DNA from: a virus
Reading direction: 5' to 3' (one strand)
Virus record (IMG/VR): IMGVR_UViG_3300033149_006345
Location: 12,592 to 76,591 of that record
DNA: 64,000 nt
Shown here: positions 1-64,000 of the stretch, piece after piece
Layout of the letters: the number at the start of each line of letters is the position of its first letter
Numbering within the stretch: the stretch's first letter is position 1
Made by a program: the position numbers and the translations under genes
The notes under the pieces: model-generated
What the model saw: the letters and a program-made list of their open reading frames with translations, nothing else
Database searches by the model: none
Told to the model about the DNA's origin: nothing

Positions 1-395
1 GGTTTTCGTCCTGTAACTTCCAAAGAATTTGCTCACCTTACTAGGTTCGAGCGAAGTTTACTTGAATGGCGTGTTTGCGGCCGCAAGCGCTTTGTGCGGC
101 CGCGTCAACGGTTTATCCACCGCGGGCGTGTTGTCACGGTGGAATACAAAAGGGCGTGATCATGGTACAGGATGTTTATAAACGTGATCAATCAACCGTC
201 GAGTTTTTACGGCAGGTTGGTTTAGCTTGTCGCAACCTCGATGGAATAGATCATGTGTATTATTGCAAGGCAAAGCGGCAATGTAAGACGCTTTTGCCTT
301 GCGTCTACAATTGTGGTGAATATGAAGGTTGCCAGGACATACCAGACAACCTGCAACCTCTAATATCAACCATAAAACGGATGGAGGAAAAAATC

Positions 396-1043
396 ATGGC
401 AAAGGTAAAGGTAAGCAAAAAGGCAACCGGCAAGGGAAACATCAAGGCAAAGGTAAAGGTTGGTAGCAAAGCAACCTCCACCACCAACCAGGAGGTGAAT
501 AACGGCAACCTGCAAACCACCATAAAGGCAATCAAGGATTTGCTCGATGGATATCAATTTAACAACAAACACAACGTAACCATGAACACGTTGTGCGACA
601 TCGACAAAAAGCTTGACAGGTTGATCGACGCTTTGCGTTATTTTAATGAACGACTGGAAAAATTGGGACCGGCCATAGAGGTTATAAGTCGATATGGCCG
701 GGAAAACCGGCAGGACTATTTGCCGCAAAAGGCAACCGAAAAGGCAACATCCACCTCCACCAAAACATCACGTCTTGGAAGTTTAGTCGGGACAGTATAT
801 AACGCTTTGGTGGAATACACAGAACAGGATGGAGGTGCAACCTTCGATGAGGTGATAGACTATGTAAAGGAACATGGCTTCACCTCCGACAGCAATCTGT
901 CAACCGTCCAGCAATATCTAAAACCTAACGTGCAATTTGTGGAATTTCTCCGCAAAAAGGGCAAGCGATTGATGGAGGTGCTATTTGAGGATGAGGACGG
1001 CAACCAGGTTGACGGTTATGTCCTAGAGGACATAGAGGACTAA
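396..1043 (+). CDS. Putative DNA-binding protein: Lys-rich N-terminus, coiled coil, C-terminal winged-helix-like domain (215 aa)
   Basis: GGAGG at 383-387 precedes an in-frame ATG at 396 (ORF track start at 66 is probably too early). C-terminal LVGTVYNALVEY..GGATFDEVIDYVKEHG..LSTVQQYL looks wHTH-like. Confidence 0.6.
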   Translation: MAKVKVSKKATGKGNIKAKVKVGSKATSTTNQEVNNGNLQTTIKAIKDLLDGYQFNNKHNVTMNTLCDIDKKLDRLIDALRYFNERLEKLGPAIEVISRYGRENRQDYLPQKATEKATSTSTKTSRLGSLVGTVYNALVEYTEQDGGATFDEVIDYVKEHGFTSDSNLSTVQQYLKPNVQFVEFLRKKGKRLMEVLFEDEDGNQVDGYVLEDIED

Positions 1044-1061
1044 GACCAAATATTAACCTAG

Positions 1062-1083
1062 GGCAAGGCAACAATGCCTTGCC
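1062..1083 (+). promoter_or_regulatory. Intergenic hairpin GGCAAGGCA-acaa-TGCCTTGCC
   Basis: Perfect 9-bp inverted repeat between the two + strand genes; function unknown. Confidence 0.55.
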
Positions 1084-1105
1084 TGCAACAACCGGGAGGT
1101 GCAAT

Positions 1106-1351
1106 ATGGCTAAGGGTAAGGTTGTCGGCAACCTGTACATCATGGAGGATTTTACGGACGGTTTAGAGGTGGAGTTTTACAGGATGTCAAAGGATTCAAG
1201 GGGTGGGAAACCTCGATATACTACTCCAACGGAATATAACCAGGATGATCTAATCCTCGATGATGTCCTGGTTATAACTGTCAACCGCAAATCCACCAAC
1301 GGCAAGGCAAAACCAAAGGTAAAGCGTCGGCCAAAGGTAGCTAAAAAGTAA
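1106..1351 (+). CDS. Small hypothetical protein with basic C-terminal tail (81 aa)
   Basis: GGGAGGT RBS before ATG 1106; ends KAKPKVKRRPKVAKK. Confidence 0.7.
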   Translation: MAKGKVVGNLYIMEDFTDGLEVEFYRMSKDSRGGKPRYTTPTEYNQDDLILDDVLVITVNRKSTNGKAKPKVKRRPKVAKK

Positions 1352-1373
1352 AACTCATATCTAAACCTGATGG

Positions 1374-1406
1374 AACCTCCTGGTTGTTACGCCAGGAGGT
1401 TTTTTA
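1374..1406 (+). terminator. Rho-independent terminator
   Basis: AACCTCCTGG-ttgttacg-CCAGGAGGTT followed by a T run, just after the stop at 1351. Confidence 0.85.
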
Positions 1407-1599
1407 TTGCCTTGATCATGGTATATCTCAATGGCCTGTACAGCAAGGCAATATCCAAAACATGCCTTTCCAATGTTTTTCTCTTATAGTTTTCTCTTGT
1501 CTCTGCAATATCGTTTCCTTGCCTGTAATAATATGCAGATACAATAAAAGGTTATATTTGAGATACAGATATTGCTAGCAGATATTTGATTAGTTGAAT

Positions 1600-1782
1600 G
1601 TCTGGTAATTGGTTTACCAGGTAACTGATCATTGGCGATTTGGGTATTTGGTTGTTTGTTCAGGTAGTAGTCGGTGGTTTGGTTTACCTGGTGATTGGTT
1701 TACTGGTAACTGGTTGTTTGGTGATTGATTTGGTGATTTGGTTTACCTGGTGATTTGGCGATTTGATAGTACGCCAATGATC
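1600..1782. repeat. G/T-rich short degenerate repeats (GGTTTACCWGGT, TGGTGATT) bracketed by an 11-bp inverted repeat
   Basis: GGTTTACCWGGT at ~1611, 1681 and 1740. GATCATTGGCG (1627-1637) and CGCCAATGATC (1772-1782) are reverse complements. Confidence 0.7.
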
Positions 1783-2412
1783 CCTTGCCTACAGTTTTTC
1801 ATATCACCAATATACTAAACTCAAAAGTATAAACTAGAACATATCTAATTCGCTTTATACTCGTATCAAACACCTTGCCTGCACCTAAATCTACCTCTAT
1901 CGCCTAATCCCTACCACAGGCAAATCTGGCATTATATGAACGTTGCTATATGCAGGCATTGCCGTATATGCAATCCACTATACACCATGCCTATTTCGTC
2001 TCACAATCGCTTTTCTATGCCTTGCCAATATCAAACACTAGGACTAAGGCGAAAATCGATCACAAGCCAAATTTGATCCATTTGCAACGTACAGATGGTT
2101 TAGCTATGCCTGCATATGCCGGTATGATCGCTGCTATAGTACACAGGCAAGCTTCGATCATCACCTTGAGCACTATACCAGTCGATCCATTGCCCATATT
2201 TCCATGCACCAATATATTGAACATTGCATATGATCATGTGCTGATATATTCCAATATGGCAGCAATATATCCATTGCACCATGTGCTATATATCTATTGC
2301 GGTATACAATACTGCATTTGATCCTATGTGGTATATGGTATAGGGGTATACTCGGGTATACTGTCCAATATACCCAAAGTCCCATTTTGGACACACCGGA
2401 TATACCAAGAAG

Positions 2413-2740
2413 TCAACCTTACACCTAACAAGTTTTCTCAACTCACATATATAAAGAACCTATTAGTTCAACCTTACATCTAACAAATTTCTCCAATCCG
2501 TATATATAAGGAACTATTTAATTCCATATTTCACCTACTAGATTTTTCAAACTTGTATATATAAGGAAGTTGTTTCTATTTTACCTACCATCTAACAACT
2601 CTTTCAAACTCACATATATAAGGAAGTTGTTTTACTTCATCCACCATCTAATAAATTTTTTCAATTCACATATATAAGGAACAACTTAATTCCATATTCC
2701 ACCTGACAATTTTTTCAAACTCGTATATATAACAACTCCA
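2413..2740. repeat. Six degenerate tandem repeats of 55-57 bp
   Basis: TATATAA core at 2448, 2503, 2558, 2615, 2671, 2726; approximate consensus CAYCTAACAAnTTTTTCAAACTCRYATATATAAGGAA. Confidence 0.9.
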
Positions 2741-3066
2741 TTTGCTACACCTGATTGTTTTTCTTGAAACCATTTTTATCCATTCAGATTTTCTTATCGT
2801 CTATTGTTTTTTAAACTTCCATATGTTGAAAGATATATGCAGCAATAAATTTTTCATATACGCATATATATTGGCTTCGTCATATTTTACTTCCCTGAAA
2901 ACTATTGATATTGCAAATTGGAAAAATGAATTTTGGAAAAATATATGGAGGGAAATTTGGATATGGGTATATAAGGGAATGGATAAAAGAAAAGCCATAT
3001 GGGACTCCGTGTTGGAAAATCCCATATGGCTTCCGTTGGGAGGGGGATGTATGGAGGGCTGTATGA

Positions 3067-3168
3067 TTATCTGCGTCTGCCTTTCCCTTTTCTGCTCTTC
3101 TTCAATCGCTTTTGTTTTTCTTTCTTCTTTTGCTTTGCGGTAGGTCTATTCCGTTTTCCCTTGGGCAT
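3067..3168 (-). CDS. 33-aa highly basic peptide MPKGKRNRPTAKQKKKEKQKRLKKSRKGKGRRR
   Basis: Translated by hand; AGGAG 7 nt upstream of the ATG; below the ORF-track size cut-off; last gene of the - strand operon. Confidence 0.65.
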   Translation of the reverse strand: MPKGKRNRPTAKQKKKEKQKRLKKSRKGKGRRR

Positions 3169-3248
3169 ATTGAAGCTCCTGGTTTATTCTCATCGCTTTG
3201 CGTATTGTCTATTCCTTCATTGTACCATAGCCGTTTCAAATTCTGTTA

Positions 3249-3558
3249 TTATACGGTATAAGTATATTTTATTCATTGTTCTTCCTTCCATTTTTCCACT
3301 ATTTGAATTACACCCGGACTATCTATTAGAAATGTTGATGGTGACACAATAATATTATCTTGTTTGGCTACAAGTTCAATAGATATGGTACCCATCCTTT
3401 CCCAAACAGCCTCTTCATCACCTTCTTTTATATCTCTTTTCATACGTTCATAGAGGGTTAAAAAGGCACTGGCTGGATCTGTGCTTAGTACAAGAGCTTC
3501 ACCAAAACTCGCTGCTTTTATACGGTATAAGTATAGCTTATTCATTATTCTTCCTTCC
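3249..3558. repeat. 41-bp direct repeat (3249-3289 and 3518-3558, 38/41 identical) covering an RBS plus gene start
   Basis: TTATACGGTATAAGTATAnnTTATTCATTnTTCTTCCTTCC occurs twice. Confidence 0.9.
3273..3545 (-). CDS. Hypothetical protein
   Basis: ORF with purine-rich RBS, coupled to its neighbours. Confidence 0.7.
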   Translation of the reverse strand: MNKLYLYRIKAASFGEALVLSTDPASAFLTLYERMKRDIKEGDEEAVWERMGTISIELVAKQDNIIVSPSTFLIDSPGVIQIVEKWKEEQ

Positions 3559-3631
3559 TTTCAGGTAATACCAATTTCCTTATTATTGATCCGGGTCTCA
3601 TTCTTACTTCAAACAGATATAATTTTTTCAT
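3545..3631 (-). CDS. 28-aa ORF MKKLYLFEVRMRPGSIIRKLVLPERKEE
   Basis: Translated by hand; ATGA and TAATG overlaps with both neighbours; N-terminus resembles that of 3273..3545. Confidence 0.5.
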   Translation of the reverse strand: MKKLYLFEVRMRPGSIIRKLVLPERKEE

Positions 3632-3828
3632 CTCCCATTTATATCCTTCGATATGCTTTTCGCAAGCCCGTATGAAACAATACCAACCAGTCCTATTGCC
3701 CCAATGAGGAAACGCCAGGGCAATGGGTTTACCATTAAAGCCATAATTTTGAAGAAGGTTAACAAAACCGATAATATAAATATTGTCATTGCTATACTGA
3801 ATAAATCCTCTTTGCTACTATATTTCAT
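3628..3828 (-). CDS. Small membrane protein (2 TM)
   Basis: Two hydrophobic stretches; AGGAGG RBS. Confidence 0.7.
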   Translation of the reverse strand: MKYSSKEDLFSIAMTIFILSVLLTFFKIMALMVNPLPWRFLIGAIGLVGIVSYGLAKSISKDINGR

Positions 3829-3831
3829 TTG

Positions 3832-4644
3832 CTACCTCCTTTCCCATATTATGATTTTTGTTTCCAATCCAACTCTCTTTGCGATATTGATCATATGTTT
3901 TGTTCCCCTGCTTTTGCCGTCCCAAAAGGCTATTAGCTGATCGCTGTATGCAGCCATTAGCCGATTGCGAATGATCCCGGCAGGTTTTCCGAACAAACCC
4001 CAATGCGCCGGAAACAATTTATAGCGAATGTTGTTTTCCTCGGCGTATTTTATACCATATTGATCCGGTCCTTTGGCATTGCCTGAAATTATGATGGCAG
4101 TTCGGGGAATACGTAATCTATCCAAATGTTCCTTCACAAAAATGTAGGAATCCACTATCCGTGATCCTGCAACTATAATCCTCTTCCTTTTGGAAATTCT
4201 CTTGGAGACTATAACAAAGCGAGCGTCCAGTTGAGCTTTCTCCAATATTTGTTTTACATCTCTCCAGTCAAGACCTCCATTACCACATCCAGGTCTTGGC
4301 AAGCAAACCAATTTCCAGTCGTTTTCATCAGCCAGTTGTTTTAGTTGGATAGCTGATTGTTCTATCAATGTTGGATCGGCTCTTTCCCACCAATTATGCT
4401 TCACAGGGAAGGAATATATGTTTTCCAACAGGTGGTTTATTTGGTTCCCTTTTTGTTTGATGGTATTTCCCAATATTGAATCTATGCCATTGAATTTTGT
4501 TTTGGCTTCAAGAGCACAGCCTCTTCCCATAACGGCGGCACCATTTTTCTTTATGGTGCCATTCGTTGTTATACAAACGGCGTCAAATAATATACGTCTT
4601 TCAAACAAATCCATTTGCAGAGAGCGGAATTTGGGGATTAGCAT
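3832..4644 (-). CDS. Macro domain (DarG/TARG1-like) fused to a YspA/DUF2493-type SLOG domain
   Basis: Macro: TTNG..NGAAVMGRGCA, FPVKHNW, LPRPGCGNGGLDW. SLOG: IIVAGSR, IISGNAKGPD, AGIIRNRLMA, AFWDGKSRGTKHMI. Confidence 0.85.
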   Translation of the reverse strand: MLIPKFRSLQMDLFERRILFDAVCITTNGTIKKNGAAVMGRGCALEAKTKFNGIDSILGNTIKQKGNQINHLLENIYSFPVKHNWWERADPTLIEQSAIQLKQLADENDWKLVCLPRPGCGNGGLDWRDVKQILEKAQLDARFVIVSKRISKRKRIIVAGSRIVDSYIFVKEHLDRLRIPRTAIIISGNAKGPDQYGIKYAEENNIRYKLFPAHWGLFGKPAGIIRNRLMAAYSDQLIAFWDGKSRGTKHMINIAKRVGLETKIIIWERR

Positions 4645-4988
4645 ATCTTTTTCCTATATGGTAGTAGTATATTTTTCTTATTCATGGTCCTTTCCCTCTT
4701 CCTGCCTTTTATATTCCAAAAAGATGACATTTCCGACTCTTGAATATTCCAAAGAAATGCCGCAAAATTTGCTACATCTATCCAATCTTCTTTCTCTATA
4801 TGTTTCCTCAACTCGCTTTTGAAAAAGGACTTATACCGGGGAGTATCCCATCCCCGATGTCCCTCTTGGAACTTTTGGTGCAGTTTTCGTTTCATTTCTT
4901 GGGCAAAAGTGTCAATTAAAGCATCTAATCCAATATCACGTATATCGGTGCTAAACCTTAATGTATTCATTTTATATCCCTTATTCAT
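4638..4988 (-). CDS. Phage alpha-helical protein, possibly MazG/NTP-pyrophosphohydrolase-like
   Basis: MKRKL..K..GHRGW and DWIDVANFAAFLW resemble a widespread phage family. Confidence 0.5.
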   Translation of the reverse strand: MNKGYKMNTLRFSTDIRDIGLDALIDTFAQEMKRKLHQKFQEGHRGWDTPRYKSFFKSELRKHIEKEDWIDVANFAAFLWNIQESEMSSFWNIKGRKRERTMNKKNILLPYRKKIC

Positions 4989-5200
4989 ACGTGAGAGAGA
5001 TCGACGACTAAAGCTACTTGCGGACTGTACACAGCATCGTAGTAGTCTCTAAAAGCGTCTGGATCAAGGGTCTCAGCAGATTCCCTAGTGAAACCGTAAT
5101 GCTCAACTGCTATTCTTTTTAGATCGGTGAACCACTCGTCAAAAGGATAATGCTCCAGCCATGCGCTTCTCAATTCCTTTTTCCTGACCCGCTTTTTCAT
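4985..5200 (-). CDS. Hypothetical protein
   Basis: ORF with AAGGAG RBS, coupled. Confidence 0.65.
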   Translation of the reverse strand: MKKRVRKKELRSAWLEHYPFDEWFTDLKRIAVEHYGFTRESAETLDPDAFRDYYDAVYSPQVALVVDLSHV

Positions 5201-5217
5201 TTTTCTCCTTCTTTACT

Positions 5218-5820
5218 TTACTGTCTAGATATATGCTCAGTTGATGTGTACTTATCTGTCTGGTTTCCCCAAACAAACCACCCATGCCTACGTCCTCTTG
5301 CGAAGAGTTCAATAAAAGGACCCCAACTACATGATTCTATAATTACGTACTGTTCATCTGGCTTCCTGCTATGTTCTCTTTTACGTGAAACAATAATATT
5401 CTCTTGAGTTCGACCAGGTTGTAATGTACGAGCACTTTTACCTCGGACTCCAAAAAGGAGTATCTCAGTAACATTTCTAAAGTAGAACCCGACTCCTCGT
5501 CTATCCGGTCCACCATCTTTTCTAATTTTGTACCAGACTATGTTGGTTTTGTATGTAAATCCCCAATGTTCCATAACTTCTAGACCTTCAATCAAAAGTG
5601 CATTGGGCACCCAGAGATATAAGTGCGCTGTTTCTTCTACTATCTTCGAAACAGGAAGCTCTTTGATTGTCTCTATACTTAAAGTAGGGTATCTCCAGAG
5701 TCTCTTATGCTCTGGTGCCATTTTACCTGTATGATTCTGAAACTGCCAAGGCGGATCTGCTAAAACAGTAGCAAACCGTCGATCCCCTACTGATTTCAGA
5801 AGATCTTCTGGCACATTCAT
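5218..5820 (-). CDS. MT-A70 family N6-adenine methyltransferase (orphan)
   Basis: DPPW motif, HLYLWVPN, GVGFYFRNVTE, REHSRKPDE, ELFARG. Confidence 0.92.
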   Translation of the reverse strand: MNVPEDLLKSVGDRRFATVLADPPWQFQNHTGKMAPEHKRLWRYPTLSIETIKELPVSKIVEETAHLYLWVPNALLIEGLEVMEHWGFTYKTNIVWYKIRKDGGPDRRGVGFYFRNVTEILLFGVRGKSARTLQPGRTQENIIVSRKREHSRKPDEQYVIIESCSWGPFIELFARGRRHGWFVWGNQTDKYTSTEHISRQ

Positions 5821-5879
5821 TCCACCAGCTCCCCCTGTTGTTTTTGTACATTATCTTAAATACATAATAGTGAATCTCC

Positions 5880-6131
5880 TTATATCTTCAAGCCAGCCTT
5901 TTTCAAATCCTTTTTCAATTGCTCCAAATGCTTCTGCTGGTTTACCGATAAGCAGGTACGCTTTGGGTCGAACCCGAACCTGTAGGGAAAGAAGGCGCAT
6001 TCCACCGCTGTACATCTTTCTATTTCCGAAGGGTTGGGCACGGGCCATACATTGTCTACTGCCCGTGGCCCACCCATACATTCGGAACAGTTTCTCCTTA
6101 TTAGTTTGAGCAGTTCATTCTTGGTTGCCAT
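5880..6131 (-). CDS. Small Cys-rich (zinc-binding) phage protein
   Basis: IRRNCSECMGG..CTAVECAFFPYRFG pattern. Confidence 0.7.
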   Translation of the reverse strand: MATKNELLKLIRRNCSECMGGPRAVDNVWPVPNPSEIERCTAVECAFFPYRFGFDPKRTCLSVNQQKHLEQLKKDLKKAGLKI

Positions 6132-6696
6132 TTCGCTTCTCTATATTTGCTTTTCTTTCACGGGGTAATATCAGCTTCCTGCTGATTTTCTTTGGAGCTT
6201 TTTCCATAAGCTCCTCCTCAACGAATTTATCCAAGAATGTATGTAGGTTTGCGGACAGGAAATTTTGGAACCTTTCCATAATGGTCATTGTTGCTTCATC
6301 TAGTTCTACTGGCGGTAGTAGTTTATTTTCTTCTTGTGTTTGGCGGAACATTAGAACATAAGAATTACCATGACGACCGAAGAGAAAATGGTTTACTAAT
6401 CCAGGGTCTATTTTATACAATAAAGAAAAAATATACCGGACCAACTCTTGATCTCGTTGTTTATTGTATTGGCTCTTCGATACCGTACCATACCGATATT
6501 TTCCGTATTGGTATTCCACCGGGTTGTATACAACATCAACTTCACTATTGGGATATGATAATGCTGCACCTATAAGCCACAAGGCTCTTGCCAGAAGATA
6601 ATGTTTCTCCCTTGTTGGAATTAAGGGTTTATAATCGTATGGCAAACTCTCCAATGAGAAAACTTCACAAAGATCTCTTGCAACTTCTTCAGACAT
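6115..6696 (-). CDS. Hypothetical protein
   Basis: 193-aa ORF coupled within the operon. Confidence 0.7.
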   Translation of the reverse strand: MSEEVARDLCEVFSLESLPYDYKPLIPTREKHYLLARALWLIGAALSYPNSEVDVVYNPVEYQYGKYRYGTVSKSQYNKQRDQELVRYIFSLLYKIDPGLVNHFLFGRHGNSYVLMFRQTQEENKLLPPVELDEATMTIMERFQNFLSANLHTFLDKFVEEELMEKAPKKISRKLILPRERKANIEKRNGNQE

Positions 6697-6699
6697 TGC

Positions 6700-7380
6700 T
6701 TATCCCCTCAAGCATCTTTGCATTACCAAATCAACGACATATCCGTAATAATGTGCCCCTTTGCAATAGCAAAGAGACTCACCTGGGTCGACACCGATTT
6801 CCCCTGCCATGTATTCCTTCAGATATTGAATACCACCCAGGTTTGCCGGGAACCCACTCCATAGGTCCCAACTCCTATATATTATATGGAAGTGTAGCTT
6901 CCCATCCTGGATTCGTGTATCTATGAGCTGAAGACATGGTGGATCATTCAACTCACGATCAGTCGGCAATCCGACGTTCATGACCAACTGGTTATTCCTG
7001 TACCCATACCTTTTATATATAGAGATAACCTTCTCTATTTGGTCCACCCCAAGCCCGTTGCGTAATCGGCTTCCGTATGTATAGTCTTCCCCTGGTTGTT
7101 TCAGGTTATCCATTATATAACTAGTGTATTCTTCTATGTACCCTGGCTCCACTGGTGGTGGAACTCCAGCCATATGAGGAGGCAGATCCGGTTCAAAAGG
7201 TCGTGCTTCAGGATGAGTGATCTGAACGAAAATCGTATCGAACTCCAATCTCTTTTCCACACCTGCAAAAGAACCGTGGTCTATATCGAACAACCGAGCA
7301 TTATCCGGTGCCGACAATATCAGTTGATGCCAAGCATCAGGTATTGTTGTTGCTCTTATTATGACTGGGTTTAGCATCAT
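6700..7380 (-). CDS. thyA: Thymidylate synthase, short archaeal/deltaproteobacterial type
   Basis: YTYGSRL, DQIEKVI, catalytic PPCL, RSWDLWSGFPAN (Asn indicates dUMP specificity), HYY. Confidence 0.85.
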   Translation of the reverse strand: MMLNPVIIRATTIPDAWHQLILSAPDNARLFDIDHGSFAGVEKRLEFDTIFVQITHPEARPFEPDLPPHMAGVPPPVEPGYIEEYTSYIMDNLKQPGEDYTYGSRLRNGLGVDQIEKVISIYKRYGYRNNQLVMNVGLPTDRELNDPPCLQLIDTRIQDGKLHFHIIYRSWDLWSGFPANLGGIQYLKEYMAGEIGVDPGESLCYCKGAHYYGYVVDLVMQRCLRG

Positions 7381-7383
7381 AGT

Positions 7384-7593
7384 TTACCCCTGAAACGTTA
7401 GAATATGCACACCGATCAAAATAAAGCCCAGGATAAAGATGATTACAAGAGATAAAAGTCGCTCGTATGTTGATAGATCAGGTGTGTTTGTAATATTATT
7501 CGAGATATATAAGATAACCGAGACGTATATTATGCAAAGTACGCCCAATATTCCAAGCATTTTTTGCTCCATCAATATGATCTGCTGATGCAC
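7384..7593 (-). CDS. Small membrane protein (2 TM)
   Basis: Two hydrophobic helices; start uncertain. Confidence 0.6.
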   Translation of the reverse strand: MHQQIILMEQKMLGILGVLCIIYVSVILYISNNITNTPDLSTYERLLSLVIIFILGFILIGVHILTFQG

Positions 7594-7895
7594 TTTTCAT
7601 TGATCCACCAAGTACCTATTTCCCCTCGTGGTCTAACTTTCAATAAACCACGCCATACGGAAATGTCTACCACAGATACTCTTTCGCCAGGCTCAAAAAG
7701 CCTACATCTGTCAAGGAGAATCAATCTAGCAACAGCTTCCACATCTCTTTGTTGCAAACAACTGACTACAATATCATAGTCAGAAAAAGTTTTGGCACCA
7801 AGTGTTCTACGCAAAATAGTTTCAGCTTGTACTGCTGAGGTTGTAATGGCAAGAAGACAAATTACTATGATTATTGTTAAAACTACTTTTCGCAT
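7572..7895 (-). CDS. Exported protein with signal peptide
   Basis: MRK, hydrophobic core, AVQA cleavage-like site; AGGAGG RBS. Confidence 0.7.
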   Translation of the reverse strand: MRKVVLTIIIVICLLAITTSAVQAETILRRTLGAKTFSDYDIVVSCLQQRDVEAVARLILLDRCRLFEPGERVSVVDISVWRGLLKVRPRGEIGTWWINEKCISRSY

Positions 7896-7908
7896 GTTTA
7901 CCTCCTTT

Positions 7909-8199
7909 CTACTCTCTAGTAATTATCCAGTAAGTATTGCCAAGTTTTTCTATACCAATAAGTTCCTCAGTTGGGGATAACATTATCTGAACAACTTTAG
8001 GTTTCTTGCCGAAATTTGGCAATGGAGTTAACTTCAGAACGTGTGGTTGCGGGGTAATTTGTGTTGTATTATTTTCTCCGGTAAATTTTTTTGCAACAAT
8101 AGGTGTTACATACGCCCCTGCAAAAAACATTACAAACATTCCCAACAAAAAAGCAAGAAGTGGATGAATAGAACCACGTTGGTTTATAAATGCTTTCAT
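7909..8199 (-). CDS. Membrane-anchored protein
   Basis: N-terminal NQRG followed by a hydrophobic helix (pilin-leader-like start). Confidence 0.65.
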   Translation of the reverse strand: MKAFINQRGSIHPLLAFLLGMFVMFFAGAYVTPIVAKKFTGENNTTQITPQPHVLKLTPLPNFGKKPKVVQIMLSPTEELIGIEKLGNTYWIITRE

Positions 8200-8699
8200 T
8201 GTATCTTCTCCAGAAGTTTTGTGTATTGGTCTATCCTTCGTGCAGCATTGTCGATTTTATCTAGTTGCCATCCTTTACTAGAGCTAAACTTCTTAATGAG
8301 GGACTTTTCTAGTAAGATAGCACTACGTAGTGCTTGTTTTATTATTTTCATCTCTTCTGGTGTAAACGTTGTTTTTATTTTTCCATTTTTGTGCTTATCC
8401 TCCAATTCCAAGCAAACTATTGCCAACAGAGAATATACTGACAAATCCCTCAGCGTATCGTCCAGCTTTTCGTCGGTTACTCTGATCTCCCCTGTTTTGA
8501 CAATGGACTTTAGTCTAGCCCATTTGTCGCTCATCCTGACAAGAACACCGATGAATGGAGAAACACCAAATTCCTCTACGTTCAGAAGGTTTCCAATTGG
8601 GTTACCCCCACCGTAATCATGGCTCTTCCTGGCGTGCAAATCCGCGATCTGTTGTACCAACTCCATAAAGCGGGGATGCCCGCCTTTAGTTTCTACCAT
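8196..8699 (-). CDS. Nucleotide modification associated domain 1 (Nmad1/DUF1599-like) protein
   Basis: KSHDYG..N..GVLVRMSDKWARL..EKLDDTLRDLSVYSLL. Confidence 0.8.
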   Translation of the reverse strand: MVETKGGHPRFMELVQQIADLHARKSHDYGGGNPIGNLLNVEEFGVSPFIGVLVRMSDKWARLKSIVKTGEIRVTDEKLDDTLRDLSVYSLLAIVCLELEDKHKNGKIKTTFTPEEMKIIKQALRSAILLEKSLIKKFSSSKGWQLDKIDNAARRIDQYTKLLEKIQ

Positions 8700-8717
8700 T
8701 TCTTTGCTCCTTGTTTG

Positions 8718-8903
8718 CTATTGGCTGAGTAATATTACGCATTTGTCGTAACATTGCCAACAAGGTTCATCTGACGGATTGAAGATAGTGTTATGTGTTT
8801 TGCACTTGAAACGTCTATCATTCATTTTGACCCAGCGTTGATTCTTCAATTGGTCGAATTTCTCCCAGTCGAAAGTGGTTCCGATCCATTTAACATCTTT
8901 CAT
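8718..8903 (-). CDS. Small Cys/His-containing hypothetical protein
   Basis: Likely start MKDVKWIG at 8903 after a purine-rich RBS; CKTH..CWQC. Confidence 0.5.
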   Translation of the reverse strand: MKDVKWIGTTFDWEKFDQLKNQRWVKMNDRRFKCKTHNTIFNPSDEPCWQCYDKCVILLSQ

Positions 8904-8917
8904 CACTTTCCCCTTTT

Positions 8918-9238
8918 TTAATGCACTTTCCCAATTACCATATAGTCCGCTATATTTTCCCCCTCCTCCAACTCGCCACTCATGATCTTCTGCACCCCCG
9001 CCATGATGAACTCCATGGCTTGTTCGATAGCTTGCCGATCCGCCTCTGTTAACGGAGCATGAGGGTCCATAGCGAGTTGAATGGTAAAGTTCCAACGCTT
9101 TTCCTCTGGCACCATTGGATTATAAAACAGCAATGCAACAGCTATACAAGGAGCTTGTTTTCTACTACAAGTCTCTCGCACCATCTGCGCTGTTTTTTCT
9201 GTCCATTTGTTTAAGTCGATAACACCTGGTTTGGTCAT
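8918..9238 (-). CDS. Hypothetical protein
   Basis: AGGAG RBS; 106 aa. Confidence 0.7.
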   Translation of the reverse strand: MTKPGVIDLNKWTEKTAQMVRETCSRKQAPCIAVALLFYNPMVPEEKRWNFTIQLAMDPHAPLTEADRQAIEQAMEFIMAGVQKIMSGELEEGENIADYMVIGKVH

Positions 9239-9338
9239 TTATTTTCTCCTGAGTTTACAGAAGGTATTCCTCGGTTTCTCTACCATACTCTCACCTACTT
9301 CAACCTTCTCTTGGTAACTGTTCTCATCTGTGTGCTCT

Positions 9339-9533
9339 TTATTGTACAGATACACCACCCTCTCGTAGTGCTTTAGCCCAATCTTTATCAACTATCTGAG
9401 CTACCCTATGGTTGCATCGCCCGCAACGCAAGTAGTCATCATAACGAATAATCTCAGTTACTTGGTTGCATCTTTGGCAGTATAAGGCATAGAGACCCTC
9501 CCACTCTATTACAACAACTTCCCGTCCTTCCAT
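9339..9533 (-). CDS. Zinc-ribbon protein
   Basis: CQRC..CGRC. Confidence 0.65.
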   Translation of the reverse strand: MEGREVVVIEWEGLYALYCQRCNQVTEIIRYDDYLRCGRCNHRVAQIVDKDWAKALREGGVSVQ

Positions 9534-9854
9534 TTATATATACTCCCCACACAGTCTGGCGATATAATCATCCTCCGACTCTCTCTTCTGGATAGTGATA
9601 TGGAGTTGGGTCAGTTCTTCTTCCGCTATCGCAATTATGTCTTGCATTTCTTCTTTGGTGATCAATCCTTGCTTGCAAGCTGCCATAGCAGTCTGGCGCA
9701 CCTGGTCTACATATTCCGCCATATCCTCCAAAAGCCACTGATTGCAGTCCACTCTGATATGTTTTTCATAATGCTTACGCCAGTTTTGAGCCAGACAAGC
9801 AACAGCTTCTTTGGTTAAACGCTGGTCACAGCACTTGGTTTTCCCCCGTTGCAT
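9534..9854 (-). CDS. Hypothetical alpha-helical protein
   Basis: ORF abutting the next gene. Confidence 0.65.
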   Translation of the reverse strand: MQRGKTKCCDQRLTKEAVACLAQNWRKHYEKHIRVDCNQWLLEDMAEYVDQVRQTAMAACKQGLITKEEMQDIIAIAEEELTQLHITIQKRESEDDYIARLCGEYI

Positions 9855-9905
9855 TAGTTATACCTTTTATTGCCCTCAAAAGGCTCCTACTTCGTTTTTG
9901 CCTCT

Positions 9906-10214
9906 TTATATCTGGCTCCCCTTTCCTTCTTTACCCCGCAATCCAGTCCGGTTGCGTTTATACCACTCTTCCCATTCCTTAAGCCTTTTTGGTGACATAT
10001 CGTAATCATCTACACAACCACCATCTTCACATTTGGGGCACAAATCTACCTTATAATAGCCACTTTCCCAATCGCCGTCTATACCTTCCTCGCACTCTTC
10101 TGCTGGTCCACACCATCCACATTCGCTACAGATGGCAATGTCGGGTTTTGGCTCGGGATCAGGGTCCGGCTCGACAAGACCGAGAATCCTCTTTGTTTTC
10201 AGCAGGTCCGTCAT
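9906..10214 (-). CDS. Zinc-finger protein
   Basis: CSECGW..CPKC; GGAGGT RBS. Confidence 0.7.
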   Translation of the reverse strand: MTDLLKTKRILGLVEPDPDPEPKPDIAICSECGWCGPAEECEEGIDGDWESGYYKVDLCPKCEDGGCVDDYDMSPKRLKEWEEWYKRNRTGLRGKEGKGSQI

Positions 10215-10426
10215 CGCCCCTACCTCCGTTGGTAAGAAGTAACCTTAGCTTTATCTCCTTCTTGTGAATTTGCATGTCTATTAGGTGTTCTAGCTTGTCC
10301 ATTTTCTATTTACCTTAATTTACATCCAAAGGCTTTCTCCCAACATTCTAGGAGTTCTTCTGGAAGTTTAAGCCCACGAATTATACTTGTAGCTTTTTGC
10401 CTCCTCTAATGTCTTGGGTGGATTGA

Positions 10427-10756
10427 TCATGTGTTTTCCTCCATTTCAAGCCATTCATCGAATTTCCTGTTAAGAAATTCGACTATCTTCCCTGGCATTT
10501 TAGGGATGTGCTCATTATTTGCTATTTTTGGTAGTAGGTAGATAACCACCGCATTGTTAGTGGTGGGCAGAATAAGACGAATAAACCAAAGTATAACCAC
10601 ACATACCAACAAGATAATACTAACTGTTGCTGAATGTGAAACAATTAGGACATAACCGAGAATAGGGAAAGCCAGAAAAAACATAGTAAGCTCTAATAGT
10701 GTACGCAAATCATCCAGCTTTGAAATTATATAAATATGCCACCATTTTATTTTCAT
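10427..10756 (-). CDS. Membrane protein (2 TM)
   Basis: Two hydrophobic helices. Confidence 0.7.
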   Translation of the reverse strand: MKIKWWHIYIISKLDDLRTLLELTMFFLAFPILGYVLIVSHSATVSIILLVCVVILWFIRLILPTTNNAVVIYLLPKIANNEHIPKMPGKIVEFLNRKFDEWLEMEENT

Positions 10757-10820
10757 CTACTTGGACGATCTACATATTCGATTTTGTAAGTTTTCCCTAA
10801 TATATTTACGGAGCCTGGTT

Positions 10821-11246
10821 TCATCTTTCTCCTTCCTCCGTTTTCTTGCGAGCAACCTTGACAAGCTCGACAAAAGGGTTTGATGTCGAAGAATCCAGCA
10901 ATTTCTTGTAGTTCACCCATCGCGCAGCGTGGTAACCGAACATCCAAAATTTGTAGCCCGCAAGAGCCTTCCAGGCTTTTTGTTCAGCATCGGCCATGGC
11001 GGACAATATCTTCTTGCGGTTCATAACTTTCCTCGCCTGTGCTTTCCTCCTCAGCTTTTTAGGATCAATACAAATATATTCCCCCATCCTGGCCTGGGGG
11101 AATAGCCCGCAAGATAGTAGAGACCACTTCCTCCATTTACCGGCTTGTCTAGGGGTTAATAATATCTCCGTGCCAGGACCGGAGCGCCTTAGACGCTTAG
11201 TCGGCAAGTCGCCTAGATCCATTATATTGTAACGCACTTTCCTCAT
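10821..11246 (-). CDS. Hypothetical protein; conserved-looking C-terminal part, may start at MNRKKIL
   Basis: KAWKALAGYKFWMFGYHAARWVN segment resembles a small phage protein family. Confidence 0.55.
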   Translation of the reverse strand: MRKVRYNIMDLGDLPTKRLRRSGPGTEILLTPRQAGKWRKWSLLSCGLFPQARMGEYICIDPKKLRRKAQARKVMNRKKILSAMADAEQKAWKALAGYKFWMFGYHAARWVNYKKLLDSSTSNPFVELVKVARKKTEEGER

Positions 11247-11317
11247 CTTCTATCAGATGGTCCACTTGGTGGATAACCAACATGACCTTTTCTTGCAACT
11301 CGTCAGTTTGTATTCTA

Positions 11318-11821
11318 TCATACACCTCTTGGAGTACTGTCTTTATACCTCTGAGCCTTAATAGCTTTTGCATAGCGACTTTCCAACATAGCTGGTTGTG
11401 GTGGGGAAAGAAGTGCCTGCAACTGTTTCTGAATGGTGTTTTTTATAAGAGCTTCTTCCTCTTCGGTAGGGTCTTTGCCTAATCTCTGTACTACACTGTT
11501 GTATATATCCTCTGCTCGGTATATTTTTGCTGTTCGCAATATTCTTTCATCGGCTTTATCCAAGGCTGCATCCAGCTTATCCCGCATGGAAGCATTATCG
11601 TCTGTTACTATCCTCTTCGACCTTTGCTGGAATACTGTTCCGCATTTTTTAGTGCAGAACTTTCTTTTGGTCCAGGTTTGAATGGTTTCGCCTCTACGCC
11701 TGAAAAAAACTTTACCGCAACACTTGCACTCCTTCGCCTCCAGATTTTCCCCTCGAACACGCTGGAAAAGCTGTGGCTTAAAACATTCCTTCACCAATCG
11801 CTGACATTCTTCCTCGGTCAT
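11318..11821 (-). CDS. Zinc-finger protein
   Basis: CKCCGKVF..KFCTKKC treble-clef-like motif. Confidence 0.7.
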   Translation of the reverse strand: MTEEECQRLVKECFKPQLFQRVRGENLEAKECKCCGKVFFRRRGETIQTWTKRKFCTKKCGTVFQQRSKRIVTDDNASMRDKLDAALDKADERILRTAKIYRAEDIYNSVVQRLGKDPTEEEEALIKNTIQKQLQALLSPPQPAMLESRYAKAIKAQRYKDSTPRGV

Positions 11822-11826
11822 TTTGG

Positions 11827-12102
11827 TTACTCGGTCTTTTTGCGGGTTCTCCGTCTTGGTTTGGGTTTATCTTCTTTGGTCGCAATATCATCAGGGGTAA
11901 CATAAAGAGCTGATGGCGACGTGTTCAAACCCGCCTCTTCTTTCACTTTGAGTTTTTCCTCGACGATTCTGTTTATCTCCCTCTCCAGAAGCAGGAAAGG
12001 AATAGGTGCTTTTTCCTCCGTTGCGGTTCTCTTCTCCAAATTGGCGACCTTTGCCTCTAAGTCTGCTAGGCGTTGCAAAATGCTGTCGATTCTATCCGGC
12101 AT
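11827..12102 (-). CDS. Small coiled-coil protein with basic tail
   Basis: LQRLADLEAKVANLE; ends KPRRRTRKKTE. Confidence 0.65.
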   Translation of the reverse strand: MPDRIDSILQRLADLEAKVANLEKRTATEEKAPIPFLLLEREINRIVEEKLKVKEEAGLNTSPSALYVTPDDIATKEDKPKPRRRTRKKTE

Positions 12103-13453
12103 TTAATATCCCTCCATTCTTTTCTATTTGTATGTCATTCCATAGAACCAACTTTTCTGCCTCTGTAGGTTTTCTACCCTCCTTTCTTATGAACTCTGCC
12201 ATCCTATACTCAAATAGTTCTTTGGCAGGTATATCCTTAACCTTCTTTTGTACTACCTGTGGGAAATATTTCCTGTTTTTCCTGACGTTTCCGTTAATAC
12301 AATCGTGCAACAATCGTCTATTTGCAACGAATCCCGGAAATGGATAAACCGTGTCGTACCAGGGACTACTATACAAGATGTAGAAATAGTTGTCAATAGC
12401 TTTTTTTATCAATTCTTCCGTGCAGTTACGGAAAATCAGGAGGTAAGTGATGGCTATCTGGGATTTATATACCACAGCCGAATCTTTTATGCGGTGAATG
12501 GGAACCCGTTTGGTCCTGTCCGCCTTTTTGTTGTATTTGGATGCTTTGCTGTTCCAATGTTCCAATATACGATACGTTTCCTCCCCCGCCGGTTGTATTT
12601 TCTTTTCAAACAGTTTTGTACGCATATATATCAGCGGGCGATCATATTTGTGGGAAGACAGGTTATGGTGCGACAACCATTTTGACAAGGAAGCAGGTGT
12701 AATCTTTTTATTCTTTTCAATTGGTATATTTTTTCTGGTTTCTGGTATATTTTTTGCGGCGGGCTGTTTTCGTTTGGAATCCCATTTTCTTCTAGCAAGG
12801 GAGTTACCCTTTCCTTTTCCAAGGGAGTCTCCTTTTCCTGGTTCAAGAGAATCCACTTCCTTGAAACAAGGAGGAGAGAGAGAATTTTCGTGCACGCTTT
12901 CGCAAGAAAGCGTTACAGAGGAATCTATGATTCCTCTTAGCGTTTTTGGAAAAGGGAATGTGTACGAACGTAGTGAGTACACATTCCCTCCAAAAACGCT
13001 TTGTACTACGCCAGTAGTACAATTCTTAAACCGGGTGTATTTTTGCACCCGAGGTGAAAAATGTACCCCCTGCTCAGGTGTTGTTGTGCACCCCGTGACT
13101 TCCCTGCACCGTTGCTCATGGATTTTTCTATTAAATTCAAACAGTTTCAGCGTCGTGCTTCCTTCCTTGCCGTTTTGTCTCTGGTAGTCGATCAGCCAAA
13201 GTTCCCGTAATAATTGGGTATATTTTAGCACAAGGCGTTTATTTGCACCTGAGTAGGTCTCGCAAGTTCGCATCAGGCTACCGACGAACTTGCTGTTGAA
13301 GTCGCTGTCGATTTCACATAAGACGAGATAAATCCTGGAAAGATTGCTGGCGTCCTTCTTGCTGAAGTATTTGCGGAATAACCGAAGGACCCTTTTGTCC
13401 CACCATGCGTGTGGTACGTTTCGTTTACGTTGCTGTAATTGCTCTTTTGACAT
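12092..13453 (-). CDS. Putative replication initiator (N-terminal wHTH, repeat-rich linker, helical C-terminal domain)
   Basis: IYLVLCE..SGANKRLVLKYTQLLRELWLIDY is wHTH-like; the low-complexity linker carries DNA repeats and hairpins, as in lambdoid O-type genes. Confidence 0.6.
   Translation of the reverse strand: MSKEQLQQRKRNVPHAWWDKRVLRLFRKYFSKKDASNLSRIYLVLCEIDSDFNSKFVGSLMRTCETYSGANKRLVLKYTQLLRELWLIDYQRQNGKEGSTTLKLFEFNRKIHEQRCREVTGCTTTPEQGVHFSPRVQKYTRFKNCTTGVVQSVFGGNVYSLRSYTFPFPKTLRGIIDSSVTLSCESVHENSLSPPCFKEVDSLEPGKGDSLGKGKGNSLARRKWDSKRKQPAAKNIPETRKNIPIEKNKKITPASLSKWLSHHNLSSHKYDRPLIYMRTKLFEKKIQPAGEETYRILEHWNSKASKYNKKADRTKRVPIHRIKDSAVVYKSQIAITYLLIFRNCTEELIKKAIDNYFYILYSSPWYDTVYPFPGFVANRRLLHDCINGNVRKNRKYFPQVVQKKVKDIPAKELFEYRMAEFIRKEGRKPTEAEKLVLWNDIQIEKNGGILNAG
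12917..13067. other. Cluster of four consecutive hairpins, candidate replication origin
   Basis: Stems at 12917-12937 (9 bp), 12939-13000 (24 bp with a 3-nt bulge), 13001-13022 (9 bp) and 13033-13067 (imperfect). Confidence 0.6.
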
Positions 13454-13895
13454 CTTCCCCTCCCTTTATCGAATTGCATGTGGTGAAAACTAGACCATGA
13501 ATATCCTCGTCGTATTCCGATAGGTCTAGATAAGGGTATTGGTAGCCGTCGTCGGTCTCTCGATAACCGTATTCCAATACCCTGAGTTTCACAAGTTTAT
13601 CCATATATTTTTTGACTTCCTCTCTTGGGATGCCTGTCAGCCTGGATGCAAGGTCGATTGGGTCTGGATGGTATTTTCGCTGAAGGTATTTTAATACGAG
13701 GTAGTAGTTGTCAATTTCGCACATGGTGAAATAGAAATAGATGATACTATTCTTATCCCGAATGTTGGTTCTATATCGTAAGTATCTAACTATTCGGGGG
13801 TCAAACCACGCAAAACCGGCATCACGTAGAAGAGCAGGATTTATTTGTTGCTCATATTCTTCCGGGGTTAATAATTCACGTTCGGGTGGGGGCAT
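13425..13895 (-). CDS. wHTH protein paralogous to the N-terminus of 12092..13453
   Basis: FAWFDPRIVRYLR..YFTMCEID versus HAWWDKRVLRLFR..YLVLCEID. Confidence 0.7.
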   Translation of the reverse strand: MPPPERELLTPEEYEQQINPALLRDAGFAWFDPRIVRYLRYRTNIRDKNSIIYFYFTMCEIDNYYLVLKYLQRKYHPDPIDLASRLTGIPREEVKKYMDKLVKLRVLEYGYRETDDGYQYPYLDLSEYDEDIHGLVFTTCNSIKGGEDVKRAITAT

Positions 13896-13896
13896 T

Positions 13897-14526
13897 TTAT
13901 TCCTCCTTTGCCAATATGGCTGCGAGAGCCTTTTTCAGCTTTTTATATTCATCCTCCCTGTTTGCGAATATTGGTATATCTTTTTCAGGTTTTCCTGTTC
14001 GATAGACCGGAAGTCGAATGATTTTTGTCTTTATTCTAAACTTATGTTGCAGGTAGTACTGTATGAGGAGGTTTATCAGGACGTGTTTGGTTAATCCGTC
14101 TTGGCGTAGTTTTTTGTCCAGTTGTCTGATTTCATACTGTGTCAGCCTGAGCCATTGTCCTCTGAATCTGGTACCGGGTGGGTATATTTTTGTATAATCA
14201 ACCCTACTCCTTCTTCCCTTTTTTATCTTGGTATCAGGTTCAACGGTTTGTGTTTCTTCGTCTTCTAGGATCAACCGCCGGTGTAATATCAGCTCATTGT
14301 TTAGATAATAGTCTAATAGTAGGTGGATGACCGTTAAAGCGGGTGTTGGTGAGGGGCACTCTTGTGTTGCTTTGGTTATGAATTTCTTTAGGATGTCTTC
14401 TGGTATCATAACTTTGAATTGTGAGGTGCCTATGCGTATGCCAGGAGACTTTTTCTTTTCTTTTTCATGGTAGACTTGTCGGGCATTTCTTATTGGTATC
14501 GAGAACTTTTTCTTCGTTTTCTGCAT
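13897..14526 (-). CDS. Putative regulator with two ribbon-helix-helix-like repeats
   Basis: FKVMIPEDILKKF..IHLLLDYYL and WLRLTQYEIRQL..INLLIQYYL; first gene of the leftward operon. Confidence 0.55.
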   Translation of the reverse strand: MQKTKKKFSIPIRNARQVYHEKEKKKSPGIRIGTSQFKVMIPEDILKKFITKATQECPSPTPALTVIHLLLDYYLNNELILHRRLILEDEETQTVEPDTKIKKGRRSRVDYTKIYPPGTRFRGQWLRLTQYEIRQLDKKLRQDGLTKHVLINLLIQYYLQHKFRIKTKIIRLPVYRTGKPEKDIPIFANREDEYKKLKKALAAILAKEE

Positions 14527-14698
14527 TTTTCTCGGCTTTCCTATATCATATAACTTTTAATTTCTTGACGTTGTTGTTTGATTATACTTAGAGTTTGTAG
14601 TACGATCCTTATGGAGTTTACATATGGATGAAATAGCCGTTGTTAAATACAGCATGACCAAAGAGAAAAAGTTCGGTAAGAAGCGAGGTGGAGATCCC

Positions 14699-15235
14699 AT
14701 GTCTGAAATAGTAACTATACGCCCTGGGCTTATTCGTAGGAACCGTAGAGATTTTTCTGATCCGGTACCTATACGCCGAGTAGTCAATGATCGTCGTTCA
14801 TCGGGCATAAACGCCGCTCGTTTGGAAATTACTGAAGCCATACTAAAAGACCTCGAAACTTATATTGTTAGAGGTTGTACCTTGCCGGAAGCCTGCCGGT
14901 TGGCGGGCATTCCGTACAACCGGTTCAACCGATGGAAAGAACAATACCCCGACTTTGAGGAGTTTGTCAAGACCTGTGAGGCCAAGGCGAAGTATGAGGC
15001 ATTGGAGCAAATAAGTACAGCGAGGGAAGGGGGTGTTTGGCAAGCTGCTTCCTGGTTTTTGGAAAGAAAATACCCAGCCGAGTTTGGAAGAAAGGATATG
15101 ACCCGTCATCAAATCGTGCATGAATATCAAGAGTTCATCAAGATCGTGTTGGAGGTTTTGAATGAGGTTGAGCCAGAGTTACGAGCGAGAGTCGTTGATC
15201 GGCTCAGGGATAAAAACATTACTATCGAAGATTAA
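14699..15235 (+). CDS. terS: Terminase small subunit
   Basis: HTH (EACRLAGIPYNRFNRW) plus WQAASWFLERKYP; directly upstream of TerL; GAGGTG RBS before ATG 14699. Confidence 0.8.
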   Translation: MSEIVTIRPGLIRRNRRDFSDPVPIRRVVNDRRSSGINAARLEITEAILKDLETYIVRGCTLPEACRLAGIPYNRFNRWKEQYPDFEEFVKTCEAKAKYEALEQISTAREGGVWQAASWFLERKYPAEFGRKDMTRHQIVHEYQEFIKIVLEVLNEVEPELRARVVDRLRDKNITIED

Positions 15236-17516
15236 CATAGATTACAGCGCCGGTATCCCTAGAGGAGAAGAGTTTACCGCCCAAGTTTTGAAAGATGAGC
15301 AGGGTGGTAGGATAGTTAATGATGTGGTGCATAAAGAGTTCCATTGGTTTATCCAGGAATGTCTGGAGGAACATGGAATTAGACGTATGATGATTTTGGG
15401 TGCTTTTGGTCTGGGGAAGTGTTTTTGTCGTGGAACGAAGGTTTTGCTTTATTCTGGTGAAGTAAAGCCAGTTGAAGATGTAAAGGTTGGCGATTTGTTG
15501 ATGGGAGATGACAACACCCCCCGCAAGGTGCTTTCAGTAGCTTCTGGAAGAGAAGAAGCATATAGAATTGTGTTATCTAATGGTGATTTTTATGAGTGTA
15601 ATGAGTCTAGTATCTTGCCCGTTATAGTTTCATCTAGGTATAGTAGTTATAAGAAGGGAGACAAGCTGGAAATATCCCTCAAAGACTACCTTGAGTTGCC
15701 GGATTGGGTCAAGGAAAGTTGTTTGAAGATGTATAAAGTTCCGGTAGCTTTCCCAGAGAATCTTGAGATGCAAACACCACCTTATGACTACGGTGCCGCA
15801 TTGGGCAAGTCTATCTCTGCATTCGAGTTGGTAAATATTGATGTTGCAAAGGAGTATCTAATCAATAGTGAGGATGTTCGTCTACAGTTTTTAGCTGGAT
15901 TATTGGATACTATTGGTGGGTTTAGTAACTCTGGTCATTATTTACTTACTGTCAGGACCTATTCACTTAAAGAAGATATTTTGTTCCTGTGCAGATCTTT
16001 GGGTTTCAGAGTGCATCTTAGGACTAAGAAGATTAAAGGACTGGATAATTATACTATTACAATAGGTGGTGATATTCACAGAATCCCCTGTAAAATTAAG
16101 AAAGCCCCTGAAAAAACAACAAAAACCAATCCTCTTGTCTTTGGGTTTGAGGCTATTCCCATAGGAGAAAAGGAATATTTTGGCTTTACCTTGGATAAAA
16201 ATGGATTATTTTTGTTACATGATTTTACGGTAGCCCATAACACCGAGCAGATTTCTATAGGTTACGTGTTGGAGTGCATTGCCCGGAACCGAAATGTGCG
16301 GATTAAGATGGTTAGCAATACTGATGATAATGCTACTGATAGAGTGCGGGCGGTAAAGAATTATATAGAAAATGACGAGGATTTCCTACGGATAGCGCCT
16401 CATATAAAGAAGACAGCGATTTGGGGAAACAGCAAGTTTATTGTTTCCCGTGAATCGAGATCGAAAGATGGTACATTGGAGGCTTATGGTATTTTTGGTT
16501 CTGCTATTGGTGGGCGTGCCGATATGATTGTATTTGACGACCCCCAAGACTTAAAAACTGCTGTTTTGGAACCTAGTAGCAGAGAGAAGTGCATTCAGGT
16601 TATTGAGAGTGTTTGGCTTTCACGTTTGGTGGAGAATGGTGTGGCTATTATTCTAATGAATAGGTGGCATGAATACGATGTTGCTAGGTGGGTGATGTCC
16701 AATCCGGATTGGGCTTGGTTGGCCATAAGTGTTGATGATAGTTACCGTCATTTAATAGTAGAGAAAAAGATAGGAACTGAGTACGACAAATATAAGATAC
16801 CACCGTGGAAACCCCCGGACTATTTTGCACAAAAGCGGTCGGATTTGGGAGACCGAGCCTTTAAGAGAGGCTATCAGCTTGTGCCTTACTCCGACGAAGA
16901 GATGTTTTTCCCTTCTTTTGTCAAATGTTGCCATTTTAATGCAAACAGACAACAGAGAATACGTTCCCTGATTAAGACTAGGGATCATGTTATCGTTTGT
17001 GGTTTGGACTATGCCTCGACAAAACGTCCTGGTACTTGTTTGGTCACGGTTTTAGCAGAGAAAAGAAGCCAGCAACGTCATCTAGTTGAGGTTGCTATCA
17101 TGTCGGATGCCTCCAGGTTGGTGGAGCATATTATTAGGGTTTATACTCGGTACGGTATAGATTTGCTCATGGCTGAAAATAATGCTACACAGGATTTGAT
17201 AACCGATATGCTACAGGCGTTTGGTCAAATTCGTGGCATAAACATTAAGGGATTTTACACGGGCAAGAACAAGGCTGACCCCGATATGGGACTTATATCC
17301 CTGGAAAATGAGTTTGAGAGAGGGTTATGGAGCTTCTATTTCGATTTTGACCAACCCCGAATCGAGGATGAGAAGAAGGACCCGTATACAAGGTATTATT
17401 ACGAAATGAGGGATTACCCCTTTTGGGAAACAACAGATTTGGTCATGGCAACCTGGTTTTGCAGGCAAGGAATTGATTATCTATTTAGGCAAAAGGTGGT
17501 GCCTCGTATTTATTGA
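15162..17516 (+). CDS. terL: Terminase large subunit, intein-containing
   Basis: Walker A GAFGLGK/T, GGRADMIVFDDP Walker B, MNRWHEYD, nuclease GLD..AENN..DLVMATWF. Confidence 0.92.
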   Translation: MRLSQSYERESLIGSGIKTLLSKINIDYSAGIPRGEEFTAQVLKDEQGGRIVNDVVHKEFHWFIQECLEEHGIRRMMILGAFGLGKCFCRGTKVLLYSGEVKPVEDVKVGDLLMGDDNTPRKVLSVASGREEAYRIVLSNGDFYECNESSILPVIVSSRYSSYKKGDKLEISLKDYLELPDWVKESCLKMYKVPVAFPENLEMQTPPYDYGAALGKSISAFELVNIDVAKEYLINSEDVRLQFLAGLLDTIGGFSNSGHYLLTVRTYSLKEDILFLCRSLGFRVHLRTKKIKGLDNYTITIGGDIHRIPCKIKKAPEKTTKTNPLVFGFEAIPIGEKEYFGFTLDKNGLFLLHDFTVAHNTEQISIGYVLECIARNRNVRIKMVSNTDDNATDRVRAVKNYIENDEDFLRIAPHIKKTAIWGNSKFIVSRESRSKDGTLEAYGIFGSAIGGRADMIVFDDPQDLKTAVLEPSSREKCIQVIESVWLSRLVENGVAIILMNRWHEYDVARWVMSNPDWAWLAISVDDSYRHLIVEKKIGTEYDKYKIPPWKPPDYFAQKRSDLGDRAFKRGYQLVPYSDEEMFFPSFVKCCHFNANRQQRIRSLIKTRDHVIVCGLDYASTKRPGTCLVTVLAEKRSQQRHLVEVAIMSDASRLVEHIIRVYTRYGIDLLMAENNATQDLITDMLQAFGQIRGINIKGFYTGKNKADPDMGLISLENEFERGLWSFYFDFDQPRIEDEKKDPYTRYYYEMRDYPFWETTDLVMATWFCRQGIDYLFRQKVVPRIY
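15420..16241 (+). mobile_element. Intein (274 aa) with degenerate LAGLIDADG endonuclease, inserted in TerL Walker A
   Basis: Starts CFCRGTKVLLYSGEVKPVEDVKVGDLLMG, ends FTVAHN with +1 Thr; internal FLAGLLDTIG. Confidence 0.92.
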
Positions 17517-17527
17517 GGAGTGGGGGG

Positions 17528-18025
17528 ATGAGAGGCAAACATTTGCTTATGGATTTGTATGGATGTAAGCCGGTGTTTGTAACTCAGGATGTTGGTTTTT
17601 TGCAAGATGTCTTGCGGAGTGTGATAGCTTTGGCTGAAATGACTCTTATTTTTATGCCACAACCGGTTATCTACGAAGACTTTGATTCAACTTTTGGTTG
17701 GGGTGTTTCCGCTACAGCTATTTTGGCAGAGAGTCATGTAGCTATTCATACGGCCCCCTCGGTGATGAACAGTGTGTTTTTTGATATGTACAGTTGCAAG
17801 GATTTTGATGATAGTATATTATACTCGAAAGTTGTTGATTTTTTCAACCCGGATTTTTTGGAGTGCAGGGTAATACCAAGAAATAGATTTTTACAGATGT
17901 CAAGAGGAGGAATGGTTTATGGGGATTATCAAAGACATGGATGCGAGGAAAGATATTGTGGTTTTGCGGGAGAAGATGGCAACTTTACAGGCGAAAATAG
18001 AGGAGATAGAGAAGCGGTCTGCTAA
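17528..18025 (+). CDS. speD: S-adenosylmethionine decarboxylase proenzyme family protein
   Basis: GKHLLMDLYGC, GVSATAILAESHVAIHT (E-S self-cleavage site), DMYSCKDFD. Confidence 0.88.
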   Translation: MRGKHLLMDLYGCKPVFVTQDVGFLQDVLRSVIALAEMTLIFMPQPVIYEDFDSTFGWGVSATAILAESHVAIHTAPSVMNSVFFDMYSCKDFDDSILYSKVVDFFNPDFLECRVIPRNRFLQMSRGGMVYGDYQRHGCEERYCGFAGEDGNFTGENRGDREAVC

Positions 18026-18254
18026 GAGTTGTAGTTGTGGGTCTACTGATGCAGTTAAGGGTATCAGGAAGATGTTGTTGGAATTGGAGCGAGAGCTTGG
18101 ATTTTCACGGGATGAATATGATATACTTGATAGGAAGATACCCCCTGACTCGGCTTTGGGGCGATTGCAGTTGCAGATTGATTCTTTGGTTGAGGTTTTG
18201 GATTTGGAAGAAACATGGGCTGGTGGTAAACTAAGATATGAGAAGAAGGGGTGA
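17919..18254 (+). CDS. Hypothetical coiled-coil protein
   Basis: GAGGAGG upstream; 111 aa. Confidence 0.65.
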   Translation: MGIIKDMDARKDIVVLREKMATLQAKIEEIEKRSAKSCSCGSTDAVKGIRKMLLELERELGFSRDEYDILDRKIPPDSALGRLQLQIDSLVEVLDLEETWAGGKLRYEKKG

Positions 18255-18278
18255 TAGTTAGGAAAGTGAGGTAATTTT

Positions 18279-19919
18279 ATGCCGAGAGGAGCACCCGCTT
18301 CATTGCTATCTAGGGAAGGTATAGGAGAATTGGTAACAACACGAAGAAAGTCGTGGGCAGAGTTGCGGACTTTTTTTGAGAGGGAACGTGCGCTGTCTAC
18401 CGGTCGGGATTACAAGCGAAATCCCTCTAAACAACTGGATGAATATAGAGGGTGGGTATATAGTGCTGTTGATTGTATTGTGGACCGTTTGTGCTCTTTG
18501 AGCTATACTTTCAAAAGAGAAGATACCGGCGAGGTTATTTCACCTTTTGACAAACGTTATCATGCTATATTGAAACCGATAATCAAACCGAATGAGTATA
18601 TGAGCCTAAAGTTTTTGATGCAGTTTTGTCAGACTCAATTGGATTTGTGTGGAAAGGCAGCTATCCTGAAAGTAAGAAATGCTTTTGGTAAGCCTTGGGA
18701 ATTATGGCCGCTGGATATGAATGATTTCAGGCGTATTGTTTACCCACATAGACGGCAAGCTGGTAGGATTGTACCACCTGTGGGTTTCGAGTTCAGGCTT
18801 GGTAACAAGTTAGTTCTCATCGAGTGGAAGGATATTATATGGTTGCGATATCCAAGTCCTCTTAATATGTGGGATGGTTTCTCACCGATTCGGGCGCAAG
18901 CGTATACTACAGATATTGATTACTACCTTGAAGTTTACGAGCGGGGTTTCTTTAGAAATTCGGCTCGGGTGGATTTTGTGATTGAAGGGGAAAATCTTAC
19001 TGAGGAAGACGCCAAGCGGTTGAAGCAAGAGTGGGTAAAGAAGTATGGTGGCCCAAAACGGTCATATGAGCCTGCTGTACTTACTGGCGGTATTAAGATT
19101 GTTCCTATAACAATGACCAATAAGGATTTTCAGTTTTTGGAGCTGGCACGTTGGACCAAGGAACGTATTTTGAGTGCTTACCGTGTGCCAGAGGGCAAGT
19201 TGGGTTTATTCCGTGATATCAATAGAGCCAACCAGAAAGGGATAGATATAGCATTTAATGAAGGTGCCATTTTGCCTCGGGCACGTTTGTGGGAGTCGGA
19301 GTTGACCTATCAGCTCATTTGGGCTGATTTTACGGAAAAGGTCTCCATTGAGTTTGAGAATCCAATTCCTAGAGATAGGGAGGCAGATCTGAAAGAGTTG
19401 CAATTACGTAGTGGTAAGGGTATGGTTCCTATCAATACTATAAATGAGTTGCGTAATTGGTGGGATGGTTCTCCGTCTATAGCAGGAGGTGATGCAATTT
19501 TGGTAAATCAGAATCTTGTACCTATTACGAGTGTTGTTGGGGAGAATGGAGAGGGTGATACGGAGTCAGGTAATGAAAAACCTCCAGTAACAGACGATGA
19601 TGATAAGCCCGGTCAGACGGACGATGATCCTGAATATGATCCTGAATATGATCCCGGCGGAGAGGAGTCTGATAAAAAGATACTGGATTGGGAAAAAGCG
19701 CTGGCACCTTTAGTTGGAAAGTATAGAGAGGCAATAAGCAAAACCAAAGGGTGGTCAGTTGCAAAGGTGGAAAATTATTTGAGAGGTTTAGAGCTTGATG
19801 TGAGTGATGGGGTGAAGAGAATTTTCGAGAACTGTGTGCTGAAGGATTATCCAGAGGTTAAATTTAAGCAAGCGGTAAAGGCATATCTTATTTTGACGGC
19901 AGTAAGGCGTAAAAATTAA
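18279..19919 (+). CDS. HK97-family portal protein
   Basis: WVYSAVD, GFSPI, FFRNSA, KDFQFLE, AYRVP, TINELR, GGD; acidic C-terminal extension with a DPEY-DPEY repeat. Confidence 0.93.
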   Translation: MPRGAPASLLSREGIGELVTTRRKSWAELRTFFERERALSTGRDYKRNPSKQLDEYRGWVYSAVDCIVDRLCSLSYTFKREDTGEVISPFDKRYHAILKPIIKPNEYMSLKFLMQFCQTQLDLCGKAAILKVRNAFGKPWELWPLDMNDFRRIVYPHRRQAGRIVPPVGFEFRLGNKLVLIEWKDIIWLRYPSPLNMWDGFSPIRAQAYTTDIDYYLEVYERGFFRNSARVDFVIEGENLTEEDAKRLKQEWVKKYGGPKRSYEPAVLTGGIKIVPITMTNKDFQFLELARWTKERILSAYRVPEGKLGLFRDINRANQKGIDIAFNEGAILPRARLWESELTYQLIWADFTEKVSIEFENPIPRDREADLKELQLRSGKGMVPINTINELRNWWDGSPSIAGGDAILVNQNLVPITSVVGENGEGDTESGNEKPPVTDDDDKPGQTDDDPEYDPEYDPGGEESDKKILDWEKALAPLVGKYREAISKTKGWSVAKVENYLRGLELDVSDGVKRIFENCVLKDYPEVKFKQAVKAYLILTAVRRKN

Positions 19920-19946
19920 CACATTGAAGAGAGTAGGAGGTAAATA

Positions 19947-21656
19947 ATGGCATACAGGGTTAAAGCCAAGGACGAAAATGGAGCTGAGCGGAATGTTGTC
20001 ATCAACGGCAAAGAGGTATTGGGTTTTGACGTTTCACCTGATCTAGTTGAGATTAAAGAAGTTGACGAGGAAAACAGGTCATTTTTGGCTACGGCGGCGT
20101 CGGAGGCACCGGATCGGATATACGATATTATTCGTATAGCAGGGATTGATCTTACTGACTACGAGAAAAATCCTGTTGTTATGTGGGCACATGAGTACCG
20201 TGCTCTTCCGTTGGGCATTTCTCTGGAGACTATCAAACGCCCTAGAAAGAAGGTACTGGAATTTCGGCCAAATTTCGATGACCATGAGTTTGCTGAAAAA
20301 GTTTATCGCTCTTATCTGAAGAAGATAATGCGTGGTTTTTCCGTTGGCTTGCTTCCCATTGAGATGGAGAAGCGACAAGATATGACGGAAGAGGAAAAGG
20401 CACAAGCTGGGTATTTTGGTGGTTGGGAAATCAAGAAGTCGTCTTTGTTGGAGATAAGTTGTGCTCCTATACCAATGCACCAGGATGCTTTGGCGCAAAT
20501 GAAGGCGGTAGGTTTTCCAATGGAACTTCTGTCTCCAGCCGATTTAGGTTTTGGTAATAAGGAGAAGGCATTGGATGACGGAAGTTATTGGGTTCCTGTG
20601 GAAGACACCATGCTGTTTTTCAATCATAAGACCATCCCCTTGGATGATAAGGTAAATGCTATTGTTGCTGATCCTCTTGGTGCTAGTGGGAGTGGACGCA
20701 ATCTCTCCAAGGTGGTTGGTTATCTCTTTTCCAAAGATATGTCTGAGGAGGAGAGGGCTGAATGGTTGTCTTCCTTTGGGGTTAGCGACCGTAATGTTAT
20801 GATTGTTGCCTCTGATACGAATGTTTTGGAGCTGTCGGCAGAAGAAATAGGTTTAGTCAAAGGTATTTGCGGTTCGTCATCGTTGCCTTTGAGTGATAAG
20901 TCTTCTTGGGATGGCGATGCAGCCAGGAAGAGAATGTGGGAAAAGGGATTATCCACTTTTAAGAAAGGGCATGTATGGCAAAAACCAGATGAGAATCCGG
21001 AGACAAAGGGAGCCTATTCTTTACCCTTTGCGGATATAATTGATGGCACTTTAACTGCTGTTTGGGGTGGTGTTCGTGCGGCAATGGCTGCGGTACATGG
21101 TGCTCGTAATGCTCCAGAAGGAGATAGGAGAAAACAACATAATTTCCTTGCCAAATATTATAGACGTTTTGGTAAGGAACCGCCAGAGTTCAAAACATAT
21201 ACTGATGAGGAATTACATGAAATTTTTGGTATTGACACTTCTGATATAGATAAACAAAATTCCACTGACGGTGACCACCAAGGAACGGCGAATGACATGG
21301 AACCCATTGTTAATGTTGTGAGGGAGGAGTTGACCGAGTTGTTTAATACTTTTAAGGAGGAAGTGGTTACAGCTATCAGAGCTTCATTGGAGGAAACTTC
21401 TGCTTCTTCTAGAGAACCAAATATCACTCAAGGAGCCGACGAGGGTGACGCCACTTTTGTGCAGGCGGTGGGTGAGTTGGTAGCTAAGTTGAAAGAGGAT
21501 AAGGATACTCCGGTGATACCAGACGATCTCTCCCAGGAAGATATAGTAAAGCTCTCTGAAATGGTGGCGCAATCGCTTGGTGCCACTTTGGGTGATGCTA
21601 TAGCTTCTACGGTGGAAGAGAATCTGAAGAGTTATGCTGGTATCATTGACGACTAA
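19947..21656 (+). CDS. HK97-type prohead protease fused to extra domains and a scaffold-like tail
   Basis: DR..DII, NPVVMWAH, GFSVG, LLEISCAPIP; later SWDGDAARKRM..YSLPFAD..AVWGGVRAAMAA domain; acidic helical tail. Confidence 0.88.
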   Translation: MAYRVKAKDENGAERNVVINGKEVLGFDVSPDLVEIKEVDEENRSFLATAASEAPDRIYDIIRIAGIDLTDYEKNPVVMWAHEYRALPLGISLETIKRPRKKVLEFRPNFDDHEFAEKVYRSYLKKIMRGFSVGLLPIEMEKRQDMTEEEKAQAGYFGGWEIKKSSLLEISCAPIPMHQDALAQMKAVGFPMELLSPADLGFGNKEKALDDGSYWVPVEDTMLFFNHKTIPLDDKVNAIVADPLGASGSGRNLSKVVGYLFSKDMSEEERAEWLSSFGVSDRNVMIVASDTNVLELSAEEIGLVKGICGSSSLPLSDKSSWDGDAARKRMWEKGLSTFKKGHVWQKPDENPETKGAYSLPFADIIDGTLTAVWGGVRAAMAAVHGARNAPEGDRRKQHNFLAKYYRRFGKEPPEFKTYTDEELHEIFGIDTSDIDKQNSTDGDHQGTANDMEPIVNVVREELTELFNTFKEEVVTAIRASLEETSASSREPNITQGADEGDATFVQAVGELVAKLKEDKDTPVIPDDLSQEDIVKLSEMVAQSLGATLGDAIASTVEENLKSYAGIIDD

Positions 21657-21683
21657 TATTATATTCTACTAGGAGGTTTTAAT

Positions 21684-22964
21684 ATGGACAAGGAAAAATT
21701 GATGAAGCAACTTCAGGAGATTAACGAGGAGATCGTCAAGCGTTATATTGGTAGCGATGAATTTACTAATATGATCAACAAGCGCATCCAGACCTTTATG
21801 GAGACTTTGCAAAAGCAGCTCCAGGGGGACTCAACTGCTGGTGCGATTGCTGATGCACAGCCTTCATCGCTTCCATTCGTGCAGGCGACTCTTCCTTACG
21901 CCAACGTCCGAGGAAATCTGATTGTTACACGCCAGGGGTCCGTATTGGATATCACCAAGAAGACTCCGTGGGTGCAGGTTTCCAAGGAAGTGCAGGATTG
22001 GGCCTCTGATTTTCTTCAGTACGTGCAGAGTCGGGGGCGAGTTGTCGGTAAGACTCTTCAGGAAAGTGAGGACCCGAGTGGTGGGTATCTCGTACCGGAA
22101 GAGTTTAGGGCAACTATCCTGATGTACGATGCAGAACCGGCTATTGTTTGGCCCAGGGCTACTGTGTGGCCGATGGCGACCGATAAGCTGGGTATGCCGA
22201 AGTTGGCGCAGTCTCCTGATGGTATTGAGAATGACGACTATGACCATTTTGCGGGTGTAGCGTTTACCTGGACTGATGAAGGTGGTTCCAAGACCGAGAC
22301 GGAACCTGACTTCGAGTTCATTGAGCTTATTGCTCATGAGCTTTCTGGGTATACCGCTATCACTAACACTCTTATGGACGATAGCCCAATTAACCTGATG
22401 AACTTCTTGACCACTTTGTTCAGGGGTGCATGGGTATGGCAGACCGACAAGGCATTTATCCGTCAGGATGGTGCCAATAAGCCGTTGGGGGTGACCAAAG
22501 ACCCGAGTGTGTTGTCTGTGAACCGGAATACTGCTTCCACGGTGAAATATGCCGATCTGCTGAATATGGTTAAGAAGCTCCCCTCGGTATTTGACGCTGG
22601 AGCCGTTTGGTTCTTCAATAAGGAAGTCCATGCTGCTATTCGTAATGAGCGTGATAACAACAACGCTTTGCTGTTGCAGCAAACTTACGATTCGGCGGCT
22701 GGTAAGATGATTGAGATTCTGCTGGGCTACCCTGTAGTCAAGTCCGACGGCAAGACTTATCCGATGGGGACTAAGGGCGATGTCATTTTGGGCAATTGGG
22801 CCTACTATTATATTGGTGACAGGCAGGAGTTCAGGTTGGATACCAGCGAGCATTATCTGTTCCGTAGCAATAAGCTCGCAATCAGGGTAGCCAGCCGTCT
22901 GGATGGTCAGCCAGCGATTCCAGAGGCTTTTGTGGTTCTGGATGACGTGGCTTCCGCCAGCTAA
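21684..22964 (+). CDS. Major capsid protein (HK97 fold)
   Basis: GGYLVPEEF, WTDEG, ILLGYPVV, ILGNW..YYIGDR, RLDG; biased codon usage typical of high expression. Confidence 0.95.
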   Translation: MDKEKLMKQLQEINEEIVKRYIGSDEFTNMINKRIQTFMETLQKQLQGDSTAGAIADAQPSSLPFVQATLPYANVRGNLIVTRQGSVLDITKKTPWVQVSKEVQDWASDFLQYVQSRGRVVGKTLQESEDPSGGYLVPEEFRATILMYDAEPAIVWPRATVWPMATDKLGMPKLAQSPDGIENDDYDHFAGVAFTWTDEGGSKTETEPDFEFIELIAHELSGYTAITNTLMDDSPINLMNFLTTLFRGAWVWQTDKAFIRQDGANKPLGVTKDPSVLSVNRNTASTVKYADLLNMVKKLPSVFDAGAVWFFNKEVHAAIRNERDNNNALLLQQTYDSAAGKMIEILLGYPVVKSDGKTYPMGTKGDVILGNWAYYYIGDRQEFRLDTSEHYLFRSNKLAIRVASRLDGQPAIPEAFVVLDDVASAS

Positions 22965-22997
22965 TTGAAAACTTCTTTATAACGGAGGTGGATTCTA

Positions 22998-23450
22998 ATG
23001 AGTGCAAAGCGTGATATGACCAATAATACGCTGGTGATTCCTTTTGTTACCCATACCACGCACCAGACCAACACCGGCATCTTGACCAGCAATTATGATA
23101 CGATGCGTGGTGGAGCCAACCCGACGAGGATGTTGCTGATTTTGCTGATGTCCAGTTGGGGAAGCGGTGGCTCGGTTACTGTGCGGGTACAGGATTGTAA
23201 TACCAGCAACGGTACTTTCTCTACTCGGGCAACTTTGGGGGCTGCCAACCAGTCCACCGGGCAGACTTGTTTTATGGCGGAGGTGAGCGATTTTCGCCGG
23301 TTTGTCCGTCTCAGCTATGATGTGACTGGTGCAGCTTGTACCCTGTCTATCATTGGTATTTGTCAGCGTGGGCGAAAGGAGCCGGTGACGCAGTATGATG
23401 CTGTTGGCAAGCTGTCTGTGTCCCAGACGGTTGCTCCTGAAGCCTCGTAA
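22998..23450 (+). CDS. Putative capsid decoration/cement protein (Ser/Thr-rich beta protein)
   Basis: Immediately after the MCP with the same codon bias; VTVRVQD..RRFVRL pattern. Confidence 0.65.
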   Translation: MSAKRDMTNNTLVIPFVTHTTHQTNTGILTSNYDTMRGGANPTRMLLILLMSSWGSGGSVTVRVQDCNTSNGTFSTRATLGAANQSTGQTCFMAEVSDFRRFVRLSYDVTGAACTLSIIGICQRGRKEPVTQYDAVGKLSVSQTVAPEAS

Positions 23451-23465
23451 TGTTCCCCCTCTTTC

Positions 23466-23501
23466 CTTCCCTACCTGTACGCTTTTGTACAGGTAGGGAA
23501 G
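23466..23501 (+). promoter_or_regulatory. 15-bp perfect hairpin (attenuator, processing or stabilising element)
   Basis: CTTCCCTACCTGTAC-gctttt-GTACAGGTAGGGAAG, without a strong U tract. Confidence 0.7.
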
Positions 23502-23544
23502 TTCATATATAAGATTACAGCGAGACCAGAAAAGGAGAAAGCAG

Positions 23545-23859
23545 ATGGCTGTTAAGGTTAAACTGACAAAACTATCTTTGATTAGACGGTATAGAAAATC
23601 TGTATTGGAAGTAAGTGAGGCGGAAGCCGCCCGGATGATCGGATCAGGGCTGGCTGTAGCAGTAACTTCTTTTGATGGACCACCGGTTAATAAACTGGTA
23701 GCTTCTCCTGGTATTAAGAAAGAAGTAGCAGAAATAAAGGAGGCTGATACCGCAGAAAACCCTACTGGGAAAGCGGAGGAACCTCCGAAACCTCCGCAGA
23801 AAAACAAAAAGAAAAAATCGAAGAAGTCAAGGAAGAAAGTCAAGGTAAATATCCAGTAG
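23545..23859 (+). CDS. Small post-capsid protein; candidate frameshift donor
   Basis: AAAGGAG RBS; EVSEAEAARMIGSGLAV and PPVNKLV resemble small head-associated proteins. Confidence 0.75.
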   Translation: MAVKVKLTKLSLIRRYRKSVLEVSEAEAARMIGSGLAVAVTSFDGPPVNKLVASPGIKKEVAEIKEADTAENPTGKAEEPPKPPQKNKKKKSKKSRKKVKVNIQ

Positions 23860-24818
23860 CACGTTGGTCTCCTTCTTTACCCTATGCACTTTGTAAGGTT
23901 GGTTGGATACAGGACGCTGAGGTATTAGGTGGTGCTGAATTATCCAATCTACAGATAATCAAACGAGGTCTGGAGTTAGGTTTTGCTATTAGGGTTATAA
24001 CTCCGGACAGTTTTGATCGTGACTGGATTGCCATTTCTGACTTTCTCATTTTCAATAACTTTTATACCTTTCCATCAAATCTTTGGCATTATTTGTTGCA
24101 AGTCATTTGGGAGTATAGGAAGCCTTATGTAATATATTCTCATGATCATCGGGATATATATGGTGAGACTGCTAGACTCTCTTTTGCATGGCGTTGGTTT
24201 AAGCATTCCTTCTTGAATGTCTTTATTTCTCCGGCACATTATGCCAACTTTAAGAAATGTTTAGGCAGTGCTGCCGAGCCGCATTTTATCTTACCCCCAC
24301 CGATAGACACCGAATTTTTCTACCCCAGGGAAGAAGTTACTAGGAAACCAAAGACTGTTGTTAATCTTACCGGTAGATTGGTTAGCAGTAAGGGTCTGAT
24401 GAATGTTTATAAGTGGGCCGCAGCAAACCCTGACTATAAGGTAAATGTTTATACGAAGTATGCCGAAGGTACCAGCGGTAAGGTTTTGGAGACTAAGAAT
24501 AATATAACTATCCATAAACCTGTACCATATGCCCTTTTGCCGTATATCTACTCTGAACATGAGTATGTGTTACATCTTCCTGAAGATTGGGAAGCGGCGG
24601 GGAGGACATTGGTAGAGGGTTTATTGTGTGGTTGGACATTGGTAGAGGGTTTATTGTGTGGTTGTATCCCGATTTGCAATAGTAAAGTAGGAGTTGCTAG
24701 TTTCGCACCGGATCTATTGTCATACGGTCGTGAAAATCTGGCTGTGATTTTGGAGGAAGGACAGTATATTTTTTGGTACAATATTTATCGGTATTTCCAG
24801 TTATTGGAGGAAAGATAG
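23748..24818 (+). CDS. GT4-like glycosyltransferase with no canonical start upstream of its N-terminal motif
   Basis: Frame open from 23748; KVGWIQD..GGAELSN at 23895 lies upstream of the first TTG (24093); GRL..KG; EAAGRTLVE motif. Confidence 0.8.
   Translation, partial: YRRKPYWESGGTSETSAEKQKEKIEEVKEESQGKYPVARWSPSLPYALCKVGWIQDAEVLGGAELSNLQIIKRGLELGFAIRVITPDSFDRDWIAISDFLIFNNFYTFPSNLWHYLLQVIWEYRKPYVIYSHDHRDIYGETARLSFAWRWFKHSFLNVFISPAHYANFKKCLGSAAEPHFILPPPIDTEFFYPREEVTRKPKTVVNLTGRLVSSKGLMNVYKWAAANPDYKVNVYTKYAEGTSGKVLETKNNITIHKPVPYALLPYIYSEHEYVLHLPEDWEAAGRTLVEGLLCGWTLVEGLLCGCIPICNSKVGVASFAPDLLSYGRENLAVILEEGQYIFWYNIYRYFQLLEER
24604..24663. repeat. Perfect 30-bp tandem duplication
   Basis: GGACATTGGTAGAGGGTTTATTGTGTGGTT occurs twice in tandem. 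Confidence 0.95.
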
Positions 24819-25820
24819 ATGCGGAAAAAGCTGTTGATTGGGGTATTCGTTGGTGAGTTAGGTTGGGAATATCTACGTTATCAAGGATATTTTAGACGCT
24901 ATGCGAGATTAAATTGTTTCAAAGAACAGGGGGATGAATGCATCGCTTTTACGTATTTTGGGCATGAGCTTTTTTATCACGATTTTTGCTCCGCTGTTTT
25001 TTCACATGAATCTTGGTTAGATGGAAGAAGAGAGATAATAGGACCACCACATGCTTTTGGGCATATGCAAATGTCCTCAGCAGTATATGATTCTCTTTGT
25101 CAGTATATTTTGAATGTTGTGTCTCATTATTATGACCATGCACAATATGATATAGAGTTTGTAAAACATCCGCTGGGTGTTGCTCATAGGGCGAATTACT
25201 TTTTGCAGGACTTTGTTGAGTTTTCGGTAAGTGAAAAAGAAATAATGTCGATTTGGATACAGTTGGAAAAGAAATATCTTATACCTGACGCACAAATTGT
25301 ATGTGTTTTTCCCAGGATGAAAGGTGATAAAAGGGATTGGGGAGCCGGTAACTATGAGAACCTGATAGAGAGTTTATTGGGGTACGGTTTTGGGGTTGTT
25401 ATTTGTGGGCATCCGCAACAGTCATTTTGTACGGATATGGAAACAAGATATGGGCTGTTGAATCTTACGGAGTTTCCAAGGCGTTATATTTTACCTCTTA
25501 CTATTTGTGCTTTGGCGAAGAGTGCTTTCGCCTTTGGGGGACAAAGTGCCCTTCCACTTATTTCTTTAGGGCAGGGGGTACCAACAGTTATGTGGGGGTG
25601 CGAGCCTAGGCGTCATAGCCAGATTTATAATTGGAGGAAAACCGCTTGTTTATTTTTGCCTTCCCAGCAGTATGATATTTCCCCCAAAGAGGTATTAGGG
25701 GCTTTTTTCGATTGGAAGGATGGTGTTTCCCGAGATGATAGACTCTCCCCTTTCCATCTCCTTGATGCTTCATTGCTTAAAGAAGGGGAAATTTTACCCA
25801 ATGAAAAGGTGAAAAGATGA
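24819..25820 (+). CDS. GT9-like (heptosyltransferase-fold) glycosyltransferase
   Basis: GELGW, KRDW..YENLIESL, LNLT, GGQSALPLISLGQGVPTV. Confidence 0.7.
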   Translation: MRKKLLIGVFVGELGWEYLRYQGYFRRYARLNCFKEQGDECIAFTYFGHELFYHDFCSAVFSHESWLDGRREIIGPPHAFGHMQMSSAVYDSLCQYILNVVSHYYDHAQYDIEFVKHPLGVAHRANYFLQDFVEFSVSEKEIMSIWIQLEKKYLIPDAQIVCVFPRMKGDKRDWGAGNYENLIESLLGYGFGVVICGHPQQSFCTDMETRYGLLNLTEFPRRYILPLTICALAKSAFAFGGQSALPLISLGQGVPTVMWGCEPRRHSQIYNWRKTACLFLPSQQYDISPKEVLGAFFDWKDGVSRDDRLSPFHLLDASLLKEGEILPNEKVKR

Positions 25821-26731
25821 AGCCGAAGATTCTTATGGTAGCGGATGTTAAAGGTTGGGCTTGGTGGTATAAGGCGCAACAGGTAAAAAAGCACCTGGCG
25901 AATGAGTTTGATATTGATATTGTATGTGTTGTTCAAGAAGGGGCATTGCCGAAAGAACTGGCTTCCAAATATGATTTATTTTTTACTTTTGCACCGAAAT
26001 ATTTGAAGATGCTTAGCAATATAGGGGTGCCAGTCAAGAAACGTATTTCTGGAATAACAGCTCATTTTTTGGGATTAGAAGATGATCTTCTACGCTTTCA
26101 GAATCATGTTGTTTACTTTCATGCAAATAGCCCTGCTTTGGTAAAAATTGCAGAGAGGTATTATCGTCATGTTTTTTACGTACCGAATGGTGTTGATGAG
26201 ACCATTTTTTATCCCACCAATAGAAAGCCGAAGGATGTTTTTATTGTGGGTCACGTAGGGAAACCTACTGCAAGGAAAGGTTTTGACTCGATAATTATGC
26301 CTGCTTTCGAGAAGGCGTTTTCCGGTGGTAGATCGGTAGCAACATTGAAGGTTAACCAACGACGATATTATAATGCTTTGTCCCAGCCGGAGATGAGAGA
26401 ATGGTATCAGGATGTAGACGTTTTGGTGTTTGCCAGCGATTTGGATGGAACTCCCAATCCGATGTTGGAGGGTGGCGCAATTGGTATTCCTTCTATAATA
26501 AATTGTATAGGAAATGCAGAGGAATTTATTAGCGATGGGGTAAATGGTTTCCTGATGCGGGAAAAGACGGTAGATGCTTATGCGGACAGATTACAATGGT
26601 GTTTTTATAACAGAGAGCAATGTTGGAAAATGGGGGAAGAGGCAAGAAAGACGGTATTGTCCAGTTGGACTTGGAAACAGAAAGTAGAGAACTATAGGAA
26701 TATGTTCAGAGAGATTTTGTCGGAGGAATAA
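25817..26731 (+). CDS. GT4 glycosyltransferase
   Basis: VPNGVD, GHVG..RKG, DGTPNPMLE, DGVNGFL. Confidence 0.9.
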   Translation: MKPKILMVADVKGWAWWYKAQQVKKHLANEFDIDIVCVVQEGALPKELASKYDLFFTFAPKYLKMLSNIGVPVKKRISGITAHFLGLEDDLLRFQNHVVYFHANSPALVKIAERYYRHVFYVPNGVDETIFYPTNRKPKDVFIVGHVGKPTARKGFDSIIMPAFEKAFSGGRSVATLKVNQRRYYNALSQPEMREWYQDVDVLVFASDLDGTPNPMLEGGAIGIPSIINCIGNAEEFISDGVNGFLMREKTVDAYADRLQWCFYNREQCWKMGEEARKTVLSSWTWKQKVENYRNMFREILSEE

Positions 26732-26732
26732 G

Positions 26733-27314
26733 ATGCCAATAATTAGAGAGCACGTTCACGATGGAACCGTTTGTTATATTGAGCCGGAGTCTATTCCGTA
26801 TATTGAAAAAGTGTTGCGTGAGTTCAAACCACAATTGATTATTGAGTTGGGCACAGCTTTTGGTGGTTTTACCAAGTATCTTTGCAATTGGTTTCCTTCC
26901 ACTCCTATTTATACTGTAGATGCCTTTTTATACGCCTCGAAAAAGGACTTGGCGTTATTTAGGAAGAGAAACGTTACTTTGTTGCTTACTGCTCAGTTGT
27001 TCGAGGGGGAAATGACCATTCCGCTTCTTTGCTCTTTGCCTCTACGTAAATTTCTGTTCTGTGATAATGGGCAAAAGGATATTGAGGTTAGATTATTTGG
27101 TGGCTATCTGCGCCCAGGTGATTTGCTGGCTGTACATGATTGGAGTGATTATAAGCAACGTTTGGAGGGGGCTTTTGAGGAGTTTGTTGCCCATCCCATC
27201 AATAAAGTTTTGAAAACGGAAGTCGATTCGGATGTCCGCTTTTTCTATAAGAAAGATAGGAGTGGTACTAGGGTTAAACCGGTAAACAAAACGGAGCATA
27301 TATGGGGAAAATGA
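26733..27314 (+). CDS. Class I SAM methyltransferase (CmcI/Methyltransf_24-like, probable sugar O-methyltransferase)
   Basis: IIELGTAFGG, FCDNG, LRPGD..VHDW. Confidence 0.8.
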   Translation: MPIIREHVHDGTVCYIEPESIPYIEKVLREFKPQLIIELGTAFGGFTKYLCNWFPSTPIYTVDAFLYASKKDLALFRKRNVTLLLTAQLFEGEMTIPLLCSLPLRKFLFCDNGQKDIEVRLFGGYLRPGDLLAVHDWSDYKQRLEGAFEEFVAHPINKVLKTEVDSDVRFFYKKDRSGTRVKPVNKTEHIWGK

Positions 27315-28225
27315 TGCCTTGTGATATAGTTGTTTCTGTGACCAAAGGATATTTTTTGTATTTGCAAATCCTTCTGGAGAGTTTTAGCAAAAGCAATCCA
27401 GATTTTTCCGGTTGTATACATATTCTTATGTATGACGAAGACGACTGGTTTCTCTCGTATTTGCGATCATGTAAACTTCCTTATGAGATCCATAAAAGAT
27501 TTTTGGGAAATGCTGTTACCAGCAAGAAGGCAACTACAGCTATGCTGGAGCGGTTTTCCTTTGCATCTGATTTGAAGAGACCGGTAATGCTGGTGGATGC
27601 TGACACCATTTTTCTAGGTAATGTTAATATGTTCTTCGATATTGCGGGTTTGGGTTATATTGTTGGATGTGGAAATGGGAAGGATATAGAGTTTGGTTTT
27701 GGTTGCAAAGCTAGTAGATTCAAATATGGGAGACCTTTTTGTTATCCTGTACCGAGCAACATACCGGAGGTGGGGGGGAAGTGCAACTATAGAACGATTG
27801 CATTGCCTTTGTTTTTAGATCCTGTAAGGTATGGTTTTTTGTTGAAGGACGTATATGATTATTATTTTTCTCAGGATGAAGACAGAAAGCTCGCCGAGTG
27901 GGTTATCTTGCAGGCACTTTTGGTTAAACACGACTTAATAGATAAGATTTTGCTTTTACCATCACATCGAACATCAAATAGTTATCATTTTATGGTGAAC
28001 CCATTGTCTGGTGTATATAAGTATAAAGAGAGGTTTTTATCATCTGCCGGAGGTGATGTGCTTATATGTCATGGCCGGGTGCTAAGCGGTTTTTGGTGGA
28101 ATGAAAGTATGGAAGCGATGAGGAATTTCTTTAGACTTTTTTCCGATGAAGATTGGTTTTTGCAAATGTGGAAAGATAATGCCCAACAGTTGCGAAATAT
28201 TGTCGGTAGTTACAGGAGAGATTGA
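27302..28225 (+). CDS. GT8-like (GT-A fold) glycosyltransferase
   Basis: YLQILLESF..NP, ERF, VMLVDADTIF DxD motif. Confidence 0.7.
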   Translation: MGKMMPCDIVVSVTKGYFLYLQILLESFSKSNPDFSGCIHILMYDEDDWFLSYLRSCKLPYEIHKRFLGNAVTSKKATTAMLERFSFASDLKRPVMLVDADTIFLGNVNMFFDIAGLGYIVGCGNGKDIEFGFGCKASRFKYGRPFCYPVPSNIPEVGGKCNYRTIALPLFLDPVRYGFLLKDVYDYYFSQDEDRKLAEWVILQALLVKHDLIDKILLLPSHRTSNSYHFMVNPLSGVYKYKERFLSSAGGDVLICHGRVLSGFWWNESMEAMRNFFRLFSDEDWFLQMWKDNAQQLRNIVGSYRRD

Positions 28226-29028
28226 TTATGTATCCTCTCATACAGGTTTTTCGTGGCAGTGTTAGTAGACCGTGGCAATTGAAAAGAACAACTCCGACTC
28301 TCTTTGATAGATTTAAGTATGCTGGAAAGATTGAATATCATTTAGTTGAAAGTGTTTTTGTCGATGAGTTGTCGGAAGAATGTCTTGAGTACGCAACATC
28401 GCAAGAGTATATCACTCATGTTATAAAACCACAACGGGGCTATGGTTATGCTATAAAATGGTTTTTGGATAATATGTGCACAGCCCCATATATGATAAAT
28501 TGGGAAGATGATTATGCTGCTGTGACAGATATTCCTCTGACCGAATGTGTTGAGTTGATGGAGACATATCCTCATATAAATCAGATATGTTTTAATAAAC
28601 GTAAAACAATGTCTTATAAGTGGGCGAGACCTGGTCATGGTAGAGAAGATTTTAAGTGGCAGAAGGAACAGAGGGAATTTCCATTGACTGATGGAAGGAT
28701 GATACCTCTAGTAGTGAAGGAGAAATGGTGGTTTGGTCCGGCTATTTGGCGAGTTTCCTTCGTCAAAGATAAGTTTGTTGGTTTTAGAGAACGAGTACAC
28801 CACCGATTCAATGATGAAGTGTTGTTTCCTTTATTTGGTCCACGCCGTTTGCCTGATGGTTCTCCTTATGTTCCAACACCTACTGAGGTAGAAGAGGTCA
28901 TTGGTTGTTATATTTATGGGAGACATAAAGATCCTCCTATGTCTAGGCATATGCAGGAGGGGGATAGTATCTGGAAAAAGGAACTTCTAGATAAATGGCG
29001 GGCAGAGGGGAGGAAGGTATATTTATGA
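28222..29028 (+). CDS. GT-A fold (GT2-like) glycosyltransferase
   Basis: RPWQLKRT, NWEDDY, PAIWR; paralog of the next gene. Confidence 0.7.
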   Translation: MIMYPLIQVFRGSVSRPWQLKRTTPTLFDRFKYAGKIEYHLVESVFVDELSEECLEYATSQEYITHVIKPQRGYGYAIKWFLDNMCTAPYMINWEDDYAAVTDIPLTECVELMETYPHINQICFNKRKTMSYKWARPGHGREDFKWQKEQREFPLTDGRMIPLVVKEKWWFGPAIWRVSFVKDKFVGFRERVHHRFNDEVLFPLFGPRRLPDGSPYVPTPTEVEEVIGCYIYGRHKDPPMSRHMQEGDSIWKKELLDKWRAEGRKVYL

Positions 29029-29753
29029 TTATTGATCTTTTGGTTACGTCTGCAAGTCGTCCTGCTCTTCTGGAGAAGACACTCACTTCATTTTCGGGTA
29101 ATGTGGAGTTAACACAACATTACTTTCGTGGCTTATTGCATGAGGATATATTAGAAGAGGAGCCATCCAAACAAATTATTGTGTGGGCATCTAGATTTTC
29201 CTTTTCTGTGGTTGAACACCATCAACCACATATTGGTTTAGGGCCAGCTATTGGTTATATGCTGGATAATTTTGTCACTTCAAAATATTTGTTTTATTTG
29301 CAAGATGATTGGGAGTTGGTACGCCCATTGGATTTAGATTTGGCTATAGATTATATGGAAAAATACCCAATGATAAATCAAATTCGTTTTAATAAAAGGA
29401 AAACAATGCCTTTTGTCGGGGATAACCCTAAGAAAAGATGGTATAAGAAAGAGGTTTTATTTGGGGATAGAATTTTTACTGTGTCACCGCATTGGGTTTT
29501 GAATCCGGCTCTATGGCGAGTTGATTTTATTAGTGACAAGTTTGTTCCTTCTTACGAGTTCTGTAACTGGCGTACCAATGATGTTTTGAAACAAGGAAAA
29601 GGGCCAAATGAAATAGATGCCGACTGGATTGCGGAAAATATGGGTACTTTTATTTGGGGTGGTATTGGTGAACCGCCCTTTTTCAGACATCTTGGGCATG
29701 GTCAAAGCGCATTAACAAAGACGGGCCAGGAGCGCCAGTATTATAGGAGATAG
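29025..29753 (+). CDS. GT-A fold (GT2-like) glycosyltransferase
   Basis: TSASRPALLEKTL, YLQDDWEL, NPALWR, HLG; ATGA overlap with the previous gene. Confidence 0.75.
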   Translation: MIIDLLVTSASRPALLEKTLTSFSGNVELTQHYFRGLLHEDILEEEPSKQIIVWASRFSFSVVEHHQPHIGLGPAIGYMLDNFVTSKYLFYLQDDWELVRPLDLDLAIDYMEKYPMINQIRFNKRKTMPFVGDNPKKRWYKKEVLFGDRIFTVSPHWVLNPALWRVDFISDKFVPSYEFCNWRTNDVLKQGKGPNEIDADWIAENMGTFIWGGIGEPPFFRHLGHGQSALTKTGQERQYYRR

Positions 29754-29759
29754 TGAGAG

Positions 29760-30314
29760 ATGGGCGACGGATCAGGGGATTTGCAGAAAATATGGCATGT
29801 ATATGTTGGTAAACATATTGTCTCCGGTTCTGTTTTGGATGTTGGGGCCGGATTAGGCAAGAGTAAAGGAAGATTGCTTATTGGTGCAGATGAAGTTGTT
29901 ACTCAGGATATTGATAGGGCAAGGATGTTAGATGTTGATGTTATTTGCCCATTAGAAGAGATAACAGAAATTTTTGATTATGTTACTGCTTTTGATGTTA
30001 TTGAGCATGTACCTCATCCGGTTAGCTTTTTGACGCATATGTGGAAGCGTTCCAGGAAAGGTATATTTGTCACTACCCCAAATGCTGTAGTTTACCCTCA
30101 TCCTTGGCATTTTACTCCTGCAAAGTTTGCTCTTCTTTTATCTGGTTTTGTTAGAGACAGACAGGAGGCCGAGCGGGTTGTTTTTGCTTACTTCTGTCGT
30201 TGTAAGACAGAGCAAGAGGATATTATAATTGAATCCACGTGGTCGGACTTTCTTCGAGCTGACTCCCCGATTGTTGGGTTGGGTGTATTGGTGCAGAGGA
30301 GAGAAAATGCGTGA
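29760..30314 (+). CDS. Class I SAM methyltransferase
   Basis: VLDVGAGLG, FDYVTAFDVIEHV, TTPN. Confidence 0.85.
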   Translation: MGDGSGDLQKIWHVYVGKHIVSGSVLDVGAGLGKSKGRLLIGADEVVTQDIDRARMLDVDVICPLEEITEIFDYVTAFDVIEHVPHPVSFLTHMWKRSRKGIFVTTPNAVVYPHPWHFTPAKFALLLSGFVRDRQEAERVVFAYFCRCKTEQEDIIIESTWSDFLRADSPIVGLGVLVQRRENA

Positions 30315-31335
30315 CTTTTACCGTATTTTGGTCTTATCTAAATTTCGCAATTACATCTCTTATTTTTCACATGGTGTTATTGAGGGAGCAATACGCAACG
30401 GCTGGCGTGCCAATTGGGTTGAGTTGCAGAAGCTAAATGATGCCGCCAATTATAAGGAGCATTGCGAGTCCATTTTGGAGCAGATAGTGCGCTATCGACC
30501 TCATGTAATTTTCTGCAATGGCATTTTTGGGGAAGACTCAGAAGCCTTTCCGGGAATATTTGATGTGCTTCTTAAAATCAGGAAAAGATTTGATGATTGC
30601 AAGATTGTTTATCATATGGGTGATCCGAGAAATGAACCTAGGTATAGGAATGACATTTCCAAACTAGTTGATATAGCTCTTTGTAATTTTGGTGGTGAGC
30701 TATTAGAGAAATTCTCGGATATTTGGAAAGTTCCTTGTTATCATTGGCCCTACGCTTGCTGGCAGTTTCCCCGATATGTAGAGAAAGAAAAGAGATATGA
30801 TTTATTATATTTGGGTAATGTGTCAGAACACCCTCGTTATAAGGACCGCACTCCATTTGTTCATTATCTTTTGGATAATGCTTCTATGGAAGTGAGAAGA
30901 TTTCCTGATGAAGAAATAGGCAATACACGCTTCTTTTTGGAAGATATTGTTCCCTATGCTAGAGGGTTATTGAGTTTAGCAGCCACTTATGATCTACCTT
31001 ACTACATAGATGCCCGTCCTTTTGAATATCTTGGTTTTGGGGGTTTGGTTTTTCGTCCAATGTCTGCTGGTTTGACGGATATTTTTGTACCTTTTTATCA
31101 CTTTATTCCTTTTGATTTTATCCCCGGAGAGCATAAGTATACTATGAAGTCTTTGGAGGAAGTATATTATGAATACACGACAGTGAAGCGAGATCAGGCG
31201 GAGAAAATACGAAGACAAGGTTTTGAGTATACCCAAAATTATCATAATTATAGGATGCGAGTTAGAGATGTTATTTTGCTTTTGGAAGGAGTAATAGAGA
31301 GGCCCCTCGTCTACTTGTCTGATTTTGACTTTTGA
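30307..31335 (+). CDS. CgeB/Glyco_trans_1_2-like glycosyltransferase
   Basis: YDLLYLG, R.FEYLGFGG, GFEYTQNYHNYRMRV. Confidence 0.8.
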   Translation: MRDFYRILVLSKFRNYISYFSHGVIEGAIRNGWRANWVELQKLNDAANYKEHCESILEQIVRYRPHVIFCNGIFGEDSEAFPGIFDVLLKIRKRFDDCKIVYHMGDPRNEPRYRNDISKLVDIALCNFGGELLEKFSDIWKVPCYHWPYACWQFPRYVEKEKRYDLLYLGNVSEHPRYKDRTPFVHYLLDNASMEVRRFPDEEIGNTRFFLEDIVPYARGLLSLAATYDLPYYIDARPFEYLGFGGLVFRPMSAGLTDIFVPFYHFIPFDFIPGEHKYTMKSLEEVYYEYTTVKRDQAEKIRRQGFEYTQNYHNYRMRVRDVILLLEGVIERPLVYLSDFDF

Positions 31336-31352
31336 TGATTGGAGGTTGTGGG

Positions 31353-32327
31353 ATGCAACCAAAAAGACCCATACGCCTAGCTTGTTTAGGAGATTGGTCA
31401 AATTATTTTAGCTATTTTCTGTATGGGAGCCTGGAGGGGGCTATATTAAATCAGTGCTGGTTTCGTCCTATTGATATACGCTCTCCAGTGAAGGTTATAG
31501 TGCGAAATATTTTGGAGTTTCGTCCAGACATTCTTTTGGCGCATATGTTATTTTCTGAAGGAGTACGACCTATCCCGGAAACATTGGATTATTTGGCGAC
31601 GGTTCGCAAGAAAGTAGGTACGCGAGTTTTTTATCATTTGGGTGATGCCAGAACAGTTCCCCGTTATGCAGGTGATATCAGTATGGCAGTTGATGGTTGT
31701 TTGGTTAACCAGACCAACTTGACTCCTTTTGAAGAAATATGGAAAGTTCCTTGTTACCATTGGCCCTATGCTGCATTTAAGCAGGCTAGAATTGCTGGGA
31801 AAGTGAAGGAGTTTGAGCATCCACTTATATTTACCGGTAGGCTAAGTGACAAGGGGATACATAGGAACAGGACCATTTTTATTAGGGAACTCCAGCGCCT
31901 AATGCCTGTTAAAGTATATCCAGATGAGAAGTATCCAGATACAAAGCTATTGACAGCGGAAATTGCAGCTTCAGCAACAGCAATCCTTGGGGTTTGTGCC
32001 GGATATGATATTCCTGGTTATGCTGATGTGCGTCCGTATCAGTATCCTGGGGCGGGGGGTGTTTTGTTTCAACGGTATTATTTGGGATTGGAAGAGATTT
32101 TTCTGGATGGTAAACATATGATCTTCTTTTATGATGATGATCCAAGTAACTTCGAGGAGCTTTATAATAAATGGGTGTTTGGCGAGTTTTCGTCTCTTCT
32201 CTCTTCAATACGGCAGGAGGCTTTTTCTTTCCTTCAGAGATATCATACTTATGCCAACCGAATAAAGGATGTTTTGAATATTGTTTATTATGGCGTGCCC
32301 CCAAAGATAAAACTTGCGGATCTGTAG
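31353..32327 (+). CDS. CgeB/Glyco_trans_1_2-like glycosyltransferase
   Basis: LIFTG, RPYQYPGAGG, HTYANRI; paralog of the previous gene. Confidence 0.8.
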   Translation: MQPKRPIRLACLGDWSNYFSYFLYGSLEGAILNQCWFRPIDIRSPVKVIVRNILEFRPDILLAHMLFSEGVRPIPETLDYLATVRKKVGTRVFYHLGDARTVPRYAGDISMAVDGCLVNQTNLTPFEEIWKVPCYHWPYAAFKQARIAGKVKEFEHPLIFTGRLSDKGIHRNRTIFIRELQRLMPVKVYPDEKYPDTKLLTAEIAASATAILGVCAGYDIPGYADVRPYQYPGAGGVLFQRYYLGLEEIFLDGKHMIFFYDDDPSNFEELYNKWVFGEFSSLLSSIRQEAFSFLQRYHTYANRIKDVLNIVYYGVPPKIKLADL

Positions 32328-32336
32328 GAGGAGCGA

Positions 32337-33647
32337 ATGCAGTTGGAGCGTATTTATGAAAAGTTAATGATACCAGAGACCGAAGATCGTGTTATTTTGG
32401 ATGGAAAAGAATATTCAGCCAAGGTTGGTAAGCATAGCATTTGGATTCCTGAATTGGAGTTGAAGTTGCCATTTCAGTATAACGGCCATTTTGTTGAATA
32501 TTACCATTGGTCAAGAGGGCAACATGCAGAGCGAATAAAAAATTTTACCTTTGGAACGGAACTCCCTTATGCCATGTCTTCTCTCTATAATATTGTTGAG
32601 GAATGGGCTATTTTTTACTTGCTGGCAAAACGGAAGTTGGCTCCTCCAATTGGTGGTTTTGTCTTCTTCAAGAATATACTTTCCACTTTTCCAAAAGACG
32701 TCATGCGTTGTGACCCAAAGGGCGGATATGGTTTTTTTATGAGAGATGCTTCCAAGTTGGATAAGAAATCTTTCTCACCGGATTATTTTAAGCAGGAGTT
32801 TGTGTCAAGTGGTATATTATATTGCTCCGAGACAGCATTGGGGGATATTTGTGAGGAGGGGAGAAATAATCATATAAATGGGTATATTGTTGACATTAGG
32901 AGAAGCATCCAGGATGCAATTCATCTTCGTAAATTGCCCGGATTGGATGAGATTGCGACAGATACCTATTTAACCAGCATTTGCAAAGAAATTTTTTATC
33001 AGGATGATCCTGGGAAATTGAAAGAAAGAATTGCTGTATATGGTCAATTTCCTTTCAAACAAAGAAATAAGCCTTATCAAAGCTATTGGCTCAGGAATGA
33101 ATATGTAGAAGGGGCTAGGGCTACTGAGGAAAGGTTGTCGTTGATGGGTATTCCAACTGAGCTTCCTCCTGAAACATCCGTGTTGGATTTGGGTTGTTGT
33201 ATTGGTGCTATTTGTCAAGGAATGTATTTAAGAGGGGCTAGAGATATTTTGGGATTGGAGTATCAACTAGAATATTTAGCTTGCGCCAGAGATTTAGCGA
33301 GATATAATGGTCATCAAATTTCTTACTTACAATATGATCTCTCTGATAGAGAACAGCTAGATAAGGTGATTGCTCATCTAAACAAATATTTTCCCAATGG
33401 AATTGACTATGTTTTTGCTTTGGCTATTTATAAGCATATTGGTTTGGATAATTTGTTGTACCTTTTGGAGAACATTTCTTTCAGAAATCTATATGTTGAG
33501 AGTTCATCTGTTGAATCGGTGAAAACTACGGGACATGCCAAAGAATGTAATAAACAGTTGAATAAGCGTTGGAAAACAAAGTTTTTGGGGTATACTACTG
33601 ATCGCAGTAAACGAGCGATATGGTATTGTGAAGGAGGGGAAAAATGA
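32337..33647 (+). CDS. Kinase-like domain fused to a class I SAM methyltransferase
   Basis: N-half: LK..EEWAIFYLLAKRKLAPP..GD..NN..GYIVD. C-half: PYQSY, SVLDLGCCIG, DYVFALAIYKH. Confidence 0.7.
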   Translation: MQLERIYEKLMIPETEDRVILDGKEYSAKVGKHSIWIPELELKLPFQYNGHFVEYYHWSRGQHAERIKNFTFGTELPYAMSSLYNIVEEWAIFYLLAKRKLAPPIGGFVFFKNILSTFPKDVMRCDPKGGYGFFMRDASKLDKKSFSPDYFKQEFVSSGILYCSETALGDICEEGRNNHINGYIVDIRRSIQDAIHLRKLPGLDEIATDTYLTSICKEIFYQDDPGKLKERIAVYGQFPFKQRNKPYQSYWLRNEYVEGARATEERLSLMGIPTELPPETSVLDLGCCIGAICQGMYLRGARDILGLEYQLEYLACARDLARYNGHQISYLQYDLSDREQLDKVIAHLNKYFPNGIDYVFALAIYKHIGLDNLLYLLENISFRNLYVESSSVESVKTTGHAKECNKQLNKRWKTKFLGYTTDRSKRAIWYCEGGEK

Positions 33648-33895
33648 GTCGGATTATTACCAAACCCACACCTAATTTTTATACCTGTAGGTTGCTTGAG
33701 CCGGTAAGTGAAGCAGAGTATTACTATAAGCGTTGTGCAGAGAAGAGCAAAGGACGCTGTATTGATCATGTGTATATGAAGAAGAGGGGAGAGGATTCGA
33801 CCAAATTGCAATCTTTGCGGTACAAGAAGACGATATGGACCAGGCAAGCGGCAAAAGCCCATTGTGATCAGAGAGGAGGAAGGTTTGATGTTTGA
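33644..33895 (+). CDS. Small protein resembling a head-morphogenesis accessory domain
   Basis: PNFYTCRL.EP..LQSLRY.K..WT..AK.HC..GG.F pattern. Confidence 0.6.
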   Translation: MSRIITKPTPNFYTCRLLEPVSEAEYYYKRCAEKSKGRCIDHVYMKKRGEDSTKLQSLRYKKTIWTRQAAKAHCDQRGGRFDV

Positions 33896-34472
33896 GTTTT
33901 TGGGTGGCTTCAACCATATTTTGGTTACTGGAGTGCAACGATCCGGCACTACTATTTGTGCTCAGATGATTGCACATGATTTAGGGTATAAATGGTATAA
34001 GGAAGAGAAAGTAAAAGGTGAAGATTGGATAGCCTTGTATAAGTTCTTGACTGATTTTCGTGGAATGAAGTTGGTGCTACAATGCCCTAGATTTTGCTAT
34101 TGTATCGAGCGAGTAAGTCTACCTTCAAATGCCATAGTTTTCATGGTTAGGAATAAGAGGGAGGTGTTGAAAGCACAGAGGGATATAGGATGGGATGCTT
34201 CAAAAGAAATGCAACATCCTTGTTACCGAGGTTATAAAGATATCGTTGAAGCCAAGAAGCAATATTGGGAAACAGTTCAGAAACATGGCATCTATAATGC
34301 TTTTGAAGTGAATTATCGCTCTTTGGCAAAGCATCCATTGTGGATTCCGGCCAGGTTGCGGAAAGATTTTGCATCAATGCAGACATCTTTAGCTTCTCCT
34401 TATACCTTTGATGACTCCCCTGAAGATAAGAAGTTGCGGGAGAAACTGTACAAGAGAGGAAGGATTGTCTGA
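33888..34472 (+). CDS. Sulfotransferase-like P-loop protein
   Basis: ILVTGVQRSGTT (5'-PSB-like), IVFMVRN (3'-PB-like), EVNYRSL. Confidence 0.75.
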   Translation: MFEFLGGFNHILVTGVQRSGTTICAQMIAHDLGYKWYKEEKVKGEDWIALYKFLTDFRGMKLVLQCPRFCYCIERVSLPSNAIVFMVRNKREVLKAQRDIGWDASKEMQHPCYRGYKDIVEAKKQYWETVQKHGIYNAFEVNYRSLAKHPLWIPARLRKDFASMQTSLASPYTFDDSPEDKKLREKLYKRGRIV

Positions 34473-35320
34473 TGTTTGGTATGAGTGTTACTGTTCCATA
34501 CCGTAATCGCTTTAAGTGTTTGGATAGGTGCCTTCGTCCATTATTGCGACAGAAGACAAATTTTCCTTTTGAGGTAGTGTTTGTAGATTATGGAAGCACC
34601 GATGATACTCTGAGCTATCTTTGTAAGTCTTATTCTGCTGAGATAGCTTCTAATAAGTTGGTGCTTGTTCATTATCCTGCCGACGCATTTAATTTGGCAG
34701 GAGCACGTAATGTTGGTATTGCTTTCTCTAATTATCCTTTGATTTTTACGTTTGATATTGATTCTATCTGCCTATCTGATACCATTTTGCAAGAGGTGTA
34801 TGATTTTTATTTGGATATGGAGCAAAAAGCAAAGAAAAATATACAAGATTTAGAACAATATAAACCACCATTGCTGACAAAAAATATACCTTACACTTAT
34901 GATGAATACAAGTATATCCCCTATGGACATATTGTCAGGACTGTTGGTTGGGGAAATTGTTTGTTGCATAAAGATATATTTTTTGCTATTGGTGGTTTGG
35001 ACCATATGACTTTTCGGGGCAAAGGATATGAAGATATGGCTTTTATGGTGTTGTGCTTGAGGAATGGTTATTATCTGGTTCAGTATCCTGATGTGCTATA
35101 TCGAAAGAAGAATACGAAACTGGTAAATTTCAAGGACCATGAGTTGTCACCGGAAGAAAGGGTGGAAACATATGATGTATGGGAGGATGGTTGTGACGCT
35201 GGGGCTAGAGAACGGAGTTACAGACGCTTTCGGCTGTTGGTAGAATCCCCTGGAGTACGGTATAATTCAGTAGTTGATTGGAATCTTCTCAGGAAGGAAG
35301 GATATAGAATAAATATATAG
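34472..35320 (+). CDS. GT2/GT7-like glycosyltransferase
   Basis: SVTVPYRNR, VDYGSTDDT, ARNVG, DID, GGLD..GKGYED. Confidence 0.9.
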   Translation: MFGMSVTVPYRNRFKCLDRCLRPLLRQKTNFPFEVVFVDYGSTDDTLSYLCKSYSAEIASNKLVLVHYPADAFNLAGARNVGIAFSNYPLIFTFDIDSICLSDTILQEVYDFYLDMEQKAKKNIQDLEQYKPPLLTKNIPYTYDEYKYIPYGHIVRTVGWGNCLLHKDIFFAIGGLDHMTFRGKGYEDMAFMVLCLRNGYYLVQYPDVLYRKKNTKLVNFKDHELSPEERVETYDVWEDGCDAGARERSYRRFRLLVESPGVRYNSVVDWNLLRKEGYRINI

Positions 35321-35330
35321 GGGGTTATGG

Positions 35331-35534
35331 ATGATAGTTTATGTGGATGGAAAACTCTATCATGGGGCAAGAGGTTTGGTTGCTGTATGTTTTAGTGATC
35401 GGGATTTGGAACACATTCGCAATATGGCACCGGGTTGTAGAATTTATTGTGAGTATGATGCTGATTTATGGCAGGATGAAACAGAAGTTGCTTCTATTTT
35501 GCACGAATTTATGAAGGACTGCGAGAAGGAGTGA
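35331..35534 (+). CDS. Small hypothetical protein
   Basis: 67-aa ORF, coupled. Confidence 0.6.
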   Translation: MIVYVDGKLYHGARGLVAVCFSDRDLEHIRNMAPGCRIYCEYDADLWQDETEVASILHEFMKDCEKE

Positions 35535-36544
35535 AAATGCGCTTCATCTTCAATCTGGAAAGATGCGGTGCAGCCAATAACGGTGGCACTAAGACCATTT
35601 TTGCTAGCGCCAATACTTTAGTAGATATGGGCCATGAGGTCTTTGTTGTTTCTGATATTGAGAATAAATTTACATGGTTCCCCTTGAAAGCAGAGTTTAT
35701 TCATTTTCGAGGTAAATCCAAAGAGTATCCTAGTGCAGACGCTCATATTGCTACTGGTTTTCAAACGGTCAAGCCTGTTTTGGCTTCGCCTTCTTTTACC
35801 GGTGAGAGGGTGCATTGGATTCGGGCACATGAGACTTGGATTATGAAAGACCCTACATTGGTATATCATGCCCCGACGAGGAAGCTGGTCAACAGCAAGG
35901 GTCTTCAGCAATTTATAAAAGCAAATTATGGGATTGACTCAATCATTTTATATCCTGGGATAGAGTATGATGTATTCAGGAATGTTGGGAAATATGACAT
36001 TAGTTATCCCATTGGTATTGGAGCTTTATATAACCAAAAGGCACGGAAACGTTTTCCTTGGGTGGTGGACTCTTTTCGTTTCTTAAAGAGGACATATGGT
36101 CGCGCGGTTAGGTTTATTCTGTTTGGTAATGATGGTCGTCCCATAAACTTAGAGAAACTGTTTCGTTTTTCGTATGTACAACAGCCAGCCCAAGAGCAAT
36201 TGGTGCATCTTTATAATCAATGCACATTTTGGCTAGCTCCTACAGAATCAGAAGGGTTGCATATTTGCCCGATGGAGGCAGCGTTATGTCGCTCCGTTGT
36301 TATTGGTACCGATGCTCCTTTGGCGGGTATGAGCGATTGGTTGGATGAAACCACAGGTTTTGTTTCGGAAAATGATTATGACAGCTACCTCAAAATGGTT
36401 TTATTTGCTTTCGAGCAAGAACCCAGCAAGCTGGCAGCTTTGAGTATTGCTGCCAGAGATAGAATTGTCCAAAAGATTGGTTCACGCAGGCGGAATATGG
36501 GCAAACTGGTTCATCTGATAAAATTTTGGAGGAATGAAAGATGA
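35531..36544 (+). CDS. GT4-like glycosyltransferase (WsaF-like)
   Basis: NNGG..ANTL..GHEV, IATGFQT, EGLHICPMEAALC. Confidence 0.85.
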   Translation: MKMRFIFNLERCGAANNGGTKTIFASANTLVDMGHEVFVVSDIENKFTWFPLKAEFIHFRGKSKEYPSADAHIATGFQTVKPVLASPSFTGERVHWIRAHETWIMKDPTLVYHAPTRKLVNSKGLQQFIKANYGIDSIILYPGIEYDVFRNVGKYDISYPIGIGALYNQKARKRFPWVVDSFRFLKRTYGRAVRFILFGNDGRPINLEKLFRFSYVQQPAQEQLVHLYNQCTFWLAPTESEGLHICPMEAALCRSVVIGTDAPLAGMSDWLDETTGFVSENDYDSYLKMVLFAFEQEPSKLAALSIAARDRIVQKIGSRRRNMGKLVHLIKFWRNER

Positions 36545-37563
36545 GAGCATTATTACTACGACAAAAGGTGCCCCCTGATGCCAATCGTATAACTTTTCCC
36601 TCGTTTGAGGAAATAGATGATATGTGGATGTTGCTTTTTTATAGAGCATGTAAAAGGCTTGGTTTCTCGTCGGTCGAGGTTTGGAATTGGGGTGGTACGA
36701 GGTATGTGGAATATGATGCGGAGGACTCCGTTAGATTTATTGAGCGGTGGCTCCCGAATTATTGGCCGGATGGTGCCTCTATTTTCTCCCCCGATGATGT
36801 TCAATTGGTTTTTGCTCGTGGTGGTTTTAGGGAATATATACCAATTCTGAATTATTTTAAGAATGCCGTGAAGATTTATTATGGAGCTGGTAAAAGACAT
36901 AACCCTAAGATGTTGGATGACCCGACTGACTATAATGCTGTTTTATGTGATACGAAGGAGCAGGAAAAAGAATTGACTTCGGCGGGATATACCGCTTTTA
37001 CTTTCATAAAACCAGCATGTGATACTATTTTCCACCCTTGGAAAGCTGAGAAATATTACGACGTGGTTTTTATAGCCAACGCCCCGCAACGCCAGTTAAA
37101 GGGACATGATTTTCTTTTTGATGTATTGAAGGGAACGCACTTACACCTTCTTGTTATTGGGATTGCTGATGCTTCTGTTATCTCCTGTGCCACTTTACGG
37201 GGAGTAAACTCTACATTTACTGGTTGGGTACCCAGGAAGGTAATACCTCAGTTGGCTTGTAGAGCCAAGATAGGGGTATGTTGCTCTACTTCTTATGAAT
37301 CGTGTCCACGGGTTATCCCGGAATATTTAGCTATGGATATCCCGATATTAGTGCGGTCTAGTGTTCGCTTCAATACGGATTTATATGTCACGCCGGAAAC
37401 GGGAATGTCGGCAGATGATCATACTTTCCTCAAGACCCTTGAGTATATGGTACATAATTATACTAAGTTTACACCCAGGAAGTATTACGAAGAGCATTTG
37501 TCCCTTGAAGTTGCATCTGTTTATTTTAGCGGACTGTTACGTCCATTTATTAGAGGTTTGTAG
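36541..37563 (+). CDS. GT4-like glycosyltransferase
   Basis: YDVVFIAN, KGH, ESCPRVIPEYLAMDIP. Confidence 0.8.
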   Translation: MRALLLRQKVPPDANRITFPSFEEIDDMWMLLFYRACKRLGFSSVEVWNWGGTRYVEYDAEDSVRFIERWLPNYWPDGASIFSPDDVQLVFARGGFREYIPILNYFKNAVKIYYGAGKRHNPKMLDDPTDYNAVLCDTKEQEKELTSAGYTAFTFIKPACDTIFHPWKAEKYYDVVFIANAPQRQLKGHDFLFDVLKGTHLHLLVIGIADASVISCATLRGVNSTFTGWVPRKVIPQLACRAKIGVCCSTSYESCPRVIPEYLAMDIPILVRSSVRFNTDLYVTPETGMSADDHTFLKTLEYMVHNYTKFTPRKYYEEHLSLEVASVYFSGLLRPFIRGL

Positions 37564-37565
37564 AC

Positions 37566-38516
37566 ATGCGTTTTTTGCGTGGTACAGATCGGTTATCAAT
37601 AATTACTATAGATTATGCCAACCGCTATAATATAGGAAATTATCATCTTAATGCCGAGTTAGCAAGTAACTTCAAGGAGGTGCGTTATTATTTCTTGGAG
37701 AATGGTTTTTCTTTGGATGACCCCTTCTTGTTGTCCAGCGACATGATTTTTATTAACAGACCACTACGAAAGACGATACAGAGAACAGTTGAGGGGGAAA
37801 CCTACCGAAAGCTGAATTTCAAGTCTATTGATGGTATTGTGGTCCTTTTTGATACTGACCCACAGGTTTTAAGTATAAAAGAGCGGGCCAAAGTGATAGA
37901 TAATATTGGCGTGGATCTGTTGCTATTGGGAAATAATGATGCTAGAGTTGTAGAACATAACAGGTTTTTTGGTGGACGTATTTTATGCAAGTGGCTCCCC
38001 TTTGGAGTGAATCTAGATCACTTTTACGATATGGGGATAGAGAGGGATATTGTAAGTGGTTTTATCGGCTCATATAGAAACTATTATTATGGCAAAAGAA
38101 AGGAGATGGTAGAGTATTTACGAGAGAAATTGGGCAACCGTTTCTTTTGGAAGAGGATGATAAAAGAGGAATATCTTTTGTTCCTAAATAGAATAAAACT
38201 GTTTGTCTTAGCAAATGACTTAACTGGTGGTTTCTTTATGAAGCATTTGGAAAGTATGGCTTCTGGTTGTTTGTTAGTGGCTGAATATACTCCTTTGTTA
38301 GAACGTTTGGGTTTTGTGCCTTCTGAAGATCTTATTGTATGGAATACTTTGCAGGAATGTGAGCAAGCTATTTTGTATTATGCTGTTTATGAGGGCAATC
38401 GGGGGCAGATAATAGAAAATGCGAAGAAGAAGATCAAGGAGCATCATACATGGGCACACAGGGTAAAGTGGTTGTTAACTTGGGCAAGTGGAAAAAACCT
38501 AGATATAAGCTATTAA
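37566..38516 (+). CDS. CgeB/Glyco_trans_1_2-like glycosyltransferase
   Basis: WLPFGVN, GFIGS, KHLESMASGCLL, HTWAHRV. Confidence 0.85.
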   Translation: MRFLRGTDRLSIITIDYANRYNIGNYHLNAELASNFKEVRYYFLENGFSLDDPFLLSSDMIFINRPLRKTIQRTVEGETYRKLNFKSIDGIVVLFDTDPQVLSIKERAKVIDNIGVDLLLLGNNDARVVEHNRFFGGRILCKWLPFGVNLDHFYDMGIERDIVSGFIGSYRNYYYGKRKEMVEYLREKLGNRFFWKRMIKEEYLLFLNRIKLFVLANDLTGGFFMKHLESMASGCLLVAEYTPLLERLGFVPSEDLIVWNTLQECEQAILYYAVYEGNRGQIIENAKKKIKEHHTWAHRVKWLLTWASGKNLDISY

Positions 38517-39577
38517 ACCGTGTTGCTGTGAATTTTGGTAATGGGCTGGGTAATTTTGTAATGTTGACGCCTACTCTGCATGGTTTATCTCGGATGTATA
38601 ATGCCGCTATCGACTTGGTTTTTGATGATACATGGCGGGATAGTAGACGGAAGTCTGTAGAGGAATTGTTCGCAAGTTGTTTTTATGGCGGTGAGATTAT
38701 AAATTTTACCGGCCCATCTTCACTTGATTTGGAGCGATATAAGGCGATCTATTGGACTTCTCATGGGGAGGTCAATCCTGCTTGGGAGTATATGCGGGAA
38801 GTAGCGACGATTAAAGCCTCATTTGAGGATGAGGATGATACCTGGAGACAAGTCAAAATACATGAGGTTGATTTTTATCTGAAGCCACTTATTAAACTTG
38901 GTTATATTAAACGACCGACCCCTCAGTTGTTTGGTTTTAACGATGTCAGAAGGGTGGTAAGAAAGGGTTGGAAGACCAGGAGAGGACAAGTTTTCAATGG
39001 GCTTTTGCCTTTGGTTATCGGTTTCTGTAATGGGTTTTTTGGAGAGGAAGACAGCGTTTGGTCAAGGAAAGCATGGCCGTATTTTGGTGAATTGGCGTTG
39101 ATGTTGTACGGGTTTTTTGGGGATTTGGTTGATATTCAATTATTTGGAAAAGGAGCACAAGAGAGACGATGGGCAGAAACGGTAGTATCTATGCTAGAAG
39201 CTAAGAATTACTATGCAAAAAATTTTGTTGACAGGCTTACTTTACCTCATACAATAAAGAAGATGGGTGATGTAGATATTTTTGTTACTACGGATACTGG
39301 TTTAATGCATGTGGCTGATGCCATGGGGATACCGTCGGTGATTTTATTTGGGGCGACATTGGCGAGTAAGAACGGACCATACACTATGCTACGAAAGCGA
39401 CTGGTTCATAGTTTGGAAGGCTGTGCTCCCTGTCAGAACACTTACCATTTCCATCTGTGCAAAGATTACAAATGTATGAGGTCCATCACTCCGGCAGATG
39501 TTTTTCCACAAATTTTGGCGTTGTGTAAATCTATGGGCTTTGTATTTCCTATTTTAAGGGGGCGCAAATGGCGATAG
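38450..39577 (+). CDS. GT9 (ADP-heptose transferase-like) glycosyltransferase
   Basis: GLGNFVMLTP, HEVD, KAWPYF, TDTGLMHVADAMGIPSVILFGAT, C-terminal CAPCQ..C..CM. Confidence 0.88.
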   Translation: MGTQGKVVVNLGKWKKPRYKLLNRVAVNFGNGLGNFVMLTPTLHGLSRMYNAAIDLVFDDTWRDSRRKSVEELFASCFYGGEIINFTGPSSLDLERYKAIYWTSHGEVNPAWEYMREVATIKASFEDEDDTWRQVKIHEVDFYLKPLIKLGYIKRPTPQLFGFNDVRRVVRKGWKTRRGQVFNGLLPLVIGFCNGFFGEEDSVWSRKAWPYFGELALMLYGFFGDLVDIQLFGKGAQERRWAETVVSMLEAKNYYAKNFVDRLTLPHTIKKMGDVDIFVTTDTGLMHVADAMGIPSVILFGATLASKNGPYTMLRKRLVHSLEGCAPCQNTYHFHLCKDYKCMRSITPADVFPQILALCKSMGFVFPILRGRKWR

Positions 39578-40185
39578 ATACGACTATTTCCTTTGTAACT
39601 GATATTAATGATTTGGTTGGGTGGGGTGGTCTTACTTCTAGCGATGTTACAGCTAACTCCACTCTCCTTGAGACATTGGTTAACCAAGTTGCTTCCTTTA
39701 TGGAAAGATATACCAGCAGGAAGTTAAAAGCACGGGATTATGATTACAGCTCTGATTCAGACACGACGGATTCCATTGGGGATGGAGACGGGACTACCAG
39801 ATTTTATACGAAGCAATGGCCCATAAATTCTGTGACCACACTTGTTATTGGGGATGACACTATTTCCGCCGCCTCTGATTGGGATGATGACGGGTATTTT
39901 ATCTATCCCAATGAAGGTTGCATATATTACGAAGATGGATTTGACAAATACAAGCAGAATATCAAGCTAAAATATAATGCTGGCTATAATGCGGATCATT
40001 CCGAGTATGATCTGCTCAAAATGATAACTTGTGCTTTGGTGGGTTATATTTGGGAGAATAGAGATAAACTAGGTTTTAGGCAGGAGTTCCTTGGTAGGTA
40101 CCGTTATACAAAAGGCTCTTTTAAGGATGTAGACTCTTGGGTATGGGAAACTTTGGACTCTTTTAAGAGGCGAGGGGTGGCATGA
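39568..40185 (+). CDS. Head-tail connector/adaptor protein
   Basis: MERYTSRKL, WPINSV, IKLKYNAGY; position. Confidence 0.8.
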   Translation: MAIDTTISFVTDINDLVGWGGLTSSDVTANSTLLETLVNQVASFMERYTSRKLKARDYDYSSDSDTTDSIGDGDGTTRFYTKQWPINSVTTLVIGDDTISAASDWDDDGYFIYPNEGCIYYEDGFDKYKQNIKLKYNAGYNADHSEYDLLKMITCALVGYIWENRDKLGFRQEFLGRYRYTKGSFKDVDSWVWETLDSFKRRGVA

Positions 40186-40541
40186 GTTATCTTGGTTTGT
40201 TGAAACAGACCTGCAATATTTCTAGGGCGACTATTTCCCAGGGTTCCGGTGGTGAGTTGGATGAGAGCTGGGAGGATGTGGCTACTTCTGTAAAGTGTTC
40301 TATTCAGATGACAACGATTTCAAGGGAAGAATATTCCAGTATGTATGGCGGTGAGGCGACAAGAACGACTTTTGTTGGTTTCTTCCCATATGGTACGGAT
40401 ATAAGGGAAGGTGATAGAGTAGTGATGCAGGATAATGGCGATAATCGTATATTTCATGTGAATAGAGGACCAATTATTGATACAGTTGGCAGGAAACATC
40501 ATATTGAAGTTGATTTGGAGCTGGTGGATGCTACAAACTAG
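40182..40541 (+). CDS. Head closure/stopper protein
   Basis: W.DVAT..C, DIREGDRV, HHIEV; position. Confidence 0.75.
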   Translation: MSYLGLLKQTCNISRATISQGSGGELDESWEDVATSVKCSIQMTTISREEYSSMYGGEATRTTFVGFFPYGTDIREGDRVVMQDNGDNRIFHVNRGPIIDTVGRKHHIEVDLELVDATN

Positions 40542-40995
40542 CATCGAAATAGATGTTTCTGAGTTTCAGAAAGCCTTGGAGGCTAGACGGCGTGGGCTAC
40601 GGGCTGCCGTATCCGAGTGTGCTTATTTAGCGGCATCTTATCTTGTGGATAGGATAAAGGATAATATTTTGGAATCTACTCCGGCGGGGAGGATTTATAT
40701 CATACGAGGTGTTTGGCATCAAGCGAGTGCCCCTGGACAGCCACCGGCGGTTTTAACTGGTGATCTGTTAAAGGGGTTTTTTGTGCGAGCCGCTTTTGGT
40801 TATCGGGAGAAAGTTGCTACTGCTTATATTGGTAATCATGTTCCCTATGCAATCTATCTTGAATATGGCACTTATAAGATGGCACCCCGCCCATATGTTT
40901 CCCCAATTATCTTTAATCCGAGTGAGTTGCAATCGGCTGGTGAAGTCTTTGCTGACTGTCTTGTGAGGAAGGGATTGGCAAAATGGTCGAGTTGA
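40528..40995 (+). CDS. HK97 gp10-like neck/tail completion protein
   Basis: HQASAPGQPPAVLTGDL, YAIYLEYGTYKMAPRPY. Confidence 0.85.
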   Translation: MLQTSIEIDVSEFQKALEARRRGLRAAVSECAYLAASYLVDRIKDNILESTPAGRIYIIRGVWHQASAPGQPPAVLTGDLLKGFFVRAAFGYREKVATAYIGNHVPYAIYLEYGTYKMAPRPYVSPIIFNPSELQSAGEVFADCLVRKGLAKWSS

Positions 40996-41447
40996 AGGAT
41001 TATATATACAGCTTGTTAAAAGCTGATGCCACCATTCAGTCTTTGACTGGATATACTGCGTCTGATAGCCGAATCTATCCTGCATATCCCCCGAAAGAGG
41101 TGGTAGTCAATTCTACTTACCCAGGATATATAGTTTTCCGTCTTGTTGGCTATGGTCGAGGCTCGGAATATGTTGATAGGGCTGAAAAGGGAGATATGTA
41201 TTTGCATTTGGATATTTATGGACTCACTTATCGTACTGCGGAAAATATTGCCGTTAGAGTAAATGATCTCCTTGATCTCTACGGTCCTTTTTCTACAACG
41301 AATTACCGAGTCCTCAATTTGGAAGTGGTTGAGCACTCCGACTTCCCTCCGGAGGGAGAATCCACGAGTGAAATGAGATATAGGCGACATATTGTTATAA
41401 GATTGCGTGGAGTGTTGAGTAAGACCGAAGTGGGGAATGTCGCATGA
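40983..41447 (+). CDS. Tail terminator protein
   Basis: IYSLL..D..RIYP..YIVF..LDIY; position. Confidence 0.75.
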   Translation: MVELKDYIYSLLKADATIQSLTGYTASDSRIYPAYPPKEVVVNSTYPGYIVFRLVGYGRGSEYVDRAEKGDMYLHLDIYGLTYRTAENIAVRVNDLLDLYGPFSTTNYRVLNLEVVEHSDFPPEGESTSEMRYRRHIVIRLRGVLSKTEVGNVA

Positions 41448-41686
41448 GAGATATGGTGCAACGTGAGCTAGGCATAAAAGTCGAATGCAAAGGAGAAGTG
41501 CGGGGATGTTATCATTGTAAGGATGTTAGCGGGAAACAAGGGTACTGTTCCAATTGTGGTCGCCGTTTGATAAAGAAGGTAGGGGAAGCATGTGGGGAAC
41601 CACTTGCTTATGTAGAAAAAAATTATGTTTGGACTGGTGCAATACGCATAAAGTGTAAGTGTTGTAAATCTATTACTACCATTTAA
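41444..41686 (+). CDS. Cys-rich zinc-finger protein, Mu Com-like C-terminus
   Basis: CYHC, CSNCG, CGEPLA..IRIKCKCCKSITTI. Confidence 0.6.
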   Translation: MRDMVQRELGIKVECKGEVRGCYHCKDVSGKQGYCSNCGRRLIKKVGEACGEPLAYVEKNYVWTGAIRIKCKCCKSITTI

Positions 41687-41698
41687 GGAGGTTTGCTG

Positions 41699-42205
41699 AT
41701 GCAGACAAGCTACTCAGTTGAAAATGTAAAATTGGGTATTTGCGAGATCGAGTACGATAATACCCATATCGGCCACACTCAAGGTGGTGCCACTTTGAGG
41801 ATTGGTACTTTGGTAGCTGAAAAGAAAGTGGATCGGTATGGGGATGTCCCCGTTGATTATGTTGATATCGGGACGACTGTTGAAGTCGTAACTCGATTGG
41901 CAGAGGAATCATTGACCAAACTTTTGAAGATTCTTCCAACTGGAAGTATGTCCGTAGTTGCTGATCGTCTGACGTTTGGTCGTGCGGTCGGTTCTTCTTT
42001 GGCCGCTCGGCGTTTGGTTCTTGATCCGATTGATGGTTCTGAGCCAATAGTTATTTACAGAGCTGTTCCCAATCCTGGCGAGACCATTGAGGCTGAGTAT
42101 ACCAATGATGGCCAAAGGGTTTGGCAGGTAACTTGGCGTGGTCTGCCGGTTGAGGGACGTGCTGATGGGGATATGCTGTTCCGTATCGGTGGTCCAGCTT
42201 CCTAA
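41699..42205 (+). CDS. Major tail tube protein
   Basis: VKLGIC..IGHTQGGA..DRYG; AAGGAGGT RBS; position. Confidence 0.85.
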   Translation: MQTSYSVENVKLGICEIEYDNTHIGHTQGGATLRIGTLVAEKKVDRYGDVPVDYVDIGTTVEVVTRLAEESLTKLLKILPTGSMSVVADRLTFGRAVGSSLAARRLVLDPIDGSEPIVIYRAVPNPGETIEAEYTNDGQRVWQVTWRGLPVEGRADGDMLFRIGGPAS

Positions 42206-42229
42206 TATTATTTATTGGAGGGTAAGTAA

Positions 42230-42616
42230 ATGAACAAAGATAATGTACAGCAAGATCGAGTAAGGAACTTTGATGAATATGATCAGCCTGAGAGATTTAA
42301 GTTTCGGGGGGAGGTTTACGAAATCCCCCCGATCTCTCAGGATACTTCTGACAGATTGGCTGCTATTTCCGAGAGACTGATTGCTCTTACTGATGAGGGC
42401 AAATATACTGAAGCGAATGCGTGTGTATTCGAGTATGTTTTGGTGGCTATGCTGGGGGACGACTATACCCCAGAGAAATTGGAGGAGATGAGGCAAGATC
42501 GCAAGTATAGGGCTTTCCCCAGAAGGATGTTGCATGATTTGATGTCGTTGATAAATACAATGCAGGGGCTTCCTTCGGAAATGACCCCTGTAGAGGAGGT
42601 TAAGGCAAAAAAGTAA
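42230..42616 (+). CDS. Tail assembly chaperone (gpG-like)
   Basis: Lies between tail tube and tape measure; ends GCA AAA AAG TAA. Confidence 0.85.
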   Translation: MNKDNVQQDRVRNFDEYDQPERFKFRGEVYEIPPISQDTSDRLAAISERLIALTDEGKYTEANACVFEYVLVAMLGDDYTPEKLEEMRQDRKYRAFPRRMLHDLMSLINTMQGLPSEMTPVEEVKAKK

Positions 42617-42942
42617 TAGACCGCTTGAGGATATATTTTGACATTATGAAAGCCTCAAGCGGAGCGATTACTTTTAAGGAGCTAAGAGAGATGCCATTCG
42701 CACAGCTATCTCTCTTAGCTCGTGTAGCCAAGGCTACGCAAATAGAAGATGAAATGCGGTTCATTGGCGGGGTTGCCACTGGTACCTCCGGTAATGCGAA
42801 GCATATGGATAGTCTTGAATTTAGGTATAACCAACTTTTATTTATAAAACCGACTACAGATAGAAACAAGTTACTACAGATCAAGGAGAGAATGAAGAAA
42901 AAGCAACAAAAAACAGTTGGCTCCAAACGACGAGGTAAATAA
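42607..42942 (+). CDS. Tail assembly chaperone extension (gpGT-like) via -1 frameshift
   Basis: A AAA AAG at 42607-42613, GGAGGT at 42595-42600, -1 frame open to 42942. Confidence 0.85.
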   Translation, partial: KKVIDRLRIYFDIMKASSGAITFKELREMPFAQLSLLARVAKATQIEDEMRFIGGVATGTSGNAKHMDSLEFRYNQLLFIKPTTDRNKLLQIKERMKKKQQKTVGSKRRGK

Positions 42943-45726
42943 ATGCCTATAGGCACGCCGGATATTTTAGCGAAATTCAAAGGGGATATTAGCAATTTTG
43001 AGAGGGCCATAGTCCAAAGCTCTTTGGCTGCGGGCAAGTTTGCCGAGCAGATGGCTTCGCATAATAAGACTATGGCTGCCGAGGCTAGGCGTGCGTATCA
43101 AGCCGAGATGCAGAAGGTTAGAGCACTTAGACAAGCTGCCGCTGCTAGAAGGAGACAAGTAGTTGCGATAGAACGGGCGACACGGGAAATACGCCGGTCT
43201 ACAAAGGCTGCGGAGCAACAGAATCATTCCTTTTCCTCTTTTTCTAAGACGTTGGGTACGTCTATTACTCTTTGGTATACCGCTAGAACGGCCATTTACG
43301 CCTTTCGGAATGCTGTTGAAGATGTCATTTCTATTTACCGCAAAGGAATTGAGGCACTAGACGAGTTCAAAACCAGCGTTATTGGCGTCTCTGCTGTAAT
43401 GATTCCTTACGTTAAGGAGGGCACTACAGCAGTTGAGAAAATGGAATTGGCATTGCGGCACAATACCGAAGCCTTCAAAGACATGGAAATTGTCGCCGCA
43501 AAGCATATTGCTACTGGTAAATCTTTGCAGATGGTTTACGAGGCTTTGGCTGTCAGTGGTGTTTTTGCCTCCAAAGAGGATATTGATAATGTAGCGAAGT
43601 TGGCTGATTTTATTACGTTGTACACCAAGGGCCAGCGCCTTGAAGTCCAATTGATACAGGAAATTAGAGGTTTGATGGATGGGCAAGTCAGGGCGCAAAA
43701 TAGGTTGGCATATACTTTAGATAGGCTTTTAGGTGGTAGTCTGAAAGAGTACGTTGAGAAATGGAAGGAAGCCGGTAGGGATCAAAAAGGACAGTTGGTT
43801 GTCTTATCCGAGATAGTCAACCGTCTTGGTAATATTGACGTTTTGCAGGGGGAAATTCTGAATACTGTTGGTGCCTGGAAGAATACTCTTATAACGATAG
43901 GCACCAGGCTCTTGCGGGAAAGTGTAGTTCAGGCGCATTCTGATATTGTTTCCCTTTTGAAGAGAGTAGTTGGTTACGTCTATGATCTTGAAACTGGTTA
44001 CACGAGGCAAGGACGTATTCTACAGTCTATAATTCGAGAGGGTTGGTTGAAAATACGGGATGTTGCGGAAGGCTTTCTTGGTACAGAACTGCGGAATATA
44101 AACCAAGTGATGGATGAGCTTTTGGCAAAGAGCCAGAAGTTTGTGTTTAATTTGGATGGAAAGAAGATTGGAGAACAATTACGGGCAGGGTTTGAAATAG
44201 CTAAAGAGGCGGTTGAAGGTCTCTTTCTGCTGGTGAAAGCATATTTGGTGTATAAAATCCCGTATTGGGCGGTGAAAGCTGGTGAAGCACTGCTAGCAGC
44301 ACTTGCTGGGAGGGCAACAATTGCTGAAGTTGCTGGGTTGTGGGGTTTAGTAACTCTGGTTGTTTATGAGTTAGCAAAAGCGTATAAAGAGGCAGCCAAA
44401 GAATCGGAAACCCTGCAACGAATAAATGAAAAGCTAGCGCCGATTTTTGAACGATTGGCGAAAGCTATGTCAAATCTTTATGGGGCCGAAGTTGGTCTTG
44501 GGGAGGGGGGTAGAACTCAATTTATTAGGAGACCAATTGCATTTCCCCGTGGTGCAAAATACCCAGAAATATTAGAACGACATGGCGCAAGGGCAATAGC
44601 CCCTCCCCCAAGCATGCGCCCCGCTGGCCCGACTTTTGTAACTCCTGATAAGTGGTTTGAAAAGTATAAAGAAGAGCTGGAAGATACAGTAAAGAAGGAA
44701 AAAGAGCTGACTGCGGATGACTGGATTACTCGGAGAATAAAAGGACGGGAAGAAGCATTAGAAAATCTATACAAAGCACAAAAAGCACTTTGGCAACTAA
44801 CGGAAAAGGAGAGAAGGCGTAGAGAGGAAATAGATAGAATAGTTGCCGAAGGAATAGAGGAAGAGAAGAAAAGAAGGCAAGAAGAATTAGATCAATATGT
44901 TTCTGATTTAGGGGAATATCTTGCCCAGCAAGCTAAATTGGCAGAAGAAAGAGCTAGCCTACAGAAAACTTGGCATTTGGAAGTTATACGTCTTACTAAA
45001 GGTGAACTGGAAGCCAAAAAGGAGGCATTGAAGGAAGAAGAGGAGGCTATTAGGGAGAAGTTTGGCAATGATTTGGAGCTATTAAAGTTATACCATAAGT
45101 ACAGAGATAAACTTTTAGAGGAGGAAGTTAGGAAGGATCAGTTAGCCAAAGCTGAAATGCTGTCTAATACCTTCAGCAATTTATCTGAGACTTTTAGGTT
45201 GCAGGGGCAATATAGCAAAAAGTGGTTTAGGATGCACCAAGCTATGGCCGTCTCTCAAATTATAGTCGATACCTCCAGGGCAATTATGGCTACCTTAGCC
45301 AAAGAAGGCTGGTGGGCTTATGCTTTAGCTGGCTCAATTGCTGCATTGGGTGCAGCACAAATTGCTACCGTTTTACGACAAGAGCCACCGACTGTTACCG
45401 GTTTGGCAGAGGGTGGTGTTAGTCCTGGTGGTTTTAAGTCTTTGGCAGAGACGGTGCTTTCCAAACCAACGTATGTTGTTGCTGAAAGACAAGGTAGACC
45501 TGAGGCTGTGGTTCCATTGGACAAATATGATATATCGAGGAAAGGTAAAGGCGGCGGTGCCGTTGTTGTTGGAGATAGATATCAAGTGACTATTATGGCT
45601 GTTGACGCAAAGTCGCTGTGGGATATGTATACCAGAAACCGCCCTGTATTTGAGGGTATGATTGTTGAAATGTTGAGAAGTGGCAAGTCCAATGTGAAGG
45701 CAGCGGCCCGAAGTGCTGTGAGGTAA
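42943..45726 (+). CDS. Tape measure protein
   Basis: 927 aa, helical and Ala-rich, C-terminal LAEGG..PEAVVPL; position. Confidence 0.9.
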   Translation: MPIGTPDILAKFKGDISNFERAIVQSSLAAGKFAEQMASHNKTMAAEARRAYQAEMQKVRALRQAAAARRRQVVAIERATREIRRSTKAAEQQNHSFSSFSKTLGTSITLWYTARTAIYAFRNAVEDVISIYRKGIEALDEFKTSVIGVSAVMIPYVKEGTTAVEKMELALRHNTEAFKDMEIVAAKHIATGKSLQMVYEALAVSGVFASKEDIDNVAKLADFITLYTKGQRLEVQLIQEIRGLMDGQVRAQNRLAYTLDRLLGGSLKEYVEKWKEAGRDQKGQLVVLSEIVNRLGNIDVLQGEILNTVGAWKNTLITIGTRLLRESVVQAHSDIVSLLKRVVGYVYDLETGYTRQGRILQSIIREGWLKIRDVAEGFLGTELRNINQVMDELLAKSQKFVFNLDGKKIGEQLRAGFEIAKEAVEGLFLLVKAYLVYKIPYWAVKAGEALLAALAGRATIAEVAGLWGLVTLVVYELAKAYKEAAKESETLQRINEKLAPIFERLAKAMSNLYGAEVGLGEGGRTQFIRRPIAFPRGAKYPEILERHGARAIAPPPSMRPAGPTFVTPDKWFEKYKEELEDTVKKEKELTADDWITRRIKGREEALENLYKAQKALWQLTEKERRRREEIDRIVAEGIEEEKKRRQEELDQYVSDLGEYLAQQAKLAEERASLQKTWHLEVIRLTKGELEAKKEALKEEEEAIREKFGNDLELLKLYHKYRDKLLEEEVRKDQLAKAEMLSNTFSNLSETFRLQGQYSKKWFRMHQAMAVSQIIVDTSRAIMATLAKEGWWAYALAGSIAALGAAQIATVLRQEPPTVTGLAEGGVSPGGFKSLAETVLSKPTYVVAERQGRPEAVVPLDKYDISRKGKGGGAVVVGDRYQVTIMAVDAKSLWDMYTRNRPVFEGMIVEMLRSGKSNVKAAARSAVR

Positions 45727-45741
45727 ATAGGGGGAAACACT

Positions 45742-46323
45742 ATGGCAAAGTTTCCTGAAGCTGATACCATAGATTTTGTAGCACCTTTGACGATTGTTAC
45801 TAGGTATTCGACTGTAGTCAGTCAGCTTCCTGGTGGAACGGAGAAGAGACGAGCTAAATTCACCTATCCGCTGTATGATTTGCAGGTGAAATACGATACT
45901 CTTTCTTTAGCTACTGCTAGAACCCTTTGGCAGTTTTATAAGGATAGGTATGGTGCTCTTCAGAGCTTTTATTTCTATAATCCTGCAACGGATTCTTATG
46001 AGGGAGAATATTGTGGGACTGGCAATGGTTCAGCTTTAACTTTTGACATTCCTGGAAAGAATACTTCTTCTCAATCAGTATATGTTAATGGTGTATTGAA
46101 GACCGAGGGAGTTCATTATAATATCGAGACCGGTTCCGGTGCTGAAGGTGCCGACAGGATTGTTTTTACGGCTGGTAATGCTCCAGCATCGGGCAATGTG
46201 GTAACTGTAGATTTCACAGGTAACTACAGGTATAAAGTGCGTTTTGCTGAAGACAAATATACCTTCAGCCAATTTTATAGAGCTTTGGTTTCTGTTGGTA
46301 TAGCTTTGGTGGGTGTGCGATGA
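45742..46323 (+). CDS. Distal tail protein (DUF2460-like)
   Basis: GGTEKRR, FYKDRYGALQSF, GTGNG, VRF.ED. Confidence 0.8.
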   Translation: MAKFPEADTIDFVAPLTIVTRYSTVVSQLPGGTEKRRAKFTYPLYDLQVKYDTLSLATARTLWQFYKDRYGALQSFYFYNPATDSYEGEYCGTGNGSALTFDIPGKNTSSQSVYVNGVLKTEGVHYNIETGSGAEGADRIVFTAGNAPASGNVVTVDFTGNYRYKVRFAEDKYTFSQFYRALVSVGIALVGVR

Positions 46324-46940
46324 GATCTTGGCCATCTTCTTTCATAAATGAACTGCGAGCAGAGGTTAGTCGTGTTTTTGTCTTGGCAAGATTTTCATTT
46401 ACCTCTGTTTACAGGGTAACGGATGCGGATAGACCTCTCTATTATAATGGGGAGGAATACACCCCTTTGGCGATGTCCGTGTCTGATGTAACCTATACCC
46501 AAGAGTCACTTTTGGAATCGGTTACTTTGGAACTGGATAATGCTTCTTTGGAGCAAGTTCCTCGTTTTAATTCAGAAGATGTAAATGGAACCCAAGTTAT
46601 CATCTATATGCAGGCTCTAAATTCAAGCGGCTCAGCAATTGCAACTGTAACTTTGTTTGTTGGCTATATCGATGGTTGGTCTTTGGATGAAACTAGAGTT
46701 TCTGTTAGACTCAGGTCAGAAGCTTCTCGTTTTGACCAAATGACGCTTCCAAGATATACTCCATCTTGTCGGTGGGTGTTTAAGAGTAGCAGGTGTGGTT
46801 ATTCTGGGGGTGCCTCTTGGTGCGATCATAGTTATACCAGATGCAAAGCATTGAATAATGAAATAAACTTTATGGGTTTTCCTGAATTGACTGATTTGGA
46901 GACTGTGGACATCTGGTGGGGTAGGCAACGTGGAGAGTAG
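46320..46940 (+). CDS. Tail tip/hub protein (DUF2163 or lambda gpL-like)
   Basis: C-terminal CRW..CGY..CDHS..C..N..NFMGFP. Confidence 0.8.
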   Translation: MRSWPSSFINELRAEVSRVFVLARFSFTSVYRVTDADRPLYYNGEEYTPLAMSVSDVTYTQESLLESVTLELDNASLEQVPRFNSEDVNGTQVIIYMQALNSSGSAIATVTLFVGYIDGWSLDETRVSVRLRSEASRFDQMTLPRYTPSCRWVFKSSRCGYSGGASWCDHSYTRCKALNNEINFMGFPELTDLETVDIWWGRQRGE

Positions 46941-47385
46941 AGCAAGAATTATAGATTCTATGTTAGAGATTCCATATAAACTTGGTAGTTGGAATCCAGA
47001 GGAGGGATTGGACTGTTTTACTTTTCTGGTTGAATACGGTCGTCGCTGTGGTATAATTGAGTTAGGGGATGCGGAATACCGTATCAAATATGCTGCTAGT
47101 AAAGGTTTAGATCTGTCTAAGTATCCCTACTACTTTAAGCATAAGACATCTTTTGCAATGGAAGTTTTTAGATCGTTTGTACAGGATTATACTGAGGAAG
47201 TCGGACTAAAGAATATAGAGTGTGGTGATATTATTGTTGCAGGCTACTCTGGGCCGGACTTTGATTTCTATTTTTTGATCTACGGTGGCAACTCGGTTTG
47301 TTTTGGTATGTTTGAAGAGGGCGTCACAGCAATCAATATGTCAATGGTGGATGTTAGAGAGGTAAGGCGATGGGTGGTACCGTAG
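46930..47385 (+). CDS. NlpC/P60-like tail tip assembly protein
   Basis: PYKLG..GLDC; GDII; catalytic His not evident. Confidence 0.7.
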   Translation: MESRARIIDSMLEIPYKLGSWNPEEGLDCFTFLVEYGRRCGIIELGDAEYRIKYAASKGLDLSKYPYYFKHKTSFAMEVFRSFVQDYTEEVGLKNIECGDIIVAGYSGPDFDFYFLIYGGNSVCFGMFEEGVTAINMSMVDVREVRRWVVP

Positions 47386-50300
47386 AGAAAGTAGTTGAAC
47401 CTATCACTAAAATAGTCGAGCCTGTTGTAGAAGTTGTTAGTGAAGTATTAGAGCCTGTTACAGAAGTCGTTAGCGATGTGTTTGGGACTGATGCTGGTGT
47501 GCTGTTATCTGGAGCTGCTCTTGGTTTTTCTGTTTTTACTGCTTTTGTTGATACGCCCATAAAAGCATTTACTTGGAAATTGTGGGCTGGGGCTGCGGGA
47601 GCGGCTGTTGCTGGTGCTGCTGTTACATATGGTATGTATAAAGGGATGTCGGACATTGCTGATGTTCGAGGAATGGATTCATCCGCTTTTATAGCAGAAC
47701 AAAAAGGAATAAAAGCAAACTTACGTGGCTCGCAAGCTGTAATTCCTATTGTTTATGGTACCCAACGTGTTGGTGGCAATCTCTTGTTTGTTGGTACCTC
47801 TGGGGAAAACAATAAATATTTGTGGTTGGTATATGGTCTTTGTCATGGTGAAATAGAGGGCTTTGCCCAAGAGGGTGGTACGGATGCTCTCTATTTAGAC
47901 GACAAATTGTATACCGAATATGGTGGAAAGGTTTCCTATTGGTTGTACAGAGGAACTTCTAATCAAGGGGTAGATACTCATTTATCTAGTGTTTTCTCTT
48001 CATGGGATAGAGCCTATCGTGGTTTGGCTTATATTGTTATTCGGCTGGAATATGATGAAAAATATTTTACACATATACCTACGGTCAACTGTGTCATAAA
48101 GGGGCGCAAATTATATGACCCTAGAAATGGTACAACAGGCTATAGTGAAAATGCAGCATTGGCTTTATGGGATTTTCTTACTAATAATTTATACGGGCCG
48201 AATCTGGATTCTTCTCGTCTTGATGCTACCTCCTTTGGGAATACTGCAACTTACTTTGAGACTACGAAAGGTTGGTCCTTCAATAGAACTTATATAGGAG
48301 AACGTAGTGTAAAAGAAATTATTGATGATATGTTGTTCCATATGCGGGGCTATCTGGTTTGGGGTACGGATAGGAAATATTACCTCCGTTATATGGATCT
48401 CAATTATGAATCAAGTGTGATGTCTCTTTCGGATGAGGAAAATATTGTTGATGGTTCTCACAGCGTCTCTGATAGCGGTCGGTCTTCTTATTATAATAGT
48501 GCCAAGGTTAATTGGGTTGATGCTGGGAGAAACTATACCTCGGATGCCTTCTACATAACCGAAAGCTCTGTGACTAATGAAGGGGATAGGGTTACCTTAA
48601 ATGTTGATCTTCCCGGCTGTATAGACAAAGAAATGGCCAGGGAATTGGGGACATACTACCTGGAGGTCTCTAGGCTAACTAGAACATATAGTATTACTTG
48701 CCTGGATGAAGCTGCCAAATTAGAACCTGGTGATATTGTAACTGTAACCACGGATGTGTTTGGTTGGAACAATCGGCTTTGCCGAGTAATAAACTCCTCA
48801 ATAAAACCCAATGGCGAAGTGGCCCTTACTTTGAGGGAGGAAAGTACGAATCTATACGATGCGGATTTGGATTATTCGACTGATTCTGGTCCGTATATTA
48901 CTCCGCCAGATCCGATAGCATTGTCTGCGGTGACAAATGTTAGTGTCGTGGAACAAACAGCCCAGCGTGGAGATGGTTCTTTTAATGTCAGTCTGCGGGT
49001 TACCTTTACCGCCCCTTCGGACATATATTGGGAGTATGGTGAAATATGGCTTAGTACTGATGATGTAAACTATCGCTATATTGGTAATGCTTATGGAAAT
49101 CCGGGTTCTACTGTGATTTATGATATATCGGCGGAGCAGGCATTAGTTACCCCCAATGATATTGCCTATGTTAAAATATTATCGCATAATATGAATGGTC
49201 CTACCCAGGAACTTGGGGATGTCCCTGCTTACAGTACAAGTGGAACTATTTCTTATCCAATCTATCTATACGCTTTAGGTAGTGGAACTCCTGATAATAA
49301 TCCAAATAATGGTATTGTTTGGCAGGCGGGTGACACACCAGGTGTAACTGTTTACGAAGGTGCCAATCTTAGGGTCAGATTGGGGTACCTTGCTGATGAT
49401 ATATATGGTCTTCTTGGATATGCTGGAGACGGGACCACTCGTATATTTGAATTGTCTAATAATCAACAAATGATAGCCGGGTGGACATTTGATAACGAGA
49501 AGTTTACATCACCATCTGGAAGTTTTACCATTGATTCTACTGTTCCATCTTTATATATGGGCAACGCCACAGACTACATGACCGGCACCGGTATATGGAT
49601 GGGCAATGACGGCGGTACGTATAAGGCCCACATGGGTGATCCATCAGGGGATCATTTGAAGTGGGATGGATCGAACCTATACGTTACAGGGTACTTTGTC
49701 GGTAGTAGCGATATTGATACTACTATTTCTGACACCTTCACCATAAATGCTGACCGTGACGACGTAACCACCAGCTTGGTGCTGGGCAGAACCACAGGTG
49801 GCGACGCTACGATAAGTTGGGATGGCAGTGAGCTGACGACTGATATCAATGTAGATGTTGACGGTAGTCTGGATCAGATCGCCACCAAAGAGTACGTGGA
49901 TTATTCCGTAACCAGCCTCGGAGCGTCGTACTATATGCTGGATACAGCCTCCGGCGTCAGCGATTATAAGCTGTGTTCGCTTACTCCATCTTCCGATGCA
50001 GAAACATATCTGGAAGCATCTGGTTTGGCAGATGGTGATTATATCGGTGGCTGGATTTCCCCTGATGGGGAAGCTCCAAATGTACTGCTGACGGGTACAT
50101 TCAACTTCTATCTCGTTGCTGAAAAGACCACAGGTACAAAGACTCTGAAGTTGTACTGGAAGATGTACGAGAGGAAGTCGGATACGACTGAAGTGTTGAT
50201 CGGCACCTCTTCCACCAGCATAGAGGTAACCAACAGCAAGGATGCTTTTGTTATCCCTTTGACGCTTACCTCTGATTATATACCAGACAGCCTTTCAAGG

Positions 50301-53276
50301 ATTGTGGGTAAGATATACGCTTCCGTGACTGGTAGTGGCAATGCGCCTACGGTGCGAATTTATTACCGTGGCGATACCGGATCACGGTGGGATATACCTG
50401 CCAATAGCGAAGTTTTCAAGAATATCTTCGTGCCGTACAGCGGTGCGGTGCAAGATGTGGATTTAGGAAGTTACGATATAAAGGCGACGATGGCTGAGTT
50501 TACTGGTTTGGCCGCTGGTTCCGCCACCATATCCGGCAATGTGGATATAACCAGCGGTGGTGATCTCACAGTTGGCTCCAACATATTCTTCGTCGATGCC
50601 TCACAGAGCAACGTGGGTATAAACTGTGCCCCTGACGCTCAGTTTGACTTGGACGTAGCTGGCAACTTGCGTGCCCAGGGTTGGATAGTTGGCAAGCATG
50701 CCATTCAGCTATCTGGGGCATTGATGATATGTCATTTTGATGGCCCTGAGCCGTATGAAACGGATTACACTGGTAACCCCACAGGGCATATGGGTCAGGT
50801 AGCAACTGTGAGCGGTGGTGTGATATACCGACCTGGGAAGTTTGGAAAGGCGGTGCAGATTGCTGAGGCGACGACTAATTATATTGGCAACCCACAAGCG
50901 GAAAATGACCTTGGGTGGTGGGAGACTGTAGATACTGGCGTTACTCGAAGCACAGACAGACCATATATCGGCTCTGCATGTTTCCGATTTGAAGATGATG
51001 GAACAGACTATGTTAATTTAGTTTCTCCAACAATCTCGACTAGTGGTGAACAAGACTGGACATTTTCATTATGGTATCGAGTAGATAATGGGGATTGGCA
51101 ACAGTTTACTCGTTCGGTTACTACTTCAACTGGAGCAACATGGATCAAATTTAATATTTACCGAGCGCAAAGTAATGGTAATCTAGCTTTACGGGTTGAC
51201 GACTCAAACGGCAGACTGATTGAGGTTGCAATTGCTACTGGTGGCACTTACTACTATGTGGATGCATGCCAAGCTGAGCAGAAAGCATACCCTACACCAT
51301 ATTGTTGTGGTGATTTGGGTGATGGTCATAGCTGGAGCGGTACTCCCCATGCGAGCACTAGCAGTAGGACTCAAGGATTACTTTATTACGACAATGTGGG
51401 TTTGTCCGAAGATAATGACTGGACCGTCATGCTATGGGCCAAGCCAGGACCAAAGGGGGTTAATGGCGAATCGGTAAGAGAATACATTTTTGACGTTGGA
51501 ACATATTATGAAGACAACAAAGCAGATGTTGGGTGGTTGCATGATAATGACCTTAGTGCAAGACGATATTTTGTAAAGGGCTATGTAAACAAAACACGAT
51601 TTAATACTTCAATAATAACACTTTCTGAAACGGATGCTGATGATTGGTGTTTATGGATAATCCGCTTTGATGCTTCTGAGGGGAAAGTATATGGTGATGT
51701 TTATGCTGCTGCAACGGGTACAAGATATAATACTGGTAGTGCTAACACAACTCTTGCGGGATTAGTAGATCGTATTTGGGTCGGAAATTATAGTTGGTAT
51801 TACACTACGAACGTCAATAAGGGTGATCTTAACTCTTACGCCGATGACCTAATAGTCGCTGACCGTTTCGTTGATGATGATGAGCTTCAGTCTATTTTCG
51901 AATCCAACGCCCCCGTATTCGCCGAAACATCAACTTGGCATTGGCGCTCGGCCAACAACTTAGTATGGGCAGACAGCGAAGGGCTGTGGGCACGTGATGA
52001 AGATGGCTATGCTTCCCTGGCGTGGTGTGGTGTTGACAGCAAAAGCTGGGGTGCCAAGACCCTAGACAAAGGCGACTTCCTGCTTGGCCGTGCTGATACC
52101 GGCAAGGCGTGGATGATGTGGGATAACAGCGCTGGGGATATATTGGCAGGGTATGGTGCTACTACATTCCTTACGCTTGATGGTGCAGGAACCATTGCTG
52201 TCGGTAGCACCAGCGCAGAGCATGTTTACGTCACCTCATCGGCAGTGCAGATCAAATATGGCGATACGGTATATACCAGTCTAAGCGGTGGCTATTTGAC
52301 TCTTGGCAACAGCTCCGGTGGCGAATACGTGACCATAGGTAGCACTGGTGGTATCAAAATGTACTCTGGTGCCGAGCAACGAATGGCTTTGAATGTAGAT
52401 GGCAGCGGATGGTTTGTTGACTCGGATGTTTTCACTTGGGATACGAACGGAAACCTCACCGTCTCTGGCAATATTTCCTCGTCTTCTATAACGAGTTGCA
52501 CCATCGACGGTTCTATTATTACTGGTGGTACATTCAGAACGGCGACTTCAGGCAAGAGGATTGTTATTACTTCCGATGGGCTTACCCTTGATACTGGAGC
52601 TACGACCGGGAAATATGGCACTTTCAAGTATGGTGACGGCACCAAGTATGGCTCTGGAGCTTTGGCTTTTATTCACCATAGTGCTTATGATGTGCCTTTT
52701 TATATTGCTGCCGAGCAGAACGTAGCGGACTTTCATTTTTATAACAGGTCTTCATGGCCATCTGGCCCCGCCGAGATAGGTGATGTTGCGGTTAAGAATG
52801 GAATGCTAGGGATTTGTACTGCTGCTGGTAATCCTGGCACTTGGCGATCAATAGGTTGTGATTCAATTGCTAGGGCACGTAATACTGATGGTGGTACCGC
52901 CGCATGGCCAGATAGCACGCCGACGCCAGGCATTTATAATGATGAAACTTTCGATCTCCAAAGCGAATTTGATACATCAACAAAAAGGTTTACTGCCAAC
53001 TCTGATGGGAAATATTTGGTTATAGCTCAAAGTGCGGGCTATAGTGTAGCTAATACGAGAATACGGGCTGATATATATAAAAATGGTTCGAGTCATTCGA
53101 ATTGGGAGGGGGCTTACGGTGGTAGTTTTGGTTATGCACGTATGCGAATTATAGATGTAGTAGAGTTGGCGGCTAACGATTATGTTGAGGCACGTTTCTT
53201 TCAATATACTGGATCAAGTCAAACAATAGGAAATCCTTATAATGCGGAATTTTTTGTCGTAGTAAAACTAGCTTAG
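47370..53276 (+). CDS. Central tail fibre / host-specificity protein (gpJ-like) with LamG-like and C1q-like distal domains
   Basis: IPIVYG..VGG, GLAY, KGRKLYDPR, LEPGDIV; GKFGKAV..TTN; C-terminal ETFD..EFD..FTA..GKYL..L...DYVE. Confidence 0.85.
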   Translation: MGGTVEKVVEPITKIVEPVVEVVSEVLEPVTEVVSDVFGTDAGVLLSGAALGFSVFTAFVDTPIKAFTWKLWAGAAGAAVAGAAVTYGMYKGMSDIADVRGMDSSAFIAEQKGIKANLRGSQAVIPIVYGTQRVGGNLLFVGTSGENNKYLWLVYGLCHGEIEGFAQEGGTDALYLDDKLYTEYGGKVSYWLYRGTSNQGVDTHLSSVFSSWDRAYRGLAYIVIRLEYDEKYFTHIPTVNCVIKGRKLYDPRNGTTGYSENAALALWDFLTNNLYGPNLDSSRLDATSFGNTATYFETTKGWSFNRTYIGERSVKEIIDDMLFHMRGYLVWGTDRKYYLRYMDLNYESSVMSLSDEENIVDGSHSVSDSGRSSYYNSAKVNWVDAGRNYTSDAFYITESSVTNEGDRVTLNVDLPGCIDKEMARELGTYYLEVSRLTRTYSITCLDEAAKLEPGDIVTVTTDVFGWNNRLCRVINSSIKPNGEVALTLREESTNLYDADLDYSTDSGPYITPPDPIALSAVTNVSVVEQTAQRGDGSFNVSLRVTFTAPSDIYWEYGEIWLSTDDVNYRYIGNAYGNPGSTVIYDISAEQALVTPNDIAYVKILSHNMNGPTQELGDVPAYSTSGTISYPIYLYALGSGTPDNNPNNGIVWQAGDTPGVTVYEGANLRVRLGYLADDIYGLLGYAGDGTTRIFELSNNQQMIAGWTFDNEKFTSPSGSFTIDSTVPSLYMGNATDYMTGTGIWMGNDGGTYKAHMGDPSGDHLKWDGSNLYVTGYFVGSSDIDTTISDTFTINADRDDVTTSLVLGRTTGGDATISWDGSELTTDINVDVDGSLDQIATKEYVDYSVTSLGASYYMLDTASGVSDYKLCSLTPSSDAETYLEASGLADGDYIGGWISPDGEAPNVLLTGTFNFYLVAEKTTGTKTLKLYWKMYERKSDTTEVLIGTSSTSIEVTNSKDAFVIPLTLTSDYIPDSLSRIVGKIYASVTGSGNAPTVRIYYRGDTGSRWDIPANSEVFKNIFVPYSGAVQDVDLGSYDIKATMAEFTGLAAGSATISGNVDITSGGDLTVGSNIFFVDASQSNVGINCAPDAQFDLDVAGNLRAQGWIVGKHAIQLSGALMICHFDGPEPYETDYTGNPTGHMGQVATVSGGVIYRPGKFGKAVQIAEATTNYIGNPQAENDLGWWETVDTGVTRSTDRPYIGSACFRFEDDGTDYVNLVSPTISTSGEQDWTFSLWYRVDNGDWQQFTRSVTTSTGATWIKFNIYRAQSNGNLALRVDDSNGRLIEVAIATGGTYYYVDACQAEQKAYPTPYCCGDLGDGHSWSGTPHASTSSRTQGLLYYDNVGLSEDNDWTVMLWAKPGPKGVNGESVREYIFDVGTYYEDNKADVGWLHDNDLSARRYFVKGYVNKTRFNTSIITLSETDADDWCLWIIRFDASEGKVYGDVYAAATGTRYNTGSANTTLAGLVDRIWVGNYSWYYTTNVNKGDLNSYADDLIVADRFVDDDELQSIFESNAPVFAETSTWHWRSANNLVWADSEGLWARDEDGYASLAWCGVDSKSWGAKTLDKGDFLLGRADTGKAWMMWDNSAGDILAGYGATTFLTLDGAGTIAVGSTSAEHVYVTSSAVQIKYGDTVYTSLSGGYLTLGNSSGGEYVTIGSTGGIKMYSGAEQRMALNVDGSGWFVDSDVFTWDTNGNLTVSGNISSSSITSCTIDGSIITGGTFRTATSGKRIVITSDGLTLDTGATTGKYGTFKYGDGTKYGSGALAFIHHSAYDVPFYIAAEQNVADFHFYNRSSWPSGPAEIGDVAVKNGMLGICTAAGNPGTWRSIGCDSIARARNTDGGTAAWPDSTPTPGIYNDETFDLQSEFDTSTKRFTANSDGKYLVIAQSAGYSVANTRIRADIYKNGSSHSNWEGAYGGSFGYARMRIIDVVELAANDYVEARFFQYTGSSQTIGNPYNAEFFVVVKLA

Positions 53277-53294
53277 CAGGAGGAGGGGAAATTT

Positions 53295-53675
53295 ATGGCT
53301 CTGAAAGACAATCTATCACCAGAGATACTTCAAAAGATTGAGGACATTATTTTAGCGATTGGTGGAGATTCCGGCAAAAAGGCTTTTGACCACGTTGCTT
53401 TTGATTGTGTGGAATGGGTAGTCAATGCAATTTATCAAAGGATTCGACGGGCAAAGGATGAAGTGGTAGAAAAGGCATTTGATCCTAACAATAACGAAGT
53501 GGTGGTAGCTGAAGACGATTTGGCTACAATTGAAGAGTTACCACGTGTTGTCAATGTTAAGACATTAGCTCCAGCGACAAAGGACGCCATAGTTCGAAAA
53601 GCTATTGTCAAAACCGCAAAGGAAATAAACGATGAGCGTGAACTGGAGCTGAGTCAAGAAGTTCGAAAAGTTTAG
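53295..53675 (+). CDS. Hypothetical protein
   Basis: Strong RBS; follows the fibre gene. Confidence 0.7.
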   Translation: MALKDNLSPEILQKIEDIILAIGGDSGKKAFDHVAFDCVEWVVNAIYQRIRRAKDEVVEKAFDPNNNEVVVAEDDLATIEELPRVVNVKTLAPATKDAIVRKAIVKTAKEINDERELELSQEVRKV

Positions 53676-53693
53676 ATAAGGGGGTGATATAGA

Positions 53694-54281
53694 ATGGCTA
53701 TTAACTATCCTACTAGCTTAGATAGTTTTACAAACAAAACCGACAACGTTGATAACGTGATGGCTGTGGATATCAATGATGTCCAGGATGCCATTGAAGC
53801 ATTGGAGGCAAAGGTTGGAATAGACGGTTCTGCTGATGACACGTCGATTGATTATAAGGTCAACAACTTTTTTGTGGAGAATGTGCGAAAGCTGTGGTTT
53901 TACGAGAATAGTGCCCCGACTGGCTGGACTTATGAAAGTTCAATTACCGACAAGGTACTTGCGGTAAAGGGTGGGTCGCAAGCATACAATCGTACTGGTG
54001 GCAGTACTGGGGGAACGTGGACTGTTGGTGGGTTGAGCCTTGGTAGCGAAAGTGGCCACACACACACTGTAACTATTCCGGCTAGTGGATGGTCAACGGT
54101 TTGGCGTGATGCTGGTGGTTATATAGATGCAATGGCTGAGGAAGATGGTGCTGATAATACAATGGACACAAGGGTATTAACAACAAGCGGTGGGTCTTCG
54201 CATAGCCACTCCATTTCCCAGAATGCAACTTGGCGACCTTCTGCTGCTGTGGGAATTATCGCCAAGTACACCGGAGCCTAA
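53694..54281 (+). CDS. Short tail fibre/collar-like structural protein
   Basis: MAINYPTSLD..INDVQDAIEALEAKVG, APTGWT, HTH and HSH motifs. Confidence 0.7.
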   Translation: MAINYPTSLDSFTNKTDNVDNVMAVDINDVQDAIEALEAKVGIDGSADDTSIDYKVNNFFVENVRKLWFYENSAPTGWTYESSITDKVLAVKGGSQAYNRTGGSTGGTWTVGGLSLGSESGHTHTVTIPASGWSTVWRDAGGYIDAMAEEDGADNTMDTRVLTTSGGSSHSHSISQNATWRPSAAVGIIAKYTGA

Positions 54282-54293
54282 GGAGAGATAGTT

Positions 54294-54647
54294 ATGCTTT
54301 GTGATGGACAATGCACGAAGAAAAATAAGCGTTGCGGACTGTTGGCAGAGCTCTGGATGGAGAATGCTATTACGAAGGAAAAAGAGAAAGTAGATAAATG
54401 CATCTTTTTGGCTATTTTAGAAAGTCTTTTCCGGCTGGAAAGACACCAAGATGGGCTGCATGCTGCCTTCAACAGTCTGCGGAACGAAAATGTAAAATCC
54501 GCTCGGGAGCAGAAGCAAACGATTGCCGAGGGGTTCCTGGGGCTTATCTATTCAATGCACGAGGATGATGAACATAGAGAGAAAGTGATTAAGAAGATAA
54601 AGAACCTTGGGAGTCGAGTGGAAAAAGTTGATATGTTGGAGAACTAA
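54294..54647 (+). CDS. Hypothetical Cys-containing protein (possible fibre chaperone)
   Basis: AAGGAG RBS; follows the fibre-like gene. Confidence 0.6.
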   Translation: MLCDGQCTKKNKRCGLLAELWMENAITKEKEKVDKCIFLAILESLFRLERHQDGLHAAFNSLRNENVKSAREQKQTIAEGFLGLIYSMHEDDEHREKVIKKIKNLGSRVEKVDMLEN

Positions 54648-54669
54648 TTTATTAGTTAGGAGGCGTCTT

Positions 54670-54990
54670 ATGACCAAGGTAGAAGTTGCGATTTGGGTGG
54701 GTGCAGTAGTTGCGGTAATTATCCAATTGCTTGACATTTACACCACGCATTGGATCATTGCTCATGGTGGCTACGAAAAAGCACCATTGATGAAGGCGTT
54801 GATGAAGAGGTTTGGGTTGATTCCAGCATTATATGGCTTCAAGTTGCTGTTGTGTGCTGTGGTGGTGTTTGCGACATATAAACTATTGCCGGAGTATGAT
54901 TATTACCTATATGGCAGCTTGCCAATTCTTATTGCGATAAGCCTAAAGCCTGTAGTGCATAATTTTAAGGTTATGAAAAGGATGAGATAG
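54670..54990 (+). CDS. Membrane protein (DUF5658-like) in the lysis region
   Basis: LLDIYTT..GGYE..PLM, several TM helices, HN. Confidence 0.7.
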   Translation: MTKVEVAIWVGAVVAVIIQLLDIYTTHWIIAHGGYEKAPLMKALMKRFGLIPALYGFKLLLCAVVVFATYKLLPEYDYYLYGSLPILIAISLKPVVHNFKVMKRMR

Positions 54991-54994
54991 AACA

Positions 54995-55429
54995 ATGTAC
55001 AGGCCGAAGTATTTTGATATTGAAGAATTGGTTCCCCAGGACTTGCTTTTGGAATATGCTGGCAGGGAACATTATTTATGGTACCTGTTCGACAATAGGG
55101 TACTGGTTACTGCTGATAGGTTGAGGGCTAGATATGGAAAGATAAACGTGAATACCTGGAAATGGGGTGGGGCTTCGCAATATCGGGGTTTTCGGCCACC
55201 AAACTGCAATGTTGGTGCTAAGCTCAGCCAGCATAGGTTTGGCAGAGCCTTGGATTTGATCTTTATTGAGGTTTCACCGGATATTGTGCGATTGGAATTG
55301 AAGAAGGACCCTTTTCGACATGAGTTCGAGTTCATAACGGCGATAGAAGATAATATCAGTTGGTTTCATTTTGACACCAGGAATTGGAACAAGGCTAAAA
55401 ATGGTGTTTTAGTATTCAATCCAACATAG
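54995..55429 (+). CDS. Endolysin, peptidase M15 family
   Basis: RGFR, SQHRFGRALD, WFHFD zinc ligands. Confidence 0.85.
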   Translation: MYRPKYFDIEELVPQDLLLEYAGREHYLWYLFDNRVLVTADRLRARYGKINVNTWKWGGASQYRGFRPPNCNVGAKLSQHRFGRALDLIFIEVSPDIVRLELKKDPFRHEFEFITAIEDNISWFHFDTRNWNKAKNGVLVFNPT

Positions 55430-55437
55430 GAGGAAAT

Positions 55438-56034
55438 ATGCTACCTGTACTAATGTCAGCTCTTCCCCTACTGGCTAAGATACCTGATGCTGTAAAAGCG
55501 GTCAGTGATCTTATTGGGGGGGATACTGCTGAAAAGATAAGCAAGGGTGCCGATTTTGTCGCTACTATAAGGGATGAAATAACCAAACCTGATTTTCCAC
55601 CGGAGAGAATGCAGGGTTTGATGAAGATTTTGGCTGATTACTATATTGAAATAGAGAGAATGAAGCATGAGGAAAGGGGGTGGGAATGGCAACATGAAGC
55701 TAAGTTACAAGAAACGGCTCAGGTAATGCTCCAACAGGCTGATTTGTACACAAAGAGAACCAGACCTACCATTTTGAGGAACCATTTTACTCTCGTATGT
55801 GCTCATACTCTTATCTTGCTGTTGTTTATCGCCTGTCGTGGTGCTGGGTGGTTGCAGCTCGATAAGGAATTGCTTGAGCAGGCTTACGAGATGTACAGAG
55901 CAAATCTGATTTTCTTTGCGGCCAACTTTGGTGGATATACCGCTGTCAGGTCTATTTGGGATAAACGAGCGAAGGATGCACCTGGGCCAATAGAGAAGTT
56001 GGCTGGTACTTTGTGGGGCAGAAAACTGTTCTAG
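55438..56034 (+). CDS. Putative holin (3TM-holin-like)
   Basis: DLYTKRTRP followed by TM helices, GYTAVRS.DK; adjacent to the endolysin. Confidence 0.7.
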   Translation: MLPVLMSALPLLAKIPDAVKAVSDLIGGDTAEKISKGADFVATIRDEITKPDFPPERMQGLMKILADYYIEIERMKHEERGWEWQHEAKLQETAQVMLQQADLYTKRTRPTILRNHFTLVCAHTLILLLFIACRGAGWLQLDKELLEQAYEMYRANLIFFAANFGGYTAVRSIWDKRAKDAPGPIEKLAGTLWGRKLF

Positions 56035-56052
56035 AAAGAAAGGAGAGCAAAG

Positions 56053-56625
56053 ATGAAAGTGAAGAACAAGACCATTATCAACTTTATGAACAGCATTGGT
56101 TTGCAAAAGCTGGTCAGGGCCAATATACCCGTTGGTTTGCGCTATGCTTTGGCGGTTGTAGTGAAAGAGGCGTCGGAAAAAACAGATATGATTATGAGGC
56201 AGAAACAGAAGGTCTTGGAGGAATATTGTGCGAAGGATAAAGATGGAAATCCCATTACGGAAAAGAGAGACGCTGCTGGCGGTGGAACCACCACTATCTA
56301 TATGTTCAGAAAGGAGAGGGATGGCGAAGGGGATATTTTGACTCAGGAGATGCCACCCGAATGTCAGGAAGAACTGGATGAATTGATGGAGCAGGAAACT
56401 TTGATGCACAATATTCCCGTCGAGCTTGATTTGGCTGCTCTTGACAAATATCAAGAAGAGAAGAAGGTAACCGGTTTTCATCTCACTTCCGAGGATATTA
56501 TTGGGTTGCTCAATTGCGATCCTATTATAAAGGTGAATTTTAACGACGGTACGGAAAAGAGGGAAGAGACAAATGAGGAAGATGCCAAGAAAAAGAAGGT
56601 AAGAAAGCTACGCAAGAAGAAATAG
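56053..56625 (+). CDS. Hypothetical acidic protein
   Basis: AAGGAG RBS; EEYCAKDKDGNP motif seen in phage late proteins. Confidence 0.7.
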   Translation: MKVKNKTIINFMNSIGLQKLVRANIPVGLRYALAVVVKEASEKTDMIMRQKQKVLEEYCAKDKDGNPITEKRDAAGGGTTTIYMFRKERDGEGDILTQEMPPECQEELDELMEQETLMHNIPVELDLAALDKYQEEKKVTGFHLTSEDIIGLLNCDPIIKVNFNDGTEKREETNEEDAKKKKVRKLRKKK

Positions 56626-56680
56626 AAAATGATTGGTAGCCGGAAACCTACGGGGCACCGTGGGAGAAGGGAAGGGACAA

Positions 56681-57067
56681 ATGCAGTCGGGTTTGCCTGG
56701 ATATCCTGAGTTGATCTTATGGGCGACGGTTATTCTAATAAACATTGTTGCTCTCCTTCGTTTCTTTAATACGTTTGTGAAGAAGAGCGATTGGTTGCAG
56801 GCGTTGGATGATTGGGAAGAGCATTGCATTAGATGTAAGGAAAATTTAACCCAGAACCAGAAGGATAGCGATATGACCGTAAAAGCTGAACTTGAATCAA
56901 TCAAGGAAATGTTGCGGGTGGTGGATAAAAAAAGCACATTTGTGCAAGTTGTTCAGCTTGAGATGCTAGATGAACTGAATGAAAAATTATCGTTGGGAAT
57001 TTCCGACGATAAGATAAAGCAATTACGCTCCGCCATTATTGGAAACAATAATTCACCACGGGATTAG
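56681..57067 (+). CDS. Single-TM coiled-coil membrane protein
   Basis: N-terminal TM helix followed by a coiled coil. Confidence 0.65.
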   Translation: MQSGLPGYPELILWATVILINIVALLRFFNTFVKKSDWLQALDDWEEHCIRCKENLTQNQKDSDMTVKAELESIKEMLRVVDKKSTFVQVVQLEMLDELNEKLSLGISDDKIKQLRSAIIGNNNSPRD

Positions 57068-57075
57068 CAGGTACC

Positions 57076-57276
57076 ATGAGAAAAGTAAAAGTAAGGCGTT
57101 GTATACAATGCGGTTCTTTATATGGCTGTATAAAAGAAGGAGTTGCTTACAGGTGCGACACCTGTTCTGCCTTTCAGGATGGATGCTCTATACGATTGAA
57201 TAAGATGTCGTATGAGAAGGATAATATAACCGGTGGGATCTGTGACACTTGTTGGAAGTCACGAGGGAGGAAATAG
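57076..57276 (+). CDS. Small zinc-finger protein
   Basis: CIQC, CDTC, TGGICDTC. Confidence 0.65.
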   Translation: MRKVKVRRCIQCGSLYGCIKEGVAYRCDTCSAFQDGCSIRLNKMSYEKDNITGGICDTCWKSRGRK

Positions 57277-58224
57277 CTTGGCGAATTCAACAGGTGTAAG
57301 ATCAGCCGGGTCCTTGTCATACGGTAATAAGATAGGAATGATATCCTGTTGGATATCTACTTGCTGGTAATGGAACCAACTGTCGTTGTCGAACATGGTA
57401 TAAACGGTTGGCGGGTGAAGTTTTTCTATCAACGCCAATTGACTATGTGTTGGATTGTTTGAGAACAATGCAAGTGCTTGCGTATCCTTTATCCCATTTC
57501 GCCTCAGATTGTAATCCGTAATCACCTTGTCGATAATACCTTCTACCAGGATTATTGGTATTCCTGGTTTGCTTTTTTCTATCCCAAACATGGTGTTTTT
57601 CAATGGTGCCCCTTTTGGGTGGGTTATGTATTTCAAGTGCGCTTTCAGGGTGACATCCCGCTGTTGGTATGCTATTAGATTTCCTTGTGTATCTCTGACT
57701 GGCATAATCAGGCGTTTGCTTTTGTGATCATATTTGAATCCCCATTCTTTGCATGTGCTTATTGTTATTCTTCTCTTTCGCAAAAATTTGGCCAGAATCG
57801 GGTATTGAAGAACAGTCTTTCCGGTGATTGGAACACCTGGTAATTGGATTTTATCCTTCTTCTTTTCCTGTTGCTTTTTATCGGTATTCTCCTCTGCAAG
57901 AATATTTTCCACTTCCTCTTCCAAATCCATGTCTTCTGATAAGGAATAGAGGTTTCTGAAATTTTTTATTAAAGATACGGCGGCTTCCAGCGATATATGC
58001 TCGTGCTTCATTATCAGTTTCAAAATGGTTCCTGTAGTACCACAAACCCAACACCTGATTCCTTTGTTTTCGAGACTTACCCCCAGGTGATTATTTGTGG
58101 CACCGCACCAAGGGCAGGTATCTATACCGATCCATCCTGCCCCAATATTTTTTCCTTCCGTGCTGTATGGTATTTCCAGCTCATCCAGGAGAGCTTCCAC
58201 ATCGAGGTCATCCAGCCATTCCAT
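57259..58224 (-). CDS. DNA primase (zinc finger plus TOPRIM)
   Basis: CPWC..H..CWVCG, ILVEGIID, FDND, KDPADL. Confidence 0.88.
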   Translation of the reverse strand: MEWLDDLDVEALLDELEIPYSTEGKNIGAGWIGIDTCPWCGATNNHLGVSLENKGIRCWVCGTTGTILKLIMKHEHISLEAAVSLIKNFRNLYSLSEDMDLEEEVENILAEENTDKKQQEKKKDKIQLPGVPITGKTVLQYPILAKFLRKRRITISTCKEWGFKYDHKSKRLIMPVRDTQGNLIAYQQRDVTLKAHLKYITHPKGAPLKNTMFGIEKSKPGIPIILVEGIIDKVITDYNLRRNGIKDTQALALFSNNPTHSQLALIEKLHPPTVYTMFDNDSWFHYQQVDIQQDIIPILLPYDKDPADLTPVEFAKLFPPS

Positions 58225-59638
58225 GTCTGTACTCCTTCATCACTTGTATGGCGGCTACCAGAGGTAGTCTTTCCCGAAACCATCCACGATGTTCATATAC
58301 TTTTCTCTTCTTCTCGCTTTGTTTGGCGAATGTATATCCAAGATGGTTATAGAAGTCGAAAACCAGGACTCTGTCTTTGCCTTCGACTCTGCGTCTACCT
58401 CTACCGATCTTTTGAGTGAGATTCAGCCAGTAAGTGATCTCGCTTCCAATAATCACCATCTCTAGGTTTGGTATATTTGTCCCTGTGCTGATGGCAGAGG
58501 TTGCCAATAGACAATATACCTGCTTGTTGTCCACTTCTCTTTTATATCTCTTTCTTTCCTCTGCTGTTGTATCCCCTGTAATGATTCTGAATGGAACTTT
58601 CCTTTGGGATAGAAAAGAGGCTATCTGCTCCAATTGCTGTTTCTTTTCTACGAGCATTATGGTGCTCAGTTTCAGCTTATGAGCATGGGCGCAAAGTCTT
58701 GCGATTACTCGATTGCGTTGTTTATTCAGCCAGATGTTTTCCTTTACACTTATTTGATACGAATACGCCGGTTGCACTTCGCCATAATAATCTATCATAT
58801 AGACATCCACCGGTGTTACTCTCTCGGACACTTCCTCTTCGGAAATGATAGCAATTGGTTTGCTGAATATACCTTCTATAAGAAGCCGTTCCTCCGGCTT
58901 TAGTGGAAGTGTTCCAGTAAAGCCATATCTGTAATGAACATTGGTTAGTTGGTCCATTATGATCTTGTAACTGGTGCATTTGGAATGCTGTACCTCATCG
59001 ACTAGGACCATGTCGAACAGTTGGTTCAACTCAGATAAATCATAACGCACTAAGGTTTGATACATGGCTATTGTGATCGGTGCTATTTTTCTATGGGAGT
59101 CCCCAAGTAAGCCTATATCCTGTTCATCTACTTTTAGCAACCGGATCAACTCCGTTTGCGTCTGGTAAAAAACGTCCCTGTTTGGAACAATGATGAGCGT
59201 TGCTGGAAAATCATAAGCAATGATTGTAGAAGCAATGAGTATGGTTTTGCCGCTGGCAGTAGGGGCGATGATTATTCCCCGTTTGTGCTTTATGATTTCC
59301 CGTATTGCCTTTCTCTGATATTTGGTGAGTTTTACCCCTCCCAATCGCTTGACTAGGATAGGTTCATAATCCTCTATTTCTGGAGCTTTTTCTATATGTA
59401 AAACATATCCTTCCTTTCTCAATTTATGTTGTGCTGTGGGTATAAGCCCCACAGGGAATTTTCCTGTCTGTCTATCCAGATAAGATTTTATTTGCGGCTG
59501 TGTGCTCTTGTAATGTAGTTGGGTATATGACAAAGCCTTCCATATTGGGTCATAGGATCGGCTGTCTATAACTTTGGCATTGGTGGCGTCAACTATTTCT
59601 ATCGGGATCATCTTTTTATCTTTCTTCCGTTCAGTCAT
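58208..59638 (-). CDS. SF2 DNA helicase (UvsW/XPB-like)
   Basis: YQ, APTASGKT, DEVQH, GFTGT, QKIGRGRR. Confidence 0.9.
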   Translation of the reverse strand: MTERKKDKKMIPIEIVDATNAKVIDSRSYDPIWKALSYTQLHYKSTQPQIKSYLDRQTGKFPVGLIPTAQHKLRKEGYVLHIEKAPEIEDYEPILVKRLGGVKLTKYQRKAIREIIKHKRGIIIAPTASGKTILIASTIIAYDFPATLIIVPNRDVFYQTQTELIRLLKVDEQDIGLLGDSHRKIAPITIAMYQTLVRYDLSELNQLFDMVLVDEVQHSKCTSYKIIMDQLTNVHYRYGFTGTLPLKPEERLLIEGIFSKPIAIISEEEVSERVTPVDVYMIDYYGEVQPAYSYQISVKENIWLNKQRNRVIARLCAHAHKLKLSTIMLVEKKQQLEQIASFLSQRKVPFRIITGDTTAEERKRYKREVDNKQVYCLLATSAISTGTNIPNLEMVIIGSEITYWLNLTQKIGRGRRRVEGKDRVLVFDFYNHLGYTFAKQSEKKRKVYEHRGWFRERLPLVAAIQVMKEYRHGMAG

Positions 59639-61040
59639 TTTGTTCCACCCAATCGAAGAGGTTTTGTGTTTCATCATCCCATGATGTATTGATCAAGCGA
59701 CTCTCCAGATGGAATTGCCCCCTGGAAAGGTCTCTCACCACCTGGATTTGTGCCCCTTTGGGCGCTTCTCTCACCACCCCAAGGTATATCCTGGCGAGAT
59801 TGTTTCTTTCCTCGACATCGGTTTGGCAAATCGCTGGAATGATGTCGGCGTAGCCGACGGTATCAATGTCATCTGCGATCATATCCGGGGTTAGGACGGG
59901 TGACCGCATTGCACGTCTGTTCCCTTGCTGGGCTGAGAAAACGGCAATCCCTCTTTCTGTTGCTATTTTCACTAAACCCAAGCAGTTTTCGCTTATTTTC
60001 TCTTTCCTGGATTGATTATGTGATGTTCCTCGCATGTTTCTCAAATAATCCACACACACAAAGTCGGGAGTATACCCATTCGATAATTCGAGTTCATCCA
60101 GGAACATCTCTATATCCCGCCAGTTTTTGGTGTTACCTGGTGCTGAGGCGATAATGAGATCACCGCCATATTTGCGTAAAGTTTTCCTGAATTTGTAAAC
60201 CAAATCTATATCATAGATGGTGCCAACCTGTTGTTTTCTCTTTACCCATTTCCTTCCCCTTTTCACCAGGACATCCTGCTCATTTTTATGCGAACCGCTC
60301 AAAAATCCTGCGGTTTGGTCCAATCTCCCGGAGATTCTGTAGCGATGCAACTCCAGAGAGATAAAGACTCCTTTCAATCCTTGAAGCAGTCCGGCATGTG
60401 TCATGCTTATAAGCCCGAAACTCTTGCCGGATTTCGGTGTTCCCAGCCATACCACCACTTCACCACGTCTGATGCCGCCTATTATCTCATCCATAGGCTC
60501 AATCATAGTCTTCATTAGGTAAGGGTCACCTCGAAGCCTTTCTAGAATGCTCTCCTGCTCGGTAAAATAGTTGAAGTACTGAAATGTCTTTCCGGTTTCC
60601 CTTTTGAGGGCGTTTAATATTACTTTCTCTGCTTCGTCATGTTTATTGTTTTTTATGAGCTTAGCGCATTCCAGTATGGCTTCTTCGAGACGAAAATGCC
60701 TGATCGCCTCAAAGACTCTGTCGAGGATGAAAGCGGTATTTACCTCCTTTATATCTTTGATATGCCCAATATAATCTATATAGAGGTCATGCTTGCTCTC
60801 TGGAATATTATTAAGCATTTCCTCAAAGAGATCATAGAAGTGATCCTTTGGGGCTTCTTTGTATTGATCCACATAATCATAGAGCAGTTTCGCAATTTGT
60901 ATCCGTACAGGTGATCTAAACAGTTCTACAGGGAATTCGCTCCTTATTTTGCGTAAAAATTCGGTGTTGGTGATGCAACCGAATATAATGGTATTGAGAA
61001 AATGGTTATTGAACTTGAGCGGTCGATGTGCCTTTTCCAC
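59631..61040 (-). CDS. Replicative DnaB-like helicase
   Basis: GGIRRGE, GTPKSGKS, FISLEL, VDYL, SAQQGNR. Confidence 0.9.
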   Translation of the reverse strand: MEKAHRPLKFNNHFLNTIIFGCITNTEFLRKIRSEFPVELFRSPVRIQIAKLLYDYVDQYKEAPKDHFYDLFEEMLNNIPESKHDLYIDYIGHIKDIKEVNTAFILDRVFEAIRHFRLEEAILECAKLIKNNKHDEAEKVILNALKRETGKTFQYFNYFTEQESILERLRGDPYLMKTMIEPMDEIIGGIRRGEVVVWLGTPKSGKSFGLISMTHAGLLQGLKGVFISLELHRYRISGRLDQTAGFLSGSHKNEQDVLVKRGRKWVKRKQQVGTIYDIDLVYKFRKTLRKYGGDLIIASAPGNTKNWRDIEMFLDELELSNGYTPDFVCVDYLRNMRGTSHNQSRKEKISENCLGLVKIATERGIAVFSAQQGNRRAMRSPVLTPDMIADDIDTVGYADIIPAICQTDVEERNNLARIYLGVVREAPKGAQIQVVRDLSRGQFHLESRLINTSWDDETQNLFDWVEQND

Positions 61041-61060
61041 ATTATAACCTCCGCGAGCTA

Positions 61061-61435
61061 TTAGCTTTCGTTATGCAGATCGCTCAGACTGAATGCCAAT
61101 AGGTCACCTTTTTGGCTTGTTACAGGGACTACGCTGTATATGACTGTAGGACTCAACTTTTTTTCACAGGCGACGGCATCAAATCGAATGCTGTAGGAAT
61201 ATTGCATTACGTCAGTTGTTGAGTCGGAAGGTATTGTGGCGTAGCTTATATAGGATATTTCTCCTGTGATGGTTACCTCTCCAATCTTTTCTCCTCTGTG
61301 TTTCAATGGAAAGACAGAGAGAAATCCACTAATGATGTTCGGGTGGGGTGAAACCCATCCATGGTACTGCATATCTTTTCGGGCATTCTTAATAATCTCT
61401 TTTCCCATCCAAGAGACATCTGCATATGCTAACAT
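61061..61435 (-). CDS. Hypothetical protein
   Basis: AAGGAGG RBS. Confidence 0.65.
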   Translation of the reverse strand: MLAYADVSWMGKEIIKNARKDMQYHGWVSPHPNIISGFLSVFPLKHRGEKIGEVTITGEISYISYATIPSDSTTDVMQYSYSIRFDAVACEKKLSPTVIYSVVPVTSQKGDLLAFSLSDLHNES

Positions 61436-61449
61436 ATCTTCCCCTCCTT

Positions 61450-61713
61450 TTATTGATAATGTTCTGGTTGAAATGTTGGTGGTGTCTTCAACAATTCCTC
61501 TTCGCTTTGTTCATCTTCTGCTACAAAACGGATTCCCGGGTAAATTTGTTTTAACCATACCTGTTGTCTGCAATCTATATTTTCACAAATGTGTTCATAT
61601 AAGGGTGGGGATACAGATTTTGACACACCTGTGTGTACAACAGGCGCCTTTCCGCAAACATCACAGATATAAATAATTCTATACGGAACAACTTTGGCTG
61701 ATTTTTCCGGCAT
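61450..61713 (-). CDS. Zinc-ribbon protein
   Basis: YICDVCG..YEHIC..C..YP. Confidence 0.7.
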   Translation of the reverse strand: MPEKSAKVVPYRIIYICDVCGKAPVVHTGVSKSVSPPLYEHICENIDCRQQVWLKQIYPGIRFVAEDEQSEEELLKTPPTFQPEHYQ

Positions 61714-61714
61714 T

Positions 61715-62620
61715 TTATTCCCCTTCGCATTCCAGCAAGGGTCTCACCCTCGCCAGATCGACAATGATGCTTTTGAATGAATAAATCTGACAAAACCTTG
61801 TAAAATTCTCCCAATCTATCTCCGGTTTCCTCATGGGCAAGTTCTTCATCTTTTTGCCCATGTACGGTATTTTTGTTAGGGTGTAATAGAAAACAATATC
61901 TTTCAAATTGTCTCTTATCTTCTTGCAATAAGTGGGCAATTCATCAAAGTTGTCTTTTCCCTCACATTGCTGTATGTAGACTATTGCCCGCTTTTCGCCA
62001 ATGCCGGGAACTCCGGGGATTGTATCGCTGCGACAGCCACCGATGGCTTTGACCAAAGCCCATTTTTCAGGGGGTATTTTATAGTTCGTAATAAAATCTT
62101 CTCTGGTTATCGTCTTGGGCTTGTTCCCCAGCTTGTAAATAATAACATTCTTTGTCAACAGTTGGAATATATCTTCATCGTTTGTCACGATTACGAAGTT
62201 GGTATCCGGGTTTTGCACCACGTAGCTTCCGAATATATCATCCGCCTCGTAACCAGGTGAAAGATAAGATGGGAGACCGCATTCACCCAGGTAGTACCTC
62301 AGTTTCTTGGATGCTTTACTTATTGCCTTTATCAGTTCCAATTGCGTTGCCGATATGTCGTCTCTTCTTTTGTATCCCGGAAAGGCGATTCTGCGATAGC
62401 TGTGACGGCTGTCCCAACATAAGACATAAGTATAGGGTTGCAACGCTTGCTTTCCATGTTTGATCCCTTTTAGAAGAGAGAGCAATGTCTTCAAGAATCC
62501 ATAGAAGATTCTTATTTCCAGCTCCTTCTCAGAGGTGAAAGTCAACCCGTATGCCGATCTGTAGCACAGAAACTTGGCGTCAATCAGAAATATGCTCTTT
62601 CTAGGACTGGATTTCTTCAT
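61715..62620 (-). CDS. 5'-3' exonuclease / flap endonuclease
   Basis: LID..YR, CWD..YRR..YK, YEADD, TNDED..QL, SDTIPGVPGIGEKRA. Confidence 0.92.
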   Translation of the reverse strand: MKKSSPRKSIFLIDAKFLCYRSAYGLTFTSEKELEIRIFYGFLKTLLSLLKGIKHGKQALQPYTYVLCWDSRHSYRRIAFPGYKRRDDISATQLELIKAISKASKKLRYYLGECGLPSYLSPGYEADDIFGSYVVQNPDTNFVIVTNDEDIFQLLTKNVIIYKLGNKPKTITREDFITNYKIPPEKWALVKAIGGCRSDTIPGVPGIGEKRAIVYIQQCEGKDNFDELPTYCKKIRDNLKDIVFYYTLTKIPYMGKKMKNLPMRKPEIDWENFTRFCQIYSFKSIIVDLARVRPLLECEGE

Positions 62621-62975
62621 GGGTTATCCCTCGGAAGCGGTATACTTTTCGGGGAAGTTGCCGTGCCCTGCCCTTATGAGAAATTTTTTCTACCTCTAGG
62701 ATGCCCCATTCCGCCAGCAACCGTAAGTTGTAGAACAAAGCCCTCGCCGAGCATGATGTCAGTTCCGCAATGTCTTTGTCTTTGATAGCAACACGTCTAG
62801 CGCCATTCATTGTCAAGCGACGAAACAACCAATACAGGTTTTGAGCCTTTCGGCTCATTTTCATTTCCACCATGCTTCTTTCGGTATCTATTTTCTTCTT
62901 TACCGGTTCTACCGAATACGTCTTCTTCTTGGTTTTTGGATCGTCTAAATTTACAATCACATAATCCCTGCCCAT
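62601..62975 (-). CDS. Winged-helix DNA-binding protein
   Basis: DIAELTSCSARALFYNLRLLAEWGIL. Confidence 0.75.
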   Translation of the reverse strand: MGRDYVIVNLDDPKTKKKTYSVEPVKKKIDTERSMVEMKMSRKAQNLYWLFRRLTMNGARRVAIKDKDIAELTSCSARALFYNLRLLAEWGILEVEKISHKGRARQLPRKVYRFRGITHEEIQS

Positions 62976-62987
62976 AGGTTCACCTCC

Positions 62988-63644
62988 TTATTCTATTTTT
63001 TCGACTATTGCTTTGTCTTCCTTTTTTGTTATGAAATAAGTACGACCGGCGGTCTGGTATATCTCTTCGGCATGTGTGGTTATGATCATTTGAATACCCA
63101 AGGCGCTTTGGAGTTCATTTACCAACTTCATTGCCTCATTGAGATTTGGCTTTGCCAGTGTTCTGAATGGCTCGTCATAAAACTGTACCGGAGCTGTACG
63201 CTCCATTTGAATGCTCCACAGAAAGAGCATCGACGCCAAGGAAATAATCTCTTCAGCAGAACCACCAACCGTATCTACGGTCGGCAACAAAGGCACCGCT
63301 TGTTGCTTTCCTTCTTGAAGGAAAAAATCGAGTTCTGGCTGATTTCTCCTGGTCTCAAACTTGGCTATAAACTTCAATGGTTGATCCGTTGGTATAGCCG
63401 CCAAAACCAGAGATACCGAGCTGCTCAGCATGTCCGCCGTGTTCTGTTGGGTTATTTTTGCAGCTTCGGTGAATATTTCCCTGGCGATAACCCATTGATC
63501 CCTTCTTTTCTTTTGTATGGTTAACTGTCTCAGCTTTTTGATATTCTCCCTCTTTAGGTTGTTATACTGCTCCTTCTTCGCCAGGAAATTGACCTTCAGC
63601 CTCTCAAATTGCTCTATAGTTGGTGCCTTCTTGTTCAACAGCAC
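62988..63644 (-). CDS. SbcC/Rad50-like ABC ATPase, C-terminal half only
   Basis: Coiled coil, GGS signature-like, FYDEPF Walker B, IITTH; no Walker A. Confidence 0.75.
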   Translation of the reverse strand: MLLNKKAPTIEQFERLKVNFLAKKEQYNNLKRENIKKLRQLTIQKKRRDQWVIAREIFTEAAKITQQNTADMLSSSVSLVLAAIPTDQPLKFIAKFETRRNQPELDFFLQEGKQQAVPLLPTVDTVGGSAEEIISLASMLFLWSIQMERTAPVQFYDEPFRTLAKPNLNEAMKLVNELQSALGIQMIITTHAEEIYQTAGRTYFITKKEDKAIVEKIE

Positions 63645-63897
63645 TTTGAATCTCCTCTAATGCCTCTTCCATCTGGTCCAACTCTTCCTGCAACTCTGCT
63701 TCGAGCCTTGCGATTTCCTTTTCCAATTTAGCCAGCTTCTTTTGCCCCTCTTCCAACGAGGTTATTTTATACGCCTTCAACTCCTTCAAATAAAATTCTT
63801 CCTCTGTTTTGGCTCTATCCACCAAAGCCTGCAATCTTTCCAGTTTTTTGTTTAAGTGCAATAATCTTTGTTCCGCCCCTGATTTACTCGTTACCAT
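63604..63897 (-). CDS. Coiled-coil protein
   Basis: Heptad pattern; GGAGGT RBS. Confidence 0.7.
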   Translation of the reverse strand: MVTSKSGAEQRLLHLNKKLERLQALVDRAKTEEEFYLKELKAYKITSLEEGQKKLAKLEKEIARLEAELQEELDQMEEALEEIQSAVEQEGTNYRAI

Positions 63898-64000
63898 AAC
63901 TCCCCCACCTCCTGGTTAAATAGGTCTTTATACATGCTATAATCCACCGCCTCCTTGATCCTTTCTACTACCTGTTTGGTTACCTTTTTCTCCTTTTGCA
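63891..64000 (-). CDS. 3' end of a gene truncated by the window edge (..QKEKKVTKQVVERIKEAVDYSMYKDLFNQEVGELW)
   Basis: Frame open to a TAA at 63891-63893 overlapping the next start; product unknown. Confidence 0.5.
   Translation of the reverse strand, partial: QKEKKVTKQVVERIKEAVDYSMYKDLFNQEVGELW

Follow-up and report, generated by a model that had tools for sequence, protein, structure and literature searches.

Several mycobacteriophages (Che8, Corndog/cluster O and Myrna) encode glycosyltransferases (GTs) and an O-methyltransferase that modify their capsid and tail-tube subunits (Freeman et al. 2023, as cited in PMC12619734, PMC11600133 and PMC13313380), and, in the accounts given there, the glycans are located at the C-termini of these subunits (PMC12619734, PMC11600133). 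The TibC/AAH autotransporter heptosyltransferases, GT-B enzymes related to family GT9, O-glycosylate Ser residues of a folded protein in the cytoplasm and bind this protein substrate through a four-Cys 'iron finger' within the C-lobe (PMC4358343). In E. coli O9a, the O-polysaccharide chain is capped and terminated by WbdD (4ax8, 4azs), which has both methyltransferase and kinase activity. In the lipopolysaccharide (LPS)-core (waa) loci, GTs of families GT9 (WaaC/WaaF), GT4 (WaaG) and GT8 (WaaO/R/J) are combined with kinases (WaaP/WaaY/KdkA). Here, we describe a phage locus that shares features with each of these systems.

A glycosyltransferase island in the head operon

The locus resides on a 76.6-kb IMG/VR virus contig (~70% complete) of an uncultured tailed phage, for which binning hints point to a host in the Planctomycetota, not an actinobacterium. 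We analyzed a stretch of 64,000 nucleotides from this contig (hereafter, the window). As outlined in a preliminary description, 20 consecutive, tightly packed plus-strand ORFs occupy positions 23545-39577, bordered upstream by an HK97-type capsid gene and downstream by a head-tail adaptor gene, which is followed by Hc1, neck, tail terminator, Ig-like tail tube and TMP genes. The ORFs overlap or are separated by no more than 10 nt, with the sole exception of the junction of c01 and c02 (233 nt), where the reading frames overlap at a frameshift. Neither promoter-like sites (38 versus 48.2 +/- 6.3 expected) nor terminator-like sites (17 versus 14.7 +/- 3.7 expected) are enriched in the island, in agreement with its placement within the late head operon. 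The GC content of the island (0.39-0.41) is lower than that of the flanking structural genes (0.43-0.49). The genes of the island and its flanks are:

18279-19919, portal, upstream flank
19947-21656, protease/scaffold, upstream flank
21684-22964, plus strand, HK97-fold major capsid protein (MCP; PHROG 10, E 7e-56; PF05065 in homologues)
22998-23450, plus strand, o150, probable capsid decoration/cement protein (weak Bbp16 match, E 0.04)
23545-23859, plus strand, c01, small head-module protein (conserved N-terminal domain of ~70 aa, here with a Lys-rich tail)
23748-24818, plus strand, c02, first GT, divergent GT4-like GT-B (-1 frame relative to c01)
24819-25820, plus strand, c03, tentative GT (TIGR04372, E 1e-4, below cut-off)
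25817-26731, plus strand, c04, GT4-type GT (PF00534, E 2.6e-13)
26733-27314, plus strand, c05, possible CmcI/rhamnosyl O-methyltransferase-like protein (PF04989, E 1.6e-3, below cut-off)
27302-28225, plus strand, c06, tentative GT8-like protein (PF01501, E 0.02)
28222-29028, plus strand, c07, GT-A/GT2-like, paralogue of c08 (hhalign against c08, 100%)
28995-29753, plus strand, c08, GT-A/GT2-like (ESM Atlas GT2 clusters, TM 0.71, feature score 0.98)
29760-30314, plus strand, c09, SAM methyltransferase (PF13489, E 4.5e-6)
30229-31335, plus strand, c10, CgeB-like GT (Glyco_trans_1_2, PF13524, 27 bits versus a cut-off of 25)
31332-32327, plus strand, c11, CgeB-like GT (PF13524, 29.9 bits)
32337-33647, plus strand, c12, N-terminal protein-kinase-like domain and C-terminal SAM methyltransferase
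33644-33895, plus strand, c13, small basic protein (tblastn map of relatives)
33864-34472, plus strand, c14, divergent sulfotransferase-like protein (PF13469 P-loop, E 1.5e-4)
34472-35320, plus strand, c15, GT2 glycosyltransferase (PF00535, E 1.5e-13)
35331-35534, plus strand, c16, acidic ORF of 67 aa
35531-36544, plus strand, c17, GT4-type GT (PF13692, E 3.5e-8)
36541-37563, plus strand, c18, GT4-type GT (PF13692 and PF00534)
37566-38516, plus strand, c19, CgeB-like GT (PF13524, E 2.5e-13)
38450-39577, plus strand, c20, GT9-fold GT (PF01075, 52 bits)
39568-40185, plus strand, head-tail adaptor, downstream border (PHROG 442, E 4e-15)
41693-42205, plus strand, Ig-like major tail (tube) protein (PHROG 2175, E 2.7e-22)

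Thirteen ORFs had been considered GT-like; 11 of these are supported, whereas c03 and c06 are tentative. Pfam matches above or near the cut-offs assign c04, c17 and c18 to GT1/GT4, c15 to GT2, c20 to GT9, and c10, c11 and c19 to the CgeB-like family Glyco_trans_1_2. For c03, an orthologue is present in the sibling phage G001 (37% identity), and no link to the other island GTs was detected by hhalign; the GT8 assignment of c06 gained no further support, hhalign included. A single G001 ORF (L100:9792-10520) matches c08 and c07 alike, and c11 also has an orthologue in G001 (55%). Both c17 (homologues in G001, G002, G003, G005 and L140) and c18 (homologues in G001, G002, G003 and G005) are common to the closer relatives of the window.

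The predicted tailoring enzymes are in line with the preliminary description. Of the three methyltransferases, c09 and the C-terminal domain of c12 are moderately supported, and c05 weakly. The c12 protein is a genuine fusion of a kinase-like domain (residues 1 to ~225) with a methyltransferase domain (~227-436), WbdD-like by predicted structure (AF2 pLDDT 93.5 overall and 90.6 for the N-domain). The top Foldseek match of the methyltransferase domain is the corresponding domain of WbdD (4ax8; Z 16.0, 22% identity), which in VIA is tied for the best match at Z 16.0 and has the highest identity. For the N-domain, the best 50 VIA matches are all kinases (Z 4.5-6.1), and the leads in Atlas are Kdo-kinase/APH/RIO; residues K32, K43, E89, D170 and N178 are invariant, and D186 nearly so. 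The sulfotransferase-like c14, in addition to its P-loop match, aligns by hhalign with genuine sulfotransferases of G001 and G002 (70%, E 4e-5, 161 columns). Homologues of c13 in the relatives map, by tblastn, to the gap separating the protease/scaffold and MCP genes, so that c13 probably belongs to the head module and was displaced, and is not likely to act on glycans. Family searches yielded no match for either c13 or c16.

The claimed lack of membrane components in the island was borne out: none of the ORFs contains a convincing transmembrane helix (top Kyte-Doolittle 19-residue mean, 1.87), the hydropathy peaks fall inside Rossmann cores and include charged residues, and a Pfam search of the island revealed no flippase, polymerase, priming phosphoglycosyltransferase, Wzx, Wzy or Gtr-type components. 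Nucleotide-sugar genes are likewise absent from the island of the window; the sibling islands carry some.

The c01 domain is found between the MCP and the adaptor in 52 loci, GT-less relatives included (iterative HMM), and searches of Pfam, PHROG and PDB gave no match. The c02 frame is open from 23748, and its first ATG/GTG/TTG codon is at 24093; the match to the Glyco_transf_4 N-domain falls upstream of the TTG start. Pfam matches of c02 are weak, and its family profile aligns with those of c17/c18 by hhalign (93% probability, E 3e-7). An in-frame AAA AAG / AAA AAA run (~23805-23817) is the likely -1 frameshift site; no stimulatory RNA structure was found downstream. The G001 group has the same c01/GT split, with a conserved -1 overlap and AAA AAG as in the window, and the homologues in L008, L009 and L011 are in-frame fusions of 375 aa. 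Judging from this pattern, c01 and c02 are probably two ORFs of one frameshifted gene, and the earlier count of 20 separate ORFs stands for the coordinates but not for c01 and c02 as two genes. The c01 domain could physically tether the first GT, via the -1 frameshift in the window and via in-frame fusion in the relatives, and the c02-type GT would probably act on or near the capsid.

At the opposite end of the island, c20 contains a TDTGLMH motif and a C-terminal extension with four invariant Cys (C319, C322, C331 and C336). The family profile matches WaaF (1psw) with an E value of 2.5e-16, and the match ends at profile position 286 of 333. Against the NCBIfam LPS heptosyltransferase equivalogs, c20 scores far below the cut-offs (49 versus 135 bits).

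Islands at the same site in related phages

A GT island is present at the same site in ~30 other viral or metagenome-assembled genome (MAG) contigs; a synteny search for the order MCP, GT cluster, connector had been suggested in the preliminary description. Sampling by MCP homology identified islands of 6.8, 9.8, 15.7 and 21.3 kb in G005, G002, G003 and G001, respectively. Independent, GT9-based sampling added 24 IMG/VR contigs in which the MCP, a c02-like GT, a variable stretch (-61 to 8,319 bp between the bracket genes) and a c20-like GT9 follow one another, and two MAG contigs are arranged in the same way. The bracket is constant, with the c02-type GT4-like gene just after the capsid genes and the c20-type GT9 always the last island gene, adjoining the adaptor (~30 contigs). 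The middle ranges from nothing to ~20 kb and includes varied GTs, methyltransferases, sulfotransferases and sugar-nucleotide enzymes. This bracketed, hypervariable GT island at the head site is a new, comparative result. The recurrence on ~30 contigs links the enzymes to the head module even where the MCPs have diverged deeply.

The G001 orthologues are colinear with the island of the window (37-57% identity), and the c01/c02 and c20/adaptor junctions, which overlap in the window, abut or overlap in the relatives. Sibling islands encode WbqC (E 4e-74), DegT aminotransferases, hexapeptide acetyltransferases and epimerase/dehydratases. Across 84 ORFs of sibling islands, the 25 Pfam families that occur most often include no membrane-transport family. 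At the same site, L013 carries a Gp80 'fiber I' domain protein (E 6e-24) along with three large unknown proteins, and HNH endonucleases are present in G001 and G002. In a sister clade, ~25 resolved relatives pass from capsid to adaptor within ~0.9 kb and are island-free, as had been stated for HK97-like phages. The assertion that the island far exceeds known phage cases in its number of enzymes is justified by the published literature consulted; the G001 island is even larger.

Candidate acceptors and competing readings

Three virion proteins are candidate acceptors. The MCP ends in ...DDVASAS, and a variable tail followed by a terminal Ser is present in every GT-bearing contig seen; the last residue is Ser in 27 of the 27 more distant GT-bearing MCPs and in most relatives. 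The terminal Ser is shared by almost all relatives that lack GTs (in two such genomes, both complete, no GT1, GT2 or CgeB-like gene is present), and this tag is therefore not specific to GT-bearing phages. The o150 protein, conserved beside the MCP in the relatives, consists of 24% Ser+Thr and ends in ...APEAS, and its L005 homologue has a poly-Ser tail at the end. The tail tube protein, a candidate second acceptor, ends in ...GGPAS, with a terminal Ser also in the G001 and G002 homologues.

We favor, with a probability of roughly 0.6, the reading that the island is a late-expressed, cytoplasmic assembly line with which the phage would build a glycan on its own particle, with the capsid protein, the decoration protein and probably the tail tube as putative acceptors. 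The smaller and larger versions of the island at the same spot in related phages make a strain-specific sugar layer coating the virus particle the most likely function of the block. Drawing on host nucleotide sugars, the c02-type first GT and the GT9 with its four-Cys finger might jointly make a conserved core, which the accessory GT4, GT2 and CgeB-like enzymes would lengthen and which the methyltransferases, c14 and c12 would tailor or cap; judging from the domain content, the glycan might be long, sulfated or phosphorylated. Turnover of the genes between the two bracket genes could provide each phage lineage with its own glycan type. The joining of a GT to the c01 head-module domain and the capsid-surface-type genes that occupy the site in L013 appear to favor the virion, and the C-terminal Ser of the MCP, tail tube and o150 would fit the precedent of C-terminal glycans in mycobacteriophages. 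What seems to weigh against it is that no homologues of the island GTs were detectable in cultured phages, mycobacteriophages with proven virion glycosylation included. Thus, the preliminary description holds with respect to the phage origin, position and enzyme set of the island, whereas the particle as the site of the glycan is what we infer.

It is unlikely, but the strongest of the alternatives, that the island remodels a host envelope glycan. Soluble GTs would act on lipid A-core or undecaprenyl-linked intermediates on the cytoplasmic side of the host membrane, host exporters would move the altered product out, and the changed LPS, O-antigen or capsule would mask receptors, resulting in superinfection exclusion or keeping the progeny from sticking to debris. 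Taken alone, the domain content would also fit host lipid-linked glycans because soluble GT9/GT4/GT8/kinase sets describe the LPS core (waa) and WbdD-like cappers describe host O-antigen. The lack of membrane proteins is compatible with such glycans, given that the GTs of the LPS-core and ABC-transporter pathways are also soluble or peripheral. Indeed, the domain set (a GT9 closest to WaaF/WaaC, GT4, the tentative GT8, a Kdo-kinase-like domain and a WbdD-like methyltransferase) resembles LPS-core and ABC-transporter-dependent O-antigen loci, which are likewise free of transmembrane segments, and the sibling islands contain O-antigen-type genes. However, in ~30 contigs, the island lies within the late head operon and never beside early or lysogeny genes, and the first GT and a head-module protein form a fusion. 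Furthermore, c20 is far below the heptosyltransferase cut-offs and has an extra Cys finger. No integrase was seen on the contig, which, at ~70% completeness, could lack lysogeny genes located elsewhere in the genome, and remodeling begun late in the lytic cycle would have little time to act.

Less probable still is that the enzymes make a soluble or lipid-bound glycoconjugate, or glycosylate a non-virion protein (a host factor or a phage enzyme), the head operon being simply a permissive insertion hot spot. Unrelated cargo at the site (the fiber-like island of L013, the HNH endonucleases, the displaced c13) and the low GC content are compatible with this possibility, as is the candidate status of the virion acceptors. 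From a pure hot spot, however, neither the persistence of the same two bracket genes, in order, despite deep MCP divergence nor the retention of the c01-GT fusion would be expected.

Glycosylation of the phage DNA, with hypermodified hydroxymethylated bases counteracting restriction, appears highly improbable. DNA glycosylation by multiple GTs is known (Pyle et al. 2024, as cited in PMC12619734), and the window includes a thymidylate-synthase-family gene (6700-7380, minus strand), a possible hydroxymethylase. However, the GT-less G006, G008 and G009 possess this gene, whereas none was detected in the GT-bearing G003, and it does not track the GT island; moreover, the GTs are in the head operon, apart from nucleotide-metabolism genes. 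To our knowledge, thirteen GTs together with sulfo-, kinase- and methyl-transfer enzymes far exceed the known DNA glycans. Finally, an assembly chimera with a piece of a host polysaccharide locus, which the slightly lower GC content might suggest, is effectively refuted by the same architecture on ~30 independent contigs from different samples, the colinear G001 orthologues and the overlapping junction genes.

Comparison with known systems

The island combines the same soluble families as the LPS-core loci, but lacks lipid A and Kdo genes and is located in a phage head operon. Compared to WaaC/WaaF, c20 retains the GT9 nucleotide-sugar motif, but is not an equivalog and alone has the four-Cys C-terminal module. 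These four Cys are at a position comparable to that in TibC/AAH, with a spacing, compared by sequence alone, of CxxC-x8-C-x4-C versus C339, C342, C358 and C370 in TibC; however, c20 lacks the N-terminal beta-barrel of TibC, and no TibC sequence match to c20 was obtained even at E 10. Similarly, c12, by its predicted activity, joins the two domain types of WbdD, a SAM methyltransferase and a protein-kinase-like domain, but in the reverse order (kinase-like first), without the C-terminal coiled-coil ruler and with a minimal, very divergent kinase-like domain.

Chloroviruses and mimivirus encode machinery in which multiple GTs, along with methyltransferase domains, assemble complex glycans on capsid proteins or fibrils in the cytoplasm and do not depend on the membrane pathways of the host; the island resembles this description. 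These are, however, eukaryotic viruses with unrelated capsids, and their GT genes are dispersed or in separate clusters.

The mycobacteriophages are the closest in kind: in both cases, the GT and methyltransferase genes are phage-encoded, and the MCP and tail tube of the window end in Ser. The accounts cited above describe 2-4 GTs and one methyltransferase, compared to 11-13 GTs, three methyltransferases (one a kinase-methyltransferase fusion) and a sulfotransferase-like protein in the window, and the glycosylation that is demonstrated there is predicted here from the genes. The hosts also differ, being actinobacterial in one case and, by binning hints, Planctomycetota in the other, and the conserved GT4...GT9 bracket with its hypervariable middle and the fusion of the first GT to a head-module protein set the window apart. 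The island would appear to be a much larger variant of the type of virion glycosylation demonstrated in mycobacteriophages.

Glycosyltransferase island in the late operon

The source record is linear, 76.6 kb long and ~70% complete (CheckV), and the window corresponds to its bases 12592-76591. The window lacks recognizable tRNA genes, and no integrase was seen there. Replication genes are present elsewhere in the window, and the early-region, head and tail genes discussed below are the following:

5218-5820, minus strand: MT-A70 DNA methyltransferase (E 2e-31), early region
6700-7380, minus strand: thymidylate-synthase-family protein, truncated-looking, early region
15162-17516, plus strand: large terminase, 784-aa ORF containing an intein
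17513-18025, plus strand: S-adenosylmethionine decarboxylase (PF02675, E 1e-15), between terminase and portal
18279-19919, plus strand: portal
19947-21656, plus strand: protease/scaffold
21684-22964, plus strand: HK97-fold major capsid protein (MCP)
22998-23450, plus strand: o150, Ser/Thr-rich 150-aa ORF, weak match to the Bbp16 cement protein (E 0.04)
23545-39577, plus strand: island of 20 ORFs (c01-c20)
39568-40185, plus strand: head-tail adaptor
After the adaptor and before the tail tube, plus strand: Hc1, neck protein and tail terminator
41693-42205, plus strand: Ig-like tail tube, followed by the tape measure

A Hint domain (E 3e-17) together with a homing-endonuclease domain identifies the intein of the terminase ORF. 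The adjacent decarboxylase could affect the S-adenosylmethionine (SAM) or polyamine pools in a phage with many SAM methyltransferases. The head region has no match among cultured phages by blastn, and the tblastn matches of the MCP are limited to Streptococcus and Vibrio phages at only ~25% identity.

All 20 ORFs of the island were recovered in place, with neighbors overlapping by 1-86 nt or separated by no more than 10 nt, and the glycosyltransferase (GT) and methyltransferase genes of this phage indeed lie beside virion structural genes on the late strand, between the MCP and the adaptor. The preliminary description counted 13 GTs, 11 of which are supported. Pfam assigns c04, c17 and c18 to GT1/GT4, c15 to GT2 and c20 to GT9, and the CgeB-like proteins c10, c11 and c19 all pass the gathering cut-off of 25 bits for PF13524 (Glyco_trans_1_2), with 27.0, 29.9 and 50.7 bits, respectively. 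The c02 protein is a divergent GT4-like enzyme of the GT-B type, with weak Pfam matches in both halves; hhalign matches its family profile (31 members) to those of c17 and c18 (93% probability, E 3e-7). Structural look-alikes of c08 are GT2-type GT-A enzymes (TM 0.71), and c07 is a paralogue of c08. Single-sequence PDB searches with c02, c07 and c08 returned nothing useful. The remaining two, c03 (TIGR04372, E 1e-4) and c06 (GT8, E 0.02), stay tentative because hhalign links neither to the other island GTs. Searches of PHROGs with c03, c06, c07, c13 and c16 gave no match.

Among the three proposed methyltransferases, c09 is a SAM methyltransferase, as is c12 in its C-terminal half, and c05 has a weak CmcI-like match. 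The sulfotransferase-like assignment of c14 held: this protein contains a PAPS P-loop and aligns over 161 columns (hhalign 70%, E 4e-5) with sulfotransferases from the sibling islands of the related viral genomes G001 and G002. As proposed, the enzymes appear soluble, with no convincing membrane helix in any of the 20 ORFs; a search for serotype-converting components (GtrABC, O-antigen polymerase or acetylase) found no integral-membrane part and no such Pfam family among them. The GC content of the island is 0.39-0.41 vs 0.43-0.49 in the flanking structural genes, and promoter-like and terminator-like sites within it are not more frequent than in shuffled sequence.

One small island gene, c13 (33644-33895, plus strand, 83 aa), has homologues between the protease/scaffold and the MCP in six related loci (L007, L009, L010, L011, L053 and L056), and homologues embedded in far longer open reading frames in three others (L126, L128 and L143). 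It appears to be a displaced head-module gene within the island.

Conserved bracket and variable interior in related phages

An MCP-homologue profile retrieved 73 IMG/VR loci, onto which the window proteins were mapped, and longer stretches of five records were examined. In one clade (35 rows, SH-aLRT 100), the gap between MCP and adaptor is 0.83-0.95 kb in the contigs that reach the adaptor, with three exceptions (L014, 1.6 kb; L046, 1.8 kb; L013, 6.4 kb), and every resolved relative outside this clade carries a GT island. Measured from MCP to adaptor, the island spans 16.6 kb in the window, 21.3 kb in G001, 15.7 kb in G003 (the partial MCP of which was left out of the tree), 9.8 kb in G002 and 6.8 kb in G005. 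The G001 island is colinear with that of the window, at 37-57% protein identity, and additionally encodes a PAPS-reductase-domain protein, a Methyltransf_24 protein, another GT2, a B12-binding radical SAM enzyme, an NAD-dependent epimerase/dehydratase, a solidly assigned sulfotransferase, a DUF2334-like protein and an HNH endonuclease. The additional genes of G002 encode WbqC (E 4e-74) and a sulfotransferase, and those of G003 two GT2 (one a GT2-methyltransferase fusion), two GT4, one CgeB-like GT and four further methyltransferases.

A second sampling, with a profile of 35 c20 homologues, yielded 33 more viral contigs with more distant MCPs. In 24 of these, the MCP is followed by a c02-like GT, a variable stretch and a c20-like GT9, with the adaptor next where detectable. 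The spacing between the two bracketing genes ranges from -61 bp to 8.3 kb, and the shortest islands consist of the two GTs alone (L134, L135 and L110). The 84 distinct ORFs of the middle stretches include, by Pfam, 18 GT2, at least 7 methyltransferases, 5 hexapeptide acyltransferases, 4 DegT-type sugar aminotransferases, 4 GT17 and 2 epimerase/dehydratases; membrane-transport families are absent from the 25 most frequent Pfam families of this set. The same gene layout was found in two contigs from MAGs binned as Pirellulales and Brevinema. The succession of MCP, GT cluster and connector, for which a synteny search had been suggested, thus recurs at the same site in about 30 contigs. These comparisons establish the island as a genuine, old feature of this phage lineage that is tied to the head module and consists of a conserved two-enzyme bracket with a fast-exchanged interior. 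Relative to the GT-less clade, the lineages with GTs are paraphyletic, and there are more distant MCPs from GT-bearing contigs as well, so that we infer, from a quick midpoint-rooted tree, a single island loss as the most economical history.

Several observations concern the site and its surroundings. HNH/NUMOD3 homing-endonuclease-like genes occur in or beside the G001 and G002 islands (L101 1170-1808; L103 10743-11501, minus strand) and may drive the mosaic turnover of the islands. The G001 orthologue of c04 (L100 4940-5910) is broken into two ORFs of 196 and 129 aa, reflecting either a frameshift or a decaying gene. In L013 (genome G004; 12040-16999), the GT site encodes a protein with a "podophage GP4 fiber I gp80" domain (E 6e-24) and, after it, three large proteins without assignment (287, 693 and 474 aa). 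This block looks like a head-fibre island, which suggests that the locus is used for capsid-surface accessories. In the GT-less genome G007 (98% complete), a lone GT2 domain lies within an open frame of 523 aa, well away from the head genes (G007:C1:7517-7861, minus strand). The only host hints come from related contigs binned in Planctomycetota MAGs, together with evident mis-binnings in archaeal and other MAGs. Contigs of this family (L075, L143, L142 and L140) are binned in MAGs of Thermoplasmata, Bathyarchaeota, Brevinema and Pirellulales; most such contigs are probably mis-binned viral sequences, and binning-based host calls are therefore unreliable here.

Putative head-tethered enzyme, kinase-methyltransferase and acceptors

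The N-terminal domain of c01 (~70 aa) is present in 52 loci, in each of them located between MCP/o150 and the adaptor, and in GT-less phages forms a standalone protein of 85-125 aa; searches of Pfam, PHROGs and the PDB, including by profile, returned no match for it. In three loci (L008, L009 and L011), this domain is the N-terminus of a 375-aa ORF, the remainder of which is a c02-type GT. The window and the G001 group (L100 and L004) instead encode the GT in the -1 frame relative to c01. The GT frame is open over the 112-130 nt that precede the c01 stop codon and lacks ATG, GTG and TTG over ~115 codons, though these codons specify the conserved GT N-domain with the GGAELSN motif, and the overlap contains AAA AAG in the c01 frame, within a Lys run. 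This arrangement fits a programmed -1 frameshift that would yield both c01 and a c01-GT fusion; no stimulatory RNA structure was found downstream of the site (z -0.1 and +0.5). In any single contig, transcriptional slippage or a sequencing error could be responsible instead, although sequencing error is disfavored by the occurrence of this split in two diverged lineages. Of the structural hints that the first enzyme acts at the head, the c01-GT fusion is the strongest.

The AlphaFold model of c12, built from an alignment of 30 sequences, has a pLDDT of 93.5 and contains a class I methyltransferase domain (residues 227-436), with which the protein ends. This domain superimposes on WbdD (4ax8_A) with Z 16.0 and rmsd 3.2 over 190 aligned residues at 22% identity. 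WbdD occupies ranks 1-3 in the Foldseek search and is tied for best in a Foldseek-independent search, with the top identity among the matches listed; generic methyltransferases score about equally. The N-terminal 245 residues, folded alone (pLDDT 90.6), gave nothing significant in Foldseek (E >=0.09); the best 50 VIA matches are all protein-kinase-like (RIO, Bud32, OspG, CotH, PknB, YihE and others), with Z only 4.5-6.1, and the ESM Atlas leads are Kdo kinase, APH and RIO. In the alignment, a Lys, a Glu, an Asp and an Asn are invariant and a further Asp (D186) is nearly so, and these residues follow one another in the correct order. Given the kinase-like fold matches, the ordered catalytic residues and the WbdD-like methyltransferase, the model of c12 is probably that of a minimal sugar or protein kinase joined to a WbdD-like methyltransferase. 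The domains of c12 (kinase-like, 1 to ~225, then methyltransferase, ~227-436) are arranged in the opposite order to those of WbdD, which terminates O9a chains, and c12 lacks the C-terminal coiled-coil ruler.

The last enzyme, c20, is a GT9 (PF01075, 52.2 bits vs a cut-off of 22) with a near-invariant TDTGLMH motif, and its family profile matches WaaF (E 2.5e-16). Despite this fold, we rejected its assignment as an LPS heptosyltransferase equivalog, the best score against the NCBIfam I/II/III models being 49.2 bits, below the cut-off of 134.6. Four invariant C-terminal Cys residues seem to recall the iron finger of the protein heptosyltransferase TibC, a four-Cys element of its C-lobe that binds the substrate (PMC4358343); at the sequence level, c20 has no match to TibC at E 10.

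In mycobacteriophages, C-terminal glycans are described on the capsid and tail tube (PMC12619734). In the window, MCP (...SAS), o150 (...EAS) and the tail tube (...PAS) all end in Ser, as do the tail tubes of G001 and G002, and every MCP examined from a GT-bearing contig has a terminal Ser, which follows a variable tail in 27 of 27 more distant ones. The terminal Ser on capsid and tail-tube proteins matches this precedent but is not discriminating: the MCPs of GT-less relatives mostly also end in Ser, including those of complete GT-less genomes (two such genomes, of 108 and 112 kb, encode no GT1, GT2 or CgeB-like gene), and a tag specific to GT-bearing phages was accordingly dismissed. The terminal Ser may be ancestral, or unrelated to glycosylation. 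Poly-Ser tracts occur in the homologues of o150 and c01 encoded by L005 (6140-7078), where the o150 homologue ends in an 18-residue, almost all-Ser tail and a lengthy linker rich in Ser is present in the c01 homologue; this contig stops before any GT could be seen.

Proposed virion glycosylation, its rivals and known systems

We favor glycosylation of the virion by the island enzymes, with a probability of roughly 0.6. Remodeling of the host envelope is the serious rival because enzymes of the waa type and of ABC pathways are soluble too; it is disfavored by the constant location of the island within the head operon, by the fusion with c01 and by the lack of lysogeny genes. Glycosylation of the phage DNA by these GTs is unlikely, given that they sit in the head operon and that the thymidylate-synthase-like gene, which occurs in three GT-less genomes (G006, G008 and G009), was not detected in G003, which bears GTs. 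Chimeric assembly, including the host insert considered in the preliminary description, is excluded by the recurrence of the architecture at the same site across contigs.

Starting from virion glycosylation, we tentatively outline a more specific and rather doubtful scheme, in which a lineage of uncultured siphoviruses, possibly infecting Planctomycetota, carries a lineage-specific long glycan on capsid and tail that is methylated, sulfated and methyl-phosphate-capped. The conserved GT4-GT9 pair would build the base of the glycan, the priming enzyme would be tethered to the head through the frameshift fusion to a small head protein, and the fast-evolving middle cassette (up to ~20 kb) would diversify the product. 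Such a system would parallel, in phages, the serotype variation of O-antigens, and selection acting on the surface of the particle would drive it, where adsorption to non-host surfaces, grazers, host surface enzymes and particle stability are possible selective forces.

If the island works like the actinobacteriophage systems, natural phage particles can bear glycans as elaborate as bacterial O-antigens, and the trait would be old and modular, with a fixed two-enzyme core and an exchangeable middle. Phage surfaces might then diversify by "serotype", as those of their hosts do, with effects on the adsorption, persistence and recognition of environmental phages, and a compact set of soluble GTs and capping enzymes acting on a defined protein shell would be useful for glycoengineering. 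The putative c01-GT frameshift fusion offers a concrete way to test how such enzymes locate the capsid.

The closest functional precedent is virion glycosylation of the Che8/Corndog type. Sequence homology does not place the island in that group: in tblastn searches of 50,697 phage records, c02 and c17 had no match, and c20 gave only marginal matches, to non-mycobacterial records. No relevant account of large islands of GTs or sulfotransferases within the structural modules of phages emerged from literature searches, and in the literature consulted, phage particle glycosylation has been demonstrated experimentally only in a few actinobacteriophages, with two to four enzymes. Compared with the Che8/Corndog type, the island differs in scale and architecture. 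It is distinguished by its size and by a GT4...GT9 bracket enclosing a hypervariable interior over ~30 contigs and, as far as the sequences indicate, by a predicted frameshift or in-frame fusion to a head protein and a putative WbdD-like enzyme of reversed domain order.

Follow-up and report, generated by a model that had tools for sequence, protein, structure and literature searches.

A conserved -1 frame overlap between a small head-module ORF and a glycosyltransferase in a clade of phages points to a probable frameshifted fusion protein

In the uncultured phage analysed here, the first sugar-transferase gene downstream of the capsid genes lies out of frame by one base behind a small head-module ORF, and comparison with its relatives indicates that the two are probably joined by a conserved translational -1 frameshift into a fusion protein of ~424 amino acids (aa). 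The window, that is the whole stretch of 64,000 nucleotides that was analysed, corresponds to positions 12,592 to 76,591 of the IMG/VR record IMGVR_UViG_3300033149_006345. Phages are well known to use programmed -1 frameshifts, chiefly for tail chaperones and also for some capsid proteins and added Ig-like domains. In the case described here, such a shift appears to fuse a small protein of the head module with a complete glycosyltransferase, and this arrangement is kept across a clade whose sister clade encodes the same parts fused in one frame.

The geometry of the locus can be read directly from the sequence (Table 1). The transferase frame (23748-24818, plus strand) is -1 relative to the small ORF, overlaps it by 112 nt and ends with the stop codon at 24816-24818. 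Its first strand and GGAELS motif begin at 23895, whereas the earliest ATG, GTG or TTG in this frame is the TTG at 24093, 66 codons beyond them. On re-reading, the coordinates that the sequence-only reading had given for both frames, the overlap, the first start and the GGAELS motif all hold, and the A-rich run, the AAGGAGG at 23737, the GGAGG at 23775 and the GCGGAGG/CCTCCGC stem that it had described are all present. An ATG at 23884 was considered as a hidden start of the transferase and rejected: it is in the 0 frame, opens an ORF of only 14 codons and has no equivalent in the relatives grouped with locus L003 (the L003 group). A scan for promoters and terminators gave no signal exceeding the shuffled background.

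Table 1. Coordinates of the features discussed (positions in the window).
Feature	Position	Strand	Basis or remark
Shine-Dalgarno (SD)-like AAGGAG	23532..23537	+	7 nt 5' of the small-ORF ATG; read from sequence
Small head-module ORF, 0 frame, 104 aa (ATG at 23545)	23545..23859	+	Translation, alignment, AF2
TGA closing the -1 frame upstream, 5' limit of the shift interval	23745..23747	+	Sequence reading
Hairpin GCGGAGG/CCTCCGC	23772..23798	+	-17.1 kcal/mol, z -2.65 vs shuffles; candidate element
Candidate slip region	23799..23817	+	0 frame CAG AAA AAC AAA AAG AAA AAA
-1-frame linker, ~28 codons, slip region to first strand	23811..23894	+	Without stop or start codon
TAG ending the small ORF in the 0 frame; closes the shift interval on its 3' side	23857..23859	+	Sequence reading
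GT-B (GT4-like) glycosyltransferase domain, -1 frame, with 66 start-less codons (23895-24092)	23895..24818	+	Homology, selection, fold of a relative
Exact 30-bp tandem duplication, in frame, 10 aa	24604..24663	+	Conserved helix following E-x7-E; in no homolog
Tail-assembly-chaperone -1 site	42593..42616	+	GGAGG, 7 nt, A AAA AAG TAA

We propose that the small ORF of 104 aa and the frame of the transferase represent the halves of one ancestral gene, which would have encoded a domain of the head module followed by a basic, flexible linker and a GT-B enzyme, and that in the window phage and in its sister lineages the half with the enzyme has come to sit in the -1 frame. Ribosomes would start at the ATG of the small ORF and most of them would end at its TAG to give the 104-aa protein, and a fraction would slip back by one base at the Lys run (23799-23817), by re-pairing of tRNA-Lys of the A_AAG or A_AAA type. 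The slipped ribosomes would read on to 24818 and thus make the fusion, consisting of 89 and 335 residues if the slip takes place at 23809-23811, and this product would be the only form that holds the essential first strand and the GGAELS loop of the enzyme.

Because related phages encode both parts as one protein, the transferase is most likely made by such a -1 slip. Of 41 related viral loci, 38 encode an N-terminal extension of 70-160 aa that has its own ATG and continues into the transferase without a change of frame. Among the closest relatives (L005-L007, P0012-P0020) this extension is recognisably the small ORF of the window, the first ~50 residues of which align with the N-terminal domain of the in-frame fusions; by this alignment the homology of the two is shown. 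When the small ORF was used as a lone query in a homolog search only the self-match was returned, and the relatives were reached with a profile. The sequence-only reading had proposed that a -1 shift at the A-rich Lys stretch fuses the two, and the core of that proposal stands, as both the natural in-frame fusions and homologous loci with the same -1 overlap (L003/L004, L045, L047 and L058) do exist. Its further suggestions, that the fusion tethers the initiating transferase to the procapsid and that the 104-aa form is the major product, are conjectural. The ORF geometry, its recurrence in other contigs and the selection on the start-less segment are, like the homology, shown by the data, whereas the ribosomal nature of the event, the exact codon, the ratio of the products and the role of the N-terminal domain are inferred.

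The loci that have the same -1 geometry, again without a start before GGAELS, represent five contigs from five metagenomes. They differ from the window and from each other in sequence and in the length of the Lys run at the junction (7, 8, 9 or 10 Lys codons among the shifted contigs), and the frame relation is identical in all of them. This uniformity bears on the possibility that the overlap stems from an indel introduced during assembly or sequencing, or from recent decay into a pseudogene, the true gene being a plain in-frame fusion or the transferase being dead. An artefact of this kind would not be out of place in a contig from a metagenome assembly with a low-complexity, A-rich junction, and the same gene contains an exact 30-bp duplication. 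Nevertheless, a 1-nt read error is unlikely because five independent, differing contigs keep the same frame relation, and the error would have to have arisen twice, once in the window and once in the L003 group. Moreover, protein identity in the shifted clade goes down to ~60%, yet the start-less segment and the transferase body are under purifying selection. An indel or a pseudogene is therefore scarcely credible to us, and we regard this reading as already largely refuted.

The selection on the start-less segment is apparent from its codons. Judging from the two sub-lineages that furnish the DNA-level evidence, the window and the closely related L003 group, these 66 codons are under purifying selection, more than expected by chance: between the window and L003, 47 of the 66 residues are identical, 28 of them via different codons, the differences are distributed 19/9/40 over the three codon positions, and the remaining two frames hold 4-7 stops. 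Between L003 and L045, synonymous and nonsynonymous differences number 80 and 21 in the transferase body and 23 and 4 in the small ORF, and each of the 4 differences in the segment that matches the linker is synonymous when read in the -1 frame and nonsynonymous when read in the 0 frame. In the 57-nt overlap, where the comparisons with L047 are mixed, the changes specific to L045 and to L047 sum up to 5 synonymous and 3 nonsynonymous in the transferase frame, and to 2 and 5, respectively, in the 0 frame.

These data also weigh on the alternative that two separate proteins are produced, with a transferase that is either translated from a non-canonical codon, through re-initiation or coupling, or shortened and initiated at the TTG at 24093. 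Stand-alone small proteins with the N-terminal domain are indeed found, namely P0030, P0033-P0040 and L062, a 78-aa homolog located directly 5' of the head-tail adaptor gene in a locus without a transferase; furthermore, in L040, a distant relative and the only locus with an independent start, the transferase begins exactly at its first strand, and the window contains an ATC in the transferase frame at 23817. However, when the transferase frame of the L003 group was read by eye from the upstream stop to the first strand, no ATG, GTG, TTG, CTG, ATT, ATC or ATA was encountered, hence neither a canonical nor a near-cognate start, and there is no transferase-frame start after the 0-frame stop. An enzyme initiated at 24093 would in turn lack the first strand together with the GGAELS loop and the greater part of the first Rossmann half, although the 66 codons concerned are under purifying selection. 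We thus consider the synthesis of two separate proteins very unlikely.

In a quick tree, the shifted members and the shortened gene calls form one clade (10 rows, SH-aLRT 97) in which no in-frame member was found, and the members of its sister clade are all in frame. The tails of the sister-clade small ORFs P0027-P0029 and P0031 resemble the transferase as read in the +1 frame. The deepest branch of the shifted clade, P0009, and the stand-alone small ORF P0034, which carries a Lys run, come from the same source and have longest contigs of equal length (1980 bp), suggesting that they may reside on one contig. All eight of the eight close homologs in a 5.8 billion-cluster database are gene calls starting beyond the first strand, and a search of this database with the full length did not find a fused form of ~425 aa at 54% identity or more. 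Because gene callers shorten the enzyme in every member of the clade, at least the first 66 residues of the transferase are missing from protein databases, a lesson for the annotation of such genes. The frameshifted and the fused clade constitute a natural pair, and offer a way to ask why recoding persists.

If the frames are connected by a -1 shift, then the Lys run is the candidate place for it, being the sole A-rich, shift-prone stretch within the shift interval (23748-23859). It offers the sites G AAA AAC, C AAA AAG and G AAA AAA, that is the tetramers A_AAC, A_AAG and A_AAA, and the canonical X_XXZ_ZZN heptamer is absent from the window's overlap. A Lys run of AAA AAG codons is also located at the frame junction of L003/L004, L045, L047 and L058; G AAA AAG occurs 2-3 times in L003, L045 and L058, and L047 has, in addition, the canonical A AAA AAG. 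In Escherichia coli, A_AA.G is the tetramer most prone to shift, and tetramers without a stimulator scarcely exceed the background (PMC4066793).

Runs of A could also act during transcription, with RNA polymerase adding one A in the Lys stretch, so that part of the transcripts would carry the fused gene in a single frame and the ribosome would not shift. A runs do make up the junction (A5, A5 and A6 for the window, A8 for L047), and AAA AAA dicodons are strongly avoided in the genes of this genome (8 observed versus 29 expected), as would be expected if long A runs were error-prone. However, appreciable transcriptional slippage in bacteria takes runs of roughly 7-9 A or more, the longest A run in L003, L045 and L058 is 5, and the element that is conserved is the 0-frame AAA AAG dicodon rather than a long homopolymer, all of which renders transcriptional slippage unlikely as the source of the fusion. 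A third way of connecting the frames would be phase variation at the level of the DNA, where gain or loss of a single base in the A-rich run toggles the transferase and, with it, glycosylation of the virion. Homopolymer switches are well known in bacterial glycosyltransferase genes, and the length of the Lys run does differ among the contigs, but since the run is composed of 7-10 whole Lys codons these differences are all multiples of 3. Moreover, all 6 consensus sequences share one 'off' register and none is in frame, and runs of A5-A6 are short for slipped-strand mispairing to be efficient, so that we judge a switch of this type highly improbable.

As to elements that might stimulate a ribosomal -1 shift in the Lys run, the candidate hairpin of the window ends 1 nt 5' of the run and encloses an SD-like GGAGG (23775-23779), the closest one to the candidate slip sites, at a distance of 20-26 nt. 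In L003 and L047, a GGAGG is positioned 10 nt 5' of the first G AAA AAG. Single-sequence folds of the RNA downstream did no better than shuffles (z -0.11 to +0.74), the alignment fold contained 0 compensatory pairs, and an Rfam search gave no relevant match. The same genome provides a point of reference in its tail chaperone genes, for which a -1 site at 42607 had been noted from the sequence: a canonical A AAA AAG (42607-42613) is present there, preceded by GGAGG at 7 nt and followed by TAA, and the ORFs 42230-42616 and 42625-42942 stand in a 0/-1 relation. Because in-frame AAA AAG dicodons are not avoided in the genome (34 observed versus 27 expected), the AAA AAG motif alone does not seem to be strongly shifty here.

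The proposed shift is akin to those of E. coli dnaX (tau/gamma) and of IS3/IS911-type cassettes, in which the slip occurs at the Lys codons AAA AAG with tRNA-Lys and gives two products with a common N-terminal part, and the SD-like GGAGG ~10 nt upstream in L003 and L047 adds to the likeness. Unlike these systems, the window has only tetramer-like C AAA AAG and G AAA AAA sites, in tandem in the Lys run, and no downstream structure in the folds; moreover, the dnaX shift shortens the protein, whereas the shift proposed for the window would add 335 residues. A late structural operon and an N-terminal part common to both forms are also features of the tail chaperone gpG/gpGT, of T7 gene 10A/10B and of the frameshifted Ig-like domains (for the latter, Fraser et al., 2006, cited in PMC5009743), but in the present case the part added is a complete GT-B enzyme and the short product is a small head-module protein. 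A dependence of a full-length glycosyltransferase on a translational -1 frameshift also has a parallel in the alpha-1,2-fucosyltransferase futC of Helicobacter pylori, for which a poly-C tract and a translational frameshift are both mentioned (PMC2752801). Unlike the window's gene, futC is a non-viral, bacterial LPS gene with poly-C phase variation, and does not consist of two domains that also occur separately. Its slip site is reportedly an A AAA AAG cassette, described by Wang and colleagues in 1999.

Transferase, methyltransferase and sulfotransferase-like genes occupy the ~15.7 kb that separate the small ORF from the head-tail adaptor gene (39568), and in ~50 loci the transferase family is found directly 3' of an HK97-type capsid gene. 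This location of transferase genes, within the head module and beside the gene for the major capsid protein, would fit a module for glycosylation of the phage virion. We know of no N-terminal targeting domain or frameshift described for the virion glycosylation of actinobacteriophages. Glycosyltransferase genes beside the capsid gene are a likeness to those phages (Freeman et al., 2023, cited in PMC13313380).

The arrangement is also reminiscent of retroviral gag-pol and of the OrfA/OrfAB pair of insertion sequences, where a small upstream protein is extended by a -1 shift into an enzyme fusion, presumably less abundant than the short product; for the window, however, assembly of the N-terminal domain into the capsid, or binding to it, is conjecture, and the proteins are unrelated. 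By analogy, the small ORF could be a head-module protein on the assembling head, a fixed minor fraction of which carries the transferase, so that the capsid would receive the first enzyme of the 16-kb glycan pathway at a defined ratio, a tentative scenario that we find rather doubtful. If it were true, selection would keep the gene out of frame, even though insertion of a single A restores the fusion of the sister clade. The conserved N-terminal domain, also found as a stand-alone gene of the head module, may offer a handle on how phage glycosylation is directed to virions.

The small ORF comprises an N-terminal alpha/beta domain (~residues 1-45), a PPVNK-type motif, an acidic/Pro-rich linker, the Lys run and a 13-aa tail, and its AF2 model (pLDDT 82) has a beta-alpha-beta-alpha-beta order. 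No usable assignment of the N-terminal domain came from the fold searches, in which the best VIA-align match was the N-domain of ribosomal bL9 (Z 4.3), the C-domain of lambda gpFI reached Z 3.0 and the best E-value in BFVD was 0.06, nor from Pfam (DUF7302 and DUF7210, sub-threshold only) or PHROGs (no match). Repeated matches of the N-terminal domain profile in the 1500-aa proteins P0026 and P0032 were discarded, as these are YadA-stalk or Ig-repeat proteins and the matches look spurious.

For the transferase, the Pfam scores are likewise sub-threshold (Glyco_transf_4, 20.1 bits for the window protein, cut-off 28.5; Glycos_transf_1, 22.4 for P0012, cut-off 26.4), and since the family is divergent by sequence its membership in GT-B rests on the fold. 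The AF2 model of the in-frame relative P0012 (pLDDT 87, with a disordered linker) retrieved HepE, PimA, BshA, WaaG and Gtf3 from the PDB in a Foldseek search (E 1e-11 to 1e-8), and by likeness to solved GT4 enzymes this model, which is of P0012 and not of the window's own protein, has the two Rossmann-like halves of a GT-B fold. The residues of the E-x7-E motif are invariant throughout the family. The window's own copy of the enzyme might be impaired because the tandem duplication inserts 10 aa in the conserved helix. The capsid protein encoded in the window reaches no more than ~25% identity to those of cultured phages, and the transferase family had no match among 50,697 GenBank phages; its sole match in a genome collection is an in-frame copy, located on a contig that was assigned to a Pirellulales MAG by binning.

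The window derives from a 76.6-kb IMG/VR virus contig, and upon re-reading it we found all the coordinates behind the sequence-only reading, in which a −1 frameshift fuses a small ORF to a glycosyltransferase, to be correct (see table). The two frames overlap by 112 nt, and the earliest ATG, GTG or TTG in the transferase frame is TTG 24093. ATG 23884 was rejected as a transferase start: it sits in the 0 frame and opens a short ORF only. A 13-bp perfect hairpin also lies at 23470-23500, between a 150-aa gene (22998-23450) and the small ORF; it lacks a T tract, and the terminator scan did not pick it up.

Features of the small ORF/transferase overlap and of the stem around the Lys run in related loci
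Feature	Position	Remarks
Small ORF	23545-23859	104 aa; AAGGAG 7 nt 5' of ATG
Transferase frame	23748-24818	open after TGA 23745; one base behind small-ORF frame
Transferase first strand and GGAELS loop	from 23895	
Lys/A-rich run in overlap	23797-23817	0-frame codons CAG AAA AAC AAA AAG AAA AAA
Hairpin GCGGAGG/CCTCCGC	directly 5' of Lys run	z −2.65
Bracketing stem, related loci	L003:4019-4062, L045:2950-3002, L047:608-663, L058:2707-2756	

Pfam returned only a sub-threshold match for the transferase frame of the window. A model of an in-frame relative, P0012 (AF2, pLDDT 87), shows a clear GT-B fold, best matched among solved structures by GT4-type enzymes (HepE, PimA, BshA, WaaG and Gtf3); in the model a small beta-alpha-beta-alpha-beta domain spans residues 1-38, and the segment 40-65 is disordered. 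The first ~50 residues of the 104-aa ORF align with the N-terminal domain of such relatives, a domain for which fold and family searches gave no assignment. Each of the nine protein homologs at greater distance (37-43% identity, 369-406 aa) carries this domain in frame, and a search for natural in-frame fusions recovered them in 38 of 41 related viral loci, as a 70-160-aa N-terminal extension that has its own ATG and is in frame with the enzyme; L040 alone among the 41 starts at the first strand. Another in-frame fused copy, L061 (CAZIKS010000127.1), was the sole match in 185,579 species genomes; its 11-kb contig is binned to an uncultured Pirellulales MAG, a weak hint of a Planctomycetota host or else a mis-binned phage contig. 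In the window, 30 bp of the conserved helix following the E-x7-E motif are repeated exactly in tandem (24604-24663), which adds 10 aa in frame. None of the 15 aligned homologs has this duplication, which may reflect a fault of assembly or a very recent change; in the latter case it may impair the enzyme.

The −1 overlap was also sought in homologous loci and is kept in five of them (the L003 group): L003 and L004, which come from two metagenomes and share 99.95% identity over 2 kb that include the locus, and L045, L047 and L058, from three further metagenomes. In all five the transferase frame lies one base behind the small-ORF frame and is devoid of start codons 5' of the GGAELS motif. A shift could occur between the last stop of the −1 frame and the stop of the 0 frame; in each contig of the group this interval holds a Lys run of AAA/AAG codons in which G AAA AAG occurs 2-3 times, joined in L047 by the canonical A AAA AAG. 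Across contigs the run comprises 7, 8, 9 or 10 Lys codons, so that its size is altered only by whole codons. All eight close protein homologs (54-63% identity, large database) are gene calls starting past the first strand, and a search that included lengths of about 425 aa turned up no fused form in the window's clade. In a quick maximum-likelihood tree, the window and nine rows (shown to be shifted, truncated calls or, for L044, cut at the contig end) form one clade (SH-aLRT 97), and the sister clade is wholly in frame. The longest contig of the deepest clade member, P0009, is 1980 bp, as is that of P0034, a stand-alone small ORF with a Lys run, and their source is also common, which suggests that both lie on one contig. 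One added A in the Lys run would restore a plain fusion; that no in-frame member was found in the clade argues that the out-of-frame state is maintained and not merely tolerated. The DNA-level evidence spans two sub-lineages (the window and the L003 group), and the −1 arrangement, being conserved, is most unlikely to be an error. In the sister clade, the C-terminal tails of the stand-alone small ORFs P0027 and P0029 (also P0028 and P0031; for example ...MVGLSYQT) resemble the transferase YGGAELSNQ in the +1 frame. There the transferase would again be −1, with the junction near an RRVV motif and no Lys run, and these four may represent separate lineages with a frameshift of their own, or else errors in the contigs.

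Substitution patterns indicate translation of the start-less segment, the 66 codons that run from the first strand to the earliest possible start. At the protein level 47 of them are identical in the window and L003, 28 of these 47 residues being encoded by different codons; the differences distribute 19/9/40 over the codon positions, and stops abound in the other frames. In the transferase body, 80 synonymous and 21 nonsynonymous differences separate L003 from L045; in the 57 nt from the Lys run to the 0-frame stop the two differ at four sites, each of them synonymous when read in the transferase frame and none when read in the 0 frame. L047 gives a mixed picture over this stretch; L045- and L047-specific changes sum to 5 synonymous/3 nonsynonymous in the transferase frame and 2/5 in the 0 frame. 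The stretch is 7% diverged versus 15-17% in its flanks (L003 vs L045; small numbers). Read by eye, the DNA of the L003 group shows no near-cognate start in the transferase frame 5' of the first strand.

The region is a head module by Pfam and PHROGs (portal, protease, HK97-type capsid protein at 21684-22964, 150-aa protein), in which ~15.7 kb of transferase, methyltransferase and sulfotransferase-like genes separate the small ORF from the head-tail adaptor gene (39568-40185). A transferase-family gene lies directly 3' of the HK97-type capsid gene in about 50 loci. The small-ORF domain is also found as a stand-alone small protein, and in L062, a related locus with no transferase cluster, a 78-aa homolog directly adjoins the head-tail adaptor gene (37% identity between this adaptor and that of the window). 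This makes the small ORF a true gene of the head module, onto which a transferase has been joined. The predicted 0-frame product would match the small head-module protein that occurs on its own, and the predicted trans-frame product to the fusion made directly by sister phages.

The simplest reading is a putative slip in which tRNA-Lys would move by −1 within the Lys run; among tetramers, A_AA.G is the one most prone to shifting in E. coli (PMC4066793). The tail chaperone of the same genome has GGAGG, 7 nt, then A AAA AAG TAA, and in L003 and L047 GGAGG lies 10 nt 5' of the first G AAA AAG. Several features speak against a strong signal. A canonical heptamer is missing from the window, whose GGAGG lies within the hairpin at 20-26 nt from the candidate sites, and no downstream RNA structure is supported. 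In-frame AAA AAG dicodons show no depletion in the window's genes (34 observed vs 27 expected), whereas AAA AAA is strongly avoided (8 vs 29 expected from Lys codon usage), and in E. coli tetramers without stimulators are weak (PMC4066793). With so weak a signal, efficiency may be low, fitting an enzyme; alternatively, it may rely on tandem sites, the nascent poly-Lys chain or an undetected element. In every L003-group contig the Lys run is enclosed by a stem of 8-10 bp, GGAGGAAG/CTTCCTCC, whose 3' arm mimics the anti-SD sequence, while the comparable GGAGG/CCTCC stem of the window is wholly 5' of the run. Transcriptional slippage is also possible, but is a poor fit to the A5 runs of L003, L045 and L058.

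Slippage by tRNA-Lys would be of the dnaX/IS3 kind; its use resembles that in phage gpG/gpGT, T7 10A/10B and frameshift-added Ig-like domains, and its logic that of gag-pol. The glycosyltransferase futC of H. pylori can depend on translational frameshifting. A translational frameshift is mentioned for futC in PMC2752801. The available portion of the review by Atkins et al. does not contain the word 'glycosyltransferase', and our literature search turned up no published case in which frameshifting links a phage glycosyltransferase to a protein of the head module.

In L003 some 780 bp interrupt the capsid gene match (query 1-135 at 1191-1601, query 134-426 at 2385-3266), whereas it is continuous in the otherwise near-identical L004 (L003:1191-3266 vs L004:1983-3266); the split may represent an intron or homing element within the capsid gene.
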